A stretch of DNA of 64,000 nucleotides, taken from Nitrospirota bacterium (GTDB taxonomy: Bacteria > Nitrospirota > Thermodesulfovibrionia > Thermodesulfovibrionales > Dissulfurispiraceae). The translations under genes were made by a program, and so were the position numbers. The stretch's first letter is position 1, and every line of letters starts with the position of its first letter. The stretch is taken from assembly GCA_963710375.1 (NCBI GenBank), contig CAVPZX010000004.1, forward strand, positions 224,001 through 288,000, read 5' to 3'. The notes under the pieces are model-generated. The model had not been told where the DNA came from. It ran no database searches and saw only the letters and a program-made list of their open reading frames with translations. Positions 1 to 64,000 of the stretch are shown here, piece by piece.

Positions 1-480
1 CTTGTCGGCATTTTTTGAATATGAAAGCCCGAGGCGGCTTGCCACCCTCAGTACATGAGTGTCCACGGCTATTGCCTGCTGTCCGAAAGCGCATCCGAGT
101 ATAACGTTAGCGGTCTTTCTTCCAACGCCCGGAAGGGTAATAAGCTGATCCATGGTCTGAGGGACACCCTCATGAAAGTCGCTTACCAATTTTCTGCAAC
201 ACTCGATAATCGTCTTTGCCTTGCTCCGGTAATAGGTTATGCTGGAGATTTCACGCTCGAGTTCTTCGCTATCTGATTGAGCGAAGTGTTCAGCGGTCTG
301 GTATCTCCTGAAGAGCGTTTCAGTAACCTGATTCACACGTTTATCAGGACACTGAGCGGAGAGGATGGTTGCGATAAGGAGCTCGAAAGGATTCCTGAAA
401 CGGAGGGCGATTGTGGGGTCAGGATATTTTTTGAACAGCTTGGTTATGATTTTTTTTGCCGAAGCTTTAGCGTCAGGCAT
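1..480 (-). CDS. nth: Endonuclease III (partial, runs off left edge)
   Basis: Manual minus-strand translation MPDAKASAKKIITKLFKKYPD...PFELLIATILSAQCPDKRVN...LPGVGRKTANVILG...AVDTHV shows the HhH-GPD motifs; absent from the ORF track. Confidence 0.9.
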   Translation of the reverse strand, partial: MPDAKASAKKIITKLFKKYPDPTIALRFRNPFELLIATILSAQCPDKRVNQVTETLFRRYQTAEHFAQSDSEELEREISSITYYRSKAKTIIECCRKLVSDFHEGVPQTMDQLITLPGVGRKTANVILGCAFGQQAIAVDTHVLRVASRLGLSYSKNADK

Positions 481-587
481 AATCGAAATTATATCACAAA
501 AATCAGCTTTATTTTTTTTCGAGACTTATGTTATGATTTTCTTTCCTGGTGTATCGGGAAGGTTGTAATGGAAGACTGCCTGATGAC

Positions 588-616
588 TTGACAAGAGAAT
601 ATTTCTCTGGTACACT
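588..616 (+). promoter_or_regulatory. sigma70 promoter of str operon
   Basis: TTGACA-17nt-TACACT upstream of rpsL. Confidence 0.7.
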
Positions 617-677
617 TAACGGGTTTTCCGGTAAATCGGAGCTTTTCATTAATCATTAGTTAATGTGTGGAGGAAAA

Positions 678-1049
678 GTGCCTACAATCGCACAGTTAGT
701 CAGGAACGGACGAAAGAAAGTTGAGAGGAAGACCAAGAGCCCGGCGCTCAAGAGCTGTCCGCAAAAGCGCGGAGTGTGTGTAAGGGTTTATACTACAACG
801 CCTAAAAAGCCGAACTCGGCTTTGAGGAAGGTGGCCAGGGTCAGGCTTACAAACGGGATGGAGGTAACCGCCTACATTCCGGGTGTCGGACATAACCTTC
901 AGGAGCATTCAATCGTCCTGATCAGAGGCGGCAGGGTCAAGGATCTTCCTGGTGTGAGATACCACATTCTGAGGGGGGCGCTTGATTGTGCAGGCGTAGC
1001 TGACAGGCGTCAGGGCAGGTCTAAGTACGGTGCAAAGAGACCCAAGTAA
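678..1049 (+). CDS. rpsL: 30S ribosomal protein S12
   Basis: PTIAQLVR...[11 protein letters not shown]...[16 protein letters not shown] start after GGAGG. Confidence 0.98.
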
Positions 1050-1089
1050 GCAACAAAACAAAATTTAAACATAAACCGGAGTACTATAT

Positions 1090-1560
1090 ATGGCAAGAAG
1101 AAGAGTAGCTGAAAAAAGAGAGATTTTACCTGACCCGAAATACAGCAGCAAGCTTGTGAGCAGGTTTATGACCGTTCTGCTGAAGGATGGCAAAATGTCT
1201 ACTGCCGAGTCTATATGTTACGGTGCTTTCGATATTCTTAAGGACAAGACCGGCTCGGACCCGCTCAAGGTTTTCAAGGCTGCGGTTGAAAATGTGAAGC
1301 CTCTTCTCGAGGTGAAGCCGAGGAGGGTGGGTGGCGCGACTTACCAGGTCCCGATGGAGGTCAGGCCGCAGAGGAAAATTGCGCTAGCGCTTAGGTGGAT
1401 AGTAAGCTATGCCAGGCTCCGCAAGGAAAAAACAATGAGGGAGAGGATTGCCGCCGAATTGCTGGATGCATACAACAACACAGGCACTTCCATAAAGAAA
1501 AAAGAAGACACTCATAAAATGGCTGAGGCGAACAGAGCCTTTGCCCATTACCGTTGGTAA
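1090..1560 (+). CDS. rpsG: 30S ribosomal protein S7
   Basis: [26 protein letters not shown]. Confidence 0.98.
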
Positions 1561-1568
1561 GGAGGAAT

Positions 1569-1601
1569 GGGGTCCGCGAAAAGTAGAAGACTTTTTGGGG
1601 C
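1569..1601 (-). repeat. REP-like palindromic element, copy 1
   Basis: Reverse complement GCCCCAAAAAGTCTTCTACTTTTCGCGGACCCC resembles copies at 17949, 19977, 36275. Confidence 0.65.
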
Positions 1602-1614
1602 TTGTTAGAACTGT

Positions 1615-3693
1615 ATGGCAAGAGCTGGTTTAGAAAAGACCCGTAATATAGGCATAATGGCTCACATCGATGCCGGAAAGACGACAACGACAGAGCGCAT
1701 ACTTTACTATACGGGTGTTACCTATAAGATCGGCGAAGTGCATGAAGGCACTGCTGTAATGGACTGGATGGTCCAGGAGCAGGAGCGGGGAATAACCATA
1801 ACCTCGGCTGCCACCACGTGCTTATGGAGAGATCACGTTATTAACATAATAGATACACCTGGTCATGTTGACTTTACCATAGAGGTCGAGCGTTCCCTGA
1901 GAGTGCTTGATGGCGCTGTCGCGGTATTTGATGCCGTGGCCGGCGTTGAGCCTCAATCCGAGACGGTATGGAGACAGGCCAATAAATACGAAGTGCCGAG
2001 GATCGCCTTTATGAACAAGATGGACAGGGTGGGAGCTGATTTTTTCCAGTCTGTTGAAAGCATGGTGCAGAGGTTGGGCGCCAATCCGGTCCCCGTCCAA
2101 ATACCTATAGGCAGCGAAGATAAATTGAGAGGCTCTATAGACCTTGTAACAATGAGGGCCTTCCTCTTCGATGATGAAACGCTCGGAGCAAAGTATGTCG
2201 AGGATGAGATTCCTGCCGAACTTGCAGCCAAGGCCAAGGAGTTCAGGGAAAAGATGATCGAGGCACTCGCCGATGTCGATGAGAAAATAATGGACAGGTA
2301 TCTCTCCGGAGAAGAAATTCCGGCAGCAGAGATCAGGAGTGCCCTTCGCCGGGGTACTATAGAGATGAAGCTTACCCCGGTGCTGTGCGGTTCCGCCTTT
2401 AAGAATAAGGGAGTACAGTTGCTGCTTGATGCAATTGTCGACTACCTGCCTTCTCCTTTGGATGTGCCCCCTATAGTGGGAAAACTGCCGTCCGATAGCA
2501 CCGAGGTTATAAGAAAGGCTTCTGACAGTGAGCCTTTTGCCGCTCTGGCGTTCAAAATAATGGCTGATAGCTTTGTCGGGCAGCTAACATTTGTAAGAGT
2601 GTACTCTGGAGTGCTTAGCGCGGGCTCTTATGTCTATAATTCTACAAAGGATGTGAAGGAAAGAATAGGCAGGATGGTCAAGATGCATGCAAATAAGAGA
2701 GAGGAAATAAAGGAGGTCAGGGCCGGCGATATAGCGGCAGTGGTTGGATTGAAGAGTACCCTGACCGGAGATACCCTCTGCGATGAGGACAACCCTGTCA
2801 TCCTCGAATCTATGGAGTTTCCGGATCCTGTCATATCAGTTGCGATTGAGCCAAAGACAAAGGCTGATCAGGAAAAACTTTCACACTCTATGGTAAAACT
2901 TGCACAGGAAGACCCTTCATTCAGGGTTTCCTATAATGAGGAGACCGGCCAGACTATTATTTCAGGCATGGGTGAACTCCATCTGGAAATAATAGTTGAC
3001 AGGTTATTAAGAGAATTCAAAGTCGGCGCCAATGTGGGCAAACCACAGGTGGCATACAAGGAAACGATAAAGGGCAACGCCAGGGTCGAAGGCAAATTTG
3101 TGCGTCAGTCAGGCGGCCGCGGCCAGTACGGTCATATATGGATTGATCTAGAGCCGCTTGAGCGTGGCCAGGGGTTTGAATTTGCAAACAAGATCGTGGG
3201 AGGCGCAATACCGAGAGAGTATGTCCCGGCTGTTGAAAAAGGAGTAAAAGAGGCCATGGTGGGCGGCGTGCTTGCAGGCTATCCACTTGTCGATGCAAAG
3301 GTATCGCTGATTGATGGATCGTATCATGAAGTCGATTCCTCTGAGATGGCTTTTAAAATAGCTGGATCCATGGCTTTGAAAGATGGAGCAAAAAAGGCGC
3401 AGTTAATTTTAATAGAGCCTATCATGAGCGTGGAAGTCGTTACTCCCGAGGAATATATGGGTGACGTCATCGGGGACTTGAATTCACGGCGGGGCAAAAT
3501 CCAGTCGATGGAACAAAGGTCAGGTGCTCAAGTGATAAAGGCGATGGTCCCCCTGGCTGAAATGTTCGGTTATTCTACAGACCTCAGATCAAAGACCCAG
3601 GGAAGGGCGACCTATACCATGCAATTTTCGAGTTATGAAGAAGTGCCGAAGAATATTATGGAAGGGATTGTAGCCAAAGTAAAGGGCGAATAG
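1615..3693 (+). CDS. fusA: Elongation factor G
   Basis: [26 protein letters not shown]; 692 aa. Confidence 0.98.
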
Positions 3694-3701
3694 GAGGAGA
3701 A

Positions 3702-4901
3702 ATGGCTAAGGCGAAATTTGAGAGGGTAAAGCCGCACGCGAACGTGGGGACGATAGGGCATGTTGACCATGGCAAGACGACATTGACGGCGGCGATAACC
3801 AAGGTATTAGCGATGAAGGGCCTGGCACAGTACAAGGCATATGATCAGATAGACAACGCGCCTGAAGAGAAGGCTCGTGGTATAACGATAGCGACAGCGC
3901 ATGTGGAGTACGAGACAGAGAAGCGTCACTATGCACATGTAGACTGTCCGGGGCATGCCGACTATGTAAAGAACATGATCACCGGTGCAGCGCAGATGGA
4001 CGGCGCGATATTGGTAGTGAGCGCAGCGGACGGGCCGATGCCGCAGACAAGGGAGCACATACTGCTGGCGCGTCAGGTAGGGGTGCCGTACATGGTGGTA
4101 TTTATGAATAAAGTGGACATGGTGGATGACCCTGAGCTATTGGACCTGGTGGAGCTTGAAGTAAGGGAGTTGTTGGTGAAGTACGGATTTCCGGGCAATG
4201 AGATACCTATAATAAGGGGCAGCGCGCTGAAGGCGATGGAGAGCCCGAGCAATGATCCCAATGCGCCTGAGTACAAGTGCATACTTGAGCTTGGCGATGC
4301 TGTTGACAGTTACATACCGACGCCAGAGCGGCCTGTGGACAAGCCGTTCATCATGCCGATAGAGGATGTATTTTCGATATCTGGAAGGGGCACGGTAGTG
4401 ACAGGAAGGGTAGAGCGCGGGATAGTGAAGGTAGGAGAGGAAGTAGAGATAGTGGGGTTGAGGGAGACGAGGAAGACAGTGGCTACCGGGGTGGAGATGT
4501 TCAGGAAGCTGCTGGATGAAGGGCGTGCCGGAGACAATATAGGGGTACTGCTCAGGGGAACAGGGAAGGACGAAGTGGAGAGGGGCATGGTGCTGGCAAA
4601 GCCGGGCAGTATAACCCCGCACACGAAGTTCAAGGCAGAGGCGTACATACTGACGAAGGAAGAGGGGGGCAGACACACCCCGTTTTTCAACGGATATCGT
4701 CCGCAGTTCTATTTCAGGACAACGGACGTGACAGGGGTGGCGACGTTGCCTGAGGGGATAGAGATGGTAATGCCTGGCGACAATGTAACGATATCGGTAG
4801 AGATGATAGCGCCCATAGCGATGGAGAAGGAACTGCGGTTTGCCATACGCGAGGGCGGCAGGACAGTTGGCGCCGGTGTTGTTACGGAAATACTGGAGTA
4901 A
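3702..4901 (+). CDS. tuf: Elongation factor Tu
   Basis: [29 protein letters not shown]. Confidence 0.99.
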
Positions 4902-4903
4902 TT

Positions 4904-5212
4904 GTGGTGAATCAAAAAATAAGAATAAAATTGAAAGCGTATGACCACAGGCTGCTTGACCAGTCTGTAAAGGAAATTGTTGATACTGCGCAGAGGACAG
5001 GCGCCAGGGTTTCGGGACCGGTGCCTTTACCGACCCAGATCAGCAAATATACCGTACTGAGGTCGCCTCATGTTGACAAGAAGTCCAGAGAACAATTCGA
5101 GATACGGACACATAAACGGCTTGTCGATATTTATGATCCTACCCCGGATACTGTGGACGCGTTGATGAAGCTTGAGCTTGCCTCAGGGGTAGATGTGGAG
5201 ATAAAGCTATGA
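4904..5212 (+). CDS. rpsJ: 30S ribosomal protein S10
   Basis: [29 protein letters not shown]. Confidence 0.98.
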
Positions 5213-5823
5213 CAGGAATCCTTGGCAAGAAACTCGGAATGACACAGGTATTTACCGAAGATGGAAGGTTGATACCTGTGACTGTAGTTGAGGCGGGTCC
5301 GTGCTGCGTTGTGCAGGTCAAGACATCTGAAAAGGACGGCTATGAGGCGGTCAAACTCGGGTTTGTCGAAGAGCGGAAGGCGAAGAACGTTGGTAAGCCT
5401 ATGGCAGGCGTTTTTAAAAAGGCCGGGACCGCTGCCTTTAAAGTGCTGAAAGAGTTTCCAATGACCGGGCTTAAGGTCGGCGATATGATAAAGTCGGAGA
5501 GCTTTGCCAAGGGCGACATTGTATCGGTATCGGGCATATCAAAGGGCAAAGGGTTTCAGGGTGTCATGAAGCGGCACAATTTTAAAGGCGGGCCGGGCTC
5601 ACATGGTTCAATGTTCAACAGAGCGCCTGGCTCGATCGGCGGGAGCTCTTACCCTTCGAGAGTGTGGAAGGGAATGAGGATGGCAGGGCATATGGGGTGC
5701 GACCGGGTGACTGTTCAGAACATGACTGTTGTTGATGTGCGTCCTGAGCAGAACCTCTTGCTTATAAAAGGCGCCATACCCGGGTCTGCGAATACGATAA
5801 TAGAGATTCGAAAGGGAAGATAA
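5209..5823 (+). CDS. rplC: 50S ribosomal protein L3
   Basis: [23 protein letters not shown]. Confidence 0.97.
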
Positions 5824-5824
5824 G

Positions 5825-6466
5825 ATGCAGCCAGATAACATGAGTATTGAAATTAAGGACGTTAATAATAAGGTCAAGGGTACTATGAACCTTGCCGGCT
5901 CGGTTTTTGCCAATGAAGCTTCCGATTCAGTGGTGCATACATCCGTTGTAACGTTCCTTGCTAATCAGAGGCAGGGGACCCATGCTACCAAGACAAGGGG
6001 GATGGTGAGCGGTGGCGGCAAGAAGCCCTGGAAGCAGAAACATACAGGAAGGGCCAGGCAGGGCAGCACGAGGGCCCCTCAATGGCGGAGTGGAGGCATT
6101 GCTTTTGGCCCTCAGCCTCGGGACTATTCAGTAAGGCTTCCGAAGCAGTTGAGGAAGGTAGCCCTCTTTAAGGCATTGACAATGAAACTTGCAGATGGCC
6201 AGGTGGTGCTGCTTGATGCCTTATCACTCGATAAGCCGAAGACAAAGGATATGATACAAGTTCTCAGCAATCTCGGTTTGGCCGACAAAACGGTGCTCAT
6301 AGTATTGCCTGAAAGCGATAAAAATATAATATGCTCGACAAGGAACATTCCCGGAGTTGATGTTGTCAGGGCGTCCGATCTTAATGCGTACGCGGTGGCA
6401 GTATATGATAATGTTGTTTTTACTGCTGATGCGCTGGCGAAACTGTCCGCCCGGGCGGATGAATAA
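5825..6466 (+). CDS. rplD: 50S ribosomal protein L4
   Basis: RQGTHATKTRGMVSGGGKKPWKQKHTGRARQGS. Confidence 0.97.
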   Translation: MQPDNMSIEIKDVNNKVKGTMNLAGSVFANEASDSVVHTSVVTFLANQRQGTHATKTRGMVSGGGKKPWKQKHTGRARQGSTRAPQWRSGGIAFGPQPRDYSVRLPKQLRKVALFKALTMKLADGQVVLLDALSLDKPKTKDMIQVLSNLGLADKTVLIVLPESDKNIICSTRNIPGVDVVRASDLNAYAVAVYDNVVFTADALAKLSARADE

Positions 6467-6475
6467 GGAGTTGCT

Positions 6476-6766
6476 ATGAAGAGAATTTACGACATTATAA
6501 AAAAACCTCTCTTTAATGAGAAAGGCATGGACATGAAAGAGAGGGAGAATAAAATTCTTGTTGAAATCGATCCAAGGGCCAATAAGCATGAAGTAAAGAA
6601 AGCCATGGAAGAAATATTTAAGGTAAAGGTCGAAAAGGTTGCCACGATAAATGTCAGTGGAAAACTAAAACGGTTCGGAAAGTCTATCGGCAGAAGGTCC
6701 GACAGGAAGAAGGCCATAATCACATTGAAACAGGGTGAAAAGCTCGACTTTATTGAGGGTGCGTAA
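6476..6766 (+). CDS. rplW: 50S ribosomal protein L23
   Basis: ANKHEVKKA, KKAIITL; operon position. Confidence 0.96.
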   Translation: MKRIYDIIKKPLFNEKGMDMKERENKILVEIDPRANKHEVKKAMEEIFKVKVEKVATINVSGKLKRFGKSIGRRSDRKKAIITLKQGEKLDFIEGA

Positions 6767-7585
6767 ATGGGAATAAGAAAGTTTAATCCGACATCTGCCG
6801 GCAGAAGGTTCCAGAGTTCATCAGATTACAGCGACATAACAACCGATAGACCTCATAAACCTCTTACAGCGCCACTCAGGAAGAGCGGCGGCAGGAACAA
6901 TACCGGCGAGGTTACAAGCTGGCAGAGGGGAGGGGGCAACAAGCGGCAGTACAGGATTATTGATTTTAACCGTAATAAGATCGGCATTCCGGCAACGGTT
7001 GCAACTATAGAGTATGACCCCAACAGGTCTGCCCGCATCGCGCTTCTGAAGTATAAGGATGGCGAGTACCGCTACATCCTGGCGCCTGTCGGGCTGAGTG
7101 TGGGAGATAGCGTTATGTCGGGGCCGAATGCCGAAATTAAAGCTGGCAATGCATTAACTATAAAGGGAATACCTCTCGGTACCATGATACATAACATTGA
7201 GTTGAATCCCGGCCAGGGCGCCAAACTTGTCAGAGGCGCAGGGGCCGCTGCTCAACTGGTTGCCAAAGAGGGGGAATATGCCCAGATAAAGCTGCCATCA
7301 GGCGAGGCGAGGTATGTGATGGCCTCTTGCATGGCAACAATCGGCCAGGTGGGGAATGTCGAGTATGAAAATATTTCTTACGGAAAGGCCGGCAGGAAAC
7401 GCTATCTGGGGAAAAGGCCTCATGTGAGAGGAGTAGTTATGAACCCTCATGATCATCCGCTCGGCGGCGGAGAAGGCAGAACTTCCGGCGGCAGGCCTCC
7501 ATGCTCACCTTGGGGAAAGCCGGAAGGTGTAAAGACAAGACACAATAAGAAGACTGATAGATTGATAGTGAAAAGAAGAAAATAA
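6767..7585 (+). CDS. rplB: 50S ribosomal protein L2
   Basis: [30 protein letters not shown]. Confidence 0.98.
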
Positions 7586-7588
7586 GAA

Positions 7589-7705
7589 CGTGAATGGTGA
7601 ATCGTGAATAGTGAATGGCAAAACATAAAGACTGTTAATAATACTGACTGTATGACGCTCTTATACAAGCCGTCACGATTCACTATTCACGATTCACCAT
7701 TCACG
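7589..7705. repeat. Perfect 28-bp inverted repeat of 4 heptamers (NGTGAAT), 61-nt loop
   Basis: 7589-7616 CGTGAATGGTGAATCGTGAATAGTGAAT is the exact reverse complement of 7678-7705. Confidence 0.9.
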
Positions 7706-7722
7706 AATTAAAGGAGGATTAC

Positions 7723-8010
7723 GTGCCACGATCCTTAAAAAAGGGGCCATTTGTTGAGCCCAAACTGCTGAAAAAAGTCTTGTTGGTGACAGGCGCTGGT
7801 GACAAGAGGATGATTAAGACATGGTCAAGGCGTTCTACGATTGTGCCTGAATTTATAGGGCTGACTTTTGCTGTTCATAACGGTAAAAAATTTATCCCGG
7901 TTTATGTCACTGAGAACATGGTGGGACACAAACTAGGTGAATTTTCGCCAACAAGGACATTTAGAGGGCATTCGGGCTCAGCAGCTAAGGCTGCTGCGAC
8001 GAAAGGTTAA
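7723..8010 (+). CDS. rpsS: 30S ribosomal protein S19
   Basis: [21 protein letters not shown]. Confidence 0.98.
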
Positions 8011-8016
8011 TTGATT

Positions 8017-8352
8017 ATGCTATCGAAAGCGATATTGCGACATGCGAAAATGACCCCGCGGAAAGCCAGAAGGGTAGTGGACCTTATCAGGGGCAAGAGG
8101 GCAGCCGATGCGCTGGTTTCACTCAGATTTATGCCATACAGAGGGGCACGCTCTGTTGAAAAGCTTCTGAAGTCCGCAATGGCAAACGCAGAACAAAAAG
8201 ACACTCAGGTAGACATCGACAAATTGAAAATTAAGACGGCTTTTGTAGATAATGGTCCTTTTATGAAACGGATGGAGCCGAGATCTATGGGAAGAGCCAA
8301 TGTCATTAAGAAGAGATCTTGTCATATAACCATTATTCTTTCGGAGGAATGA
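8017..8352 (+). CDS. rplV: 50S ribosomal protein L22
   Basis: TPRKARRVVDLIRGK, SAMANAE. Confidence 0.97.
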   Translation: MLSKAILRHAKMTPRKARRVVDLIRGKRAADALVSLRFMPYRGARSVEKLLKSAMANAEQKDTQVDIDKLKIKTAFVDNGPFMKRMEPRSMGRANVIKKRSCHITIILSEE

Positions 8353-8388
8353 AAATGAAGTATTGTCATATGGACTGGGGGTGCTGAT

Positions 8389-9045
8389 TTGGGTCAGAAG
8401 ACGAATCCTATAGGTAATAGACTGGGCATTATACGGACCTGGGAATCAAGGTGGTTTCTTAAAAAGGGATACCAGCATCAGCTCCTGGAAGACATAGAGG
8501 TGCGCAAGTCAATAAAGAAGAAGCTCTTCCACGCAGGTGTCTCAAGAATAGAGATAGAACGGCCTGGTCAAAAACTGAAGGTCATAATACATACCGCCCG
8601 GCCTGGCATTATTATCGGCAAAAAGGGCGCTGAAGTTGAAAAGCTGAAGAAGGAACTGGAAGATGCAACGAAAAAACAGGTTGCAATCGATATAAAAGAG
8701 ATCAGGAAACCGGAAGTGGATGCGCAGCTTGTGTCCGAGAATATAGCGCTTCAGCTGGAAAAGAGGGTCGCATTCAGGAGGGCGCTCAAGCGGGCGGTGG
8801 CCTCAGCTGTCAGGTTCGGTGCGCTGGGTATCAAGGTCCAGTGTTCGGGGAGGCTGGCCGGTGCTGAAATTGCCAGAACGGAGTGGTATAGAGAAGGAAG
8901 GGTGCCTCTAAGCACCTTCAGGGCAAATATAGATTACGGATTTGCGGAAGCACGGACGACATTCGGCGCAATTGGTATAAAGGTATGGCTTTATCATGGC
9001 GATATACTCGCTGAACCACCGGTTGCCGCCTTATTAAGCGAATAA
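8389..9045 (+). CDS. rpsC: 30S ribosomal protein S3
   Basis: [29 protein letters not shown] start. Confidence 0.98.
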
Positions 9046-9060
9046 TCAGGAGAGTAAGAT

Positions 9061-9480
9061 ATGCTGGCACCAAAAAAAGTTAAATTTAGAAAAATGATGA
9101 AAGGCAATATGAACGGCAAGGCATACCGTGGCTCGGACGTCAGCTTTGGTGAGTTCGCTATGAAAGCTACGGAGCCTGGCTGGATAACGAGCCGCCAGAT
9201 AGAGGCCGCCAGGGTTGCCATAACTCGACATGCCAAGAAAGGCTGCAAGGTATGGATAAGGATTTTCCCGGATAAGCCTATAACCAAGAAGCCCGCCGAA
9301 ACAAGAATGGGTAAAGGCAAAGGCAATCCGGAGTACTGGGTTGCGGTTGTCAGTCCCGGAAGAATACTGTATGAGGTTTCAGGGGTTTCAGAAGATATTG
9401 CAAAAGAGGCATTCAAGCTTGCATCAAGGAAACTGTCTATTGCTACAAAATTTGTCGCTAGAGAGGTGGCAGTGTTATGA
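9061..9480 (+). CDS. rplP: 50S ribosomal protein L16
   Basis: [15 protein letters not shown]. Confidence 0.98.
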
Positions 9481-9701
9481 AACCTTCTGAAGTAAGGGCG
9501 TTATCTATAGAGGAATTGAGGCAGAAAGAGATGGACTTGCGGAAGGAGCTGTTCAACCTCAGGTTTCAGCTTTCGAAGGGTGAATTGCAGAACAATAGCA
9601 GAGTACTTGCAGTGCGCAAGGACATAGCGAAAGTGCTGACGGTCATTACTGAAAAGGAGCCTCATGCGGAGACCGGCAAAGGAGGCGCCAAAAATGCCTA
9701 A
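9477..9701 (+). CDS. rpmC: 50S ribosomal protein L29
   Basis: [17 protein letters not shown]. Confidence 0.95.
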
Positions 9702-9942
9702 GAAGACATACACAGGTAAAGTAGTCAGCGATAAGATGGACAAGACGGTTGTGGTAGCGGTTACCAGGACTTTTCAACACCCGATCTATCTTAAAACTGT
9801 CAAGAAGGTCACCAAGCTCAAAGCTCACGACGAGGAGAATAAATGTAAGGCGGGCGATGTGGTCGAGATTGTTGAAAGCAGGCCGCTTAGTGCGGACAAA
9901 CGGTGGCAGGTGATCAAAATCGTTAAAGGCGAGGGTAAGTAA
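9694..9942 (+). CDS. rpsQ: 30S ribosomal protein S17
   Basis: [20 protein letters not shown]; start moved to ATG after GGAGG. Confidence 0.97.
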
Positions 9943-10311
9943 ATGATACAAAATTTAAGCATCCTTGAGGTGGCGGACAACTCGGGTGCCAAGAGGGTCC
10001 AGTGCATAAGAGTCCTCGGGGGGTCCAATAGAAGGTATGCCCGGCTTGGCGATATCATAGTGGTGAGCGTTAAAGAAGCGATTCCCGAAGGCAATGTGAA
10101 AAAGGGCGCCGTGTCCAAGGCTGTTGTGGTGAGGACTAAAAAAGAAACGAAACGTCCTGACGGCTCATACATAAGGTTTGACCAGAATGCTGTTGTGCTT
10201 TTAAACCCACAGATGGAACCCGTTGGAACGAGAATTTTCGGACCGGTTGCTCGAGAGCTTAGATGGAAGGAATTCATGAAGATAATATCGCTTGCTCCCG
10301 AGGTACTATAA
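9943..10311 (+). CDS. rplN: 50S ribosomal protein L14
   Basis: [21 protein letters not shown]. Confidence 0.98.
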
Positions 10312-10327
10312 TAGTGAGGAGGATACA

Positions 10328-10645
10328 GTGGGGTTAGGAATAAAAAAGGGCGATACCGCCATGGTGACGACCGGAAAAAATAGGGGCAAAAAGGGAAGAG
10401 TGCTTTCAGTGTCCCGGGCTGCTGAAAAGGTTACGATTGAAGGTATAAATATTGTTAAAAGGCATACCAAGCCCAACAAGAAATATGCTCAAGGCGGCAT
10501 CATCGAAAAAGAAGGTCCCATTCATATATCAAACGTGATGTTCTTATGCCCGAAATGCGGCAAGCCGACAAGGATAGGCAATACAGTCCTTGATAACGGC
10601 AGTAAGCTCAGGACATGCAAAAAGTGCAAGGAGGTTTTAGATTAG
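10328..10645 (+). CDS. rplX: 50S ribosomal protein L24
   Basis: KOW motif IKKGD...[17 protein letters not shown]. Confidence 0.96.
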
Positions 10646-10647
10646 TC

Positions 10648-11190
10648 ATGGCGCCGCGTCTTATGGAAAAATATGCAACGGAAGTAATACCTGTGATCAT
10701 GAAGGAGTTTTCATATAAAAATATTATGCAGGTCCCTAAACTGCAGAAGATTGTCGTTCATGTTACTCTTGGCGAAGCCACTCAGAACATCAAGCTTCTC
10801 GAAGCAGCTGAAAAGGAACTTGCTGCTATTACCGGGCAGAAGCCGCTGGTCACGAAATCAAAGAAGGCCATCGCAGGTTTCAAGCTCAAGGAGGGCGTTC
10901 CGCTCGGTTGCAAGGTCACGCTGCGGGGAGAGCGGATGTATGAATTTTTTGACAGGTTGATCAATGTTGCTTTGCCGAGAATCAGAGATTTCAGGGGGCT
11001 GTCTACAAAATCCTTTGACGGAAGGGGAAATTATTCTTTCGGCCTGAAGGAGCAGTACATATTTCCTGAGATCGATTACGATAAAGTTGAGATGGTGCAT
11101 GGGCTCGACATAACCATGTGCACTTCAGCAAAAAACGATACCGAATGCAAATCGTTGCTCAGGCATATGGGTATCCCTTTCAGAAAGTAA
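10648..11190 (+). CDS. rplE: 50S ribosomal protein L5
   Basis: [17 protein letters not shown]. Confidence 0.97.
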
Positions 11191-11202
11191 AGGAGGAGTT
11201 TG

Positions 11203-11388
11203 GTGGCAAAGACATGTTTAATTGAGAAAAGCAACAGGGCGCCCAAGTTTAAGGTACGGGCCTATAACCGGTGCAAGTCATGCGGTAGACCGAGAGGCTA
11301 CTTAAGGAAGTTCGGACTTTGCAGGATATGCTTCAGGACATTAGCCCTCAGGGGATTCATCCCCGGGGTTACAAAATCGAGCTGGTAG
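11203..11388 (+). CDS. rpsN: 30S ribosomal protein S14, Zn-binding type Z
   Basis: [10 protein letters not shown]...LCRICFR. Confidence 0.96.
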
Positions 11389-11398
11389 GGGTGCAGGC

Positions 11399-11794
11399 AT
11401 GATGACCGATCCGATTGCTGATATGCTGACCAGAATGAGGAACACCCTCCTTATCAGGACAGAGAAGGTAGATATTCCGGCCTCTAGGATGAAGGTGGAA
11501 TTGGCAAAGATTTTAAAAGAAGAGGGTTTTATAAAATCATATAAAATTATAAAAGACAAAAAACAGGGCATGCTGCGGGTGACCCTTAAATATACGACAG
11601 ATAATAGTCCGGTTATCAGCGGCCTGAAGAGGATCAGTAAACCCGGCAGGAGAGTATATGCCGGCAAAGATGAGGTCCCAAAGGTCATGGACGGTGTTGG
11701 GATCGCTATCCTTACTACCTCGATGGGAGTCCTCAGCGATAAGTCATGTCGCCGGGAAGGTGTTGGCGGAGAGGTGCTCTGTTATGTTTGGTAA
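11399..11794 (+). CDS. rpsH: 30S ribosomal protein S8
   Basis: [30 protein letters not shown]. Confidence 0.98.
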
Positions 11795-11799
11795 TGAGT

Positions 11800-11894
11800 A
11801 CAGGTTAAGGCTGAGGCTGAGGTTAAGGAAAAAAGACTAAATGAGCGAGAATTGCTTGCCCTAACCCTAACCCTTAACCTTAACCTAAACCTGT
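11800..11894. repeat. Inverted tandem hexamer repeat (AGGYTR / YTAACC) hairpin
   Basis: ACAGGTTAAGGCTGAGGCTGAGGTTAAGG ... CCCTAACCCTAACCCTTAACCTTAACCTAAACCTGT between rpsH and rplF. Confidence 0.8.
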
Positions 11895-11912
11895 TTTTTG
11901 GAGGAGAAATAG

Positions 11913-12455
11913 ATGTCACGAATAGGTAAAAAGCCCATTACTATTCCGCAGGGAATAAACGTTGAAGTCAATCAGGACGTTATTAAAGTTAAAGGGAAGA
12001 AGGGCGAACTGAACTATACCTTCCCCGAAGGCATCAAGATATCAGTTGCCGATGGGAAGATCATTATTGAGAGGAGTAGTGATTCAAAGTCGCACAGGTC
12101 ACTCCACGGCCTTGCCAGAAGCCTTGTGTCTAACATGGTGAACGGTGTATCGCAGGGATATACAAGGGTACTGGAAATAACCGGCATTGGTTACCGGTCC
12201 CAGGTGAAGGGGACCAAACTTGCGTTTACATTGGGGTATTCTCATCCAATTGAATATCAGCTTCCCGAGGGGATAAAGGCTGCTGTTGATGAGAAGCAGA
12301 CGACTATCACATTGACCGGCATGGATAAACAACTGCTTGGTCAGGTTGCTGCCAATGTAAGGGAGTTAAGGCTGCCCGATGCCTATAAAGGCAAGGGAGT
12401 CAGGTATCAAGGTGAGCGGATCAAATTGAAGGCTGGAAAGACGGGTAAAAAATAG
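11913..12455 (+). CDS. rplF: 50S ribosomal protein L6
   Basis: MSRIGKKPI, PDAYKGKGVRY. Confidence 0.98.
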   Translation: MSRIGKKPITIPQGINVEVNQDVIKVKGKKGELNYTFPEGIKISVADGKIIIERSSDSKSHRSLHGLARSLVSNMVNGVSQGYTRVLEITGIGYRSQVKGTKLAFTLGYSHPIEYQLPEGIKAAVDEKQTTITLTGMDKQLLGQVAANVRELRLPDAYKGKGVRYQGERIKLKAGKTGKK

Positions 12456-12522
12456 GCTAAGGCTAAGGTTAAGGTTGAGAAAAAAGACTTAACGGGTTTT
12501 TCTTAACCTTAACCTTAACCTG
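12454..12522. repeat. Inverted tandem hexamer repeat hairpin
   Basis: AGGCTAAGGCTAAGGTTAAGGTTGAGAAAAA ... TTTTTCTTAACCTTAACCTTAACCTG between rplF and rplR. Confidence 0.8.
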
Positions 12523-12542
12523 TATTCTTGAAGGAGGATGTC

Positions 12543-12902
12543 GTGATTGTAAAGGAAGAGGCGAGGCAAAGGCGCCACAAAAGATTGAGGAAAAAGGTAT
12601 CCGGCAGCGTTGAGCGGCCGAGACTCTGCATTTACAAGAGCCTCAACCATATATATGCGCAGATTATCGACGATACGAAAGGTCATACTCTTATTACCGC
12701 ATCCTCGCTCGATAAGGAGTTGAAGGATGAAGGGGGACACAAGGGCAACACAGCCATGGCCAGACGGGTGGGTTTGCTGATAGCGTCGCGGGCGGTTCCT
12801 CTGGGAGTTAAAAAGATCGTATTTGACCGCGGTGGTTATAAATATCATGGTCGCATGAAAGCCCTCGCTGACGGTGCACGCGAAGGCGGCTTGGAATTTT
12901 AA
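12543..12902 (+). CDS. rplR: 50S ribosomal protein L18
   Basis: [34 protein letters not shown] start after GGAGG. Confidence 0.97.
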
Positions 12903-12908
12903 GTTGAT

Positions 12909-12994
12909 AATTACGAATTACGAATTAGGAATTACGAATTGTGGAAGAACATTATGGTCATTCATTGTTAATTCTTAATTCTTAATTCGTAATT
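12909..12994. repeat. Inverted tandem heptamer repeat (AATTACG / CKTAATT) hairpin
   Basis: AATTACG-like x4 ... GTTAATT CTTAATT CTTAATT CGTAATT between rplR and rpsE. Confidence 0.8.
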
Positions 12995-13006
12995 AAAAAA
13001 GGAGGT

Positions 13007-13546
13007 ATGGTGAAAACCGAAAGGATCGACGCTGAGGGGCTTAATTTAAAAGACAAGGTGGTCTATATAAACAGAGTTGCGAAGGTTGTTAAGGGAGGAA
13101 GGAGATTTTCCTTCAGCGCCCTTGTTGTCGTCGGCAGCGGAGACGGCATTGTCGGTGTTGGCAAGGGAAAGGCTTCAGAAGTGCCGGAAGCAATACGAAA
13201 GGCAGTGGAACAGGCCAAAAAACGCCTCATGCGGTTTGCCTTAAAAGAGGGAACCATTACGCACAAAATTATTGGAAAGTACGGTTCCAATGCAGTTGTC
13301 ATGAATCCGGCACCCAAGGGGACCGGCCTGATTGCAGGCGGCGCAGTCCGCGCGGTCTTTGAGGTTTCCGGTATCCACGATATTGTTGCAAAGGCGCTTG
13401 GCGGCCACAACCCTTTCAACACTGTTAGAGCGACACTGGATGGGCTCAGCCATTTAATGGACCCTGATGTTGTCAATAGACTAAGAGGCAAGGCCGAAGG
13501 GGAAGCCGTTGTGGAGGAAGAGAGCGAACAGGAGGTCAAAAGTTAA
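13007..13546 (+). CDS. rpsE: 30S ribosomal protein S5
   Basis: [21 protein letters not shown]. Confidence 0.98.
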
Positions 13547-13549
13547 CCA

Positions 13550-13993
13550 ATGAAAATAGAGAATTTGTCACCGGCCCCAGGGAGCAGAAAAAAGCCAAAG
13601 AGAATAGGCAGGGGCATGGGTTCCGGACACGGAAAGACTGCTACCAAGGGACATAAAGGACAGAAAGCGCGCTCCGGCGGCAACAAAGGGCCGGCCTTTG
13701 AAGGTGGACAGACGCCGCTCCAGAGAAGGCTTCCCAAGAGGGGATTCTCGAATAGGCCCTTCAAGAAAGAATACTCAATTGTGAACCTGGACGATATCGC
13801 AAAGCTTGCCGATATCGACACAGTAACGCCCGAAATCCTGATTAAACACAAGATTATAAGAGAATTGAAGGATGGTCTTAAAGTTCTGGGCGATGGTGAC
13901 ATAACCAGGCCTATTATTATTAAGGCACATGCATTCAGCGCTTCTGCGGTATCCAAAATAACTGCAGCCGGCGGCAAGTCCGAGGTATTATAG
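13550..13993 (+). CDS. rplO: 50S ribosomal protein L15
   Basis: [28 protein letters not shown]. Confidence 0.98.
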
Positions 13994-13995
13994 CT

Positions 13996-15303
13996 TTGGG
14001 CTTACTGGCCAGCATTCAAAACATCTTTAAAATCGCCGAATTAAAAAACAGGGTGCTGTTTACGCTCAGTCTGCTCGCAGTTTACAGAATGGGCGCGCAT
14101 ATCCCTACGCCAGGCATCAATAGTGAGGCGCTGAGCAAGTTCCTTACTGAAAAGGGCGGGGCGATGATGGGCTTTTTTGATATGTTCTCAGGCGGCGCCC
14201 TTTCGAGGGTCACGATTTTTGCACTGGGAATCATGCCGTATATCAGCGCTTCGATTATCTTTCAGCTCCTTACAGTGGTTATCCCCAGCCTGGGCAAACT
14301 TGCAAAAGAAGGAGAGTCCGGCAGGAAAAGGATCGTCAAATATACCAGATTCGCCACAGTTGGTATCGGCGCTATACAGTCTTTCGGCATAGCTGTCGGC
14401 CTGGAAGGAATGGCTGGAGGACAATTCATTCAGAACCCTGGCTGGAGCTTCAGAATTATGACTATGATCACCCTTACCTCCGGGACTGCATTTCTTATGT
14501 GGCTTGGAGAACAGATAACGGAGAGAGGTATTGGAAATGGCATTTCCCTCATCATTTTTGCAGGCATAGCTGCCCGGTTTCCTAACGCTGTATTCAGCAC
14601 ATTCAGTTTGGTAAGGGCCGGTGAGCTATCGATATTCTTCGTCATTTTGCTTACAGTAATTATGGTGGCGGTTATCGGCGGCATCATCTTTATCGAGAGG
14701 GGGCAGAGGAAGATTCCGGTCCAGTATGCAAAGCGGGTGATTGGCAGGAAAGTTTTCGGCGGTCAGAGCACTCATCTTCCCTTAAAGGTAAACACCGCTG
14801 GAGTTATTCCCCCCATCTTTGCTTCTTCTATAATTATGTTCCCGGCAACGGTTGCCGGATTCATTGCAGTGCCATGGGTGCAGGCCATTGCCAAACAGTT
14901 GGCTCCAGGTACGCCGACTTACACCCTTCTATATGTAGGTATGATTTTCTTTTTCAGTTATTTTTATACAGCGGTGATATTCAACCCGGTCGATATTGCC
15001 GAAAACCTGCAAAAGCATGGAGGCTTCATTCCCGGTATCAGACCGGGACAGAAGACAACTGAATACATCTACCGTGTACTTACGCGTTTGACTTTTGTGG
15101 GGGCTCTTTACCTTGCCATAGTGTGTGTAATGCCGGAGCTGCTCATCAAACGGTTCAATGTACCTTTTTACTTTGGCGGAACATCTCTCCTGATAGCCGT
15201 AGGCGTTGCCCTCGACACAGTCTCACAGATAGAATCTCACTTGTTAACCAGGTCTTACGAGGGTTTTCTCCAGAGAGGTAAATTGAAAGGCAGAAGAGAT
15301 TAA
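13996..15303 (+). CDS. secY: Preprotein translocase SecY
   Basis: FALGIMPYISASII, WLGEQITERGIGNGISL, IPGIRPG. Confidence 0.98.
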   Translation: MGLLASIQNIFKIAELKNRVLFTLSLLAVYRMGAHIPTPGINSEALSKFLTEKGGAMMGFFDMFSGGALSRVTIFALGIMPYISASIIFQLLTVVIPSLGKLAKEGESGRKRIVKYTRFATVGIGAIQSFGIAVGLEGMAGGQFIQNPGWSFRIMTMITLTSGTAFLMWLGEQITERGIGNGISLIIFAGIAARFPNAVFSTFSLVRAGELSIFFVILLTVIMVAVIGGIIFIERGQRKIPVQYAKRVIGRKVFGGQSTHLPLKVNTAGVIPPIFASSIIMFPATVAGFIAVPWVQAIAKQLAPGTPTYTLLYVGMIFFFSYFYTAVIFNPVDIAENLQKHGGFIPGIRPGQKTTEYIYRVLTRLTFVGALYLAIVCVMPELLIKRFNVPFYFGGTSLLIAVGVALDTVSQIESHLLTRSYEGFLQRGKLKGRRD

Positions 15304-15315
15304 CATTACTGCACT

Positions 15316-16065
15316 GTGATAATCGTAAAGTCCAAAAGAGAGATAGAAAAAATTGCAGCTGCGTGCCGTATCGTAGCAGAGATTCTGAAGAACCTGAAGT
15401 CCTTTATTGCGGTGGATATAACGACTGCCGACATAGAAGCGTACGTGAAGGACCAGATAAAGAAGCGGAACGCAATTTCGGCCTTTATGGGATATAGGGG
15501 GTATCCGGCAAGCACGTGCACATCGGTCAATGACCAGGTGGTGCATGGCATCCCGTCCCGGATGTCCAGATTGAAAAGCGGCGACATAATTAGTATTGAT
15601 TTGGGCGTTGTCCTGGAAGGGTTTTACGGCGACGCAGCTCTGACTTTTCCAGTTGGCGTTGTGGATGATGAGGCACGGAAGTTGATGTCGGTAACCGAAG
15701 AGGCCCTATATGCAGGGATAAAGAATGCTGTGGTGGGAAACAGGGTCTCGGACATTTCGGCTGCCATTCAGCAGCATGTAGAGTCCAACGGTTTTTCTGT
15801 CGTGAGGGCATTTGTCGGACATGGAATCGGGCGCTCTTTGCATGAGGATCCCCAAGTGCCGAACTTTGGTGAATCCGGCCGGGGGCCTCGACTTAAGGAG
15901 GGAATGACCTTGGCAATTGAGCCTATGGTTAACGCCGGTTGTGCGGACGTTAACATACTCGATGACGGATGGACAGCCGTTACTGCTGATGGCCGGTTGT
16001 CCGCTCACTTTGAACATACTATTGCTATAACTAAAAGTGTTCCGGTAATCTTGACTAAAATTTAG
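15316..16065 (+). CDS. map: Methionine aminopeptidase type I
   Basis: VVHGIP, GHGIG, AIEPM, SAHFEHT. Confidence 0.97.
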   Translation: MIIVKSKREIEKIAAACRIVAEILKNLKSFIAVDITTADIEAYVKDQIKKRNAISAFMGYRGYPASTCTSVNDQVVHGIPSRMSRLKSGDIISIDLGVVLEGFYGDAALTFPVGVVDDEARKLMSVTEEALYAGIKNAVVGNRVSDISAAIQQHVESNGFSVVRAFVGHGIGRSLHEDPQVPNFGESGRGPRLKEGMTLAIEPMVNAGCADVNILDDGWTAVTADGRLSAHFEHTIAITKSVPVILTKI

Positions 16066-16092
16066 TATACAGGTATAATGATAGGCTTACGC

Positions 16093-16311
16093 ATGGCGAA
16101 AGAAGAAAATATTGAAGTGTCGGGAACAATCGTCGAAACTCTGCCAAACGCGATGTTCAGGGTTGCTCTCGAAAACGGCCAAATTATACTTGCATACGTA
16201 TCCGGCAAGATGCGGATGCATTTTATAAAGATATTGCCTGGGGACAAAGTTACTATCGAGCTTTCCCCATATGATCTGACTAAGGGCCGTATAACGTATA
16301 GATTCAAATAG
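16093..16311 (+). CDS. infA: Translation initiation factor IF-1
   Basis: MAKEE...LPNAMFRV...[10 protein letters not shown]. Confidence 0.97.
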
Positions 16312-16374
16312 TGAACGGCGGTTTGCAGTACGTGCCTACTGCCTGCTGTTTAGTATCTTTTAGGGGGATGAATT

Positions 16375-16488
16375 ATGAAGGTAAAGCCTTCTGTAAAACC
16401 GGTATGTTCCAAGTGTAAGATAGTGAAGAGAAAAGGCGTTGTCAGGATCCTCTGTGAAAACCCGAGGCATAAGCAGAGGCAGGGATAG
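16375..16488 (+). CDS. rpmJ: 50S ribosomal protein L36
   Basis: Manual translation [37 protein letters not shown] (37 aa, below track cutoff). Confidence 0.97.
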
Positions 16489-16549
16489 CGACAAGGCTTG
16501 TTGTACATGGTATTATTTAACAATTTTATGGATGACAAAGGAGTAGAGC

Positions 16550-16918
16550 ATGGCAAGAATTGCTGGCGTTGATCTGCCGAAGAATGAGCGCGTCGAGATT
16601 GGGCTTACGCGCATATTTGGCATTGGAAGGGCTTTATCGAATAAGATATTAAAAGAGATCAATGTAAATCCCGATATACGCGTCAAGGACCTTACTGACG
16701 CGGATGTCGTTAAGATCAGGAGCAGCATAGAAAAAGAGTATAAGGTCGAGGGCGATCTCAGGCGCGAAGTTGGGATGAATGTAAAGAGGCTCACCGATAT
16801 TGGATGTTATAGGGGAACGAGGCATTCTGCACATTTGCCGGTGAGAGGCCAAAGGACAAAGACCAATGCGCGGACCCGCCGTGGCCCGCGGAAGCTTGTG
16901 CTGAGGAAAAAGTCATAA
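16550..16918 (+). CDS. rpsM: 30S ribosomal protein S13
   Basis: [25 protein letters not shown]. Confidence 0.98.
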
Positions 16919-16934
16919 GGAGGACTGGTATATA

Positions 16935-17321
16935 ATGGCGCAGAAGAAGAGAGTCGGCAAGAAAGTCAAGAAGCATATTGCAAACGGCACTGCTCATATA
17001 CAGACTACTTTTAACAATACGATTATCACTATAACCGATACCACTGGCAATGTTATTGCCTGGTCAAGTGCGGGAAGTCTCGGATTCAAGGGGTCGCGGA
17101 AGGGCACGCCTTTTGCCGCTCAGATAGCATCCGAGACAGCAGCCAAAAAGGCCATGGAAGTGGGCCTCAGGCAGGTTGACGTGTTCGTCAAAGGTCCGGG
17201 GGCTGGAAGAGAGACGGCAATCAGGGCCTTGCAAGCGGCGGGACTGGAAATTACGCTGATTAAGGATGTTACCCCGGTGCCCCATAACGGTTGCAGGCCG
17301 CCTAAAAGGAGGAGAGTGTAA
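16935..17321 (+). CDS. rpsK: 30S ribosomal protein S11
   Basis: [26 protein letters not shown]. Confidence 0.98.
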
Positions 17322-17948
17322 ATGGCTAGATACACGGGCCCGTTGTGCAGGCTTTGCAGAAGAGAGGGAGAAAAACTCTTTTTAAAGGGCACAAGGTGCT
17401 ATACCGAGAAATGTGGCGTGGAACGGAGGAAATACCCTCCAGGACAGCATGGCCAGAGCAGGGGTAAACTCTCCGATTATGGGATGCAGTTGAGGGAGAA
17501 ACAGAAAGTCAGAAGAGTATACTGGATAATGGAGGACCAGTTCAGGAATTATTTTGAGAAGGCTTCCAGGCTGAAGGGCATCACAGGTGAAGTATTACTT
17601 CAATTATTGGAAAGCAGGCTCGATAATGTGGTGTATAGGATGGGCTTTGCTCTTAATAGAAGAGAGTCAAGACAACTTGTCAGGCATGGTCATTTTACTG
17701 TGAACGGAAAGAAAGTTGATATACCATCATATATTTTAAAGGACGGCGATATAGTTGCAGTTGCTGAACAGAGCAGGGAACTCCAGGCTATCACGGAGAG
17801 CTTATCTATTGCTGAACACAGAGGATTCCCTGAATGGGTTGAGGTTGATACCAAAAACCTGACCGGAAAGTTTGCAAGGGTGCCTTCCCGTGATGAAATA
17901 CAATTACCGGTACAGGAGCAGCTCATAGTCGAGCTTTACTCAAAGTAA
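17322..17948 (+). CDS. rpsD: 30S ribosomal protein S4
   Basis: [27 protein letters not shown]. Confidence 0.98.
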
Positions 17949-17985
17949 CGGAATCCCCGAAAAGTCGTCAGACTTTTTTGGGGTG
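17949..17985 (-). repeat. REP-like palindromic element, copy 2
   Basis: Reverse complement CACCCCAAAAAAGTCTGACGACTTTTCGGGGATTCCG. Confidence 0.65.
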
Positions 17986-18078
17986 TAAAGTAGCCGGGTG
18001 CGTCCGAAGGATATCTGAAAAGAGTTCCTCGGTAATAATTTATGAAACATAGAAAATAAAGGCATAGGAGACCGTATT

Positions 18079-19086
18079 ATGGATCTTGTAAAAAAAGGCT
18101 TTCAACTGCCTCAAAAGATTATTTTTGAAGAAGAGACCCTTACGGATTATTATGGAAAGCTTGTTGCCGAGCCGCTTGAGCGTGGATATGGAACGACCAT
18201 TGGTAATTCGCTTCGCAGGGTTTTGCTTTCCTCGATAGAAGGTGCGGCTGTTACCGGAATCAGGATGCCCGGTGTCTTGCATGAGTTTTCTGCCATAAAA
18301 TCAGTAAAAGAAGATGTTGTTGACATTGTGCTTAATGTAAAAAAGCTTAGGTTCAAGGTGTACTCAGAAGGAACAAGTATTGTTTCGATAAAGGTAAAAG
18401 GGCCCAAAGTGGTTACCGCCGCTGATATAGAGACTGATGCCAATGTCGAGGTCTTGAATAACGACTGTTATATTGCAACGGTAGACAACAATGCCACATT
18501 CGAGATGGAATTGTATGTCAGGAAGGGCAAGGGCTATGTGGCCGCAGAGTTAAATAAGGAGCAAGATCTGCCGATTGATGTGATTGCGGTGGATTCCATT
18601 TACAGTCCAGTAAAGAAGGTGAATTTCTGGGTTGAAAAAGCGAGGGTTGGACGTTCGACTGATTATGACCGGCTTGTATTGGAGCTATGGACTGATAGTG
18701 GTATAACTCCTGAAAAGGCGGTCAGCGATGCTGCTTCAATATTGATGGACCACCTCGACCTGTTTATTTTTCTTGAGGAGGAAAATATTACTGAAGAGTC
18801 ACCCCGGACAGCAGCCGTTGTTGACTTGACAAGAATATCTAATGAGAACCTGCTGAAGAGCATTGATGAGCTTGAACTATCAGTTAGGTCGTATAATTGC
18901 CTGAAAAATGCTAATATCAAGACCATTTCCGATCTTGTGCAAAGGACCGAACATGAAATGCTCAAGACCAAGAATTTCGGCCGTAAGTCACTCAATGAAA
19001 TAAAGAATATCCTTAATTCGATGGGATTGAGTTTCGGCATGCGGATTGATATGAATGAGTTTGAAGGCAGTGCTTCAAAATCTTAG
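18079..19086 (+). CDS. rpoA: RNA polymerase alpha subunit
   Basis: [40 protein letters not shown]. Confidence 0.98.
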
Positions 19087-19104
19087 AGGAGGTACTGAGC
19101 AACG

Positions 19105-19506
19105 ATGAACCATAAAGTCGCAGGCAGGCATTTTGGAAGAACGGCGAACCAGAGAAAGGCATTACTCCGCGGCCTCGTATCGTCTCTTTTTGAGCACCAG
19201 AGAATCGAAACAACACTCGCGAGGGCCAAGGCTATTAAAAGCATAGCTGAAGAGCTGGTAACCTTTGGCAAGCGTGGCGACCTTCATTCAAAAAGAATGG
19301 TGCTGTCCTATATACCTAACAGAACGGTGGTATCTAAGCTTTTTTCCGATATAGCCCCCAGATTTACCGATAAGAATGGCGGTTATTTAAGGATTGTGCA
19401 GACCCGGCAAAGGGTCAATGACCGTGCCCCTATGGCCATCGTAGAGTTTGTTGATTATGAAAATATCGCTCCCAAGAAAGAGGGTAAGGCTGAGGCGAAG
19501 AAATGA
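19105..19506 (+). CDS. rplQ: 50S ribosomal protein L17
   Basis: IETTLARAK, GGYLRI. Confidence 0.97.
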   Translation: MNHKVAGRHFGRTANQRKALLRGLVSSLFEHQRIETTLARAKAIKSIAEELVTFGKRGDLHSKRMVLSYIPNRTVVSKLFSDIAPRFTDKNGGYLRIVQTRQRVNDRAPMAIVEFVDYENIAPKKEGKAEAKK

Positions 19507-19637
19507 ATGATATCGTTATTGGTGCTCTCATCCTTGTTGTCTTGGTAATACTCCAGTTGTTCATATTCCCAAGACTTGGAGTTAACACCTGAATCGTGTC
19601 CCGCAAGGGTTCGGGGAAATCCAAAAAATGTAAATGA
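19503..19637 (+). CDS. Putative 44-aa single-TM selenoprotein (in-frame TGA 19590-19592); 29-aa peptide if TGA is a stop
   Basis: ATG overlaps rplQ stop (ATGA); MNDIVIGALILVVLVILQLFIFPRLGVNT-U-IVSRKGSGKSKKCK; hairpin after TGA; terminator follows the second stop. Confidence 0.55.
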
Positions 19638-19638
19638 G

Positions 19639-19662
19639 GCGGCCCATTCGGCCGCTTTTTTT
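19639..19662 (+). terminator. Rho-independent terminator ending the r-protein superoperon
   Basis: GCGGCC-CATTC-GGCCGC followed by T7. Confidence 0.85.
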
Positions 19663-19712
19663 ATGGCTTTTTTATGGCCATGAGTCCTAAGGCATAGGTT
19701 ATAATAACTATA

Positions 19713-19973
19713 ATGCAATTTGACGGTATTACGCTAATCGGATTAGTAGCAGCCGTGCTCACGACCTCATCATTGGTTCCCCAGGTGATAAAGACTTGGA
19801 AGCTGAAAGAGACGAGGGACATCTCTCTTTTGATGTTTATTTTCATGGGGGCCGGTTTGTTTCTGTGGATGATATATGGTTTTTTTTTGCACAACCTGCC
19901 GATTATTGCAGCAAACGGCGTATCTTTTACTTTTGTTTTGATAATCCTCTTCTTTAAAGCCAAATACGGGTAA
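19713..19973 (+). CDS. SemiSWEET/PQ-loop family transporter
   Basis: LTTSSLVPQVIKTWK..ETRDIS, LWMIYG, IIAAN; 3 TM. Confidence 0.9.
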   Translation: MQFDGITLIGLVAAVLTTSSLVPQVIKTWKLKETRDISLLMFIFMGAGLFLWMIYGFFLHNLPIIAANGVSFTFVLIILFFKAKYG

Positions 19974-19976
19974 CCT

Positions 19977-20016
19977 GCACCCCAGAAAATCTTTGACTTT
20001 TTGGGGACCCCGTGCG
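19977..20016 (+). repeat. REP-like palindromic element, copy 3
   Basis: GCACCCCAGAAAATCTTTGACTTTTTGGGGACCCCGTGCG. Confidence 0.7.
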
Positions 20017-20062
20017 CTGACCTACTACCTATTAGTCTTTCTTATTTAGGCTATTCGTATAG

Positions 20063-20131
20063 TTGACATCAAAGCCTTTGTTTGCTAGAGTTTGATTGAA
20101 AGCCAGAAAAAAAAGAGTTGCACTATGCAAC
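20063..20131 (+). promoter_or_regulatory. sigma70 promoter of hydrogenase operon with downstream palindromic operator
   Basis: TTGACA-17-TAGAGT (TG-extended); GTTGCA-CTA-TGCAAC at 20117-20131. Confidence 0.5.
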
Positions 20132-20188
20132 CATGGACTTCCTAATGAAACATATAGTCATAACAGCAGGTGATTTAAAGAGGAATAT

Positions 20189-21265
20189 ATGAAAGACGTG
20201 CAATATGTTGTGCTGAGAAAAGAGCAGTTTGACGGTTTTATTTCAAGGCTGTCAAAATTGCAGAAGGTAGTTGCGCCTGTATCCAGGGGGTACAATAATT
20301 TTTCCTTTGAAGAGGTAACCGCAGGGGACAGCGTAGCTCTTAAATATATTCCGACCATATTACCTCCTAAAAAATTTTTCATGCCTAGGCGTGAGACTCT
20401 GCTAGAGTTTGATACAAGCGAGGGACTGAATGCCCAGGCGGTTGTAGAATATGAAAAAATGACAATCTTCGGGGTCCATACCTGTGACCTTGCCGGAATC
20501 CAGTGCCTGAACATGGTATTTTCGGAGCGTCCCAGAGATTACAATTACCTAATGCACAAACGGAAAATAAATATCATTGGTTTGGAATGCAATGAATATT
20601 GCGATGAATATGCGAGCTGCGCTCTTGTGAACGCAAACATGCCCAGCGGCGGCTATGATCTGTTTTTTACCGATCTTGGTGACTGTTTCATTGTGCATAT
20701 TAATACCCAAATGGGGGAGGATATCATTGAGACAGCCAAGGTTTTTGAGAGCGCCGATACGACCCATCTGGAAGAATTGGCCGGATTGAGGAAAAGGAAA
20801 AGGGCCCTTTTCAGGAATGAAGTCCCTGTTGAGTCGAGATATATACCGGAGCTTTTTGACCGGTCTTATAATAGCGGTGTGTGGGATGAGTTGAATGAAA
20901 GATGTCTGGCATGCGGGAACTGCACGAATGTTTGCCCGACATGCTATTGTTTTGATATAAAAGATGAAATGAACCTGGACCTCAAGACAGGAACGCGATA
21001 CAGGGTATGGGATTCTTGTCAGCTTGAGACATTTGCCAAGATAGCGGGAGGAGAAAATTTCAGAAAGGAACGCTCCTTAAGACAGAAGCACCGTTATTAC
21101 CGAAAATTCAGATATCCGGTTGACAGGTTTTCAAGATTTTTTTGTACGGGGTGCGGCAGGTGCAGCCGTACCTGCATGGCAGGCATTAGGCTTAAGGACA
21201 CCCTGAATACTTTAATAGAAGAGTTTGAGGGGACGGTCAGCACTATAATGAAGGGGAACTATTAG
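20189..21265 (+). CDS. Group 3b [NiFe]-hydrogenase/sulfhydrogenase beta subunit (AsrA-like 4Fe-4S)
   Basis: CLACGNCTNVCPTCYCF, R.WDSC, CTGCGRCSRTC. Confidence 0.88.
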   Translation: MKDVQYVVLRKEQFDGFISRLSKLQKVVAPVSRGYNNFSFEEVTAGDSVALKYIPTILPPKKFFMPRRETLLEFDTSEGLNAQAVVEYEKMTIFGVHTCDLAGIQCLNMVFSERPRDYNYLMHKRKINIIGLECNEYCDEYASCALVNANMPSGGYDLFFTDLGDCFIVHINTQMGEDIIETAKVFESADTTHLEELAGLRKRKRALFRNEVPVESRYIPELFDRSYNSGVWDELNERCLACGNCTNVCPTCYCFDIKDEMNLDLKTGTRYRVWDSCQLETFAKIAGGENFRKERSLRQKHRYYRKFRYPVDRFSRFFCTGCGRCSRTCMAGIRLKDTLNTLIEEFEGTVSTIMKGNY

Positions 21266-21268
21266 GCT

Positions 21269-22108
21269 ATGAAAAAACTAGCTTTGGCAGAGTCTCGCTA
21301 TAACGTGAGAAAGGGTAAAATTGTTCGTACGAAACAGATGACAGCATATGAAAAGTTGTTCGAAATAGTACTGGAAGGAGCTGGAAGGCTCGACCACGAA
21401 CCAGGGCAGTTCATAATGCTGTCCCTGTTCGGTGTGGGCGAGATCCCCATATCCATATCTTCTTCTCCGACAAACGTCAGCGACTCTTTTGAGATATGCG
21501 TTAGGGCTGTCGGAAAGGTCACGAACGCCCTGCACAAACTGGAGGCTGGAGATGAGGTCGGTATCAGGGGGCCGTTAGGCAAAGGCTTTCCTATCAGAAT
21601 ATTTGAAGGGAATGACCTGTTAATTGTGGCTGGAGGGTTGGGTATAGCACCCTTGCGTTCTTTGATTAAGTATGTATTTGACAACCGGAGGGATTTTGGG
21701 AAAGTTCATATATTGCTGGGCTGCAAAAGCCCCAGTGATATACTTTTCTTTGACGAGATCGAACAATGGAATAAGCGAATGGATGTTCATTATGAATGTA
21801 CTGTAGACCGTGCCGTTCCGGAATGGCAGGGGCACGTAGGACTTATTACAACGCTTATACCTGGCGTTGACATTGAACCGGAAAGGACCTTTGCCGTAGT
21901 GGTCGGTCCGCCGGTCATGTATAAGTTTGTGATAAGGGAACTTCTGGCAAAGAACATACCCGGGCGTCAGATACTGTTATCCTTTGAGCGGCACATGAAA
22001 TGCGGCCTCGGTAAATGCGGTCACTGCCAGATTCAGCATGTATATGCCTGCCAGGATGGTCCGGTATTTAGTTACGAAGAAATCAAATATTTACAAGAGA
22101 CCTATTGA
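21269..22108 (+). CDS. Group 3b hydrogenase gamma subunit (FAD/NAD(P)-binding, 2Fe-2S)
   Basis: PGQF, RGPLG, AGGLGIAPLRS, MKCGLGKCGHCQ...CQDGPVF. Confidence 0.9.
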   Translation: MKKLALAESRYNVRKGKIVRTKQMTAYEKLFEIVLEGAGRLDHEPGQFIMLSLFGVGEIPISISSSPTNVSDSFEICVRAVGKVTNALHKLEAGDEVGIRGPLGKGFPIRIFEGNDLLIVAGGLGIAPLRSLIKYVFDNRRDFGKVHILLGCKSPSDILFFDEIEQWNKRMDVHYECTVDRAVPEWQGHVGLITTLIPGVDIEPERTFAVVVGPPVMYKFVIRELLAKNIPGRQILLSFERHMKCGLGKCGHCQIQHVYACQDGPVFSYEEIKYLQETY

Positions 22109-22109
22109 T

Positions 22110-22865
22110 ATGAAAAGACCGAGGGCGGCTTTTTTTGATTTTGCATGCTGTGAGGGGTGTCAGCTCCAGGTTGCCAACATGGGCGAGACGTTGCTGGATG
22201 TTCTGGACCTGGTCGATGTGGCGGAGTTCCGTGAGGTGATGTCCGAGCGTTGGGACGGCCCGCTTGATGTTGCAATAATTGAAGGTAGCATTACCAACCA
22301 GCATGCTGTTGAACGGATAAAACAGATACGGGACAGGGCGGTGGTACTGGTTGCATACGGCTCGTGCGCTACGATCGGAGGTGTGAACGGTATAAAAAAC
22401 GGCTTTGACCTTGAGGATATTCGGCGTTACGTTTACGGGGCTGACTACCGGTCCTTCCCCAGTGCAAAGACCCGGGCTGTGCACCAGGTGGTGCGGGTTG
22501 ATTATTTCGTAAACGGATGTCCGGTCTATATACCTGAATTTGTTGGGGTGCTGAAAGCGATCTTGAAGGGCATAGCCTATAATGTTCCCGATTACGCTGT
22601 TTGCGTGGAATGCAAAATGAATGAAAATGTCTGCATGTACGACAGGGGAGTGACCTGCCTTGGGCCGGTAACAAAGGCCGGTTGCAATTCGTGGTGCATT
22701 AATAATGGAAATATATGCTACGGCTGCAGGGGAATGCTGAGTAAGCCGAACGAGAAGGGAGCACAGGATGTGCTACGCAAGTACGGCATTCCTCTGGATA
22801 TGGTCATCAAGAAGATGGACATGTACAACGTTTGCAGGGAGTTGGATAAGAATGAACAAGCGTAG
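22110..22865 (+). CDS. [NiFe]-hydrogenase small (delta) subunit
   Basis: CCEGC, EGS, GSCA..GG, GCP, CLGPVT.AGC, CYGCRG. Confidence 0.9.
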   Translation: MKRPRAAFFDFACCEGCQLQVANMGETLLDVLDLVDVAEFREVMSERWDGPLDVAIIEGSITNQHAVERIKQIRDRAVVLVAYGSCATIGGVNGIKNGFDLEDIRRYVYGADYRSFPSAKTRAVHQVVRVDYFVNGCPVYIPEFVGVLKAILKGIAYNVPDYAVCVECKMNENVCMYDRGVTCLGPVTKAGCNSWCINNGNICYGCRGMLSKPNEKGAQDVLRKYGIPLDMVIKKMDMYNVCRELDKNEQA

Positions 22866-24189
22866 CGTGAATATCAATGTGGAATATTTAACAAGAGTCG
22901 AGGGACACGGCAATATCGTGGTCAACGTGAAAGAGGGAAGGATGGAGGCCTGCCGACTCGATATTGTCGAGGCTCCGCGTTTTTTTGAAGGTATCCTCAG
23001 GGGGCGGTCAGTTTTCGAAGCCCAGCACATTACATCACGGATATGCGGCATCTGCTCCTGCGGACACACGCTGGCGTCGATCCAGGCTGCCGAGGACGCG
23101 CTGGGGATTACTCCCTCTGACCAGACGGTGAGGCTGAGAAAACTCCTTCTGCATTTAGAGATGCTCGACAGCCACATTCTGCATATTTACCTACTTGCGG
23201 CACCCGATTTGCTGGGTGTTAAAAGTTTTGTACCGATGATTGACAGTCATTCAAAGGTTGTCCGCAGGGCTTTAAGGATGAAGAAGACCTGCAATGAAGT
23301 TTGTACCATACTGGTGGGCCGCCATGTTCATCCCATATCCGCCATAGTGGGCGGTTTTACAAAACTACCCGGCGAGCCTGACCTCGATGACATGCTTGAC
23401 CTACTGCGGGGAATGAGACCTGACATTAATGCTACAGTCGAGCTGGCGGCCTCGCTGAAATTTCCGGAATTTGAACGCGATACAGAATATGTTGCATTGG
23501 TCAGTGATGATGGCGAATACCCGTTCCTTATGGGCGATATCGGCTCGACGGACGGCGTCAGAATGAACAAGCGGGATTATAGGAAGGCGACCAATGAATT
23601 TATCGTGGCCCACTCTTCTGCAAAACATACAAAACTTAGCCGGGATTCATACGCAGTGGGCTCCCTTGCGCGATTTAACCTGAATTATGAAAAACTTCAT
23701 CCCAAAGCCAGGAATGTTGCCGCTGCCATAAACCTCAAGCCGAAGTGCATCAATCCTTACCTGAATACAGCAGCACAGCTTATTGAATCGGTACACTGTC
23801 TCGAAGAAGCTATCGGGATATTGGAATATTTTAAGAGTCATGGCATTAATTACGATGAAGTAATGCTAGTCGGGTTGAATGAACAATCGAAGATTCCGGT
23901 AAAGGCCGGCAGCGGGGTGGGCGCCGTGGAAGTGCCGCGCGGCGTGCTGTTCCATCAATACGATATAGATGAAAAGGGCGTTATAATAAATGCCAACTGC
24001 ATTATCCCCACAAACCAGAACCTCAACAATATTGAGCGTGATATGGTGAAACTTGTTCCGGAAATTATTACCGGAACTGATGACGAAATAACGCTTGGCC
24101 TCGAGATGCTGGTAAGGGCATACGACCCGTGCATCTCCTGCTCAACGCATATGCTGAATGTGGAATTCAAAAACCGTGCGGCACTATAA
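22852..24189 (+). CDS. [NiFe]-hydrogenase large (alpha) subunit, group 3b-type
   Basis: TRVEGHG, L1 RICGICS, L2 DPCISCSTH plus C-terminal extension. Confidence 0.93.
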   Translation: MNKRSVNINVEYLTRVEGHGNIVVNVKEGRMEACRLDIVEAPRFFEGILRGRSVFEAQHITSRICGICSCGHTLASIQAAEDALGITPSDQTVRLRKLLLHLEMLDSHILHIYLLAAPDLLGVKSFVPMIDSHSKVVRRALRMKKTCNEVCTILVGRHVHPISAIVGGFTKLPGEPDLDDMLDLLRGMRPDINATVELAASLKFPEFERDTEYVALVSDDGEYPFLMGDIGSTDGVRMNKRDYRKATNEFIVAHSSAKHTKLSRDSYAVGSLARFNLNYEKLHPKARNVAAAINLKPKCINPYLNTAAQLIESVHCLEEAIGILEYFKSHGINYDEVMLVGLNEQSKIPVKAGSGVGAVEVPRGVLFHQYDIDEKGVIINANCIIPTNQNLNNIERDMVKLVPEIITGTDDEITLGLEMLVRAYDPCISCSTHMLNVEFKNRAAL

Positions 24190-24427
24190 GTAGTTTCAAC
24201 TCGTCGAAGAATAAATGCTCCACTTCTCCTGCTTTCCCTATTATGTTAGGTGCAACTTTTTTTGCTCCTGCCACTAAGGGCGACATGCTGTCTATGTTGT
24301 TCAACTCATTGATTATTTGTATTTTCATTATTGAATAGGTGATTACTGTAAATATTTGTTGACAGCAACGGACTAAATGTATTATCGACAGTCAACATCT
24401 CGAAAGGCTTTTGAGGTCTCAAAAAAT

Positions 24428-24514
24428 GTCATTTAGAAAGAGGCGAAGTAATTTCGTACTTGCTAACAAGTTGATTTCTAAAGATTGCCTGGTCGCTCCA
24501 CTCACCGCAATGGC
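24428..24514. repeat. Degenerate GTCATT...GCAATG palindromic intergenic repeat
   Basis: GTCATT...GCGAAGTAATTT...AGATTGCCTGGTCGCT...CGCAATGGC; decayed hairpin architecture. Confidence 0.35.
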
Positions 24515-24650
24515 ATTGTAACATACTGTTTGTTGTAGGCACATCCTTTTTATAGGTTAATCAGGCATTTTTTTTGCAACCTTTAATGTCTGAATGGGAC
24601 CTCTAAAAAAACAGTGATAACTATAATGGTTAGGGGAGCGGGACTCAGAG

Positions 24651-25601
24651 ATGTCACTTAATGATCTTACTGCTGTAGTGGTCGATGATACTGAAGAATG
24701 CCGCACCTTAATCGAAGAAGTAACAAGGATGGCCGGTTTTAAGGTATCAAGTTTCTCGTGTCCGTTAGAGGCTTTGAACTACGTGGCTGAGCATCAGATA
24801 GACATGGTTTTCACGGACTTCAGGATGCCGAAAATGGATGGCCTGACCTTTATGCGGGAAGCGCGCAAGTTACACCGTGATATACCTATTTTTATTATAA
24901 CGGGGGAGCCTAACGCTAAAGAACTGAAGGACCTTTCGCTGGAGGACCCAGCCTCGGAATTATTTGTCAAACCATTTTCTCCTCTGGATTTCTTGGAGCG
25001 GGTAAAACCTCTGGCCCTGCGCCGTCAGTTCATTAAATTTATTGGCGCGTACCGCCTGAAAGAGAACGTATTCGAGAACCACTGCGTACGGGTAGGACTA
25101 TACTCGAAAATTATAGCAGCCGGGTTGAACTGGGACAAAAATGAGCAGGATTTGATCTATCACGCTGCCCAGTCGCATGACATAGGCATGATCAGCATCC
25201 CGGACCATATTTTCTTTAAGTCGGAACGACTGACGCGCGACGAAATGGAGATGGTCAGGAAGCACAGCAGCATTGGCTCCAGTATACTGCCAAAGAACTC
25301 GAACCCCTATTTTGCGACAGCTTCCATCGTTTCGCTGACGCACCACGAGAGGGTCAACGGCAGCGGCTACCCGTCCGGACTTGCAGGAGATGCTATTTCG
25401 GTCTACGGAAGGATTACTGCCCTGTCCGATGTTTTCGACGTTCTGACGTCCACAAGGCCTTATAAGGCAGCATGGGACTTCAAAAAATCGCTCTCTTTTG
25501 TCAGCGACAACAGGGACATGAATTTTGATCCCGTGCTAGTCAACGTTTTTGTCAGGAATGTCAACAGAATAGAGGAGATTTACACCAGACTCGCGGACTG
25601 A
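24651..25601 (+). CDS. Response regulator with HD-GYP c-di-GMP phosphodiesterase domain
   Basis: REC (VVDD, TDFRMPKMDG, KPF), HDIG, HHERVNGSGYP, DVFD..RPYK. Confidence 0.9.
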   Translation: MSLNDLTAVVVDDTEECRTLIEEVTRMAGFKVSSFSCPLEALNYVAEHQIDMVFTDFRMPKMDGLTFMREARKLHRDIPIFIITGEPNAKELKDLSLEDPASELFVKPFSPLDFLERVKPLALRRQFIKFIGAYRLKENVFENHCVRVGLYSKIIAAGLNWDKNEQDLIYHAAQSHDIGMISIPDHIFFKSERLTRDEMEMVRKHSSIGSSILPKNSNPYFATASIVSLTHHERVNGSGYPSGLAGDAISVYGRITALSDVFDVLTSTRPYKAAWDFKKSLSFVSDNRDMNFDPVLVNVFVRNVNRIEEIYTRLAD

Positions 25602-25657
25602 AGCACCGGAATATATATATGATAATTTTACAATCTCTTTGATAAGGAGGAACATGT

Positions 25658-26026
25658 ATGAAGGTAGGTATATTTTTTTCTCTTGGTGGAGAAATTATCT
25701 CGGATTCAGTACATGTCGAAGACGGCGAGGCTGTTGGTGACGCAATTCAGTACGGGAACCACTATGAGTTCTGGAAGGCACTTAAACCGAGGACATCCAC
25801 GGAGCATTCATTCAAAGTATGGCCCTATTATGCATTTCCGCGCGGTAAAGTTGTTTGCATACCAGGAGAGCGTGTGTGTCGCATTTATGCAGACCCCTGT
25901 CTGAAACGCAGGGATATCGCATCAGTCATAAAGCACTTTGGCAACAGAGACTTTGCAATAGAGGTCAAAAATGACAAGCAATATCAATGCGCCAAATGCA
26001 ACAAATATTTTGCTCTTGTCGCCTAA
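25658..26026 (+). CDS. Hypothetical protein (FPRG motif, C-terminal CxxC)
   Basis: Good SD AAGGAGG; 122 aa. Confidence 0.7.
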   Translation: MKVGIFFSLGGEIISDSVHVEDGEAVGDAIQYGNHYEFWKALKPRTSTEHSFKVWPYYAFPRGKVVCIPGERVCRIYADPCLKRRDIASVIKHFGNRDFAIEVKNDKQYQCAKCNKYFALVA

Positions 26027-26089
26027 CCAGCACTCCGGTAGATAACCTGCCCCTGCCGCTACCATCCTTATGCCACAACCCAGCTTAAA

Positions 26090-26118
26090 TTGACAAAGCT
26101 CAGGGGTTAAGTTAAACT
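26090..26118 (+). promoter_or_regulatory. sigma70 promoter of tig-clpPX
   Basis: TTGACA-17-TAAACT. Confidence 0.65.
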
Positions 26119-26163
26119 AAAATGTTACATATCAAGCACTAATTGCAGAAGGAGAATTGTAAA

Positions 26164-27405
26164 TTGTTAAAGGCACTTGAAGACATATCATCAACCAAAA
26201 AACGGCTCAAAATAGAAATTCCGGCTGATTCCATAGAAGGTGAAATCAGGAAAGGTCTCATGGATGCTCAGAAGAAGGCAAAATTTCCGGGTTTTAGGCA
26301 AGGCAAGGCGCCGATGACGCTGGTCGAGAAGAAATTCAGCAAGGATATCGAGACGGAAGTTTTGAAAAACATGGTTTCTGAATATTATCTGCAGGCGGTC
26401 AAGGAGGCTGACATAAAACCGGTTTCGCGGCCTGCCTTGGAAGAATCTTTTGATTTTAAGAGGAATTCGGATCTTTCTATGACCATGACGGTAGAGGTCA
26501 TGCCTCAAATAGACAACCTGTCGTATGAGAATATACCTGTCAAGAATGTTCCGGTCGAAATAACGGACGAGGAAGTAGACACCGTTATGAGCAATCTTGC
26601 TGACGAGCGGGCAACCTATGAAGCATCGGACAGTCCGATACAGGCAGGTGACCTGGTGACTATTGATTATACTGTCAGGGAGGACAACGCTTTAGTCAAA
26701 GACGTGGTCCTCAAAGTCGGCAGTGGCCCCTACCCAAAGGAGTTTTTTGACGGTCTCGAGGGCAGAAAGAAGGATGACGAGATCGAAATTGAAGCCGCTT
26801 TTCCAGAGGACATGCAATCACCCTATGCCGGTAAAAAACACTCTTTTATCATCAAGATCAGAGAGGTGAAAAAAAAGACAATCCCTGCTCTTGATGACGA
26901 ATTTGCAAAGGATATAGGGCTTGAGAACCTGGAGCAGGTGAAAGAAAGGGTCAGGGGAAATCTCTTAAATGCCAAAAACGGACAGGCTGAAAAGGCCATG
27001 CAGCGTGAAATCCTCGACAAGCTGCTTGACGCCCATCAGTTTGAAATTCCGGAAAGCATGCTTAATCACGAGCTTGCCGGCATTATAAGCGAAATACGGG
27101 CATCTGGAAAAGATGACAGGTCCGATGAGGCGTTGATTCAAGAATTAAGGCCTGGCGCCGAAAAGAGTGTTAAGGCGTCCGTTCTATTGGAAATGATCGG
27201 AGAAAAGGAAGGGACAGCTGTTTCAGAAGATGAAGTCAGGGAGGAAATTGCGGCTATGGCGCAAAGATTTCGTATTACTCCTGAAAACATTATAAAATAT
27301 TATGTAACCAGAGACGGCTCGCTGGAGGGATTGCGGCATTCCCTTTTTGAGAGAAAGGTCCTTGCACTTCTGCTTGCCAAAGCTAAAATTGAAAAAGGAG
27401 ACTAA
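26164..27405 (+). CDS. tig: Trigger factor
   Basis: PGFRQGKAP ribosome-binding motif; upstream of clpP. Confidence 0.93.
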   Translation: MLKALEDISSTKKRLKIEIPADSIEGEIRKGLMDAQKKAKFPGFRQGKAPMTLVEKKFSKDIETEVLKNMVSEYYLQAVKEADIKPVSRPALEESFDFKRNSDLSMTMTVEVMPQIDNLSYENIPVKNVPVEITDEEVDTVMSNLADERATYEASDSPIQAGDLVTIDYTVREDNALVKDVVLKVGSGPYPKEFFDGLEGRKKDDEIEIEAAFPEDMQSPYAGKKHSFIIKIREVKKKTIPALDDEFAKDIGLENLEQVKERVRGNLLNAKNGQAEKAMQREILDKLLDAHQFEIPESMLNHELAGIISEIRASGKDDRSDEALIQELRPGAEKSVKASVLLEMIGEKEGTAVSEDEVREEIAAMAQRFRITPENIIKYYVTRDGSLEGLRHSLFERKVLALLLAKAKIEKGD

Positions 27406-27408
27406 GGG

Positions 27409-28011
27409 ATGAGCATAGTTCCAATTGTAATTGAACAGACCGGGCGGACCGAGAGGGTATATGACATATATTCAAGACTGCTTAAGGACAGGATAATTTT
27501 TATTGGGATGCCTATAGATGACAACGTAGCAAATGTGGTTATTGCTCAGCTGCTCTTTCTGCAGACTGAAGACCCTGAGAAAGATATCCATATATATATC
27601 AATTCACCAGGCGGTGTTGTTTCTGCGGGCCTGGCAATGTACGATACCATGCAGTTTGTAAAGCCGGACATTGCAACTTACTGCATTGGCCAGGCCGCGA
27701 GCATGGGCGCGCTGCTTTTATGCGCCGGCACAAAGGGCAAGCGTTTTGCACTGCCCCATTCGAGGATTATGATTCATCAGCCTACTGCGGGATTTTATGG
27801 ACAGGCAACGGACATAGAAATCCAGGCCAAAGAGATTTTGAAAATGAAAGAGACACTGAACAATATTATGGCTAACCATACCGGACAGTCGTATGAGAAG
27901 GTCCATGACGATACCGAGAGAGATTATTTTATGTCTGGGGATGATGCCAAGGCATACGGCATTGTGGATGAGGTAATAGATTCGGCTAAACTTAAAAAGA
28001 AGGACCAATAG
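27409..28011 (+). CDS. clpP: ATP-dependent Clp protease proteolytic subunit
   Basis: [29 protein letters not shown]. Confidence 0.98.
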
Positions 28012-28059
28012 TCGGTCGATAACTGTTCGTTGTGAACGGTTGACGGAGTCGGAGGTTTT

Positions 28060-29298
28060 ATGGCACGGAAGATTAATGACGCGCTGCTTAAATGCTCTTT
28101 TTGCGGCAAGGGACAGGATGAGGTCAAGAAGCTTATTGCCGGTCCTACGGTTTATATTTGTGACGAGTGTGTCGGGCTATGCAATGAGATAATAGATGAG
28201 GAGTTGCATGTTCTCGATAAAGATTTTTCGAGGAAGCTTCCTGCCCCAAGCGAGATACATAAATTTTTGAACGATTATGTGATAGGACAGGAAAAGGCAA
28301 AAAGGGTGCTGTCCGTTGCTGTTCACAACCATTATAAAAGGATATTCCGGGGCTCTAAATCCGATGTTGAGCTTCAGAAAAGCAACATTCTGCTGATAGG
28401 CCCGACAGGAACGGGAAAGACGCTCCTTGCGCAGATACTTGCCAGGTTCCTCGATGTGCCCTTCACCATAGCTGATGCGACAACGCTGACCGAGGCAGGC
28501 TATGTAGGCGAGGATGTTGAAAATGTGCTCCTGAAATTACTGCAGGCAGCCGACTATGATGTGGAACGGGCCCAGAGGGGAATCATCTATATCGACGAGA
28601 TAGATAAGATAAGCAGGAAATCGGACAGCCCTTCAATAACGAGAGATGTATCAGGAGAGGGTGTCCAGCAGGCGCTTCTCAAGATAATCGAAGGCACTGT
28701 AGCCAATATCCCCCCGCAAGGCGGCAGAAAGCATCCTCAGCAGGAATACATACAGCTCGACACCTCTAACATCCTCTTTATGTGCGGCGGTGCATTTGTG
28801 GGGCTTAATGACATTATAGAGCGCAGGACGGGCAAAGGGAGAATAGGCTTCGGGTCCGGGGTGGTTGTCAAAAAAGACAAGGGAGCGGATGTGCTCGGCC
28901 TTGTTGAACCTGAGGACCTGATGCGCTACGGACTTATCCCAGAATTCGTAGGCCGTCTGCCTGTTATCGCAACTCTGGTGGAGCTGGATGAGGCCGCGCT
29001 GATAACGATATTGACTCAGCCCAAAAATGCGTTGGTAAAGCAGTACCAGAAACTATTTATGATGGACAATGTGAGGCTGAAATTTACCGATGGGGCGCTT
29101 GCCGCCATAGCGAAGAAAGCCGTTGAGAGAAAAACCGGCGCTCGCGGTCTAAGGGCTATCCTTGAAGACGTAATGCTTGATGTGATGTACGAGATACCCT
29201 CAAAGAGGGGTGTTGCAGAGTGTATTATAAACGAGGAGGCCATCTCACAGAAGGACCGGGCTATTCTCGTGTACGAAGATCAGGCTGAATCGGCATAA
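28060..29298 (+). CDS. clpX: Clp protease ATP-binding subunit ClpX
   Basis: CSFC...CDEC Zn finger, [19 protein letters not shown]. Confidence 0.98.
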
Positions 29299-29306
29299 AT
29301 TAGAGT

Positions 29307-29391
29307 GAGCAGTTGGCAGAAAGCAGTAAATGACATACCTTATACAGACGATTTAACTTGTAGCTTGCTTTTCTTACTGCCTATTGCTTAC
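29307..29391. repeat. Degenerate inverted heptamer repeat (GCAG.. / ..CTGC) hairpin
   Basis: GAGCAGTTGGCAGAAAGCAGTAA ... TTACTGCCTATTGCTTAC between convergent clpX and DUF721 gene. Confidence 0.5.
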
Positions 29392-29852
29392 TTGTCCTTC
29401 AGCAGTGCTTTTTCGAGCACGTTTCTTATGCTGTCCTGTACTCCGGGGTCATTTACCGCCGCGAGGGTTTGATCTATCCATTCGACATCTGCATCGGCAA
29501 GTGTTTTTTGGGGTTGAGAAGTTTGCTCACAGTTGTTCATGCCTGGCTGAATACCGGAGTGCTTGAAGCGTGACGGATTTGTCCTGCCATGCCTGAAGTC
29601 GATGGCATTTATCCCGTATGCCTCAAGTTTCTTCAGAATAGCCTGTTTAAAAAACTTCAGTTGCTGCAGCCACAGGGGAGAATCGACATTGACCACAAGC
29701 ACGCCATTATTGAGGCTTACCGGATAGATATGCACTGAGAGCGGTTCATCAAACAGCGTGGCCCATTCCCTTTGCAAACGAGCGAGAGTCAGACCGTCTT
29801 CCATGCCGATATTTTTGAAAATAGAGGCTAAGATCGATCCGGCGTTTTCCAC
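29388..29852 (-). CDS. DUF721/DciA-like protein
   Basis: L..W...., P..L.NGVLVVNVDSPLWLQQLKF pattern. Confidence 0.7.
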   Translation of the reverse strand: MENAGSILASIFKNIGMEDGLTLARLQREWATLFDEPLSVHIYPVSLNNGVLVVNVDSPLWLQQLKFFKQAILKKLEAYGINAIDFRHGRTNPSRFKHSGIQPGMNNCEQTSQPQKTLADADVEWIDQTLAAVNDPGVQDSIRNVLEKALLKDK

Positions 29853-29856
29853 GCAG

Positions 29857-30045
29857 CTATGTTGCTTTGACTACTTTCCTGGAGCGAATGCATCTGGTAC
29901 AAACATATGACCTTTTACTGCCGCTGTCTGTAACAATCTTGATTTTCTGGATGTTCGGCATAATTGTACGCTTTGTTCTATTATTAGCGTGGCTTACATT
30001 ATTTCCGACGGCTCTTTGCTTGCCACAAATTGAACAGGCTGCCAT
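29857..30045 (-). CDS. rpmB: 50S ribosomal protein L28
   Basis: CSICGK...GNNVSHANNRTKR...PN...VCTRCIRS. Confidence 0.96.
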   Translation of the reverse strand: MAACSICGKQRAVGNNVSHANNRTKRTIMPNIQKIKIVTDSGSKRSYVCTRCIRSRKVVKAT

Positions 30046-30153
30046 GATCTTCCTCCTTTGTTCGTTGCATTAAAAAAGTCTTTTATGATAACATTTCAAG
30101 ACCAATGTTACAAGGTAAAATTAAAGTAAGAAGAATGGAAGGAGCATACGCGG

Positions 30154-32547
30154 ATGTCGGGCAGTGAGACAAAGAGCCTTGAACTTGCAAAGGAACTGGA
30201 TCTGAAGCCTTCTGAAGTTGTGAAGCGGGTTGAGCGGATCAGGGGTGTAGAATTTAAAAAAGGCACTTCGAATGTAAAGATCACCGCTGAAGAAGCGGCT
30301 AAGATCAGGGCTCAAGAAGCGGGTAAAGCGGCGGAGTTAGCCGGTAAGAAGAAAAAAGCTCCGGAAGTGCGCGAAAGACCCTCTGCAGAGACCCAGCCTA
30401 AGAAAAAGCCTGAGGGCGGTGCGCCAAAGGCGGAACCTGTTAAAAAGAAAGTTCACAAGGCCCATGAGCCTGCAGTGGCTGACCTTGAAAAGCCCACTGA
30501 GAGCAAACAAGAAGTGTATGCAGAGGTGGAGGCAGAGGAAGTGGGTTTGGCTGTAGCTGCACCTCCTGTTGCTGCTGAAGAGGATGAAGAGGTTAAAGTT
30601 CCTGACCGGTTCAAGAAAGAGATAGAAGTAGAAAAGGTCGAAAAGATCAAGGTCAAGCCGACAATGCAGAAGGCCTTCCAGGCAATAAAGAAGATCGAAC
30701 CGAAGAAATGGGTTGATCAGAAGTCGATGAAAAGGCCGAAGGACAGGATGAGGAGGCCCGAGGCTGAGCAGCAACCACAGATCACTGCGCCAAGAAAGAA
30801 ATCGATCAAGTTTGAAGAAGGGACAACGGTCAAGGCGTTTGCTGAACTGATAGGACTTAAAATACCTGATGTGATAAAGAAACTAATGGAACTTGGGTAT
30901 ATGGCAACCGTTAACCAGCCGATTGATTCCGATGCGGCACTCCTTGTTGCCGACAGCTTCGGGATAAAGGCCGAATCGGTGTCCGCCGAACAGTTCGATG
31001 TTGTGGAAGAGGCTGCTGAAAATGCTGTCAACCGTATTTTCCGTCCACCGGTTGTTACAATAATGGGCCACGTCGATCATGGAAAGACCTCACTGCTGGA
31101 TGCGATAAGAGAAACTAAAGTGACAGAAACGGAAGCCGGCGGTATTACGCAGCACATTGGCGCATACAAGGTTTCGCTTCAGGGTAAAGATATTACGTTC
31201 CTTGACACCCCAGGTCACGAGGCCTTTACCGCCTTGAGGGCAAGGGGGGCAAAAGTGACGGACATCGTTGTTCTGGTTGTTGCTGCGGATGACGGCGTTA
31301 TGCCCCAGACTATTGAGGCTATAGACCATTCAAAGGCGGCGAATGTGCCTATTGTCGTTGCCATAAATAAAATAGACAAACCGGAAGCGAACCAGACCAG
31401 GGTCAGGAATGAACTTGCCGAACACGGCGTGGTGTCCGAGGAGTGGGGCGGTCAGAATATTTTTGTAGAAGTCTCGGCCAAGAAACGTATCGGCATTGAG
31501 CACTTGCTTGAAATGATCCTGTTGCAGTCCGAAGTGATGGAGCTCAAGGCCAACCCTAATAAACCCGCCCGCGGCACGATCATCGAAGCGAAGCTTGACA
31601 GGGGCCGGGGACCGGTGGCAACGGTGCTTATTCAGTCTGGCACATTAAAAATAGGAGATGCCTTTGTTGCAGGGGCCGCATCAGGCAGGGTCAGGGCGCT
31701 TATTAACGACACAGGGAAAAAGATCCAGGAAGCGCTCCCTTCGACACCTGTCGAGGTTATCGGTTTTTCTGAAGTCCCGACTGCAGGCGATGTTTTTACC
31801 TGCGTGGAGGATGAAAAGAGGGCCCGCCAGGTGGCCCTTGCACGTTCGCAGAAGCAGCGTCTTGTCGAAATATCGCGTCACAGGAAACTAACTCTAGATG
31901 AGCTTTATGCCAGGATAAAAGAAGGGCAGATAAGAGAGCTGAACATCATTATTAAAGGCGATGTCCAGGGCTCTGTTGAAGCTCTCAAGCAATCACTAGA
32001 GGGTATTACACATGCCGAAGTAAAAGTGCGGGTCATCCATTCATCTGTTGGCGGTATCAATGAATCCGATGTGATGCTTGCTGCGGCCTCAAATGCCATC
32101 ATTATAGGGTTCAATGTTCGCCCGGAACTGAAGGCATCCCAGACAGCGGAAAAAGAAGGGGTCGACATAAGGCTTTACAATATCATCTATGAAGCCATTG
32201 AGGATGTAAAGAAGGCGCTGGAAGGGCTCCTCGAGCCTATGCTCAGGGAAAAGGTCCTGGGCAGGGCCGAAGTGAGACAGCTTTTCCATGTCTCCAGGAT
32301 AGGCACGATTGCGGGCTGTCATGTGATCGATGGGGCCATCCACCGCGCCAGCGACGGGATAAGGGTCATCAGAGACAATATCGTTGTCTACGAGGGGAAG
32401 ATCGACTCGTTGAAAAGATTCAAAGAGGATACGAAGGAAGTGCAGACAGGGTATGACTGCGGCATCACTATAGAGAATTTCAATGATCTTAAAATCGGCG
32501 ACATCCTAGAAAATTACATTATAGAAAGAATAGCGGCGAAACTATAA
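30154..32547 (+). CDS. infB: Translation initiation factor IF-2
   Basis: [39 protein letters not shown]. Confidence 0.98.
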
Positions 32548-32551
32548 GAAA

Positions 32552-32653
32552 CAGGTTAAGGCTGAGGTTAAGGCTAAGAAAAAAGCGAGGATATAAAGAA
32601 TAAGTATTACGGCAGCGCGTTTCTTTCTTAATCTTAACCTTGACCTTAACCTG
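32552..32653. repeat. Inverted tandem hexamer repeat hairpin
   Basis: CAGGTTAAGGCTGAGGTTAAGGCTAAGAAA ... TTTCTTAATCTTAACCTTGACCTTAACCTG between infB and rbfA. Confidence 0.8.
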
Positions 32654-32663
32654 CCTTTAAATC

Positions 32664-33026
32664 ATGCATCCATACAAAAGATCACAAAGATTAGGCATTC
32701 TGCTCAGGGAAGAAATCGCCGATATTCTTATGAAGAAGGTGAAAGATCCCCGTCTGGGATTTATCACCGTTACTGATGTAGAATTGTCCGAGGACTTGAA
32801 GATCGCACGGGTATTTATCAGTGTCTTGAAGGATGAGGACAAAGAACTGGCGCTTGAGATTCTGAATGCGGCAAAAGGGCTTATACGCAGCGAGGTGTCC
32901 AGAAGAGTGAGGGTGAAGTTCATACCGGTTATCGAGTTCAAGATTGATAAGTCTATCGCTCACGGAGACCGTATTGACCGGCTGCTTAGCGAGATAAGGG
33001 AAAAAGGGTATTCTGAAGATGAATGA
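32664..33026 (+). CDS. rbfA: Ribosome-binding factor A
   Basis: KDPRLGFITVTDVELSEDL; follows infB. Confidence 0.95.
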   Translation: MHPYKRSQRLGILLREEIADILMKKVKDPRLGFITVTDVELSEDLKIARVFISVLKDEDKELALEILNAAKGLIRSEVSRRVRVKFIPVIEFKIDKSIAHGDRIDRLLSEIREKGYSEDE

Positions 33027-34062
33027 GAGAGCTTTGTCTGTTGGAGTCAGCGGACTGCCGCCCGAGGACGTTGTCAATTTTTTTAAAAGGGGCGATGGCT
33101 TTTTTATAGTCAGCCATTTCAATCCCGATGGGGATACGCTGGGATCTGCCTGCGCACTTGGAATGGCACTTGAACAGCTAGGGAAGCATTGTGTCCTTGT
33201 ATGCAGGGATGCAGTACCCCAGCAATACGTCTTTTTGCCGGGTCAGGAAAGGTTCCTGACCTTCGAGGCTGTCAGTTCAGGGAGTATTGATTACACGCTC
33301 TATAAGAACCTTGTACTTGTGGATTGCAATCATATCAAGAGGACCGGTCTCGAAAAATCCACACTCTCCTCCATCGATTTTGCTGCATCGACCGTTATCG
33401 ACCACCATGAGACCGATAGGGGTTTCGGCGACATCAGATGGGTAGTGCCAGGGATAGCTGCCACAGGAATAATGGTGTATTATCTTATAAAGGCACTCGG
33501 GGTCACAATAACAGAACCGATGGCAGCCAATCTTTATGCAGCTCTTGTTGTCGATACAGGCAATTTCCGTTTCCCTAATACTTCCCCTGATGTTCTGCGT
33601 GTAGCTGCCGACCTCGCTGAAACAGGGGCTAGTCCTTATCTGATCCAGAAGGCGATAAACGAATCATGGAGCGAAGGCCGGTTCAGGTTGTTTGTCAAAG
33701 TTCTGTGTACGCTTTCCATAAATAACGACATCGCTATTACACACGTAACAAGAAAGATGTTTGAGGAAACAGCCACGACTCCCGATGACACTGAAAATTT
33801 TGCCTCCTTCGCCCTGACTATGAAAGATATTAAGGTTGCCGCATTTGTCCGGGAAGTGGACGACTATACTTGTAAAGTCAGTCTCAGGTCGGTAGATGAA
33901 GTTGATGTAGAGAAAGTCGCTGCTTCGTATGGCGGCGGCGGGCATAAAAACGCTGCAGGCTGTGTAGCTAAAGGGGAGTTGGAAACTGTGAAAGCGGAGT
34001 TGCTAACAAAACTAATCGTTACTGAGCCAACAATTTCTCGTACAACTCTTCAGGGGTTATAA
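33019..34062 (+). CDS. DHH/DHHA1 phosphoesterase (NrnA-like)
   Basis: H.NPDGD, IDHH, DTGNF, GGGGHKNAAG. Confidence 0.92.
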   Translation: MNERALSVGVSGLPPEDVVNFFKRGDGFFIVSHFNPDGDTLGSACALGMALEQLGKHCVLVCRDAVPQQYVFLPGQERFLTFEAVSSGSIDYTLYKNLVLVDCNHIKRTGLEKSTLSSIDFAASTVIDHHETDRGFGDIRWVVPGIAATGIMVYYLIKALGVTITEPMAANLYAALVVDTGNFRFPNTSPDVLRVAADLAETGASPYLIQKAINESWSEGRFRLFVKVLCTLSINNDIAITHVTRKMFEETATTPDDTENFASFALTMKDIKVAAFVREVDDYTCKVSLRSVDEVDVEKVAASYGGGGHKNAAGCVAKGELETVKAELLTKLIVTEPTISRTTLQGL

Positions 34063-35062
34063 TCGCCCCCCCTGGTCTTCCATAAAATAGTACCTCGGAC
34101 TTCCCGTTCACTGCGAGCCTGACATCCTCGACCATCTGCCCGGCATTCAGCTCGACAGTGATGAATCTTCTGTTACCCCCGGTCAGTGCCCGGATTGGCG
34201 CCTCAGGGAAAGGAAATAAGGTTATCGGTCTCAGAAGGCCGATTTTATGTCCCTCTTGCCGCAGCTTTCGTACAACAGACAATGCAATGCGTGCGGCTAT
34301 CCCGAACGCAACTACGATTAACTCGGCATCATCGGCAAAGAAGGTTTTGAACAGTGTTTCCTCACTCTTCATTTTATCGTATTTAGCCTGGAGCATATAA
34401 TTGCGCTGTTCCAGTTCACCTTCTCCCATAAAAAGGGATTTTATGACATTAGGCTGACGGCCGCTACAACCGGTCAGAGCCCATTTTTTTTCAGGGAGGT
34501 CGGGTCTCGTATAGGGGGTCGGCACAAAAGGCTCCATCATCTGTCCCAGGATGGCATCGCCAAGAATCATCACTGGGGTTCTGTATTCATCGGCCTTATC
34601 AAAGGACCGCATGGTGATGTCCCAAAGCTCTTGAAGATTATATGGGGCGTAAACCAAAACCTTATAGTCCCCATGTCCGCCGCCTTTTACAGCCTGGAAA
34701 TAATCGGCCTGGCTTGCCGAAATATTTCCCAGGCCGGGACCGCCCCTCTGCATATTGACGATTACGGCAGGCAGCTCAGCCCCGGCAAGAAATGAAATTC
34801 CCTCCTGTTTGAGACTTATACCAGGGCTGCTTGAAGATGTCATTGCCCGGGCGCCACAAGCAGATGCTCCGAAAACCATATTTATTGCCGCAATCTCGCT
34901 TTCCGCCTGGACAAATGTTCCTCCAACTTCAGGCAGTCGCCATGACATGTATTCAGGGATTTCATTCTGAGGCGTTATGGGATATCCTGCATAAAATCTG
35001 CATTCCGCCTGTACTGCGGCTTCAGCAATTGCCCCATTGCCTTTCATCAGGATGCGCTTCAT
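34019..35062 (-). CDS. 2-oxoacid:ferredoxin oxidoreductase alpha-type subunit (VorB-like)
   Basis: GYPITPQNE, QAESEIAA, SSSSPGISLKQE, RGGPGLG. Confidence 0.88.
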   Translation of the reverse strand: MKRILMKGNGAIAEAAVQAECRFYAGYPITPQNEIPEYMSWRLPEVGGTFVQAESEIAAINMVFGASACGARAMTSSSSPGISLKQEGISFLAGAELPAVIVNMQRGGPGLGNISASQADYFQAVKGGGHGDYKVLVYAPYNLQELWDITMRSFDKADEYRTPVMILGDAILGQMMEPFVPTPYTRPDLPEKKWALTGCSGRQPNVIKSLFMGEGELEQRNYMLQAKYDKMKSEETLFKTFFADDAELIVVAFGIAARIALSVVRKLRQEGHKIGLLRPITLFPFPEAPIRALTGGNRRFITVELNAGQMVEDVRLAVNGKSEVLFYGRPGGAIITPEELYEKLLAQ

Positions 35063-35070
35063 TCAGAAAA

Positions 35071-36210
35071 TTATAGCACTTCACCGTGCACCAATTCTAT
35101 TATCGTCACCTCAGGAGGGGCCAGAAAGCGTATTGGCGGTCCCCATGTGCCGCTGCCTCTGCTCACGTACAAGTGGGCCCTGCCAGGAAGTTTTTTATAC
35201 CCTGCATATACAGGGTAATAGATTTTCGTCAGGATGCTGAAGGGGAATATCTGCCCCTTATGCACATGCCCGGATATCTGGAGATCAAAGAGTCCATCGG
35301 AGCTTTTATCAACGAGAGGACGGTGTTTGAGCAACAAAATAAAGGAATTGCCGGTCAATGTCTGAAGCAGCGTTTTTTCAGAAATGGCCGTGGACAGTCC
35401 GAAAGCCTTTGCTGTTGGGTCATCCACTCCTGCAACCGTAATAGGCCCTGATGAGGCGCTTCCCCTGAGTATGGTGAAGCCGGCTTCCTGCGAAAAAATC
35501 AATGACTGTTCAATCCCGGCATAGAATTCATGGTTTCCTGTTACGGCAAACTTTCCGTATCTTGGATTAATTTCCCGAAGCATTGCGGCCAGACCGTTCC
35601 TCTTGCTGATCTGTCCGTCAACCAGATCACCTGTTGAAACTAGCATATCGGGACCTGCTTTTTTAACAACTGCCAGGATTCTGTTTAGACGTTCCTCTCT
35701 CACAATGAGCCCGAGATGCACGTCGGAAATCTGAACTATCCTGATCATGCCCAACTCGCTCGAAATTTTAGGAGTTGTGATGACTATCCTTTCAGTCCGA
35801 ATGTCTCTTGCTTGAAAGTAACCATATGCAGCTATAAAGAGCGATATAATCAGTGCGGTCATGAATAAATGGTAGCCCGAAACGGACATATGCGCATAGT
35901 TTCTTTTGGAGAAGAACCCTAAGGCATCAATCGCAAACCGGTAGCAATCGATAGGGGCCGCGGCTGAACAAAATAAGAACAGCACTCCCATCCATGTGTA
36001 TCCTGCAAATGCCGTGGGGCGTGCGATCGTATCGAATCCATATTTTTCCAAATTGTGGATTATAAACGGCATGAAAAGCATTACCAGCATAAAAAGCGCA
36101 AGCGCGATATTGGCGGCGGCCCCAAAAGCGAACGCGGCCCCGGCTTTCATAAAGGCATACCCATGCATACCTGCATAGAGCATGAAGAAAACAGTTAGGA
36201 ACAGGCTCAC
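35071..36210 (-). CDS. Membrane-anchored metallophosphoesterase (YkuE-like)
   Basis: SDVHLG, TGDLVD, GNHE, SGHVHKGQ; GTG start at 36210 after GGAGG (track extension runs into a repeat). Confidence 0.88.
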   Translation of the reverse strand: MSLFLTVFFMLYAGMHGYAFMKAGAAFAFGAAANIALALFMLVMLFMPFIIHNLEKYGFDTIARPTAFAGYTWMGVLFLFCSAAAPIDCYRFAIDALGFFSKRNYAHMSVSGYHLFMTALIISLFIAAYGYFQARDIRTERIVITTPKISSELGMIRIVQISDVHLGLIVREERLNRILAVVKKAGPDMLVSTGDLVDGQISKRNGLAAMLREINPRYGKFAVTGNHEFYAGIEQSLIFSQEAGFTILRGSASSGPITVAGVDDPTAKAFGLSTAISEKTLLQTLTGNSFILLLKHRPLVDKSSDGLFDLQISGHVHKGQIFPFSILTKIYYPVYAGYKKLPGRAHLYVSRGSGTWGPPIRFLAPPEVTIIELVHGEVL

Positions 36211-36223
36211 AGCAACCTCCGGT

Positions 36224-36382
36224 ACGGTCTCGTAAAAAATCCATATGCTGCGTTGCGCTGCATCCTTCGTCACTCGCACCCCAAAAGACTTTGGCTTTTG
36301 GGGACCCCGTGCGGCGTACCCATAAGTACGCCTCATTCCTCAGGATTTGCGCGCCTTGCCTATGGACTTTTTACGAAACCGT
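36224..36382. mobile_element. MITE-like repeat with 22-bp imperfect terminal inverted repeats
   Basis: ACGGTCTCGTAAAAAATCCATA ... TATGGACTTTTTACGAAACCGT (2 mismatches). Confidence 0.65.
36275..36313 (+). repeat. REP-like palindromic element, copy 4 (nested in MITE)
   Basis: CGCACCCCAAAAGACTTTGGCTTTTGGGGACCCCGTGCG. Confidence 0.7.
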
Positions 36383-36410
36383 CAATCTTCTTTCTGTGTT
36401 AAAATAACAC

Positions 36411-38180
36411 ATGTCGGTAATTACAGTCCTGCCCGTATCCCTTCGCAATAAAATCGCAGCCGGTGAAGTGGTTGAACGCCCTGCCTCAGTTGTGAAAGAA
36501 CTTATCGAAAATGCCATCGATGCCGAAAGCACTCGCATCTCGGTCGAGACAGTGCGCGCAGGTAAGAAGCTTATTCATGTTTCCGATAACGGGACAGGCA
36601 TGGACAGAGAGGATGCGGTCAGGGCGTTTGAACGCTATGCTACAAGCAAGATAAAAGAAGAGCAGGACCTTTTCAATCTCAAGACAATGGGGTTCCGCGG
36701 AGAGGCCCTTTCCTCCATAGCAGCTGTTTCAAAGATGACGCTGATGACAGCGGTGCGAAGCGGCGAATATGGTCCCGTTGCTCTTGGGACTTGTGTTGAG
36801 ATCGCCGGTGGAGAAATAGTATCGGTCAAAGATTGTGCTGCTGCGGGGACCAGTATCGAGGTAAGGGAGCTTTTTTTCAATACGCCTGCTCGCCGCAAAT
36901 TTCTTAAATCGGATGCTACTGAAAACTACCACATCATTGATACCTTCACCAGGGAGGCTTTGTCCCATCCCCATTTAATGTTTGTTTTGAGAATGGACGG
37001 CAGCGAAGTATTCAGTTTGCCTGCCGCATTTTCTCTGCGAGAGAGGCTTCTTCAGCTTTATGGCAAGGATTTTATTGACGGGCTTATTGAACACGGCCCA
37101 TCTCATGATGTGGATACGGGGATGACTATCAGTGTGTTTACGAGCGGGCTGGCGCATATGAAGAATAACAGGAATACCCAGTTTATCTTTGTGAACAGGC
37201 GGCCTGTCAAAGACCAGTCAGTCGCCTATGCTGTTTGTAAGGCCTATGAAGGCATGGTCCCAAAGGAAAAGAATCCCGCATTTTTTCTGTTCCTTGATAT
37301 CGATGCAGCCCAGGTGGATTTCAATGTGCATCCTGCCAAAAGAGAAGTACGCTTTGCGCAAAAGACCGGCATATTTGATTTTGTGTGCAATGCCGTTAAG
37401 GAAGGGTTAAAAAAAGATCCGGGATACTGTTTTAGCGATGTGGGTTTTAATGAGCCCGCTCCATCCCCGGTTTCCGGAGATTGGGGTCCTCGGGATTGGT
37501 ATCAGCAGAGTCCTGCCGGAGCAGCACTTCCTGTGGGCCTAATTTCCGAACAGACAGGGACCTTCTCTACGGGTCCGGCCCCGATTCTTTACTTCGGCGA
37601 TACGTTTGTTGCGGTCGCCGCATGCGGAGGACTTGTTTTGCTTGACTACCACGCAGCGCACGAAAGGGTCAACTACGAAAGATTTCTGAAAAGAAGGGAC
37701 CTCCAGGCTTTCCGCCTGCTTTTCCCCCTGCAGGTAAAATTGCAGCGAGGGGAATATGCTGTCCTTCTTGAGCACTTGAACCTGCTTAACGAGGTGGGGC
37801 TTGAGGCTGAGGATTTCGGCCACGATACAATTCTCATACGGAGCATTCCCGAGGTGCTCAGGGACGTCGATCTCGCCTCTCTTGTAAGTGATGTCGCCGC
37901 AGCTCTTCTCGAAATTCCCGGGATAAGCTCCTCAAAAAACATTTCGGGTTCTGCCGTGCATGCCGGGGAGTCCGGACCGGTTGAGTTAATAAGAAAGTCG
38001 ATTGCCGCCCGCCTGGCATGTCACAGTTCAATAAGGGGGAAGGAAATACCTGACGGCATCAGGGTGGCCGAATTATTGAAATCCCTTGATACAACCGACA
38101 ACCCTCACAGCTGCCCCCACGGCAGGCCGACGAGAATCGTCATCTCTCTTGACGAAGTAAGAAAGATGTTTAAGAAGTGA
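36411..38180 (+). CDS. mutL: DNA mismatch repair protein MutL
   Basis: IAAGEVVERPASVVKELIENA, GFRGEAL, D.HAAHER, CPHGRP. Confidence 0.96.
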   Translation: MSVITVLPVSLRNKIAAGEVVERPASVVKELIENAIDAESTRISVETVRAGKKLIHVSDNGTGMDREDAVRAFERYATSKIKEEQDLFNLKTMGFRGEALSSIAAVSKMTLMTAVRSGEYGPVALGTCVEIAGGEIVSVKDCAAAGTSIEVRELFFNTPARRKFLKSDATENYHIIDTFTREALSHPHLMFVLRMDGSEVFSLPAAFSLRERLLQLYGKDFIDGLIEHGPSHDVDTGMTISVFTSGLAHMKNNRNTQFIFVNRRPVKDQSVAYAVCKAYEGMVPKEKNPAFFLFLDIDAAQVDFNVHPAKREVRFAQKTGIFDFVCNAVKEGLKKDPGYCFSDVGFNEPAPSPVSGDWGPRDWYQQSPAGAALPVGLISEQTGTFSTGPAPILYFGDTFVAVAACGGLVLLDYHAAHERVNYERFLKRRDLQAFRLLFPLQVKLQRGEYAVLLEHLNLLNEVGLEAEDFGHDTILIRSIPEVLRDVDLASLVSDVAAALLEIPGISSSKNISGSAVHAGESGPVELIRKSIAARLACHSSIRGKEIPDGIRVAELLKSLDTTDNPHSCPHGRPTRIVISLDEVRKMFKK

Positions 38181-38264
38181 AAAAGCTCCGGACCCCGCCT
38201 TTCACCTATCTTCACTTATTTACTTATAAATTAATTTTATGGTAAACTTAATTCCTTAACCACT

Positions 38265-39170
38265 ATGGAAGACCACAAGTTAAAAGTTTTTTGCACCGTT
38301 GCCGAGACAAAAAGTTTTTCAAAGACGTCTCAAGTTATTCACCTGACCCAGCCTGCAGTGAGCCTGCTGATTCAAGCCCTTGAGGAACTATATGAAACAA
38401 AACTCTTTGACCGTTCAAGCGGTTCTATCAACCTTACTTCTTCGGGTGAAGTGCTGTACAATCATGCCAAGACTATCCTTGCGCATTACGCCGAACTGGA
38501 AAAGGACATAGGTAAAATAACCGGGCTTATAAAAGGAAGCCTAACGATCGGAGCAAGTACGACCATAGGCAACTACCTGCTTCCGAGCGTTATCTTCAAT
38601 TTCAAGAAAACTCATCCTAAGATCAAAATTAATATACTGATCGGAAATACAGACAGGGTGTTTGATCTGCTGAATTCAGGCGTCGTAGAATGTGGGCTTG
38701 TAGAAGGTGAAACGACCAGGAGTAAAATTAAAGTCGAAGCGTTGCTCACCGATGAACTTGTCTTCATACTGCCGGCGATGCACCCCCTGGCAAAGCAGAA
38801 GTCCATTTCAATCCTTGAACTCATGAAAGAGCCGTTTATAATCCGTGAGGAAGGTTCCGGGACTCGACAGGTAATTGAAAAGTATATGGGCTTACAAGGA
38901 ATAAAGGTTTCCGATCTGCATATTGTCCTAGTTTTTGGTGGGACCGAATCAATAAAGACAGCGGTTGAACGCGGGATGGGCATCTCAATTGTATCGCGAT
39001 GGGCTGTCCAGAAGGAACTACAATTTGGTACCCTGAAATACATTACCGCCAAAGAAGGACGGATACTGAGGGACTTCTCTCTTGTAGTGTCGAAAAATGC
39101 GGTATTCTCTCGCGCCGTCGATGAGTTCCTCTCCTACCTCAGGGTATACTCCTTCGAGATGCTCCTATAG
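38265..39170 (+). CDS. LysR family regulator (CysL/YeiE-like)
   Basis: SFSK...HLTQPAVS HTH, GASTTIGNY, REEGSGTR. Confidence 0.9.
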   Translation: MEDHKLKVFCTVAETKSFSKTSQVIHLTQPAVSLLIQALEELYETKLFDRSSGSINLTSSGEVLYNHAKTILAHYAELEKDIGKITGLIKGSLTIGASTTIGNYLLPSVIFNFKKTHPKIKINILIGNTDRVFDLLNSGVVECGLVEGETTRSKIKVEALLTDELVFILPAMHPLAKQKSISILELMKEPFIIREEGSGTRQVIEKYMGLQGIKVSDLHIVLVFGGTESIKTAVERGMGISIVSRWAVQKELQFGTLKYITAKEGRILRDFSLVVSKNAVFSRAVDEFLSYLRVYSFEMLL

Positions 39171-39321
39171 AATGCAGCAGGCTGGTCTTTCTCATTCACT
39201 CAATACTTAGCCAGGCAAGTACATTATTCCGGTTCTCCAGTTCGCGCAGCAATGACTTTTACTGCATTCTTACCTTACAATAAGGATAATACGGGTAAAG
39301 ATATGGTTAGAAACAATCTTT

Positions 39322-41206
39322 ATGTTATCTAAAAGCTATTTCCAAGAAATTGGAAAATACCTTATGAAAAAACCAAAAGGTATGACATATACTTTGGGGA
39401 CTAAGTCACATCTCAATATACCGGTAGTAGCAGCAGTATTAGTAGGCGTTGCCTTATCCGTGATTGCCTTTGCATCTAGTTATTACGCTGAAAAGAAAGT
39501 CATGCAGGCAGAATTCAATGAAGATGTGGAAAACCTTTATTCCGCATTGAAGAGAGAACTCGACAGTGATATCTCCGTGCTCGCATCGTTTCAAGCCCTC
39601 TATTATACATCTGGAAACCACGTAGAAAGGTCTGAATTCCGGAATTTTACAAACCATATTCTGAAGCAGCATGCAAGTATTCGAGACCTTGCGTGGATAC
39701 CACGTGTACCTGATACCCGTAGAGGGGCATATGAGCGGGCTGCAAGAAAAGAAGGCTTCCCTGATTTTCAATTCACCGAAAATATTGCACAGGGACAGAT
39801 GAAGAGGGCGGAGAAGCAAAAGGAATATTTCCCGGTCTATTTTATCGAACCCTATAAGGGCAACGAGATAGCCCTTGGTTTTAATCTTGGTTCCAATGCC
39901 TCACCACTGGAGGCTTTGGAAGTAGCCCGAAAGACAGGCGAGATAAGTGCCACAGAAAAAATAATCCTTGTCCAGGAGACCAAGAGTCAATTCGGTTTTT
40001 TCGTTTTTGCGCCGATCTACAAGGAAGGGGCGTTCGACAAATTCTGATAAGGCCCGATGGGATAATCTGGAAGGCTTTGTTTCATGCGTCTTTAGATTCA
40101 GCGACATTGCCGAGAAAGCAATCGGTTATATACAACCTGAAGGCGTCGATTTTTTTATATATGACGAATCGGCGCCTGAGAAAGAACGGTTTCTTTATAC
40201 ACATTCATCACTCTATAGTAAAACGCCTTTGCTTAACCAAAATCGGCCGGAAACGAACTTGATTAGCAAAAAGTTTCTCGATGTCGGGGGGCGTAAATGG
40301 ATGGTAATCTATTCGGCCACACCGGATTACATCGCAGAAATGAGCAGTTGGCATCCCTGGGGAATCCTTCTGGCGGGATTAGCGTTTACAGGACTAGTTG
40401 GTGGTTTCCTGTTTGTCAGTGGAAAACATAACGAACATGTTGAAAAGTTGGTAAAGAATTTATCGGACATCAATACAAATCTCAAGCATGAAATTGTGGC
40501 ACGCGAAAAATACGAGAAAGAGTTGAGCAACTCTCGCGAACAACTGCGCCACCTTGCCTCCTATCTGCAGACAGTCCGGGAAAAGGAGCGGACGGTGATT
40601 GCACGGGAAATACATGATGAACTGGGACAATCACTGACGGCATTGAAATTTGATTTGATGAACCTCACTAGAGATATTGACAGGCTCGAAGGGCGGGAGC
40701 GTTCCGCCATATGCGACAGGATGCAGTTAATATCAGGTTTTATTGACGAGCTTTCCGAAAAGGTACATAAAATTGCGATGGCACTCAGGCCGGGGATACT
40801 GGATCATCTCGGGTTAACGTCAGCCATAGAGTGGCAGTTGCTGGATTTTCAGAAAAGAACGGGGATTTCAGCTGAGTACTCTCATGCAGTCAAGACAGCC
40901 GTCAATAGAGAGATAGCAACTGCTATTTTCCGCATCTTACAGGAGGCTTTAACAAATATAATCAGGCATGCCAATGCCACAAGGGTCGAAGTGAGATTAA
41001 AAGAAGAAGCCGGAAACCTGATTTTAGTGATCGAGGATAATGGAGAAGGGTTTTCGGAAAATAATTTAAAGGATGAATATTCTCTTGGACTGCTTGGAAT
41101 GAAGGAACGTGCCTATTCATTGGGAGGAACTCTGGATATAACAACCACTATAGGAGCAGGCACTAAAGTTGTTGTTAGTGTTCCGAACAGAGAGGAGCAG
41201 CTGTGA
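39322..41206 (+). pseudogene. CHASE-domain HisKA_3 sensor kinase split by a frameshift near 40020-40040
   Basis: ORF1 TM+CHASE (YFPVYFIEP..GNE.ALGFNL) ends at 40047; ORF2 continues CHASE, TM, IAREIHDELGQ, QEALTN..RHA. Confidence 0.75.
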
Positions 41207-41832
41207 TCAAGGTGGCAATAGTAGATGACCATCGGATGGTCCTTGATGGCCTGAAACAGATACTATCACACGAGCCTGACATCGAAGTAGCCGGAGAGGC
41301 ATGCAATGCCGACGAAGGTATCAGGTGCTTATTGAAGCAGGATATAGACATCGCGATCCTGGATATTTCCCTTCCGGACAAAAGTGGTCTTGATATTCTG
41401 GATATAGTGAAGACCAAAAAACCTAAACTGCGAGTGCTTATCCTGAGCGCCTTTCCGGAGAAGCAATATGCTGTTCGAGCCTTAAAGTCCGGGGCATCCG
41501 GATATTTGACCAAGAACAGCGCTCCGCAGGAACTTGTGGACGCTATAAGAAGAATAAACAGCGGCGGAAAATATATTACCGCTTCCTTAGCTGAGAAACT
41601 CACCGACATTTTGACATCCGATGACAAAATGCCCCATGAGAGGCTATCCAACCGTGAATTCGAGATTATGCGTATGATAGCAGCTGGAAAGACAACAGGA
41701 GAGATCGCTGAAATTCTCTTCATAAGCCCCAGTACCGTAGGCACTTACAGATCCAGGATTATGGAGAAAATGGCTATGAAGACCAATGCCGACTTGACAC
41801 GATATGTTGTGGAAAACAGACTTAATAGTTAG
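41203..41832 (+). CDS. NarL/UvrY family response regulator
   Basis: IVDDH, LDISLP, LSNREFE LuxR HTH. Confidence 0.93.
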   Translation: MIKVAIVDDHRMVLDGLKQILSHEPDIEVAGEACNADEGIRCLLKQDIDIAILDISLPDKSGLDILDIVKTKKPKLRVLILSAFPEKQYAVRALKSGASGYLTKNSAPQELVDAIRRINSGGKYITASLAEKLTDILTSDDKMPHERLSNREFEIMRMIAAGKTTGEIAEILFISPSTVGTYRSRIMEKMAMKTNADLTRYVVENRLNS

Positions 41833-41897
41833 TCAGGCCTGCCTTACACTTCTTTTAAATTAGATTTAATCAGGTAAAACAAAACCCCCCGTAACCG

Positions 41898-41941
41898 TTT
41901 GTAGTTAAATCCACTACAAAGAAATCGTTAATTCAACTACA
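41898..41941. promoter_or_regulatory. Putative response-regulator operator
   Basis: TTTGTAGT-7nt-ACTACAAA inverted repeat plus extra ACTACA half-site. Confidence 0.45.
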
Positions 41942-42030
41942 TAAAATAGGGGGTTTTAACGATCTATTTGCTGGATGTTTATTCCGATAACAAATAAACA
42001 GGGATTGTGATATCAAAATAATCAAGGAGG

Positions 42031-42291
42031 ATGAAGATGGTTAGTAATGTAACAAGTTTAGTCCAACCCCACCCTGGCATTCAACCTAAACCGGCGGATG
42101 CCAAAGCAACACAATCGAAGTCGCAGCAAAACTCGAATGTCACTGTTCAGATTAGCAATGCTGCGAAGGCATTGTTGAAAGAAGCTACGGAGACCCCTGC
42201 GCAAACGGCCAAAGAAGCAAGTGCTGGTGATCAACAGGCTAAGAAACTGCTCGCAAAGGAGGCTGCTGCTGCGGAAGCGGCTGAGAAGTGA
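42031..42291 (+). CDS. Small Ala/Lys/Gln-rich hypothetical protein
   Basis: GGGAGG SD; 86 aa; followed by terminator. Confidence 0.7.
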   Translation: MKMVSNVTSLVQPHPGIQPKPADAKATQSKSQQNSNVTVQISNAAKALLKEATETPAQTAKEASAGDQQAKKLLAKEAAAAEAAEK

Positions 42292-42310
42292 GCATACGCA
42301 GTTGAGTGGA

Positions 42311-42343
42311 GCAGGGAGTTCTTAGTTCATCAGAACTCCCTGC
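42311..42343. terminator. 12-bp stem hairpin between convergent genes
   Basis: GCAGGGAGTTCT...AGAACTCCCTGC. Confidence 0.7.
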
Positions 42344-42442
42344 AAAATATGTCACCTTTCCTGTTTTTTTAACATAAAGGTGGAGGCGACGCCTGTGCTA
42401 TTCTTAGGGACCCGGTCTTTCATTGAGCATTGTGCAAGTTAT

Positions 42443-43699
42443 TTATTCGCGAGCCCTAAAGATATCGGCGCCGATCTTCCGCAGCTTTTCGACTATTTTT
42501 TCGTAACCTCTGTCGAGATGGTAAATTCTGCTGATAGTTGTCTCACCCTTGGCGCGGAGTGCTGCAACTACCAGAGATGCCGACGCCCTTAAATCGGTTG
42601 CCATTACCGGCGCTCCTTTCAGCTGCTCTACCCCTGTGACTGCGGCGGTGCCGCCCTCGATACGTATATCCGCACCCATTCTCTTCAGTTCCGCAACATG
42701 CATGTATCTGTTTTCGAAAATGGTCTCTTTGATAACGCTTGTCCCCTTTGCGACTGTCATCATTGCCATGAATTGTGCCTGCATGTCGGTGGGAAAACCG
42801 GGATAGGGCATTGTCTTCAGATCGGCGGCTACCGGCTGCTCTGGTCCTTTGACCCTGAGGCCTTTTTTTGTATCCTTAAATGTTATCCCCGCGTCTTTCA
42901 GCTTTATGATTACCGCATCCATATGATCAGACCTGCAATTTCTCAACAGGAGATCGCCTCCACAGATGCCGGCAATGGTCATAAACGTTCCTGCCTCAAT
43001 CCTGTCAGGAATTACTTCATGGCGCTTGGCCGGTCTTAATGCATCGACCCCCTCTATCTCGATTACGCTTTCGCCTGCCCCTTTTATCCTGGCGCCCATG
43101 GAGGTGAGACAATTGGCAAGGTCTATGACTTCCGGCTCCCGTGCTGCATTCTCAAGGATAGTGGTCCCCCTGGCAAGGGCGGCGGCCATCATCAAATTTT
43201 CCGTGCCTGTTACAGTAACCGTATCGAAATAAATGGATGCTCCTGATAGGCGGTTTGCTTTTGCAATGACATATCCCCCTTCAAGTTTAATTTTGGCCCC
43301 CATTTTCTCAAGGCCCATCAAATGGAGATTTATTGGCCTGGCGCCGATAGCGCAACCGCCGGGAAGAGAAACCCTCGCCTTTCCATATCTGGCAACCAGC
43401 GGGCCAAGGACCAGGACAGAGGCCCTCATTGTCTTCACCAGTTCATAAGGCGCCTCGAAATGGTTTATCGCAGCGCTATCTATAACCGCTGTACCGTCCC
43501 CATAGTCGAACCTGCAACCCATGGTGGACAGGAGCTTGCCCATTGTAGCGATATCCCTCAAATCCGGGATTCCGATAAATCTGTTTTCGCCTGAGGCCAA
43601 AACAGACGACGCAAGAATGGGCAGCGCGGCATTTTTTGCCCCGCTGATTACCACCTCTCCCTTAAGCGCTCCGCCGCCCCTGATGATTAATGTATCCAT
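42443..43699 (-). CDS. murA: UDP-N-acetylglucosamine 1-carboxyvinyltransferase
   Basis: [37 protein letters not shown]. Confidence 0.97.
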
Positions 43700-43741
43700 A
43701 AAAAACTATCATAACACAATAGGTCGGAGTTATAATCAAAC

Positions 43742-45853
43742 ATGATTACGATAGAGGCTGTTATAGAGAAAATATTGGCGTACAATCCAAAGGCGGACGT
43801 TGCGCGAATAAAGAAAGCATACGCCTTTTCTGGAGAGGCCCACTGCAGCCAACGGCGGGTTGAGGGGTCGCCGTATATATACCATCCTCTCGCGGTTGCC
43901 GACACATTGGCGGACATGAAACTCGATACGGCAACCATTGCCGCAGGCCTGCTGCATGATACGGTTGAGGACACCGGCACCTTGACCGACGATATCAAAG
44001 ACGTGTTCGGCGCCGAGATCGCTTTTTTAGTAGATGCATTGACAAAATTATCAAAGGTTGAATTTCAGACCAAAGAGGACGCCCAGGCCGAGAACTTCAG
44101 AAAAATGCTCCTTGCCATGTCTAAGGATGTGCGGGTCATACTCATAAAATTCGCTGACAGGCTCCACAATATGAGGACCATCGAACATCTTCCCGAAGAA
44201 AAACGGAGAAGTATTGCGCGGGAGACCCTCGACATTTATGCCCCCCTTGCCAACAGGCTAGGTATTGGATGGATGAGGACGGAGTTCGAGGATCTGAGCT
44301 TCAAGACTCTTATGCCCGATCTGTACGGCGAGCTTGAAAAAAAGGTCGCGAAACGCAAGGAGGAGCAGGACCTCTATATCAGCGAGGTAAAGAACATCAT
44401 CTCGGAAAAACTCAAGCTGGCCGGCATTCCCTTTAAGATAAAAGGCAGGGTTAAGCATTATTACGGCATTTATCAAAAGATGATTAAACAGAAGATACCT
44501 TTTGAGCAGGTGCAGGATGTGATAGGACTGAGGATCGTTACCGACACGGTGGGCCACTGCTACGATATACTCGGCATCCTCCATTCTCTCTGGCCGCTTG
44601 TACCTGGCAGGTTCAAGGACTTTATAAGTCTTCCCAAGTCGAACATGTACCAATCGCTGCATACCACAATAGTCGGTCCGGGAGGCGATCATGTAGAATT
44701 TCAGATCCGCTCCGACGACATGAATGAACTGGCCGAAGAGGGCATTGCCGCGCACTGGCGGTACAAGGAAAAAGACAGCATCGATAAGAAGAACGCCCGT
44801 TTTATCGCGTGGCTGCGTGATCTGGTGAAGGACATTTCCGACCCAAAGGAGTTTCTTGAAGCGGTTAAGGGAGAGGTGGTCCCCGAGACTGTTTATGTTT
44901 TTACTCCCAAAGGCGACATTAAGGAGCTTTCGGTAGGCTCCACGCCGGTTGACTTTGCTTACAGCATTCATACCCAGGTCGGCAACAAGTGCGTTGGCGC
45001 AAAGGCCAACGGCAGAATAGTGCCCCTGCGGTACCAATTGAACAGCGGCGACGTCGTAGAGATAATCACTTCCCCTACGCACAGTCCCAGCAAGGACTGG
45101 TTGAAGTTTGTTGTAACCCAGCGTGCAAAGTCCAGGATCAAACAGTTTTTGAAAACCGAGGAACAGAAAAAGAGCATCGAACTGGGGACCAAGCTCCTCG
45201 AAGATGAGATAAAGAGGCATGGGCTGCCGCTTTCAGTGCTTAAATCTGAAAAGATGGAAGAGATCATAAAATCCTTTGGCCTTATATCTATAGAGGACCT
45301 TTACGTCTCTGTCGGCTATGGAAAGGTTTCCGCCCACCAGGTAGTCAACAGGTTTGTACCCGAAAAGGAGGAGGTCGGAGTCGTCCCCAAGGTTGCGAAG
45401 CCTCACAAGGAAAGTAGAAGTATCATAACGATCACCGGTATCGACAACGTTATGTATCACCTCGGCAGGTGCTGCTTCCCTGTTCCTGGGGATAGGATCG
45501 CAGGTTTTATCACAAAAGGAAAAGGTGTGACAATTCACCGGAGGGAGTGTGCCAATCTTGAGCGGCTTACAGCGGACAATGAACGTCTTATTGAGGTTGA
45601 ATGGAGCCAGGAAGCCGATATAACGTCAACGGTAAAACTGTTTATAGAGTGCATGGACAAGTCCGGCATTTTGGCGGGCGTTACGGCGCTCATATCCGGA
45701 GCTAATGTTAATATCAGCCACCTGCAGGCTTCGTCAACACACGACAAACGGGGATTGCTTGAGTTTACGCTTGAGGTCAAAAACAGGAACCAGATTGTTA
45801 CGCTGGCAAATAAGATTATGCAAATGGACGGTGTGCTGTCAGTAAGGCGGTGA
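43742..45853 (+). CDS. Bifunctional (p)ppGpp synthetase/hydrolase Rel/SpoT
   Basis: LLHDTVED, ADRLHNMRT, YQSLHT, TGS and ACT domains. Confidence 0.95.
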   Translation: MITIEAVIEKILAYNPKADVARIKKAYAFSGEAHCSQRRVEGSPYIYHPLAVADTLADMKLDTATIAAGLLHDTVEDTGTLTDDIKDVFGAEIAFLVDALTKLSKVEFQTKEDAQAENFRKMLLAMSKDVRVILIKFADRLHNMRTIEHLPEEKRRSIARETLDIYAPLANRLGIGWMRTEFEDLSFKTLMPDLYGELEKKVAKRKEEQDLYISEVKNIISEKLKLAGIPFKIKGRVKHYYGIYQKMIKQKIPFEQVQDVIGLRIVTDTVGHCYDILGILHSLWPLVPGRFKDFISLPKSNMYQSLHTTIVGPGGDHVEFQIRSDDMNELAEEGIAAHWRYKEKDSIDKKNARFIAWLRDLVKDISDPKEFLEAVKGEVVPETVYVFTPKGDIKELSVGSTPVDFAYSIHTQVGNKCVGAKANGRIVPLRYQLNSGDVVEIITSPTHSPSKDWLKFVVTQRAKSRIKQFLKTEEQKKSIELGTKLLEDEIKRHGLPLSVLKSEKMEEIIKSFGLISIEDLYVSVGYGKVSAHQVVNRFVPEKEEVGVVPKVAKPHKESRSIITITGIDNVMYHLGRCCFPVPGDRIAGFITKGKGVTIHRRECANLERLTADNERLIEVEWSQEADITSTVKLFIECMDKSGILAGVTALISGANVNISHLQASSTHDKRGLLEFTLEVKNRNQIVTLANKIMQMDGVLSVRR

Positions 45854-45856
45854 TTT

Positions 45857-46041
45857 CACATTATTCATAAATTAATACAAGGAGCAGTCAGGCCACAGTG
45901 CTTCACTCATTCTCGCAAGGCATCCAGCCTTGCTCCGAGGCTATGACAGCCTGTGTCACCATCCTTGGTGTCACTTAGGCTGTCAAAGTCCGCTCAGCAC
46001 CATGTCCCGCCTGCTCCTTGTATTAATTTATGAATAATGTG
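45857..46041. mobile_element. 185-bp MITE-like element with perfect 31-bp terminal inverted repeats
   Basis: CACATTATTCATAAATTAATACAAGGAGCAG and exact reverse complement at 46011-46041; internal hairpin TGACAGCCT/AGGCTGTCA. Confidence 0.7.
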
Positions 46042-46052
46042 GCTCAGTGCTT

Positions 46053-47144
46053 TTAGAGCGGCAGGGTGAATTCTATGGAAGTCTGTGTCCCTCCGCTGTC
46101 GGCATTCCTTACAGTTATGCGGCCGCCGTGGTCTTTTATGACTTTTTCAGCCTTGCACAACCCCATACCGACACCAACCGTCTTCGTCGTGAAAAAAGGA
46201 TCGAAAATATAATTCAGATTGGCTTCGGGTATGCCCCTGCCGGTATCTGTGATTTCCAGCCTGTAGAATCCCTCATGTACTGACCCGGAAACTTTTATCA
46301 CGCCCGGAGACGCGACAAAGGATTCGAGCGAATTGGCAAAAATTTCTGCAATCCCTTTGGATAGCCCATAACGATCGACAGGGAGTTCGTATGGCGCAAT
46401 CTCGACTTGCCAAATGACTTCCACGGGCAATACGGAAAAGCGCAGCAGGGCCTCTTCTCTGGCCATGTCAATGATGAGGCCCAAATCGGTCAAATGTCGT
46501 TCTCCAGTATTCAGCGAAGAGTATTCGTAGACAGCAGTTACAATGTCCTCCATCCGATTAACGCATGACCTGATAGTATCGAAATATCCCTTCTGTCCCT
46601 TCGAGAGTTCAATCTCTTTGGGAATACGTTTTGCCAATCCACCGATAACCATAACAGGATTCCTGATCTGGTGAGAAACGGACATGGACATCTTCCGCAA
46701 CCCCTCGTAGCGTTCCTGTTGAAGTATGTTTCTCTCCTGGAGAATGCTCTTTTCCCGTTCATGCAAAAGGACGATATTTGTGATGTCGTTAATCTCGATC
46801 ACTATCCCGAAAAGTTTCTCATGGTAGATAAGCGGAGAGGCTGAGAGGGAGAGGTGACGGAATGTTCCCTCTTTGTCGGAGAAGCGGTTGGTGAAATGGT
46901 ACGGCGCCTGCCGCATGTTCTTTGTAACATAAAGTACCATTTCTTCCAGCTGCTTCTTTTGCTCAAACCCTGCAAATAGTTCCAGCCAATGCTTTCTGAT
47001 GTGGTCCCCTGTGTCGAGGTCCAGAATGGAATATGAGGATTTATTCACCGCATAAACAAGACCTTCTGAGTTAAAGATGACAACCCCGGCTGAAAAGCTG
47101 TCTAGAAGACCCTGAAAATAGGTGGAGCGAATGAACTCAAGCAT
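46053..47144 (-). CDS. PAS-domain sensor histidine kinase
   Basis: N-terminal PAS, SHQIRNP H-box, DTGRG, FDPFFTTK, GMGL. Confidence 0.9.
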   Translation of the reverse strand: MLEFIRSTYFQGLLDSFSAGVVIFNSEGLVYAVNKSSYSILDLDTGDHIRKHWLELFAGFEQKKQLEEMVLYVTKNMRQAPYHFTNRFSDKEGTFRHLSLSASPLIYHEKLFGIVIEINDITNIVLLHEREKSILQERNILQQERYEGLRKMSMSVSHQIRNPVMVIGGLAKRIPKEIELSKGQKGYFDTIRSCVNRMEDIVTAVYEYSSLNTGERHLTDLGLIIDMAREEALLRFSVLPVEVIWQVEIAPYELPVDRYGLSKGIAEIFANSLESFVASPGVIKVSGSVHEGFYRLEITDTGRGIPEANLNYIFDPFFTTKTVGVGMGLCKAEKVIKDHGGRITVRNADSGGTQTSIEFTLPL

Positions 47145-47268
47145 GCCTGCCTTTGAAAAGCTTTAAAAAGTATCTGACACCCATTTATACTATAACAGAG
47201 GTTTGTTACAGGAACATTACAGCCTGCCTTGACAAAAAAAATATTTAACTAATAATATTTTTAAGCGT

Positions 47269-47430
47269 ATGCGATTTATTGTAAAGTCAGTAAGTTCCAT
47301 GGTTTTTGGTATTATCGGTGGATGGTTGGGCGGCTATGTAGGCTTGGGAACCGAACTTCTCTCAAGCCTTGTTTTCAGCATAGCCGGCTGGTATTGGGCA
47401 AAATATATGTTGAATAAGTATTTGGATTAA
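47269..47430 (+). CDS. Small 2-TM Gly-rich membrane protein (53 aa)
   Basis: MRFIVKSVSSMVFGIIGGWLGGYVGLGTELLSSLVFSIAGWYWAKYMLNKYLD; upstream TTGACA; not in track. Confidence 0.55.
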   Translation: MRFIVKSVSSMVFGIIGGWLGGYVGLGTELLSSLVFSIAGWYWAKYMLNKYLD

Positions 47431-47441
47431 TAATTTACGAT

Positions 47442-47798
47442 TTACGAGTATTGTATCGCAACTTCGTAAACAATATCTGAATGATCGGCCGTAGGGCCGC
47501 CTTCACAGCCGAGTTCGCCTTTTGATGTCGCTTTACGGTTTCCAACCATCCCGGTTATTATCCGGGTGAAATCAAAGCCGCCTTCAACACACTCTTTATT
47601 CAAACAGTCAACAGTGAAAAAAGCATAACTGCTGGGAAAGAAATTAACGATCCGCGGCATCGATTGTCTTATCCCCTTTTGATTGTATGTCATGTTGATT
47701 ACGATACTCTCAACTTGGGGGAAGATGGCAGCCACTAAACCTGAATCAATCTTCTGCTGTCTTCTCTCTGCCCTGGCCGCGTTCTTTTTGTTGTTCAT
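47442..47798 (-). CDS. Hypothetical Cys-containing protein downstream of csp
   Basis: GGGAGG SD; CLNKECVEGGFD motif. Confidence 0.75.
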   Translation of the reverse strand: MNNKKNAARAERRQQKIDSGLVAAIFPQVESIVINMTYNQKGIRQSMPRIVNFFPSSYAFFTVDCLNKECVEGGFDFTRIITGMVGNRKATSKGELGCEGGPTADHSDIVYEVAIQYS

Positions 47799-47813
47799 GT
47801 GCCTCCCTTAAAT

Positions 47814-47847
47814 GAGAAGGCTTCCTCCAGCTGGAGGAAGCCTTCTC
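47814..47847. repeat. Perfect 34-bp palindrome between csp and downstream gene
   Basis: GAGAAGGCTTCCTCCAG|CTGGAGGAAGCCTTCTC. Confidence 0.85.
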
Positions 47848-47854
47848 CGGTTAA

Positions 47855-48055
47855 CTACAGTTTAACAACATTGATTGCTTTGGGTCCCTTTGGTCCCTTT
47901 TCAGTATCAAAGCTGACTTTATCACCTTCGGAAAGGCTCTTAAAGCCATTGCCCTGAATGGACGTATGGTGTACAAAAGTATCGACTCCGTCTTCAGCTG
48001 TTATAAAGCCAAACCCTTTGCTGTCGTTGAACCACTTCACTGTTCCTTGTGCCAT
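47855..48055 (-). CDS. Cold-shock protein (CspA family)
   Basis: [19 protein letters not shown]; 66 aa from ATG 48055. Confidence 0.96.
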
Positions 48056-48097
48056 TTTCGTTCCTCCTTCTCTTAAACTCAAACCTCAAAGGGACTC

Positions 48098-48202
48098 AAA
48101 TAAAAAAGAAGCCACAAAGTTCAAAGTCTTTGTGGCCTCTTACGATCGCAAAAACCTTTAAAGTTCTGTAGATACGATAACATATCCTCTCAAGTTCGTC
48201 AA
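48098..48202 (-). promoter_or_regulatory. csp promoter and leader with terminator-like hairpin
   Basis: TTGACG-17-TATCGT (48202-48174); 9-bp stem 48111-48136 followed by U-tract on minus strand. Confidence 0.55.
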
Positions 48203-48347
48203 TCAAATTCTTGTCGAACATTCTTGTCGAGCCTGTGGTTGCTTTTTTCCTTCCATCTGTTTCATAATTTCTAGTAAATATATTTTTGGTCTCCGGAAAA
48301 GAATAGTCGGACGTGATCAGAAGACAAATAAATATGACAAAGGCACT

Positions 48348-49073
48348 ATGATGAAAACGCGTTGGCACCCCGGGGATGCATTTGTTAAGAATATATTTTC
48401 ATCAATAGCCCCGCAGATAGATTTTTTAAGCTCACTTTTCTGTTTCTGTATGGACTCTATATGGCGGAAAAGGCTCGTATCATTCTCAGAAATAAAAAGA
48501 GGGGAAAAAGTCCTTGATGTATGCACAGGCACCGGAAAACTGGCATTCCTGATTTCCAGGGAGGTCGGAGCGCAGGGATCAGTCGTAGGGGCCGATTATT
48601 GTGAAGAGATGCTGGAGATGGCAAAGAAGAATCTTGGTTCCGCCTCATCAGATATTTCTTTCGTCCTGGCCGACGCCAAGAACCTGACTTTTGAGGATAA
48701 TGCATTCGATGTAGTTACCGTGGCTTTCGGTATGAGGAACATTTTTGAAACCTCGATAGCCCTGCGAGAGGCTTACAGGGTGCTTAAACCGGGCGGACGA
48801 TTTTTTTGTCTTGAATTGACGAGTCCTCAACAAAAGTGGTTAATGCCTTTCTATAACTACTACTGCTTTCATATTATGCCTGCGGTTGCAAAAAGGATTC
48901 TCAAGTCTGATACGCCCTATAATTATCTTCCCAGGTCGATCCAGGCATTCCCTGCAGCCGGCGAGTTCAAGCAGATTATTGAAAAATGTGATTTCAGCAA
49001 TGTGACTGTCCGTCACATGAGTCTGGGCATAGCCACGATCTTTGGCGCTCGTAAAGAACCGCAGACGACATAG
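48348..49073 (+). CDS. UbiE/MenG family methyltransferase
   Basis: VLDVCTGTG, VAFGMRN, RVLKPGG, Y.YLP.SI..FP. Confidence 0.88.
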   Translation: MMKTRWHPGDAFVKNIFSSIAPQIDFLSSLFCFCMDSIWRKRLVSFSEIKRGEKVLDVCTGTGKLAFLISREVGAQGSVVGADYCEEMLEMAKKNLGSASSDISFVLADAKNLTFEDNAFDVVTVAFGMRNIFETSIALREAYRVLKPGGRFFCLELTSPQQKWLMPFYNYYCFHIMPAVAKRILKSDTPYNYLPRSIQAFPAAGEFKQIIEKCDFSNVTVRHMSLGIATIFGARKEPQTT

Positions 49074-49356
49074 ATCATAGCTGTCATGGTCCGTCCTGGA
49101 CCAGACCAATCAATGCGGCTGAGCATAATTGGCAGCGCCGTATATTTTTCCGCGCAAACGACCGCCACTTCTTTAGTTGAATCTTCCATCTGAAAAGTCT
49201 GACGCAAGATACAGGCTGGGGCAAACTTCCAACTCCAGCATTTTAAGGCAATTCAGATTATGGCCGGACGCAATGAAAGAAGACTTGCAGATGAATACAT
49301 TTTGTGATAAACATTAGATATGCTGTAACAGAACCGCATATTGCAAGGAGGCCGTC

Positions 49357-50406
49357 ATGATCGTCAACTTATTCAAAGGGAATAGGGCGTGGCTTTTAAT
49401 ATTATTAATGCTTTTGCTCGTTATCGCGAGCACCGCTTTAGCAGATGGAGACGATGCCCTTATAACAAGAGCGTCACAGATCATAGGGCCTTTACCGGCA
49501 TCTATGCCGTCGTCAGAGAATCCTATAACCCCGGAAAAGGTAAAACTGGGGAAGATGCTCTTTTATGAGCCGCGGATTTCTGTGGACGGATCGGTGAGTT
49601 GTTCTAAATGTCATCCCATAGCCCTGTATGCTGCTGACGGGTTGAAAAAGTCGGTAGGGAACAACTGTAAGGTAAACCCTAGAAACGACCCTACCGTCTT
49701 TAATGCGGCAAGCCAGATTTCGGAACACTGGATAGGAAACCGGACTAGCGTCGAAGACCAGGCAAAACAGGCTATTATTGGGCCGCCGGCCTTCGGCATG
49801 CCCTCTTATGAGGCGGCCGAGAAGGTACTTCGGTCATTTAAGGAATACGAAAACCTGTTTAAAGCCGCATTCCCTTCTGACAAGGAGCCGTTGAATATCG
49901 ATAACTTTGCAAAGGCTATAGGCGCCTTCGAGCGGACACTGATTACGCCGGCCCCTTTTGATGCATTTCTGAAAGGCAACAAGGATGCTATGACTTTACA
50001 ACAAAAAAATGGACTCGGGACGTTTATGGACCTGGGCTGCGTGGGATGTCATTTCAGTCCCTATGTCGGAGGGCAGATGTATCAGAAGTTCGGGATATTT
50101 GCGCCTTACGAAAAATATACGAAGAGCCAGCAAGTGGATGTGGGAAGATATGCCGTCACGAAAAACGAGAGCGATAAGTATGTATTTAAGGTCCCGGTGC
50201 TCAGAAACGTTGCGATGACTCCGCCTTACTTCCATGACGGGTCCGTAGACAATCTTACCGACGCTGTCTGGATAATGGGGAAGATTCAGTTAGGCAGGGA
50301 CCTTACAAAAGAGCAGGTGCAGGACATTGCGGCGTTTCTTCACGCGCTGACAGGGGAGATCCCGGAATATGTCAAAACGATTCCAGTATTGCCTTCATTG
50401 GAGTAA
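49357..50406 (+). CDS. Di-heme cytochrome c peroxidase (CcpA/MauG family)
   Basis: Signal peptide, CSKCH and CVGCH, FKVP.LRNV..T.PYFHDGS. Confidence 0.92.
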   Translation: MIVNLFKGNRAWLLILLMLLLVIASTALADGDDALITRASQIIGPLPASMPSSENPITPEKVKLGKMLFYEPRISVDGSVSCSKCHPIALYAADGLKKSVGNNCKVNPRNDPTVFNAASQISEHWIGNRTSVEDQAKQAIIGPPAFGMPSYEAAEKVLRSFKEYENLFKAAFPSDKEPLNIDNFAKAIGAFERTLITPAPFDAFLKGNKDAMTLQQKNGLGTFMDLGCVGCHFSPYVGGQMYQKFGIFAPYEKYTKSQQVDVGRYAVTKNESDKYVFKVPVLRNVAMTPPYFHDGSVDNLTDAVWIMGKIQLGRDLTKEQVQDIAAFLHALTGEIPEYVKTIPVLPSLE

Positions 50407-50456
50407 AGAGGGGATAAAACGTCGCGTTCGCTAACCATTAGCTCCAGAGGACGCCA

Positions 50457-51038
50457 GTGAAGGAACCGAAAAGCGAACGGAAGACCGTTGTGTTCTCGAT
50501 CGGTCATTCGACGAGACCTGTCTCGGAGTTTATAGAAATTATGAGGGCCTATGGAATAAAGAAAGTAATAGACATTCGCACGATCCCGAAGTCGCGGCAT
50601 AACCCCCAGTTCAACAAGGATACGCTCAGGGAAAGTTTAAAGGCCGCCAAAATCGGATATCTCCACATGAAGGGGCTGGGGGGGTTGCGCCATGCACTGA
50701 AGGACTCGCCAAATACGGGATGGAGAAACGCATCATTCAGGGGCTTCGCAGATTATATGCAGACAGAGGAATTTGAAGGGAATCTCGAAAAACTTATAGA
50801 GGCTGCGGGGAGACGGGCGACAGTTGTCATGTGCGCCGAAACACTCCCGTGGCGCTGCCACAGATCATTGATAGGAGATGCCTTGTTCGTTTGCGGAGTC
50901 CATATGAGGCATATCATTAGCGCCGGCTCGATCAGGGACCATACTCTTACGCCGTGGGCAAAGGTCAAAGGAACAAAAATAACATACAAGGAGGACACTG
51001 ATGGGAGAGATAGTCCACACATCACGTATAAGGATTGA
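50457..51038 (+). CDS. DUF488 family protein
   Basis: SIGHSTR, DIRTIPKSR, LGGLR, MCAE..PWRCHRSLI. Confidence 0.88.
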   Translation: MKEPKSERKTVVFSIGHSTRPVSEFIEIMRAYGIKKVIDIRTIPKSRHNPQFNKDTLRESLKAAKIGYLHMKGLGGLRHALKDSPNTGWRNASFRGFADYMQTEEFEGNLEKLIEAAGRRATVVMCAETLPWRCHRSLIGDALFVCGVHMRHIISAGSIRDHTLTPWAKVKGTKITYKEDTDGRDSPHITYKD

Positions 51039-51465
51039 GAGGGAAAAAGGCCCAACCAGGAAAGCCGTCATCGAAGGCTTTGACGAACCGGTTTATTATG
51101 GTGTGCATGGTGGGATAAAAAACTTTTACAAAGTTGACACTGAAGAAGAACACGCTGCCACACTTGATCATATCGTGGCTGCAACTGCTGCCTGAATGAT
51201 GGGTACACTGGCCAGGGTGCTGGCTGGAAAAAAGATTTTCACATCGAAAGATCGCTATTGGGCGGATGTGGAAGGCATAATTGAAAATGTAAATAATATA
51301 CTGAAAATCACCCGCATCCTCGTCAAATACCACCTGAAAGTTCCAAAGGAAAAAGTCGGCGAAGCAAGAGCTGCGTTTTCTTCATACATCGAAGGCTGTC
51401 CCGCAGCCCAGAGCGTGATCGGATGCATTGATATTAAGGACGACCTGTTGATTGAGGAGGAATAA
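51001..51465 (+). CDS. OsmC-like selenoprotein (Sec at TGA 51193-51195), 154 aa
   Basis: Two in-frame ORFs joined by one TGA: ..LDHIVAATAA-U-MMGTL..; distal GCPAAQSV; SECIS-like hairpin; tRNA-Sec in window. Confidence 0.8.
51208..51227 (+). promoter_or_regulatory. SECIS-like hairpin
   Basis: CTGGCCAG-GGTG-CTGGCTGG; G-rich loop 20 nt after UGA. Confidence 0.65.
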
Positions 51466-51551
51466 TTTTTTCACTGCCGATATTGGCTTGCTATCTCTTA
51501 TGCTTTTGATATACTTGTATTTAAAGAGATGGGTTCAGAAAGGAGACGCAT

Positions 51552-52163
51552 ATGAAAATTTTTATTATCACTATGATGGGACTGTCACTTATATTCTTCG
51601 CAGCTACCACGGTCATGGCTGCAACCAATCTTGAGACGGCGACCTTCGCAGGCGGCTGTTTCTGGTGCATGGTACCCGCCTTCGACAAGATCCCGGGCGT
51701 GGTTTCGGTAACATCCGGATACACGGGCGGGGGGAAAAAGAATCCCACTTACGAAGAGGTCTCGGCCGGAGGAACTGGCCACGCCGAGTCGGTTCAAATC
51801 GTCTATGACCCGGCGAAAGTAACCTACGAAAAGCTCCTGGACGTTTTTTGGCACAACATTGACCCTACTACCAAGGACCGTGAGTTCTGTGATGTGGGGC
51901 ACCAGTATCGGAGTGCCATTTTTTATCAAAATGAAGAGCAGCACCGGCTGGCGCTGCAGTCAAAGGAACAGCTGGAAAAGAACAAACCCTTCAAAGCACC
52001 TATTGTAACAGAGATTGTGCAGGCAACTGAGTTCTACCCTGCAGAGGAATACCATCAGAACTATTACAAGAAGAACCCGATCCGTTACCATTACTACCGT
52101 TGGTCATGCGGTCGTGACCAAAGACTTAAGGACCTTTGGGGCGCTGCTGCGGGTCACGAATAG
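51552..52163 (+). CDS. msrA: Peptide methionine sulfoxide reductase A (exported)
   Basis: AGGCFWC, GYTGG, GHAE, AEEYHQ.YY; N-terminal signal peptide. Confidence 0.94.
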   Translation: MKIFIITMMGLSLIFFAATTVMAATNLETATFAGGCFWCMVPAFDKIPGVVSVTSGYTGGGKKNPTYEEVSAGGTGHAESVQIVYDPAKVTYEKLLDVFWHNIDPTTKDREFCDVGHQYRSAIFYQNEEQHRLALQSKEQLEKNKPFKAPIVTEIVQATEFYPAEEYHQNYYKKNPIRYHYYRWSCGRDQRLKDLWGAAAGHE

Positions 52164-52177
52164 CTGAGGAGGCAGTT

Positions 52178-53629
52178 GTGGCAAAATATGATTATGATAT
52201 AGGCATTCTGGGCGGCGGCGCAGCAGGCCTTACTATTGCGTCAGGAGCAGCACAGTTTGGCGCCAAGGCACTTCTTATAGAAAGGGAAAAATCATTGGGT
52301 GGAGACTGTCTTCATTTCGGTTGTGTTCCGAGTAAAACGCTTATCAGGACGGCAAATGTTTATCATCTCATGAAAACCGCCGAAAAATACGGTCTCCCGC
52401 ATGTTGATCTAAAGCCTGTGGATTATCGTGAAGTGGCAAAAAGGATCCAGTCGGTTATAAGTGTTATACAGGAGCATGATTCCGGCGAAAGGTTCTGTGA
52501 ACTGGGTGCAAGGGTTGAATTCGGGAATGCGAGCTTCACAGACGAGCATAGTGTCAGGTTAAATGGGGGAAAATATTCAGCTAAGAGCTGGGTCATCGCC
52601 ACAGGATCTTCACCTGCGATCCCTCCCATAGAAGGCATAGACAAGACTCCTTATATAACAAATAAAGAGATTTTTTCTCTGTCCAGTCTTCCAAAATCAA
52701 TGATAGCCATCGGAGGAGGCCCCATATCAAGCGAGTTAGCCCAGGCATTCAACAGACTAGGAACAAAGGTCACTGTGGTAGAACTCGGCAATCAGGTTCT
52801 AGGAGTTGAGGACAAAGACATGGCAGACCGTCTTATGAATGTCCTAATCTCCGAGGGCATAATATTCCATTTGAGCTCTTCAATCCTCTCGGTAAGAGAT
52901 CTTGGCAATGAAAAAGAAGTTGTTATTAAGGACAACGGTGGCAACACCCTGAGTCTAAGGGCCGAGACCATACTTGTTGCAGCCGGGAGACAAGCCAACC
53001 TGAAAGGACTCGGCATTGAGGACATCTCTCTCGAATTCGACAAAAAAGGCTTGAAAGTGGACGAGTGGCTGAGAACAAGCCATAGGCATATCTTTGCCGC
53101 AGGTGATGTCACAGGGGCCTATCAGTTTACCCATGCAGCCGGATATGAAGGCGGCATTGTGCTCAGCAATGCTATTCTTCACCTGCCGAGGGCAACGGAC
53201 TATACGAACTTTCCCTGGTGTACATATACCGACCCTGAGCTTGCAAGCATAGGAATGAACGAAAAAAGAGCCACAGCAGCGGGTATACATTATTCTGTCT
53301 GGACCGAAAAGTTTAAGACCAATGACAGAAGTCTCGCAGAAGGAGAAGAAGCAGGAATAATAAAGCTTCTCCTGGATGAGCACGAAAAACCTATCGGCAT
53401 CCAGATCCTGGGGCCTCAGGCAGGAGAATTGGTCAGTGAATGGGTGTCTATTATGAATGGAAAAGTTAAACTTTCTACTATTGCATCAGCCGTTCATCCT
53501 TATCCCACCCTCGGGGAGATCAATAAGAAAGTCGTTGGGAATTTTTTTTCCAGCAAGATTTTCTCCGACAAGGTAAAAAAGGCACTGAAATTCTTTTTTA
53601 ATCTAAAGGGGAGAGCTTGCGGAGCATAG
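52178..53629 (+). CDS. Class I pyridine nucleotide-disulfide oxidoreductase (LpdA/MerA-like)
   Basis: GGGAAG, GGDCLHFGCVPSK, GDV, HPYPTLGE. Confidence 0.9.
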   Translation: MAKYDYDIGILGGGAAGLTIASGAAQFGAKALLIEREKSLGGDCLHFGCVPSKTLIRTANVYHLMKTAEKYGLPHVDLKPVDYREVAKRIQSVISVIQEHDSGERFCELGARVEFGNASFTDEHSVRLNGGKYSAKSWVIATGSSPAIPPIEGIDKTPYITNKEIFSLSSLPKSMIAIGGGPISSELAQAFNRLGTKVTVVELGNQVLGVEDKDMADRLMNVLISEGIIFHLSSSILSVRDLGNEKEVVIKDNGGNTLSLRAETILVAAGRQANLKGLGIEDISLEFDKKGLKVDEWLRTSHRHIFAAGDVTGAYQFTHAAGYEGGIVLSNAILHLPRATDYTNFPWCTYTDPELASIGMNEKRATAAGIHYSVWTEKFKTNDRSLAEGEEAGIIKLLLDEHEKPIGIQILGPQAGELVSEWVSIMNGKVKLSTIASAVHPYPTLGEINKKVVGNFFSSKIFSDKVKKALKFFFNLKGRACGA

Positions 53630-53898
53630 TCGCCCTGCGGGCGTAAGCCCTGAACTGGCTGTTCTTTGTCCTTAGTTTCACTCAGTCTATCTGATTCATA
53701 CTGCCAATTACTGTCAGCAGCGGTGCCGAGGATTGCCGGTCTGCGGGTTCCAGCGTTGGAAAAAACAAAGCAAAATAATAGCTAATTTATAGTTTGCAGT
53801 TGTCACGGAGTATGCATCTGTGATAGTATGTAAGTAATATAGCCGTGATTTAATATTGAAATTAGAATCTGCAAATCGTATGGCAGGAGGTTACTGAC

Positions 53899-54072
53899 AT
53901 GCAGACAATTAAGGAACCAGAGACACCAGTACAGAAGGACAAGCAGTTTCAGTTGCGTATTCCGTTTGAGGTTTGGGACAAGGCCCGTAGGCTGGCAGGG
54001 GCAGAGGCGATCAGCCTGCATGATTTTATCATCGCAGCGTTGATCGAGAAAGTTGACAAAGGGGGCAAATAG
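53899..54072 (+). CDS. Small ribbon-helix-helix-like DNA-binding protein (57 aa)
   Basis: AGGAGG SD; KQFQLRIPFEVWDKARRLAGAEAISLHDFIIAALIEKV fits beta-helix-helix pattern. Confidence 0.6.
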   Translation: MQTIKEPETPVQKDKQFQLRIPFEVWDKARRLAGAEAISLHDFIIAALIEKVDKGGK

Positions 54073-54375
54073 ATGGCTAAGCCGGTTAAAAAAACATTGC
54101 GTGAAAAGTGCTTAGAGGACGCCAATAAAATCGATGAGCTTCGCTACTGCTTAGACCAGGACAGGCCGTACGAAGAGCTGGGCTTTTTCCGTGGGCGTCG
54201 GAGACCAGAAAAGGACGTTCTGGAAGGTGAGTGGTCGATTGCCGGGATTCTGGAGGAGGCCGCCTATATAATCGAACACATAAAAGAGGACGAACCCGAT
54301 CTAACCGCAGAGGACCGGTCGCAAATCCGCCAGTTGGAGAAGTTCATCAAAAAATGGCAGGACAAGAAAGCCTAG
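54073..54375 (+). CDS. Hypothetical protein
   Basis: Starts immediately after RHH gene stop; 100 aa. Confidence 0.6.
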   Translation: MAKPVKKTLREKCLEDANKIDELRYCLDQDRPYEELGFFRGRRRPEKDVLEGEWSIAGILEEAAYIIEHIKEDEPDLTAEDRSQIRQLEKFIKKWQDKKA

Positions 54376-54420
54376 AAAGAAGCCAGCCGGCGGTAAGTCG
54401 TATAACTCATCGGAAATAAT

Positions 54421-54444
54421 TGGCGGGAGCGTGTGGGAATCGAA
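54421..54444 (-). repeat. att-like duplication of tRNA-Sec 3' end (24 bp)
   Basis: TGGCGGGAGCGTGTGGGAATCGAA identical to 55273-55296. Confidence 0.9.
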
Positions 54445-54450
54445 GAGTAC

Positions 54451-54894
54451 CTATGCTTTATTTATAAGTGGTAAAAAGTTTGACAGGGAAATAACAATTA
54501 CGCCGTATTGCAACAACAGCGATGAAATCTTTTTATCGTCACTAATATCCTTATCACCGGTCAAAAGATAGTTTGCTTTTCCACGGATGGCAGTTTCAAT
54601 AATTATATTGTCATCCGGGTCACGGCACACAGTAATATCATTTTTCAGTGTCACATGTTCCGCTTTGTCTTTTATGAGCGTGACTAAATCCCGGATTTCT
54701 TTTTCAGGTATGTGATATTTCAAGGAAAACTTTGGACGGGTTAAAACTTCGTATATTTCTAAAATTTGCTGCTCGGATATAACAACACTGAATTTGCCTG
54801 TTTTCCACTCGTCAACTAGTTTTGTAGCGGTTGCTGATGTGGCAATGAGTCCAGATATCCAAATATTGGTATCTATTACGACTTTAACAGGCAC
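54451..54894 (-). CDS. PIN-domain toxin (VapC-like)
   Basis: VVIDTNIWIS, CRDPDDN, LLTGDKD. Confidence 0.9.
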   Translation of the reverse strand: MPVKVVIDTNIWISGLIATSATATKLVDEWKTGKFSVVISEQQILEIYEVLTRPKFSLKYHIPEKEIRDLVTLIKDKAEHVTLKNDITVCRDPDDNIIIETAIRGKANYLLTGDKDISDDKKISSLLLQYGVIVISLSNFLPLINKA

Positions 54895-55123
54895 GCCTGC
54901 TCTTACGCACTTCTTTGATCGCGTCTTTTATGTCAGTTTCTATTTCCTTTGTAGAGAACATGGCAGTCTTGCTGCGGATAGATTTGAGTGCCTTGTCAAA
55001 TTTTCTCTGCCAGTCCTTGTCAGAAAGAATCTGTATCTGGACCTGCTGTTTATCTTTAAGACGTATTTTTTTTAACGGTTTAAAAACACCGTTTTCATAA
55101 ATAGCATCGATAGTTTTTGGCAT
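54884..55123 (-). CDS. Antitoxin, DUF104/AF2212-like
   Basis: IDAIYENGVFKPL; overlaps toxin start. Confidence 0.85.
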   Translation of the reverse strand: MPKTIDAIYENGVFKPLKKIRLKDKQQVQIQILSDKDWQRKFDKALKSIRSKTAMFSTKEIETDIKDAIKEVRKSRRAC

Positions 55124-55272
55124 TTTATTCCTCCGTGTCTTAACGATAGCATATGGTCATTAGAGGACGCAACCGGCAAAAAGACCATAAGAATATGTTT
55201 ATCTGTTCACGGTTTGTTCACGCTATTTCTTTACATATCATTCAGCTAACTTAATCTAATTAAATGATAAAG

Positions 55273-55370
55273 TGGCGGGAGCGTGTGGGAATCGAACCCA
55301 CCCTGCCGGTTTGTGGCCGGCAACACTGGATTTGAAGTCCAGGAGGGACACCAGAACCCTATGCACTCCC
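55273..55370 (-). tRNA. selC: tRNA-Sec (anticodon TCA)
   Basis: 98 nt; anticodon loop CTTCAAA, long variable arm TGCCGG/CCGGCA, GTGGG-TTCGATT-CCCAC T arm, GCCA end. Confidence 0.93.
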
Positions 55371-55590
55371 AAATGTTTGAAATATTTGTAATTTTACCAC
55401 CTTTTTATCGTCATTCTCAAGCGTTAAATTTTGCTGTGTATATCAGTGTCATATGGCATGTCTGTAGAAGTTGTACCGCCTACCTTTTTTTGCTATCCTT
55501 ATACATAACATCTCCGGCCTTTGGCAACGGAGCGGTTATTGATGGATTTCGAGATAAGAATGCACAAGCATTTGACAATAGGAGGGAGCT

Positions 55591-56010
55591 ATGAGAACAA
55601 CGTCTAAAGTGCTTGTCATTTGGGCGGTGATGGTCGTGCTGTTTGCAGGGTGTGCGAGTCTCCAGCCGCAGGTTGCTTTGAGCGAGAAAGAGAGCAAAAA
55701 AGTCGTGGAGTTGAAAGCAGAAAGCTTCAAATTCGAACCCAACAATATAAGGGTCTTTGAAGGAGATACGATCCTTTTCCGCATAGAAAACAGTTCTGAT
55801 TCGGCTCACAACTTTACGATCACAAACCCTCAGCAGCAGATACTACAGAGCGTGGATCTTCCTGCCAAGAAAGCGGTGGATATCAACGTCTCCTTTGCAG
55901 AGCCCGGAGTCTACGAGTTCTACTGTGACAAACCCTTTCATTCCTTATTTGGCATGAAGGGACAGGTTGAAGTGGTGAAGAAACCTCTGGGTAGTGATGA
56001 GGGTAAATGA
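55591..56010 (+). CDS. Cupredoxin-domain lipoprotein
   Basis: Lipobox FAGC, HNF, FYCDKPFH...GM Cu ligands. Confidence 0.85.
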   Translation: MRTTSKVLVIWAVMVVLFAGCASLQPQVALSEKESKKVVELKAESFKFEPNNIRVFEGDTILFRIENSSDSAHNFTITNPQQQILQSVDLPAKKAVDINVSFAEPGVYEFYCDKPFHSLFGMKGQVEVVKKPLGSDEGK

Positions 56011-56498
56011 TGGGTGAGGGAGTAAAAACAACGCTGATCCTTGCACTCTTCTGTTTCTTTTATGCTGCGGCATCATCGGCCCAACCAGGTGATGTCGTGC
56101 ATGGCGACGACATCCTCGGCATGTGGCTGAACGAGGAGCGTGACGCCAAAATCGAGATATACAAGTGCGGGGAGGAATACTGCGGCAGAGTCGTCTGGAT
56201 GAAGAAGCCGGTCTATCCGGTGGGAGATTCTCATGGCCGGGCCGGACAGCCAAGGCTGGATGATAATAACACTGATCCAGGACTCAGAAACCGTCCGATA
56301 GCGGGTCTTAAGATTATGGACGGCTTCATCTTTGACGGAAAGAATGAATGGCAGCGGGGCACGGTCTATGATCCAAAGAATGGCAAAACATATAAAGGAA
56401 AGATGTCCCTTGCCACTCCGGATGCCCTGCGTCTAAGGGGATATGTCCTTTTTCCGATCTTCGGGCGCACTGCCGCATGGACGCGAGTGGACCGCTGA
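56007..56498 (+). CDS. DUF2147 family exported protein
   Basis: G.W, IYKCG, D.NN.DP.LR.RP, YDPKNGKTY, LRGY. Confidence 0.85.
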   Translation: MMGEGVKTTLILALFCFFYAAASSAQPGDVVHGDDILGMWLNEERDAKIEIYKCGEEYCGRVVWMKKPVYPVGDSHGRAGQPRLDDNNTDPGLRNRPIAGLKIMDGFIFDGKNEWQRGTVYDPKNGKTYKGKMSLATPDALRLRGYVLFPIFGRTAAWTRVDR

Positions 56499-56550
56499 CC
56501 GGCGGCTCTGACCCTCTGCGGGAAATGGTTGAATCAGGGAGCACACCTCT

Positions 56551-57978
56551 ATGGAAGTCTTAATTATAAGTACTAACACTAACCGCCTTCCCATGCCTGT
56601 CATGCCATACGGGGCTTGTATTGTTGCGGAGGCCGCGGAAAGGGCCGGGCATGGAGTGAAACTATTGGATTTAATGTTCGAACACAATTCATTACTAGCA
56701 GTGGAATCTGCGCTGCTGCATCATACATACGACGTCATCGGGCTTTCCATACGAAATATCGATAATAACGACATTCAGCATCCAGCTTTCTTTTTGAAAG
56801 ATCTAAGGCCTATTGTGCGCACCATACGGGCATTTTCTGATGCCCCTATAGTCCTCGGAGGCGCAGCCCTTGGGGTCATGCCTGAGGAAATTTTAAAGTA
56901 TTCCGGTGCATCATACGCAATTATCGGAGAAGGGGACCGGACGTTTATAATCTTGCTCAAGGCCATATCATCCTCTAATCCGCCATACCGCATTCCTGGC
57001 GTTGCATGGATAGAAGACGGAGTTTACCGGCATATCCCACGTGTGCCAGGCAGTTGCTCCGGCACGTGCATTGTGCCCGATTACCACCACTGGATTGATG
57101 TTAAAGCATATGCTTCGGGGATGGCTACAGTTCCGGTACAAACAAAGCTTGGCTGTCATTTCAGATGCGTCTATTGCACCTATCAAAAAATCGAAGGTTC
57201 GGGGTATCGGCTCGCATCTCCCGAGAGCGTTTCTGACGCGATAGGGCGGCTTGAAGCGGATGGGTTTCGGAACATAGAATTCGTAGATAACGTCTTTAAT
57301 TCTCCGCATGATCATGCCCTGGATATATGTGACAGACTGGCCCGCATGCGTCATAGAACCCGGTTACAGAGCATCGAACTCAATCCACTCCACTTTGATC
57401 ATGAATTAATGAATGCTATGGAACATGCAGGTTTTGTCGGCATAGGAATAACCGCAGAAAGCGCATCGGGGCAGGTGCTCAAGGGGTTGGGAAAAGGATT
57501 TTCAGAGGAAACGGTCTATCAGGCGGCCCGTGTCGTAAAAAACTGCAAGTTCCCATGCCTATGGATATTTCTCATAGGTGGACCGGGTGAAACGAAACGA
57601 ACGGTTGAAGAAACATTGCGTTTTGCGTCTACACAGATTCGCCGCGGTGACACCATTTTTTTCAATGCGGGAATACGTATTTATCCAGGGACAGAGCTCG
57701 AAGCGATTGCAAGGACCGAGGGGGTGCTCACCATCCCGAGGGATGACATGCTTGAACCTGTCTTTTATTTTTCTCCGGAGATAGAATTGGAATGGGTTGA
57801 CCGCCGGTTAAGAGAATTCATTGATACTCATTTAAACGTCGTCAATTCTGATGCCATCAGCCTTCCGCTACTAATAAAAATTAACCGGTTCGCCGGGCGC
57901 TTGGGAGTTCAGCCTCCCTTATGGAGGCACACACGTCCTATCAGGCGTATTCTGCGATACACAGGAGTTTATCGATGA
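56551..57978 (+). CDS. B12-binding radical SAM protein
   Basis: N-terminal cobalamin-binding domain (GLSIRNIDN), CHFRCVYC, GIRIYPGT. Confidence 0.9.
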   Translation: MEVLIISTNTNRLPMPVMPYGACIVAEAAERAGHGVKLLDLMFEHNSLLAVESALLHHTYDVIGLSIRNIDNNDIQHPAFFLKDLRPIVRTIRAFSDAPIVLGGAALGVMPEEILKYSGASYAIIGEGDRTFIILLKAISSSNPPYRIPGVAWIEDGVYRHIPRVPGSCSGTCIVPDYHHWIDVKAYASGMATVPVQTKLGCHFRCVYCTYQKIEGSGYRLASPESVSDAIGRLEADGFRNIEFVDNVFNSPHDHALDICDRLARMRHRTRLQSIELNPLHFDHELMNAMEHAGFVGIGITAESASGQVLKGLGKGFSEETVYQAARVVKNCKFPCLWIFLIGGPGETKRTVEETLRFASTQIRRGDTIFFNAGIRIYPGTELEAIARTEGVLTIPRDDMLEPVFYFSPEIELEWVDRRLREFIDTHLNVVNSDAISLPLLIKINRFAGRLGVQPPLWRHTRPIRRILRYTGVYR

Positions 57979-59042
57979 ACAAAGCGATTGATCACCCGGT
58001 CTACATAGCATCTCTGGCGACAGCAACGCCGCCTTCCACTTTCTCCCAGAGCTATGCAAAGGAGGTGCTTTCAAGGCGCTTTGCTGACATACTAACTCAT
58101 AGGAGTCTGGCAATATTGCGGATGCTATTCGATCACCCCAGCATCAAGCAGCGCCATTACGCTCATGATGATCCCGAGCGTATTCCTGACGAAACACCTG
58201 ACGACCGTATTGCCCGGTTCACTCGCTGGGCTATTGACCTGTCTGCCGAGGCGGCGACAAAGGCTCTTGCCCTGGCCGGCCTCGACGTCTCATCGGTTTC
58301 CGGACTCGTTGTCAATACATGCACGGGGTATATATGTCCGGGAATATCGACGTACCTGATAGAACGGATGGGTCTGCGCCGGACAACACCGGTGTTCGAT
58401 CTCGTCGGAAGCGGCTGCGGAGGCGCAATCCCGAATTTGCAGGTTGCCTCGGCGCTTTTGAGCGGTATTGAGGACGGAGTGGTGGTAAGCATATCAGTAG
58501 AGATCTGCAGCGCTACATTTCAGATAGGCAATGACCTTAGCCTGCTCGTTTCCAATTCGCTTTTCGGAGACGGGGCAGCTGCAGCGGTTATTTGGAGGCG
58601 CCCCTCGGGGCTTGAGCTTGTTGCCTCCTCCAGCTATTATGCACCTGAACACAGGGAATCGATAAGGTATGTCCATAAGAACGGGCAGCTTTACAACCAG
58701 CTTTCGATGCAGCTGCCGAATCTCGTGAAGGTCGCCGCTGCGGAAGTAGTGGATGCACTGTTAACACCGCGCAAACTCCGCACCGGAGACATCGCTCACT
58801 GGGCGATTCACACGGGAGGAGAGAAGATTTTAAATGCTGTAAGAGATAAGTTGGGGCTGGAAGAATCGCAGTTAAAAGCGAGCAGAAATGTTCTGGAAAA
58901 CTACGGCAATATGTCCTCTCCGACAGCGCTGTACGTCCTTGATGAAATCATGGGGAATGGCCTTAAGGCTGGTGAACTGTGTCTGATGGTCGCCTTCGGA
59001 GCCGGGCTGTCAGCCCATGCGCTGCTGTTGCAAAAAAAGTAG
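57975..59042 (+). CDS. Type III polyketide synthase
   Basis: Catalytic triad GSGCGG / HTGG / GNMSS, AFGAG; ATGA overlap with rSAM stop. Confidence 0.9.
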   Translation: MNKAIDHPVYIASLATATPPSTFSQSYAKEVLSRRFADILTHRSLAILRMLFDHPSIKQRHYAHDDPERIPDETPDDRIARFTRWAIDLSAEAATKALALAGLDVSSVSGLVVNTCTGYICPGISTYLIERMGLRRTTPVFDLVGSGCGGAIPNLQVASALLSGIEDGVVVSISVEICSATFQIGNDLSLLVSNSLFGDGAAAAVIWRRPSGLELVASSSYYAPEHRESIRYVHKNGQLYNQLSMQLPNLVKVAAAEVVDALLTPRKLRTGDIAHWAIHTGGEKILNAVRDKLGLEESQLKASRNVLENYGNMSSPTALYVLDEIMGNGLKAGELCLMVAFGAGLSAHALLLQKK

Positions 59043-59088
59043 ATAAAGAGTCGGGATTAAGGTGACAGAGCATAAACATGATATAATT

Positions 59089-59258
59089 GGTAGTGGGCCA
59101 GTTTGTTTTTTCTCTTTATCACCTGGGTTATCAGTAGTGGGCGAGTAACGCCGAGCCCACCTATATAGAAGTGGCGACCACAGATAATGCGCAATATAGA
59201 CCAGTGATTGAATTAGACGGCTAATTGATACAGAGCAAAAACAAACTGGCCCACTACC
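59089..59258. mobile_element. 170-bp MITE with ~33-bp TIRs and 8-bp target duplication
   Basis: GGTAGTGGGCCAGTTTGTTTTT...AAAAACAAACTGGCCCACTACC; flanks ATATAATT / ATATAATC. Confidence 0.75.
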
Positions 59259-59334
59259 ATATAATCGGTTAACTTGATAATATCTGTATAATGTTGGATA
59301 GATTATTCTCTTCAGTAAGGAGAGTGAGGTTCTC

Positions 59335-60459
59335 ATGGCCCTCGTAATAGGTGTTCCAAAAGAGACGGTTAAGGGTGAGAATCGTGTTTCGGTCGTGCCT
59401 GAGGTTGCTAAGAAATTCAGGGCGCTGGGGGCGGATTTATGTATAGAGACCGGCGCCGGTGCCGGGAGCAGTTTCCGGGATGAGGATTTCGGGGAGGTGG
59501 ATATTGCTGCAGATGCTTCCGAGGTACATGCCAAATCCCAGGTCATCTTCAAGGTGCAGGCGCCTGCCTATGACGAAATTCGTGCGATGCACCAGGGCAG
59601 TATATTGATCGCTTTCCTCCGTCCCTTTGAGGACCCGGAACGTGCAAAACTATTATGTGATAGGAATATCACCAGCTTTGCCGTCGAAATGGTTCCGCGC
59701 ATTTCCCGCGCACAGAGCATGGACGCGCTCAGCTCACAGGCTACGGTGGCAGGTTATCTCTGTGCAATTATAGCTGCCGGGAAATGCCCGAAATTTTTTC
59801 CCATGATAACGTCAGCCGCAGGAACCCTGCGGCCGGCCCGGGTTCTGGTAATAGGCGTAGGGGTTGCAGGGCTGCAGGCGATAGCGACTGCCCACCGCCT
59901 CGGTGCGATTGTTGAAGCCTATGACGTGCGCCCTGAAACCAGGGAACAGGCTGAATCGGTCGGCGCAAGATTCATAGACACCGGTGTGTCTGCGAGCGGC
60001 GCCGGCGGGTATGCGAGGGAACTGACAGCAGAAGAAAGAAAGCTCCAGAACGAAAAGCTAGCAAAGGCTATTTCCCAGGTGGACGTACTGATCACCACGG
60101 CTGCCTTGCCCGGCAAAAAAAGCCCCCTTATCGTAACCAGTGAGATGGTGGCAGGGATGAAATGGGGCGCTATCGTTGTGGATATGGCTTCGGAAGGGGG
60201 TGGCAATGTCGCAGGTACACGGGCAGGCGAGACTGTGGTCATTGGCGGTGTCACCATCCTTGGTCCCGTCAACCTGCCATCACTCATGCCGGTCCATGCC
60301 TCGGAAATGTATTCCAGGAACCTGTTTAATTTTTTATCCCCTCATATTAAAGACGGCGCAATTAGCCTCGACTGGAGCGACGAGATCATTGCCGGAACCG
60401 TCTTTACACGTGGGGGAGAGATTCGAAATGAAAGCGTTAAAAGGGCATTGGGACTTTAA
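59335..60459 (+). CDS. pntA: NAD(P) transhydrogenase alpha subunit part 1
   Basis: GVPKE...ENRV, PRISRAQSMDALSSQ, GVAGLQA, GGYA. Confidence 0.93.
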   Translation: MALVIGVPKETVKGENRVSVVPEVAKKFRALGADLCIETGAGAGSSFRDEDFGEVDIAADASEVHAKSQVIFKVQAPAYDEIRAMHQGSILIAFLRPFEDPERAKLLCDRNITSFAVEMVPRISRAQSMDALSSQATVAGYLCAIIAAGKCPKFFPMITSAAGTLRPARVLVIGVGVAGLQAIATAHRLGAIVEAYDVRPETREQAESVGARFIDTGVSASGAGGYARELTAEERKLQNEKLAKAISQVDVLITTAALPGKKSPLIVTSEMVAGMKWGAIVVDMASEGGGNVAGTRAGETVVIGGVTILGPVNLPSLMPVHASEMYSRNLFNFLSPHIKDGAISLDWSDEIIAGTVFTRGGEIRNESVKRALGL

Positions 60460-60462
60460 AAG

Positions 60463-60762
60463 ATGGAAGGTTTTGTCGCACTCTATATAATTATGCTGGC
60501 TGCGTTTACCGGCTATGAAGTGATTTCGAGGGTACCCGTAATACTTCACACGCCTCTTATGTCCGGCTCGAATTTCGTGCATGGCGTGGTGCTGGTGGGC
60601 GCGATGGTCGCACTGGGACAGGCACATACGCCATTTGAGCAGGCAATAGGCTTTTTTGCGGTCCTGCTCGGGGCGGCAAATGCGGTAGGGGGTTACGTGG
60701 TCACGGAACGTATGCTCGCAATGTTTAAAAGTGAAAAGAACAAGGCTTCTGCAAAAAAGTGA
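60463..60762 (+). CDS. NAD(P) transhydrogenase alpha subunit part 2
   Basis: LHTPLMSGSN, GGY.VT.RML.MF. Confidence 0.93.
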   Translation: MEGFVALYIIMLAAFTGYEVISRVPVILHTPLMSGSNFVHGVVLVGAMVALGQAHTPFEQAIGFFAVLLGAANAVGGYVVTERMLAMFKSEKNKASAKK

Positions 60763-60805
60763 AAATGATTAATACGCATTTTGCAAGTTCCGCGAAAGTT
60801 GCCCT

Positions 60806-62179
60806 ATGACCAGGGAAATCGTAATCAATTCGAGCTACTTTGTCGTAGCACTCTTGTTTATACTGGGGCTCAAGGGCATGTCGTCTCCCGTGACCGCCCG
60901 GCGGGGAATAATTTGGGCCGGCGCCGGAATGGTGCTCGCGACCTTGGTTACCTTTGCATGGCCCGCCATGAGCAATTATGCCCTGATGATAATTGCTCTG
61001 GTCCTTGGCGGCAGCATTTCATGGTGGTCGGGCAGGGTGGTCAAAATGACAGATATGCCTCAGATGGTTGCGCTCTTTAACGGCATGGGTGGAGGCTCAG
61101 CAGCAGCAATCGCGGCAATAGAACTCGCCCGGGGCGAAACACACAGCACGGGAGTTATGGTTCTTGCTACTCTGGGAGCCATGATCGGTTCGGCAGCCTT
61201 CTCCGGCAGCTGCATTGCTTTTGCCAAGCTGCAGGGCATCTTAAGGAAAACGGTGCGCCTGCCCGGACAAAATGCAGTGAATGTCACTCTTGCGGTGCTT
61301 ACGATTATTGCGGCTATCCATGTAATTGTTTCCGGTACTGCCGCAGGCATAGCTGTTTTTTTCAGTCTCGCTCTGTTGCTGGGCGTGATAATCACTATTC
61401 CCATCGGTGGGGCTGACATGCCCGTTGTGATTTCTCTCTTAAATGCCTTGACGGGTCTCGCAGTAGGCTTTGAAGGTCACGTGCTGAACAACCCGGCTAT
61501 GATGATTGCCGGCATTGTGGTTGGCGCCGCAGGCTCGCTCCTTACACACCTCATGGCCAAGGCTATGAACCGGTCGATCTTCAATGTGTTTTTTAAGCCA
61601 ATTACAGGCGGGGTACAAGTGGGGGGCGCAGGGATAACCGGGACAATGAAAGAACTCTCCGCATTGGATGCAGCGGCCATGCTGCGCTATGCACGGAAAG
61701 TGATAATCGTCCCCGGTTACGGCATGGCTGTGGGACAGGCTCAGCACAAGATCAAGGAAATGACCGACCTGCTGGAAGAGGCGGGAGTCGAAGTAAAATT
61801 CGCTATCCATCCAGTCGCGGGGCGCATGCCCGGGCACATGAATGTGCTTCTGGCTGAAGCAAACGTCCCTTATGAAAAGATCTTTGACCTGGAGGAGATC
61901 AATGAGGAGTTTTCACAAACTGATGTGGCTGTCGTAATCGGGGCCAATGATGTTGTGAATCCTGCGGCGCGTACAGAAAGTTCCAGTCCGATTTACGGCA
62001 TGCCGATCCTGAACGCCGACCATGCGCGGAATGTAATAGTGATCAAGCGCGGCAAGGGCGCAGGCTATTCCGGGATCGAGAACCCGCTCTTCTATGGCGA
62101 AAATACGCGCATGCTCTACGGCAACGCTCAGGCGGTAGTAAGCGAGCTCATAAAAGATTTAAAGGAACTAATATCCTGA
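60806..62179 (+). CDS. pntB: NAD(P) transhydrogenase beta subunit
   Basis: IGGADMPVVISLLN, HPVAGRMPGHMNVLLAEA, GANDVVNP. Confidence 0.96.
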   Translation: MTREIVINSSYFVVALLFILGLKGMSSPVTARRGIIWAGAGMVLATLVTFAWPAMSNYALMIIALVLGGSISWWSGRVVKMTDMPQMVALFNGMGGGSAAAIAAIELARGETHSTGVMVLATLGAMIGSAAFSGSCIAFAKLQGILRKTVRLPGQNAVNVTLAVLTIIAAIHVIVSGTAAGIAVFFSLALLLGVIITIPIGGADMPVVISLLNALTGLAVGFEGHVLNNPAMMIAGIVVGAAGSLLTHLMAKAMNRSIFNVFFKPITGGVQVGGAGITGTMKELSALDAAAMLRYARKVIIVPGYGMAVGQAQHKIKEMTDLLEEAGVEVKFAIHPVAGRMPGHMNVLLAEANVPYEKIFDLEEINEEFSQTDVAVVIGANDVVNPAARTESSSPIYGMPILNADHARNVIVIKRGKGAGYSGIENPLFYGENTRMLYGNAQAVVSELIKDLKELIS

Positions 62180-62184
62180 CAGTA

Positions 62185-62240
62185 TTGACAACCTCCACAC
62201 CGCTGCTATAAAGTAACAGATGTAAGTAAGCGCTTACATC
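62185..62240 (+). promoter_or_regulatory. Promoter and putative TetR operator
   Basis: TTGACA-16-TATAAA; GATGTAAG-6nt-CTTACATC palindrome at 62219-62240. Confidence 0.6.
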
Positions 62241-62307
62241 AGAATTTGCAGCAACCACTGCTGACCCGGACGTCATAGACTCTTTGGGTGTAAAGGAAGA
62301 TCAGAGT

Positions 62308-62907
62308 ATGCACCAGGCGGAAGAACTGCACCCGACTAGGGACAAAATACTTGAAACTGCTTTAAGACTCTTTTCCAACGAAGGCTATCTCGGCGCGACT
62401 ACACGAAGGATTGCCGGAGAGGCCGGCGTTGCCGAGGTTACGCTTTTCAGATATTTCCCTTCGAAAGAAAAACTTTTTGAGGAAACTTTAAAAACATATT
62501 CATTTCTGCCCGAACTGCGGGGGCTTTTGCCTGAAATCATGGGAATGCCGTATGAGAGCGCTTTGGCAGTGATCGCAAAGAGATTCTTTGAAGCTCTTAT
62601 GCGCCGTAAGGATATCATCAAGATTGTTCATGCGGAGTTGCATCGTTATCCTGAAAAAATACACAAGATCCAACATTCATTCAGCGATGAAGTACACAAA
62701 GTACTCGCGTTGTATTTTTCGGAGATGCAGAAAAAAGGTGTGCTGAGGGAATTCGATGCCGAGTATGCTGCCAGGGCTTTTTTCGGCATGTTCTACTCCT
62801 ATTTTCATGCAGAGGAGTTCCTGATGCGCAAGAGATACAGGTCATTCGGACTCGATGCTACGATCTCCGCGTATGTAGATATCTTTGCAAGGGGGACGGT
62901 GAAATGA
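62308..62907 (+). CDS. TetR family transcriptional regulator
   Basis: ILETALRLF...ATTRRIA.EAGV.EVTLFRYF.SKE. Confidence 0.93.
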   Translation: MHQAEELHPTRDKILETALRLFSNEGYLGATTRRIAGEAGVAEVTLFRYFPSKEKLFEETLKTYSFLPELRGLLPEIMGMPYESALAVIAKRFFEALMRRKDIIKIVHAELHRYPEKIHKIQHSFSDEVHKVLALYFSEMQKKGVLREFDAEYAARAFFGMFYSYFHAEEFLMRKRYRSFGLDATISAYVDIFARGTVK

Positions 62908-64000
62908 GTCAGGGCCCGCGAGGAAGCATAGCATACGGCACATTTTTGTTGATTTTTTACCTCTGCGGAATTCTGCTGCCGGTCCTTTGCCATGCAGAAG
63001 CCCCTGGCGGACCAGAAGGCCATCAGGCAGTAATGACACTGAGTCAGGGTCTCAAACTCGCTGCGGAAAACAGCCGGCTTGTAAAGATAGCCTTGCGCGG
63101 CAGGGATGTTTCATCGGCAGATGTTTCTATTGCGTTTTCGCGGTATCTGCCCAGCATCAATGCCACAATGGGCCAGACATTCCTTGCACACCAGGTCATC
63201 GGCATCTTGGACGGCCTGACAGCGCCTGAGGCGGATAGGAATTACCGGTCTTATGGTGTTGGCGTGCATGAGGATTTGTATGATTTTGGTGCGCGGTCAT
63301 CACGATACAAGGCTGCCTCTACTGCTCTTGATATGGCGAAGCTGAACATAGACAAAGTAAAGAACATCGTGGCCCTTGATTTTATTATTGCCTACTTTGA
63401 TCTCCTTGAGACTGAAAAGATGGAACTGGTCGGGGAGCGGGAGGTTGAGCGGCTGGTATCGCACCTGTCAATGGCACAGAACCTTTACAAGGAAGGAGTC
63501 ATTACGAGGAACGATCTCCTGCAGGCAGAGGTCCGGCTTTCAGATGCTCAGCAGCGCCTTCTGACTACAACAAACATGAGGGAGGTCAATGCCTCCAGGA
63601 TCAATAATATTTTGTCTTTGCCTCTGAAGAATCCTGTAAAGGTAGCGGATGTGGCCGGTGAACCCCGATACGAGGCCGACATTGATAAGGCATGGAGCAT
63701 TGCTGAAAAACAACGCATTGAGCTGAAAACCATTGATAGCGAACTAAAGATCAACAATCTGGAAAGGACCGCCAGGTGGTCTGAATACTTTCCTAAATTT
63801 TTTGCCGAGGGCGGATACAACTACACTGAAAACCACTATTTGGTGCATGACGACAATTGGACGTTCATGCTGGGTCTGAATTTCAATATTTTTGATGGAG
63901 GAAGCACAAAGGCCGAGGTTGCGAAAATAGATTACCAAAGGGAGCAGCTTTTAGAGCAGCGCCAGAAGCTTGTCGACGATATAAAACTTGATGTTGAAAA
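62904..64000 (+). CDS. TolC family outer membrane efflux protein (partial, runs off right edge)
   Basis: ATGA overlap with TetR; signal peptide, RYLPSI, LYDFG, AYFDLL, EYFPKF, NIFDGG repeats. Confidence 0.85.
   Translation, partial: MSQGPRGSIAYGTFLLIFYLCGILLPVLCHAEAPGGPEGHQAVMTLSQGLKLAAENSRLVKIALRGRDVSSADVSIAFSRYLPSINATMGQTFLAHQVIGILDGLTAPEADRNYRSYGVGVHEDLYDFGARSSRYKAASTALDMAKLNIDKVKNIVALDFIIAYFDLLETEKMELVGEREVERLVSHLSMAQNLYKEGVITRNDLLQAEVRLSDAQQRLLTTTNMREVNASRINNILSLPLKNPVKVADVAGEPRYEADIDKAWSIAEKQRIELKTIDSELKINNLERTARWSEYFPKFFAEGGYNYTENHYLVHDDNWTFMLGLNFNIFDGGSTKAEVAKIDYQREQLLEQRQKLVDDIKLDVE

Follow-up and report, generated by a model that had tools for sequence, protein, structure and literature searches.

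Inverted arrays in the translation operons

The window, a stretch of 64,000 nucleotides from a Nitrospirota bacterium, was analysed together with the genome that holds it (G000) and related genomes (G001, G002 and so on). A preliminary description had claimed a shared architecture for five spacers in the translation operons, and all five were found to contain an array that is followed, after a loop, by a second array in reverse complement. The names of the genes flanking these spacers, and of dciA, were confirmed with Pfam. The rplB-rpsS spacer contained arms at 7589-7616 and 7670-7705 around a unique loop (B7 family, unit GTGAAWN), and the 28 nt at 7589-7616 and 7678-7705 were 100% complementary. 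Arms of the A6 family (unit AGGYWR) were present in the rpsH-rplF spacer (11802-11830 and 11852-11892), the rplF-rplR spacer (12454-12484 and 12497-12521), where the left arm starts within the rplF stop codon, and the infB-rbfA spacer (32552-32587 and 32618-32653), while the rplR-rpsE spacer contained D7 arms (12908-12940 and 12964-12995; unit AATTANG). The predicted stems of the five spacers ranged from -29 to -56 kcal/mol, none of the five carried an ORF, and positions 1-35000 of the window produced no Rfam match.

The hairpin after clpX (29303-29393), described earlier as a weaker member of the set, is real, with a predicted fold of -28 kcal/mol, but its GCAGT-type (F7-like) words are degenerate and it sits between the convergent clpX and dciA, outside any operon. 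It fell below the threshold of the array detector and was hence not called. A further short hairpin with partial F7-like words, absent from the earlier list, lies at 16308-16356 between what we take to be infA and rpmJ; the region 16306-16385 has a predicted fold of -22.8 kcal/mol, and the hairpin is probably a decayed family member.

Genome-wide distribution and unit families

The 3.2-Mb genome contained 197 array-loop-inverted-array elements, the five window spacers included. Pairs were absent from two shuffled control genomes (4th-order Markov), in which the arms numbered 4 and 1. Across G000 there were 510 arms, 424 of which have 4-5 units. Among the forward arms with a downstream partner, 200 of 242 had it within 150 nt, while the opposite order gave 0 of 203; these figures are far above chance. 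The elements were anchored directly after stop codons, and 31 of 43 long spacers were still anchored in this way. As in published paired heptamer repeats, an arm has about four degenerate short units, and arms frequently lie close to stop codons as inverted pairs.

The arms are runs of 6-8-base words forming about ten families, in which fixed positions (94-100% conserved) stand next to degenerate ones. The earlier view that structure rather than sequence is conserved was not supported, as the words are fixed and an arm matched its own partner little better than a random member of its family. A neutral origin as microsatellites, lengthened by slippage during replication and then mirrored through fold-back synthesis, would suit short tandem units, and neighbouring units were identical slightly above random draws in A6 (0.22 vs 0.17) and C7 (0.13 vs 0.07). 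In B7, however, the value was 0.10 against 0.11 expected, and the conserved fixed positions, the strict polarity, partner arms that are not mirror copies and the tracking of four-helix-bundle (FHB) clades by the units across phyla make this origin extremely unlikely.

Four-helix-bundle genes and their arms

G000 contained six FHB genes (TIGR02436/PF05635). All six have arm arrays, each of a different unit family, so that a PF05635/TIGR02436 protein within a stem-loop, a feature of rRNA intervening sequences, is present in six filled cassettes. The GxxExxY cargo suggested earlier was not recovered (no TIGR04256 match in G000), and DUF559 cargo likewise had no match in this genome. The nearest solved structures to the FHB proteins were 2gsc and 2rld, with five chains each.

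Among 48 FHB proteins of relatives, with arm families assigned by eye, 31 cases could be tested, and in 25 of them the nearest neighbour had the same arm family (shuffle control: mean 2, maximum 10). Part of this match is co-inheritance, because the arms and the gene are physically linked, and the genomes are kin. Clade surveys used single proteins as queries. In the hexamer clade (the query plus proteins of 44-74% identity, from many phyla), 75 of 80 relatives showed period 6 and 69 of 80 had three AGRYHD words, with no octamer pattern; in the octamer clade, period 8 was seen in 69 of 80 relatives, with no hexamer pattern.

Gene-less arrays were mostly abundant where the matching FHB gene is present, with exceptions. 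K5 octamer arrays numbered 73 and 68 in the two carrier genomes and no more than 8 in any of the other 39, and B7 arrays numbered 70-180 in four of five carriers and at most 13 in 36 non-carriers. The exceptions were G036, with a B7 gene and 7 B7 arrays, G023, with an A6 gene and 8 A6 arrays, and G003 and G001, with 89 and 61 A6 arrays and no detected A6 gene; D7, E7, H8 and F7 arrays in G000 (8-51 matches) also had no cognate FHB gene. Eleven units from FHB arms of other genomes gave 0 matches in G000. Rare families lay near their own gene (J7, 40 of 41 matches; G8, 8 of 31 arms vs 2% of other arms).

Filled, empty and swapped slots

The proposed comparison of filled and empty alleles succeeded at one slot, C5:326749, where G002 and G007 have a filled allele and G000 an empty one that keeps the FHB start region, but found no filled allele at the ribosomal-protein slots. 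The ribosomal-protein operon loci of 39 relatives contained no FHB gene, and their slots were tight or family-swapped. The G011 rplB-rpsS spacer is a 428-nt N-gap between arms, with unreadable sequence. A 452-nt spacer in G034 was considered as a filled allele and rejected, as it reads as an N-terminal extension of rplE. With 45-nt ends compared, two A6 loops keep an FHB start region, and loops showed no general enrichment for cognate FHB ends; most empty elements are therefore not visibly deletion products. The suggestion of a cassette system is thus supported for the FHB link (six armed genes and one filled/empty slot) but not for the ribosomal-protein spacers as cargo remnants.

Fixed slots rapidly gain and lose elements and exchange one family for another. 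Within the genus, the rplB-rpsS slot has C7 in G003, G005 and G008, A6 in G007 and nothing in G006; rpsH-rplF has a C7 element in G003 and a 22-23-nt spacer in G001, G005 and G008; rplF-rplR has B7 in G003, C7 in G006 and a 12-nt spacer in G001 and G007; rplR-rpsE, with a 107-nt spacer in G000, has a 9-nt spacer in six relatives; and infB-rbfA has a different unit family in each of G003 and G008. G003 had elements at 27 of the 43 slots that are occupied in G000 and at 27 of 205 other slots, and in 41 of 64 comparisons the slot was occupied and the family changed. No consistent target-site duplication was seen by eye in the few tight/occupied pairs, from relatives about 12% diverged.

Such persistence of slots could mean that the hairpin is useful to the host, for example as a domesticated mRNA element (RNase III, stability, pausing or termination signal) under selection at gene junctions, possibly with FHB reading the hairpins as an RNA-binding regulator. 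Stems of -29 to -56 kcal/mol beginning at the stop codon would suit such a role, as would the RNase III cleavage of related rRNA intervening sequences (PMC4990558) and the stability or coupling role proposed for cyanobacterial STRR hairpins (PMC2670836), both as given in the accessible parts of these papers. Against it, sense-strand mismatches showed no bias (178 G-U vs 167 A-C), the sense strand was more stable in 70 vs 74 elements, U-tracts were not in excess on the sense side (no terminator asymmetry), and spacers of 9-23 nt separate the corresponding ribosomal-protein genes in close relatives. Elements also lie in frame within rimO, nadD and other genes, where efficient cleavage would harm the protein. 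As a self-splicing or excised mRNA intron, an insertion in an ORF would be free to disrupt the reading frame. The coding insertions inspected were in frame, in an ORF-based search that favours such cases; one insertion disrupts the frame of a trpE-like gene and is possibly an assembly error. These indirect tests gave no sign of selection on an RNA stem, and we regard the mRNA-element reading as unlikely.

Relation to known systems

REPIN/RAYT systems and MITEs comprise numerous short hairpin elements and a rare protein gene matching them in sequence. The present elements are alike in having many hairpins and a rare sequence-matched gene, and differ in that FHB has no known catalytic role, the loops are mostly unique and the arms are tandem words, sometimes single. 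Whole-element copying by a transposase that takes FHB along as a passenger would agree with the one loop common to six B7 elements on four contigs and with the one Y1 transposase gene (PF01797) in G000, but that gene has no catalogued arm within about 10 kb and so is not flanked by matching repeats as in REPIN/RAYT. Membership of the MITEs was rejected in the absence of shared internal sequence, 135 of 167 loops having no second copy, the six-copy subfamily excepted. Moreover, the order of units is distinct in 115 of 116 B7 arms, partner arms are not copies of each other, and the loop in Mut7-C consists of native coding sequence, with single arms from three families in relatives. Passenger status would also leave the conservation of units across 44-74% protein identity unexplained, and copying of this kind appears quite improbable.

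The accessible text on Coxiella rRNA intervening sequences reports a horizontally acquired S23p/PF05635 ORF (PMC4990558), and a protein of this family is enclosed in a stem-loop in both systems. The elements here differ in lying at mRNA gene junctions or inside ORFs, flanked by protein genes. Their arms are built from degenerate tandem words, the six FHB paralogues carry six unit families, and copies without the gene number about 200. GGGAATC heptamer arrays of Xanthomonas, as far as the available portion of Rehm et al. (PMC4692102) describes them, form 70-75 inverted pairs per genome near stop codons, likewise with about four degenerate heptamers; there, one unit family is interpreted as G-quadruplexes with no protein linked, unlike the about ten families here, mostly without G-runs and tied to FHB clades. 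Cyanobacterial STRR (PMC2670836), paired 7-8-nt repeat sites of Geobacter metallireducens (PMC2700814) and TAACTGA repeats of Beggiatoaceae, also found within ribosomal-protein operons and ORFs (PMC4679880), are likewise short tandem 7-8-mers, intergenic, in opposite-strand pairs or hairpins. The accessible parts of these three papers propose IHF/HU, S1, Csp and CsrA as candidates and give no origin or partner gene, and the accessible part of the Beggiatoaceae paper contains neither 'four helix' nor 'S23'. Avd of diversity-generating retroelements is described, in the part available, as homologous in fold to PF05635/2GSC (PMC10053308). No reverse transcriptase (PF00078) match was found in G000 (98.8% complete) and, unlike in adenine mutagenesis, the B7 fixed positions include A on both strands.

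Proposed mechanism and significance

The window spacers are, with somewhat better than even probability, gene-less members of a spreading element specified by FHB, for which binding and mobility are predicted. The full form would be an arm, the FHB gene and an inverted arm. Since each word family tracks its own FHB branch, it is likely that the protein recognises its own repeats and contributes to their spread, each branch probably reading its own 6-9-base word and promoting in trans new arm pairs just past stop codons. An FHB pentamer may bind the 4-5-unit arm. DNA is the probable ligand, given the strand symmetry of the element and the lack of pairing bias on the sense strand. The chemistry would fall to a host enzyme, given that no reverse transcriptase and only a single Y1 transposase, without such arms, were found. 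Cassettes probably come in on glycosylation islands, their words afterwards spreading across the genome. Operons probably tolerate the hairpin because it spares the stop codon and the ribosome-binding site, rather than keeping it under selection for RNA processing.

More tentatively, and with rather low probability, arms may be written singly, with each FHB clade acting together with a polymerase or repair enzyme of the host to specify that 4-5 copies of its own degenerate word are added at a target site. Inverted pairs would then be built around any sequence (its own gene, a host coding segment or a stray loop), and new arms would overwrite those of other families. Such a protein-coded repeat-writing system, if true, would be the source of bacterial hexamer-to-nonamer repeats across phyla.

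The link between FHB and repeats was not found in the literature searched, with most subscription journals and supplements outside it; in the accessible texts, PF05635 is called uncharacterised, and bacterial heptamer repeats are said to be abundant but to lack an explanation. For each FHB protein, the clade-to-word code provides a predicted ligand and built-in negative controls. Spread of gene-less elements driven by FHB would account for the long-puzzling heptamer repeats of bacteria and, if true, would tell what a very common protein family does and where a very common repeat class comes from. It would also supply small repeat readers, naturally occurring and programmable, and would show one element remodelling protein loops, and even ribosomal-protein operons, among close relatives.

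Distribution of the paired arrays

In the genome holding the window (G000; 3.19 Mb, 98.8% complete; window at C4:224001-288000), the five spacers described as carrying an array, a loop and the inverted array (rplB-rpsS, rpsH-rplF, rplF-rplR, rplR-rpsE and infB-rbfA) were all recovered with their flanking genes confirmed by Pfam, and the clpX hairpin, a weaker member as described, was found to sit between convergent genes. A genome-wide search with nine unit patterns, drawn from an initial unbiased scan, yielded 510 arms (tandem arrays of one unit), and 424 of these contained 4-5 units when one degenerate end unit was counted. The scan for units suggested in the preliminary description revealed ordered pairs. 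A reverse arm followed somewhere downstream of 242 forward arms, within 150 nt in 200 cases, while a forward arm was equally close in 0/203 reverse arms; in two Markov-shuffled genomes the arms numbered 4 and 1, none of them paired. Pairing produced 197 elements (median length 92 nt, median loop 32 nt), which our own simple gene caller placed at 146 co-oriented, 26 divergent and 19 convergent gene junctions and inside called ORFs (6). The elements are anchored at the stop codon: the arm started -25 to +15 nt from the stop in 31/43 spacers with a distant next start, and the converse was seen in 4/11.

Sequence conservation and pairing

Structure rather than sequence had been thought to be conserved; the conserved feature is instead sequence, not pairing. 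Every family in G000 showed near-invariant unit positions (94-100%) alongside degenerate ones, and arms paired scarcely better with their own partner than with a random arm of the same family (0.812 vs 0.804 for A6, unit AGGYWR; 0.829 vs 0.816 for B7, unit GTGAAWN; no better than random for families D7, E7 and G8). Family C7 was the exception (0.815 vs 0.775), and its excess may reflect two C7 sub-units. Unit order was distinct in 115/116 B7 arms, and adjacent B7 units showed no excess of likeness over random draws (0.10 vs 0.11), with a small excess in A6 and C7. Loops were mostly unique (135/167 without a second match), and one was common to six B7 elements whose arms differ in unit order. 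On the transcribed strand of the G000 elements, G-U mismatches were as frequent as A-C mismatches (178 vs 167), and the fold of the sense strand was no more stable than that of the other strand (70 vs 74 elements). This symmetry argues against the main rival, that the hairpins are an RNA signal under host selection, which we consider unlikely even though anchoring at the stop codon favours it.

Association with four-helix-bundle genes

A link of the hairpins to cassettes with four-helix-bundle (FHB) or GxxExxY-type genes had been suggested. GxxExxY, DUF559 and reverse transcriptase had no match in G000, whereas six full FHB genes (TIGR02436/PF05635) were found, each with arm arrays of a different family. 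FHB was matched in 27/41 related genomes; its nearest solved structures are the five-chain entries 2gsc and 2rld, and 2GSC has been linked to the DGR protein Avd (PMC10053308). Among 48 near-full-length FHB proteins (other, partly broken or distant ones being inspected only), with arm labels assigned by eye, the nearest neighbour had the same arm family in 25/31 cases against a shuffle mean of 2, and same-genome pairs did so in only 2/46. Period-6 arms accompanied 75/80 relatives of the hexamer-armed FHB, from many phyla, and period-8 arms 69/80 relatives of the octamer-armed one, with no cross-match of the two patterns between these sets.

Gene-less arrays track the presence of the cognate FHB gene, with exceptions, in counts that are not independent because the genomes compared are kin. 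K5 octamer arrays numbered 73 and 68 in the sole two K5-clade genomes (different genera) and at most 8 in others. B7 arrays numbered 70-180 in four carriers of the B7 gene, 7 in a fifth and at most 13 in non-carriers, and A6 arrays 49-209 in five carriers of the A6 gene and 8 in a sixth. Two further genomes, in which no A6 gene was detected, had 89 and 61 A6 arrays, and four G000 array families (D7, E7, H8 and F7) had no cognate gene. Rare families in G000 concentrate around their own FHB gene, in a region that is presumably rich in sugar-modification genes, and common families occur genome-wide.

Filled and empty slots in relatives

The suggested comparison of filled and empty alleles gave a divided result: both were found at a C5 slot, and no FHB gene was found at the ribosomal-protein slots of 39 relatives' loci, which were tight or occupied by other families (in six genomes of the same genus the rplR-rpsE spacer measures 9 nt). 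At C5:326749, relatives G002 and G007 carry arm-FHB-arm, and in G000 the slot is an A6 pair without the gene, with a loop that starts with the FHB start region. C5:328264 holds an A6 cassette in G007, a G8 hairpin in G000 and a C7 hairpin in G003, and C4:198121 a D7 cassette in G001 and nothing in G000. Comparison of 64 G000 slots with some 1.2 Mb from G003 and G008 (flank identity 88%) showed the same family in 16, another family or other hairpin in 41, nothing in 6 and an unclear state in 1. G003 was occupied at 27/43 junctions filled in G000 vs 27/205 other junctions, a persistence in favour of a host-selected RNA signal; the tight alleles in relatives speak against such a signal.

The rplB-rpsS spacer of G011 (L017) spans 428 nt, mostly N, with repeat arms at both ends; this size would fit a filled cassette of unreadable sequence. 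Duplicated gene ends in the rpsH-rplF and rplR-rpsE spacers of G006 (L006) and G002 (L039) are probably assembly artefacts.

Arms inside genes

Twenty arms lie inside long ORFs of G000. In the Mut7-C gene, the "loop" between the arms is native coding sequence, bracketed by an H8 pair in G000 and G001, with the right arm only in G003 and single arms of other families in G005 and G007. The left arm in rimO is of another family in G005, the nadD insertion is absent from 2/4 relatives, and at C5:323630 the loop is kept in G003 with different outer arms. Arms can be gained or replaced independently of the loop and of each other, and a repeat-writing reading is proposed from these cases; a categorically new mechanism of that kind seems doubtful, and the same patterns could also arise by recombination among lineages or by nested insertion.

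A C7 element outside the window (C5:322916-322990) lies in a gene that we take from its motifs to be trpE-like, and shifts the reading frame in G000 but is in frame in G003; an assembly error, a pseudogene or a slippage site is possible. Arms are translated as gene N-termini at C5:373398-373440, C5:194808-195681, C4:218362, C5:422207 and C7:73964 of G000 (contig C7), including apparent signal-peptide or pilin-like leaders. An 813-aa membrane/TPR-like ORF (C3:147211-149652) contains three catalogued arms of two families, all in frame.

Other features of the window and genome

Long inverted repeats without tandem units were located at window 36224-36382, 45857-46041, 59088-59259 and 47814-47847; the 36224 type recurs elsewhere and takes the same slots as hairpins in the G003 comparisons. 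A small palindromic motif, CCCC-AAAAG...CTTTTTGGGG, with 15 genome-wide matches of one pattern, lies at 1570-1600, 17955-17985 and 19980-20015 (rpsG-fusA spacer, rpsD-rpoA spacer and 3' of a PQ-loop gene). The window also contains a tRNA-Sec gene (55273-55370, minus strand) and a 122-aa ORF (25658-26026, plus strand) for which Pfam gave no hit at E 1e-8. A single-copy Y1 (PF01797) transposase, a 319-aa open frame, is at C2:220024-220350 (minus strand); the short GGGGTCAGACTTGACTATTGACAT inverted repeat that borders it has no relationship to the arm families.

Proposed origin and relation to known systems

Architecture, the clade-unit code, filled and empty alleles and turnover were observed, and the elements are fairly probably representatives, lacking the gene, of a spreading element that FHB specifies. 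The FHB pentamer would bind the arms and act in trans on arrays; the substrate would be DNA, not RNA, and an enzyme of the host would supply the chemistry. As tested, the elements do not belong to the rRNA IVS, MITE, REPIN or DGR classes. Published examples of paired short arrays come from Xanthomonas (PMC4692102), cyanobacteria (PMC2670836), Geobacter (PMC2700814) and Beggiatoaceae (PMC4679880), with no partner gene given in the passages describing them, and FHB genes inside stems are known from rRNA IVS (PMC4990558). The FHB-repeat link was not found in a literature search of main texts. The finding joins two known, unexplained things, paired short repeat arrays and FHB genes in stems.

Follow-up and report, generated by a model that had tools for sequence, protein, structure and literature searches.

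The window, by which we mean the whole stretch of 64,000 nucleotides that was analysed, carries a small gene which starts within the end of rplQ and whose frame can be read through an in-frame TGA codon. The features of this locus, together with the tRNA-Sec gene present in the same window, are as follows.

19105-19506, plus strand: rplQ (ribosomal protein L17), the upstream gene (TIGR00059, 131 bits; PF01196)
19503-19637, plus strand: small gene of 44 codons when read through the TGA (U30, C43), ending with the TGA at 19635-19637
19506-19577, plus strand: predicted single membrane helix, residues 2-25 (AlphaFold2; charge asymmetry)
19590-19592, plus strand: in-frame TGA, putative selenocysteine (Sec) codon, residue 30 (conservation of the TGA; TGC and TGT in genomes G628 and G636)
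19607-19622, plus strand: conserved SECIS-type hairpin, GGGTT-CGGGGA-AATCC (covariation in two registers; fit to a model)
19629-19631, plus strand: Cys43 codon (U+13), candidate partner of Sec, nearly invariant in alignment A1
19636-19668, plus strand: intrinsic-terminator-like hairpin and T tract, 3' of the second stop
55273-55370, minus strand: tRNA-Sec gene, selC (ARAGORN, anticodon TCA)

A previous sequence-only reading of this DNA had proposed that a membrane peptide of 44 residues is made here, in which residue 30 is Sec and a Cys lies close to the C-terminus, and the sequence-based checks described below supported this core of the proposal. The layout that it had described was also recovered: the rplQ stop codon shares nucleotides with the ATG at 19503 (ATGA at 19503-19506), this ATG begins a run of 29 codons, after which come the first TGA, the tail IVSRKGSGKSKKCK and then the second TGA, and selC lies inside the window, on the minus strand. 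The terminator had been placed after the second and not after the first stop, in agreement with the terminator-like stem found at 19636-19658, whose core begins at 19638 and which is followed by a T tail (z = -3.98; none of 200 shuffles as stable).

Beyond the terminator there is a SemiSWEET transporter gene (window 19713-19973) and, at 20189-24189, a four-gene cluster most like a NiFe hydrogenase of the sulfhydrogenase type, all four genes scoring below the curated cut-offs. A scan of 19300-19900 against Rfam returned three matches, all far below the gathering scores. In one metatranscriptome 0.06 of the words matched, and one metatranscriptome contig, about 90% alike, spans 18900-19629; its source is a relative, it could represent DNA, and neither a transcript nor a transcript end is visible in it.

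The AlphaFold2 model of the window peptide consisted of one helix (residues 2-25) and a low-confidence tail, with a mean pLDDT of 71.7 and values of 92 and 87 over residues 1-20. The flanks are net negative at the start and net positive after the helix, and the side after the helix was the more positive one in 25/26, 44/50 and 14/14 sequences. This charge distribution predicts an N-out, C-in topology, which would place Sec at the cytoplasmic face of the membrane.

Conservation of the frame across the TGA

The read-through peptide was matched in 85 of the 101 genomes of the same order, the genome of the window included; the small gene had no match in the other 16, most of which have selA. A single in-frame TGA was present in 85 of the 86 order-level matches, the exception being the rplQ-linked copy of genome G002, in which TGT stands at the site and the frame, after a short tandem duplication, stops early. 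This copy is found at L009 / L068 (G002:C117, about 17080-17211), and the same genome bears a second, intact TGA copy on C102. A sample of the phylum gave matches in 71/301 genomes, all from one class, the window's own, and these counts, like those of the order, come from kin that are not independent and are to be read as conservation and not as separate events. For three matches of this sample no stop had been listed; they break off at residue 29, and TGA is the next codon.

Coding conservation after the TGA, which had been put forward as a check, was present: the tail is open, and the codon-position entropy in 32 sequences was 0.82, 0.75 and 1.50 for the first, second and third positions, the third positions being twice as variable as the other two. 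Both TGC and TGT are in use for Cys43, and all three stop codons (TAA, TGA and TAG) occur at the end of the frame. The in-frame UGA is conserved, with coding conservation on both sides of it.

A species-level genome collection was scanned with a DNA pattern for the end of the helix, in which the next codon was left unspecified. At least 120 matches were obtained and TGA was the next codon in 119 of the 120 listed, a figure to be read knowing that the pattern is biased to TGA-type sequences, because many Cys forms differ at its fixed positions. The one match with another codon (GTT and then a stop, with no hydrophobic lead) was dropped as chance. Neither TAA nor TAG, the codons which the sequence-only reading had named as evidence against itself, occurred at the site in any of the 120 matches listed. 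According to the record titles of 80 of these matches, they belong to Desulfobacterota, Nitrospirota, Acidobacteriota, Planctomycetota, Myxococcota-type, Chloroflexota, Armatimonadota, Spirochaetota and Deferribacteres.

A start codon was located 10-16 codons 5' of the conserved Trp in all 119 wide loci listed. The tails of all 119 are open for at least 14 codons, as compared with 71 and 68 when the other two frames are read and with a mean of 74 and a maximum of 89 of 119 in 500 shuffles. Cys stands at U+5 in 80/119 of these tails and somewhere in 115/119, the other four having none; the spacing between Sec and Cys is variable, with U+5 in most phyla, about U+8, and U+13 in the window. The window group and the wide family aligned with an hhalign probability of 99.1. 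The full profile scan gave 1777 clusters (50% identity) at E up to 0.001, and the family occurs in cultured genera, as Geobacter and Geomobilimonas records and, in the Cys form, in Gimesia and Thermogutta. None of 13 candidates from viral contigs was confirmed, and the ESM Atlas, searched for a natural Cys homolog, gave one unnamed cluster at 0.89, which we take as a lead only.

When the order-level profile was compared with protein databases, 85 of the 87 homologs ended at the Sec site, as would be expected if the gene stopped at the TGA and encoded a 29-residue membrane peptide followed by an untranslated tail; the failure to find selA in this assembly also fits such a gene. However, the database records are gene-caller products, which stop at TGA by rule, TAA and TAG were absent from the pattern matches listed, the tail is conserved by codon position and includes a SECIS-type hairpin, and homologs with Cys exist. 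We regard a gene ending at the TGA as extremely improbable.

Cys homologs were common in the protein databases. Among the best 120 of 417 matches of the wide profile, C was at the site in 101 (100 of them CxxxxC) and W in 8, whereas 9 ended there and 2 were unparsed; in 130 new ids from the full profile scan, C was at the site in 103 and W in 18. The database W at this position is read here as a TGA probably translated under code 4. The search for Cys or TGA at the aligned site, another check that had been suggested, showed a near-invariant TGA on the one hand and abundant CxxxxC homologs on the other.

Sec machinery and the SECIS-type hairpin

The selA and selB genes were each found in 95 of the 101 genomes of the order. 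Fifty of the 119 wide loci were picked for breadth and their 49 host genomes were tested for the machinery: selA was found in 44, selB in three of the other five and tRNA-Sec in the last two. The expectation that TGA forms are confined to genomes with Sec machinery was thus borne out in 49/49 hosts tested, which have selA, selB or tRNA-Sec; the exception is the order-level genome G008 (74% complete), which has the TGA form but in which neither selA nor selB was found.

In a sample of 281 genomes of Planctomycetota, the phylum of G343 (locus titled Pirellulaceae), 207 gave a match to selA and 26 a match to the small gene. TGA was present in 23 of the matches, 22 of them in genomes with selA and one in a genome with selB, and the match of G615 ended at residue 29. 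In G628 (TGC) and G636 (TGT) there is a Cys at the Sec site, followed by xxxxC. Both are single-contig genomes in which selA and selB were not found, and the top four matches to the tRNA-Sec model checked in them were Ser or Leu tRNAs. Taken alone, the association of TGA with the machinery is modest in this sample because 74% of the phylum has selA; the stronger point is that both Cys forms fall among the 74 selA-negative genomes.

The genome of the window contains selB, selC and a TGA-bearing selD, and selA was not found in its assembly. Nor was selA found in five of 100 relatives, four of which belong to the genus of the window (G002, G004, G008 and G009, 74-90% complete). In G007, selA lies in a block of ~22 kb (G007:C4:1546250-1567868) that also contains folD, together with what were read as hdrABC, folE and mnmG; in the genome of the window this block has no orthologous counterpart, its right flank falling at the end of contig C2. 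folD was found in only one of the five genomes in which selA was not found (G000, G002, G004, G008 and G009). Most contigs of this genome (ends C2-C6 and C9) finish in copies of one repeat of ~1 kb, and the breaks in the assembly are attributed to these copies. The missing selA likely reflects an assembly gap; given the four further selA-negative genomes, a real loss in the genus may have taken place. A gene for a small selenoprotein with a dual CXXC motif (NF041197), with one TGA and a score over the cut-off, was observed at G000:C2:659470-659628, minus strand.

The hairpin CCCG-CAAGGGTT-CGGG (19600-19615), which had been proposed as the SECIS element, can be drawn in the window but was not conserved across relatives, since 62.5% of the cells were paired and 88 of 500 shuffles reached as high a value; it was rejected as SECIS. 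The conserved stem pairs alignment columns 24-28 with 34-38 (86.9% of cells paired), and its covariation score was reached by none of 500 shuffles, which ignore relatedness and do not yield probabilities. An alternative register, 24-28 with 35-39, had 74.4% of cells paired and is the one used in the genus of the window. In the window this hairpin has a stem of 5 bp and the loop CGGGGA, with G at loop position 2. Its loop starts 19 nt after the UGA, which removes the weakness formerly seen in a short UGA-to-loop spacing (about 13 nt).

The bSECIS consensus, as given in the accessible text of PMC13188914, has a loop of 3-9 nt, an upper stem of 4-16 bp, a G in the first two loop positions, a distance of 16-37 nt after the UGA and an energy of -7.5 kcal/mol or lower. 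The window hairpin is within the loop, stem, G and spacing ranges. The fold energies obtained were -6.8 (19590-19640) and -6.1 (19593-19632), in folds other than the SECIS and against the consensus limit of -7.5, and the 51-nt stretch of the window alone was no more stable than shuffles (z = +0.83); most wide-family examples shown do reach this energy limit. A stricter scripted model, with a stem of at least 5 pairs and a loop starting with G and then G or U, fitted 40/50 order-level and 109/119 wide sequences listed, as compared with means of 3.8 (of 50) and 13.0 (of 119) after synonymous recoding and with 60 of the 870 TGAs that end long frames in this genome. RNAalifold found no consensus pairs in 32 sequences, probably because the two stem registers were mixed. 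A loose SECIS-motif search of this genome returned 143 mostly chance matches, in which selD and the small gene were recovered.

From the comparisons of sequences described so far, we consider it highly probable that selenocysteine is inserted at the TGA at 19590-19592, and this conserved gene very likely encodes a micro-selenoprotein.

Gene neighbourhoods and possible function

The coupling of the small gene to rplQ, originally read from the window, is true within this order but is not a trait of the whole family. The gene was directly behind rplQ in 26 of 30 loci (the best 30 of 40 rplQ matches), whereas among 80 wide loci (named records with long flanks) rplQ was a neighbour only in Nitrospirota records and in one weak cluster member, with ArsR, rhodanese/YgaP and other genes elsewhere. 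In two genomes of one family of the order (L308 in G034 and L313 in G082) the gene follows a tpiA-secG-like pair, the names being read from the sequences; an ammonium-transporter-like gene, named in the same way, was seen 3' of it in G034. Positions behind rplQ and secG could indicate that the selenoprotein is a partner of the translation or secretion machinery, but the rplQ link is as restricted as just described, and a gene not found in 16/101 relatives is not needed for translation, so that we hold such a partnership to be quite improbable. The simplest reading of the rplQ link would be steady expression from a housekeeping operon.

The neighbours found outside the order, in the 119 loci listed, were FmdB-type zinc ribbons (18), ArsR (16), rhodanese/YgaP (13), ECF sigma factors with an anti-sigma (10), DUF302 (7), thioredoxin (6) and RND efflux (5). 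One or another of ArsR, rhodanese/YgaP, thioredoxin, DUF302 and FmdB-type genes was within 1.5 kb in 32/80 loci, as compared with 1.6% of random positions in a control drawn from this genome only. The same set, with the addition of a CoA-disulfide-reductase/rhodanese type and Usp, was found in 70 further loci (parsed of 73), which are highly redundant and 47 of which, out of the 73, had been fetched by the Cys motif. In G636 the gene order is TauE, metallo-beta-lactamase/rhodanese, the peptide, a flavoprotein (read as SQR-like), DsrE and TsdA. One clean fusion to thioredoxin was found (P0332, a single-contig record); two other such fusions, also in single-contig records, look like frameshift artefacts. 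There are no sulfur genes among the neighbours of the window's own copy.

Two arrangements were observed repeatedly at the wide loci. In ten of them (L111, L126, L127, L128, L137, L152, L168, L174, L187 and L190) the tail read after the TGA and an ECF sigma gene have about 35-44 nt in common; the seven with titles are Desulfobacterota-type, and a zf-HC2 anti-sigma gene comes next in seven. Directly 5' of Cys forms, in 12 redundant loci, there is a 72-residue membrane protein with a Cys-rich motif (L263:3760-3975), located between thioredoxin genes and with no Pfam match.

The motif, the gene context and the thioredoxin fusion favour a membrane-tethered role in thiol or sulfane-sulfur redox chemistry, and we give slightly better than even chances to a 44-residue membrane selenoprotein whose Sec/Cys redox pair would serve thiol or sulfane-sulfur balance. 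The main rival to this role is metal sensing, in which Sec and Cys would serve an ArsR-controlled efflux as membrane-located ligands or sensors of soft metals or metalloids. The ArsR (16/119) and RND efflux (5/119) genes beside the loci listed agree with it, as do an HMA-domain permease of the ArsP type next to one scanned locus and the link between CC/CU motifs and heavy metals made in the accessible part of Haft and Gwadz (10.1101/2022.07.06.499078). However, the CU motif is absent from the peptide, the ArsR family also includes the persulfide sensors SqrR/BigR (PMC9774250, accessible text), and the presence of rhodanese/YgaP, thioredoxin, CoA-disulfide-reductase/rhodanese, TauE, DsrE and TsdA genes nearby suggests sulfur chemistry, which makes metal sensing unlikely in our view.

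A selenium-sensing regulator, in which readthrough of the UGA would couple translation to the next gene, was also considered, because at some loci the tail runs up to or into the following gene, for example an ECF sigma gene in 10/119 of those listed. In the window, however, a terminator follows the second stop, and the Cys forms keep the helix and CxxxxC without any UGA, which implies that the peptide itself is under selection; such a regulator seems very improbable.

According to the redox proposal, ribosomes ending rplQ would restart at the ATGA overlap, and SelB on the hairpin 19 nt downstream would bring Sec to the UGA; without selenium, the 29-residue helix would be released. Sec and the downstream Cys would constitute a redox pair on the cytoplasmic face: sulfane sulfur would be transferred to the Se, or the Se would become oxidised, after which resolution would fall to the second Cys (at U+5 in most phyla and at U+13 in the window) and recycling probably to thioredoxin. 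In this order, its place at the tail of a housekeeping operon (that of rplQ, or of tpiA-secG in one family) would give the gene a steady level of expression.

A more tentative proposal, to which we assign somewhat less than even chances, is that a large undescribed family of membrane micro-selenoproteins, extending over at least eight phyla and hidden as 29-residue truncations, acts on the inner side of the membrane as a thioredoxin-recycled selenium redox switch for reactive sulfur, which would here be wired to the ribosomal superoperon. If true, a selenium redox function would be tied to ribosome synthesis in this order. The family would be a widespread addition to the bacterial selenoproteome, apparently outside the catalogue of 119 families (May 2026) and NCBIfam 20.0, in a form not in that catalogue (44 residues, one predicted membrane helix and the UxxxxC motif). 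The annotation of the TGA forms, which databases give either as records truncated at residue 29 or with a Trp in place of the TGA, would have to be corrected. As the family is large and occurs in cultured genera, Sec insertion and function are directly testable.

Comparison with known families and systems

The sequence-only reading had recognised no named family, and the searches agreed with it, since all NCBIfam and Pfam models were below cut-off for the window peptide and its homologs. With NCBIfam 20.0 the best E was 0.025-0.03 over 50 read-through members and 14 Cys forms, none above cut-off; in Pfam, 0/12 Cys forms were matched and the window forms had no match. The weak NCBIfam matches to ATP synthase b, TatA and YldA were set aside as generic helix matches.

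Table 1 of the selenoprotein catalogue of 119 families (May 2026; PMC13188914) contains no UxxxxC membrane peptide. A description of the family was not found in the literature searched, including the accessible parts of PMC12013277 (deep-Sep), PMC13326102 (BSepDB) and PMC13745706 (SelCysML), and no such family appears in the accessible part of Haft and Gwadz 2022 (10.1101/2022.07.06.499078). A UxxxxC motif was not met with selenoproteins in the largely open-access literature searched, and the family may have been described before.

Other small selenoproteins (NF041197, NF033934 or KCU-star/DUF466, SaoC and selenobacteriocin) are likewise short and often truncated or missed in annotation, according to the accessible text of PMC13188914, but their models did not match the window peptide. 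YgaP/DUF2892 (PF11127), a frequent neighbour, resembles the product of the small gene in its small size, its membrane location and a Cys that comes after the helix; homology was rejected at an hhalign probability of 8.8 with a three-sequence YgaP alignment. The Cys form of G636 sits in a cluster of the type of the sqr-pdo-rhodanese sulfide oxidation clusters (PMC9163753), whereas the window copy is outside any such cluster and the abstract of that paper names no such peptide.

A close comparison is with the redox selenoproteins that bear a Sec/Cys pair (UxxC, CxxU; PMC13188914, Table 1). Unlike them, the product described here is a small peptide without a thioredoxin fold, for which one membrane helix and a low-confidence tail are predicted, and its UxxxxC motif (U-x12-C in the window) is absent from the motifs of that table; it shares with them the in-frame UGA, the downstream SECIS, the Cys homologs and a nearby second Cys.

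Follow-up and report, generated by a model that had tools for sequence, protein, structure and literature searches.

An OsmC/Ohr-fold gene interrupted by a UGA codon that is very probably decoded as selenocysteine in a Nitrospirota genome

In a stretch of 64,000 nucleotides from the genome of a Nitrospirota bacterium (GCA_963710375.1, CAVPZX010000004.1:224001-288000; hereafter the window, whose positions are counted from its first letter), two short open reading frames (ORFs) of 64 and 89 amino acids share a frame, directly adjoin each other and are parted by a single TGA. Is this TGA the end of a gene, or does it encode an amino acid, and if it does, which one, and what would the complete protein do? 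The initial annotation, made from the sequence alone, had proposed that one OsmC-like selenoprotein is split by standard gene calling and that selenocysteine (Sec) occupies the place of the peroxidatic cysteine. We conclude that positions 51001-51465 (Table 1) form one gene for a protein of the OsmC/Ohr fold, in which the UGA at 51193-51195 is very likely decoded as Sec and SelB would be recruited by a predicted hairpin.

Table 1. Features of the OsmC-like locus and its surroundings, with positions in the window
Feature	Position	Strand	Basis or remark
Di-haem cytochrome c peroxidase	49357-50406	+	Window annotation
DUF488	50457-51038	+	Window annotation
Shine-Dalgarno sequence AAGGAGG	50988-50994	+	6 nt 5' of ATG 51001; read from the sequence
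Joined OsmC/Ohr-fold gene, 154 residues	51001-51465	+	Pfam match, predicted fold, TGA-bearing orthologs (168/169)
Upstream ORF, 64 aa	51001-51195	+	Stop TGA 51193-51195
UGA codon 65, predicted Sec at the peroxidatic-Cys position of OsmC/Ohr	51193-51195	+	Orthologs and profile alignment
Downstream ORF, 89 aa	51196-51465	+	Stop TAA 51463-51465
Predicted bacterial SECIS hairpin	51208-51227	+	5' arm 51208-51215, GGUG loop 51216-51219, 3' arm 51220-51227
Cys133 codon TGT, GCP motif	51397-51399	+	Aligned with the second (resolving) Cys of OsmC/Ohr in alignments
MsrA, Cys form	51552-52163	+	Window annotation
Pyridine-nucleotide disulfide oxidoreductase	52136-53629	+	Window annotation
tRNA-Sec gene (selC), anticodon TCA	55277-55370	-	Rfam RF01852, 68.2 bits against a gathering threshold of 47; ARAGORN

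Fold and putative active site of the joined protein

Translation across the TGA gives a read-through product of 154 residues (...DHIVAATAA-U-MMGTLARVLAGKK...YIEGCPAAQSVIGC...), with HIVAATAA-U-MMGTLARVLAG around the predicted Sec. The distal GCP motif noted in the initial annotation is present within EGCPAAQS. The start of the OsmC-like gene is overlapped by the DUF488 gene over 38 nt. Scanning the window for other ORF pairs split by a TGA returned 32 candidates, all of which, except the OsmC-like gene, looked like noise on inspection.

The Pfam family OsmC (PF02566) matched the joined protein over residues 56-145 with 26.7 bits (E = 7.5e-6). This search had been suggested as a check in the initial annotation, and its outcome is mixed: the match does span the TGA, but its score lies 0.8 bit below the gathering cut-off of 27.5. 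Neither ORF half alone gave a match to Pfam OsmC, and PF02566 is a precomputed assignment on many close relatives. Scanning the NCBIfam models returned no family-level match (best score 14.7 bits against a cut-off of 85.8).

We built a monomer model with AlphaFold2 from 55 aligned relatives (mean pLDDT 85.2, pTM 0.81). The model is weak around residues 31-50, with a pLDDT near 50 in the YYGVHGG loop. Comparison with PDB structures using Foldseek placed E. coli OsmC (1nye/1qwi) first, followed by other OsmC-like and Ohr structures. There were 50 matches at E <= 0.001, and the ones listed have a probability of 1.00, TM values of 0.5-0.6 and identities of 12-20%; OsmC proper and YhfA-type entries both occur among them, at similar scores. 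According to this model, the three-dimensional fold is that of OsmC/Ohr, and the OsmC-like identity proposed at the outset is supported by the OsmC/Ohr folds that head the PDB comparison and by the Pfam match across the TGA just below its cut-off.

At the sequence level the relationship is distant. A search with the family profile against the sequences of solved structures returned nothing at E <= 0.01, and OsmC/Ohr proteins emerged only at E <= 10, as weak matches (E = 0.02-0.33) that agree with the fold matches. In these weakly scoring alignments, column 65, the TGA column, corresponds to Cys59 of E. coli OsmC (1qwi, in AAHAACFSMAL) and also to the equivalent Cys of the Ohr protein 6d9n and of the Thermus OsmC, in agreement with the proposal that Sec replaces the peroxidatic Cys. 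Cys133 corresponds to the Cys of the C-P motif in 1qwi, 1ukk and 6d9n. Following the OsmC/Ohr literature, we take Cys59 and the GCP cysteine of E. coli OsmC to be its peroxidatic and resolving cysteines. The protein thus appears to keep two redox positions aligned with both OsmC/Ohr cysteines, Sec65 on a long helix and Cys133 in the C-P motif. Conservation of Cys133 is at least 90% in our alignments A2 and A3, and Cys133 and Pro134 both show at least 90% conservation or do not vary at all. Two residues without any variation in alignment A2, Arg20 and Asp56, are candidate catalytic residues beside the peroxidatic position. The N-terminal 55 residues have no aligned OsmC/Ohr counterpart in the profile alignment.

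E. coli OsmC (1QWI/1NYE), a two-cysteine hydroperoxide reductase, is the best structural match to the present protein. In the profile alignment its Cys59 lies under Sec65 and the cysteine of its GCPVSQ under Cys133. It differs in having Cys rather than Sec, in its 18-20% identity and in that the N-terminal third is left unaligned by sequence. Ohr (for example PDB 6D9N, 6EB4, 1N2F and 1ZB9) has the same fold, and 6d9n is the best sequence-profile match with its Cys in the same column. The two-Cys mechanism of Ohr is the model for the one that we propose here. Ohr is reduced by lipoyl groups, and PDB titles among the Foldseek matches mention dihydrolipoamide. The present protein differs from the Cys-based Ohr also in that its gene has no link to a lipoyl protein or another reductant.

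In the proposed mechanism, SelB with Sec-tRNA(Sec) would bind the hairpin at 51208-51227 and insert Sec65. As the peroxidatic residue, Sec65 would attack a hydroperoxide, and Cys133 of the GCP motif would resolve the resulting selenenic acid to a selenenylsulfide, which a thiol donor would re-reduce as in OsmC/Ohr. We infer both the selenium insertion and the peroxidase activity of this OsmC-like protein.

Gene context adds little about the donor. The neighbours on the + strand between 49357 and 53629 are oxidative-stress-type genes that surround the OsmC-like gene (Table 1), and this context recurs in close relatives only. Among 168 loci, MsrA was found at 10, the disulfide oxidoreductase at 4 and UbiE at 3, and CCP, DUF488 and PIN at none; clustering of 157 flanking ORFs gave groups of at most 6 members. 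Neither the 168 loci nor the 157 flanking ORFs contain a conserved partner gene that points to a reductant. With no neighbour that recurs throughout the family, no thiol donor can be named.

The protein may also be a true selenoprotein of the OsmC fold that is no hydroperoxide reductase and in which Sec65 and Cys133 serve redox chemistry of a different kind, for instance thiol-disulfide exchange or the handling of sulfur or selenium, as suspected for uncharacterised OsmC-like/YhfA-type proteins. The low similarity to characterised OsmC/Ohr proteins (12-20% identity, profile E-values of 0.02-0.33) would suit such a role, as would the lack of a match to a specific NCBIfam model, the N-terminal 55 residues without an aligned counterpart, the low-confidence YYGVHGG loop and the fact that no counterparts of the catalytic Arg and Glu of Ohr/OsmC could be placed. 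We nevertheless consider it unlikely, although a reading to be reckoned with, since both active-site cysteine positions of OsmC/Ohr are kept, with Sec at the peroxidatic one, and since the neighbours in the window are oxidative-stress genes, though this context is not conserved in the family. Peroxide reduction through Sec65 and Cys133 therefore remains our preferred reading.

The UGA codon across relatives

We collected 169 full-length loci at the DNA level, comprising 9 from the own genome and relatives, 80 from species genomes (the best 80 of 395 confirmed matches) and 80 from metagenomes (the best 80 of 512). A few of these represent one record reached by two routes, and decayed or partial copies (L021-L024) were excluded from the count. 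The aligned codon is TGA at 168 of the 169 loci and TGC at one (L084, from a Smithella-labelled assembly), and TGG was found at none. On either side of the TGA the loci share 71-93% of their amino acids with the query, and those that conserve the codon come from several phyla; the relatives are kin, and these locus counts, like the pairing and codon counts given below, overstate independence.

More distant homologs mostly carry Cys at the site. Alignment with Cys-containing homologs, as the initial annotation had recommended, placed Cys in the same column in 21 of 28 distant full-length homologs (27-62% identity), the others having W (1) or Ala, Asp, Gly or Ser (6). Among 19 full-length database proteins that are close relatives, W is found at the site in 10 and C in 9. 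For five of the database proteins with C, the nearest locus is L084 (83-94% identity), which is the case in which the Cys codon was seen in DNA.

Could the TGA be a true stop that leaves either a broken gene or two separate genes for proteins of 64 and 89 aa? This is how standard gene calling divides 51001-51465, and databases hold many C-terminal pieces of 88-91 aa and N-terminal pieces of roughly 60-100 aa; moreover, selA was not found in the assembly. A nonsense mutation is, however, unlikely to be kept at 168 of 169 loci from several phyla with both flanks conserved as protein. Neither half matches OsmC by itself, inspection of the sequence before the ATG at 51196 showed no Shine-Dalgarno-like ribosome-binding site, and synonymous sites in the hairpin downstream of the codon are constrained (see below). 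We consider a true stop very improbable.

Reading of the UGA as Trp, Cys or Gly, through a reassigned code or near-cognate suppression, is scarcely credible either, although W stands at the site in those 10 of 19 database proteins. TGA is the stop codon of 5 of the 13 Pfam-supported genes near the locus and the terminal stop of 86 of the 168 orthologs, and the code is therefore not reassigned; the genome furthermore has a dedicated tRNA-Sec, selB and selD. The initial annotation had singled out Trp in homologs as the observation that would speak against Sec, and W does occur in the database proteins, yet at the DNA level TGG is absent from all 169 loci. One of the proteins with W (P0004) shares 98% identity with L074, a locus that has TGA, which indicates gene calls in the style of translation table 4, and the nearest loci of the other W proteins all have TGA. 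No exact copies of the W or C database proteins were found among the fetched loci. Given the complete lack of TGG and the one pair with 98% identity, the Trp forms in databases are best explained by a table-4-type gene call that rendered TGA as Trp. Sec is thus the reading of codon 65 with which we continue.

The predicted hairpin and the selenocysteine machinery

Bacterial SECIS elements are hairpins shortly 3' of the UGA whose apical loop has a conserved G (and U). Downstream of codon 65, the sequence CUGGCCAG-GGUG-CUGGCUGG can form such a hairpin within the codons for L70-G76. The stem and its GGUG loop are present as the initial annotation had described them, but the distance of 20 nt after the UGA that it gave is that to the start of the loop, and the stem begins 12 nt after the UGA. 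Folded by itself, the single sequence does not stand out from chance (z = -1.3; of 200 shuffles, 19 fold equally well), and we judge the hairpin real because of its relatives, not because of the single sequence.

Pairing was examined in 148 unique Sec-form sequences, with positions numbered from the U of the UGA as 1. The six core pairs (17-34 to 22-29) show standard pairing in 98-100% of these sequences, and overall pairing is 89%, compared with 6-54% in controls with the 3' partners shifted by 1-3 nt. At the outer pair, 16-35, the bases pair in 84% of the sequences (C-G in 108, U-A in 16; C-A in 23), and wherever position 16 is U, which is so in 16 sequences, position 35 is A. Pairing falls to 32% at 23-28, the innermost pair of the stem in the window, and most relatives would therefore have a 6-nt loop. 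The loop G at position 24 is present in 145 of the 148 sequences.

The stem lies inside the conserved peptide L-A-x-x-L-A-G. A control by synonymous recoding, based on minimum free energy, gave a weak signal (mean z of -1.07; 22 of 141 sequences at the 5% level), which suggests that much of the stem is already set by the LA..LAG peptide. The codons themselves are more telling. We compared codon usage in 157 unique ORFs with a background consisting of the same genes outside codons 70-76. Ala71 is encoded by GCC in 152 of 157 ORFs (background 40%). At codon 72, Ala is GCG in 46 of 46 (background 24%) and Thr is ACG in 56 of 57 (background 22%), and the third base of this codon, which is the first G of the loop, is thus fixed irrespective of the amino acid. 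Codons ending in G are used for Leu70 in 156 of 157 and for Leu74 in 147 of 147 (background of CTG and TTG together 51%). Gly68, outside the hairpin, varies freely (GGA 70, GGG 52, GGC 26, GGT 9). In the single Cys-form locus (L084), two conserved G residues are lost and the folding energy is -6.7 kcal/mol, compared with a mean of -13.4, which is a single case. Judged from these sequence comparisons, the hairpin is conserved at the RNA level, and its near-fixed synonymous sites fit the expectation for a bacterial SECIS with a G/U-containing apical loop.

The arrangement resembles SECIS elements of the fdhF type, in which G/U features of the apical loop bind SelB. In both, the hairpin begins some 11-12 nt 3' of the UGA and is part of the coding sequence, and the apical loop contains G and U, the present loop being GGUG. 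The predicted hairpin differs in that no Rfam model reports it; an Rfam scan of the window returned the tRNA-Sec as the sole match.

This tRNA-Sec gene is located 3.8 kb downstream of the OsmC-like gene, and selB and selD are encoded on contig C2. The own assembly (G000) consists of 3.19 Mb in 9 contigs and is 98.8% complete. Profile searches detected selB with 365 bits (cut-off 242) and selD with 317 bits. The selD gene (L009, G000:C2:370755-371696, - strand) has one in-frame TGA, and SelD would therefore itself be a selenoprotein.

The gene selA was not found in the own assembly by TIGR00474, PF03841 or tblastn with SelA from the same genus. In the relatives search, 21 of the 26 genomes, among which the own genome is counted, have the gene, as do 5 of the 9 that belong to this genus. 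In one congener (G003; L192, G003:C3:886000-904000), folD and folE are encoded within about 3 kb of selA. Neither folD nor folE had a match in the own assembly, and folD was found in 12 of 14 control genomes. The genes that flank the other side of selA in this congener map to contig C6 of the own assembly (about 19 kb), where they are followed by unrelated genes. Because folD and folE are missing along with selA, we favour a block that was left unassembled or unbinned, which is likelier than a real loss. The initial annotation had named a genome lacking selA, selB and selD as evidence against Sec; tRNA-Sec, selB and selD are all present, and selA is the part that the assembly does not supply.

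Relation to known OsmC-like selenoproteins

The statement that OsmC-like selenoproteins had been reported before proved correct, as the family was predicted in 2005 (PMC1088965). Zhang, Fomenko and Gladyshev described it there as a selenoprotein family named OsmC-like protein, from three Sargasso Sea sequences, belonging to COG1765/YhfA and having the motif UxxT. The exemplar in that description is a protein of 137 aa whose Sec is residue 40 (...GIGFuLLTQL...) and whose second motif is GCF. The family is relisted in the GOS analysis (PMC2398784), in a study of Olavius symbionts (PMC1976440) and in reviews of 2022 (PMC9312934) and 2026 (PMC13188914). Our search of the literature on selenoprotein OsmC/Ohr found no experimental study of a Sec-containing OsmC.

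Going by that published description, the 2005 family and the present protein are alike in several respects. Both are small PF02566 proteins in which a single Sec takes the place of the first cysteine, the one on the helix, and a Cys lies close to the C-terminus; in both genes a SECIS hairpin comes right 3' of the UGA, and both are known by computation only. As far as the description of the exemplar goes, the two differ in length (154 aa compared with 137), in the position of Sec (Sec65 compared with Sec40), in the longer N-terminus of the present protein and in both motifs (UMMGT compared with uLLT, GCP compared with GCF). In place of UxxT, the present protein has Thr at +4 (U-M-M-G-T), and Gly68 and Thr69 are invariant in alignment A2.

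Proteins of the present clade have 153-167 aa and share UMMGT and GCP. The clade is distributed over anaerobic Nitrospirota and Desulfobacterota-type lineages, with 395 confirmed matches in the species genomes scanned. We tentatively suggest, with a little less than even confidence, that it is a separate and so far undescribed clade of OsmC-fold selenoproteins (UMMGT...GCP, longer N-terminus), distinct from the marine COG1765/UxxT family, and that Sec rather than Cys is the rule in this separate clade (168 of 169 loci). If so, few unannotated selenoproteins of anoxic soils and sediments would be more common.

Most entries of the family in public protein collections are fragments, whose last residue is 62-64 or whose first is 66, and the full-length forms with W at the Sec site sit on short contigs. 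Such a pattern is what gene callers typically leave when they end the gene at the UGA or change to a code in which TGA is Trp. With entries that are split or carry what looks like a false Trp, and with no NCBIfam model that matched it, the gene will be missed by selenoproteome counts and oxidative-stress inventories. The inventories affected are those of anaerobic Nitrospirota and Desulfobacterota-type genomes, and the main value of the present gene lies in annotation. The gene itself is real and very probably decodes Sec; it belongs to a widespread clade, and the kind of selenoprotein that it represents was known before. For the specialist it is an ordinary gene that leaves the knowledge of selenocysteine decoding unchanged. 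It would add a further case in which Sec replaces the peroxidatic Cys of a peroxide-reducing enzyme, and the unusually strong preference of the clade for Sec could make it useful for asking which advantage Sec has over Cys in proteins of this fold.

Two additional copies were detected in a genome of the same genus (G002). The first (L022, G002:C100:15603-15917) is a distant paralogue with 42% identity and one frameshift that has a TGA at the same site, and the predicted use of Sec therefore reaches a deeper branch of the family. The second (L021, G002:C24:27758-28171) is an extra copy with 61% identity and several frameshifts, and looks decayed.
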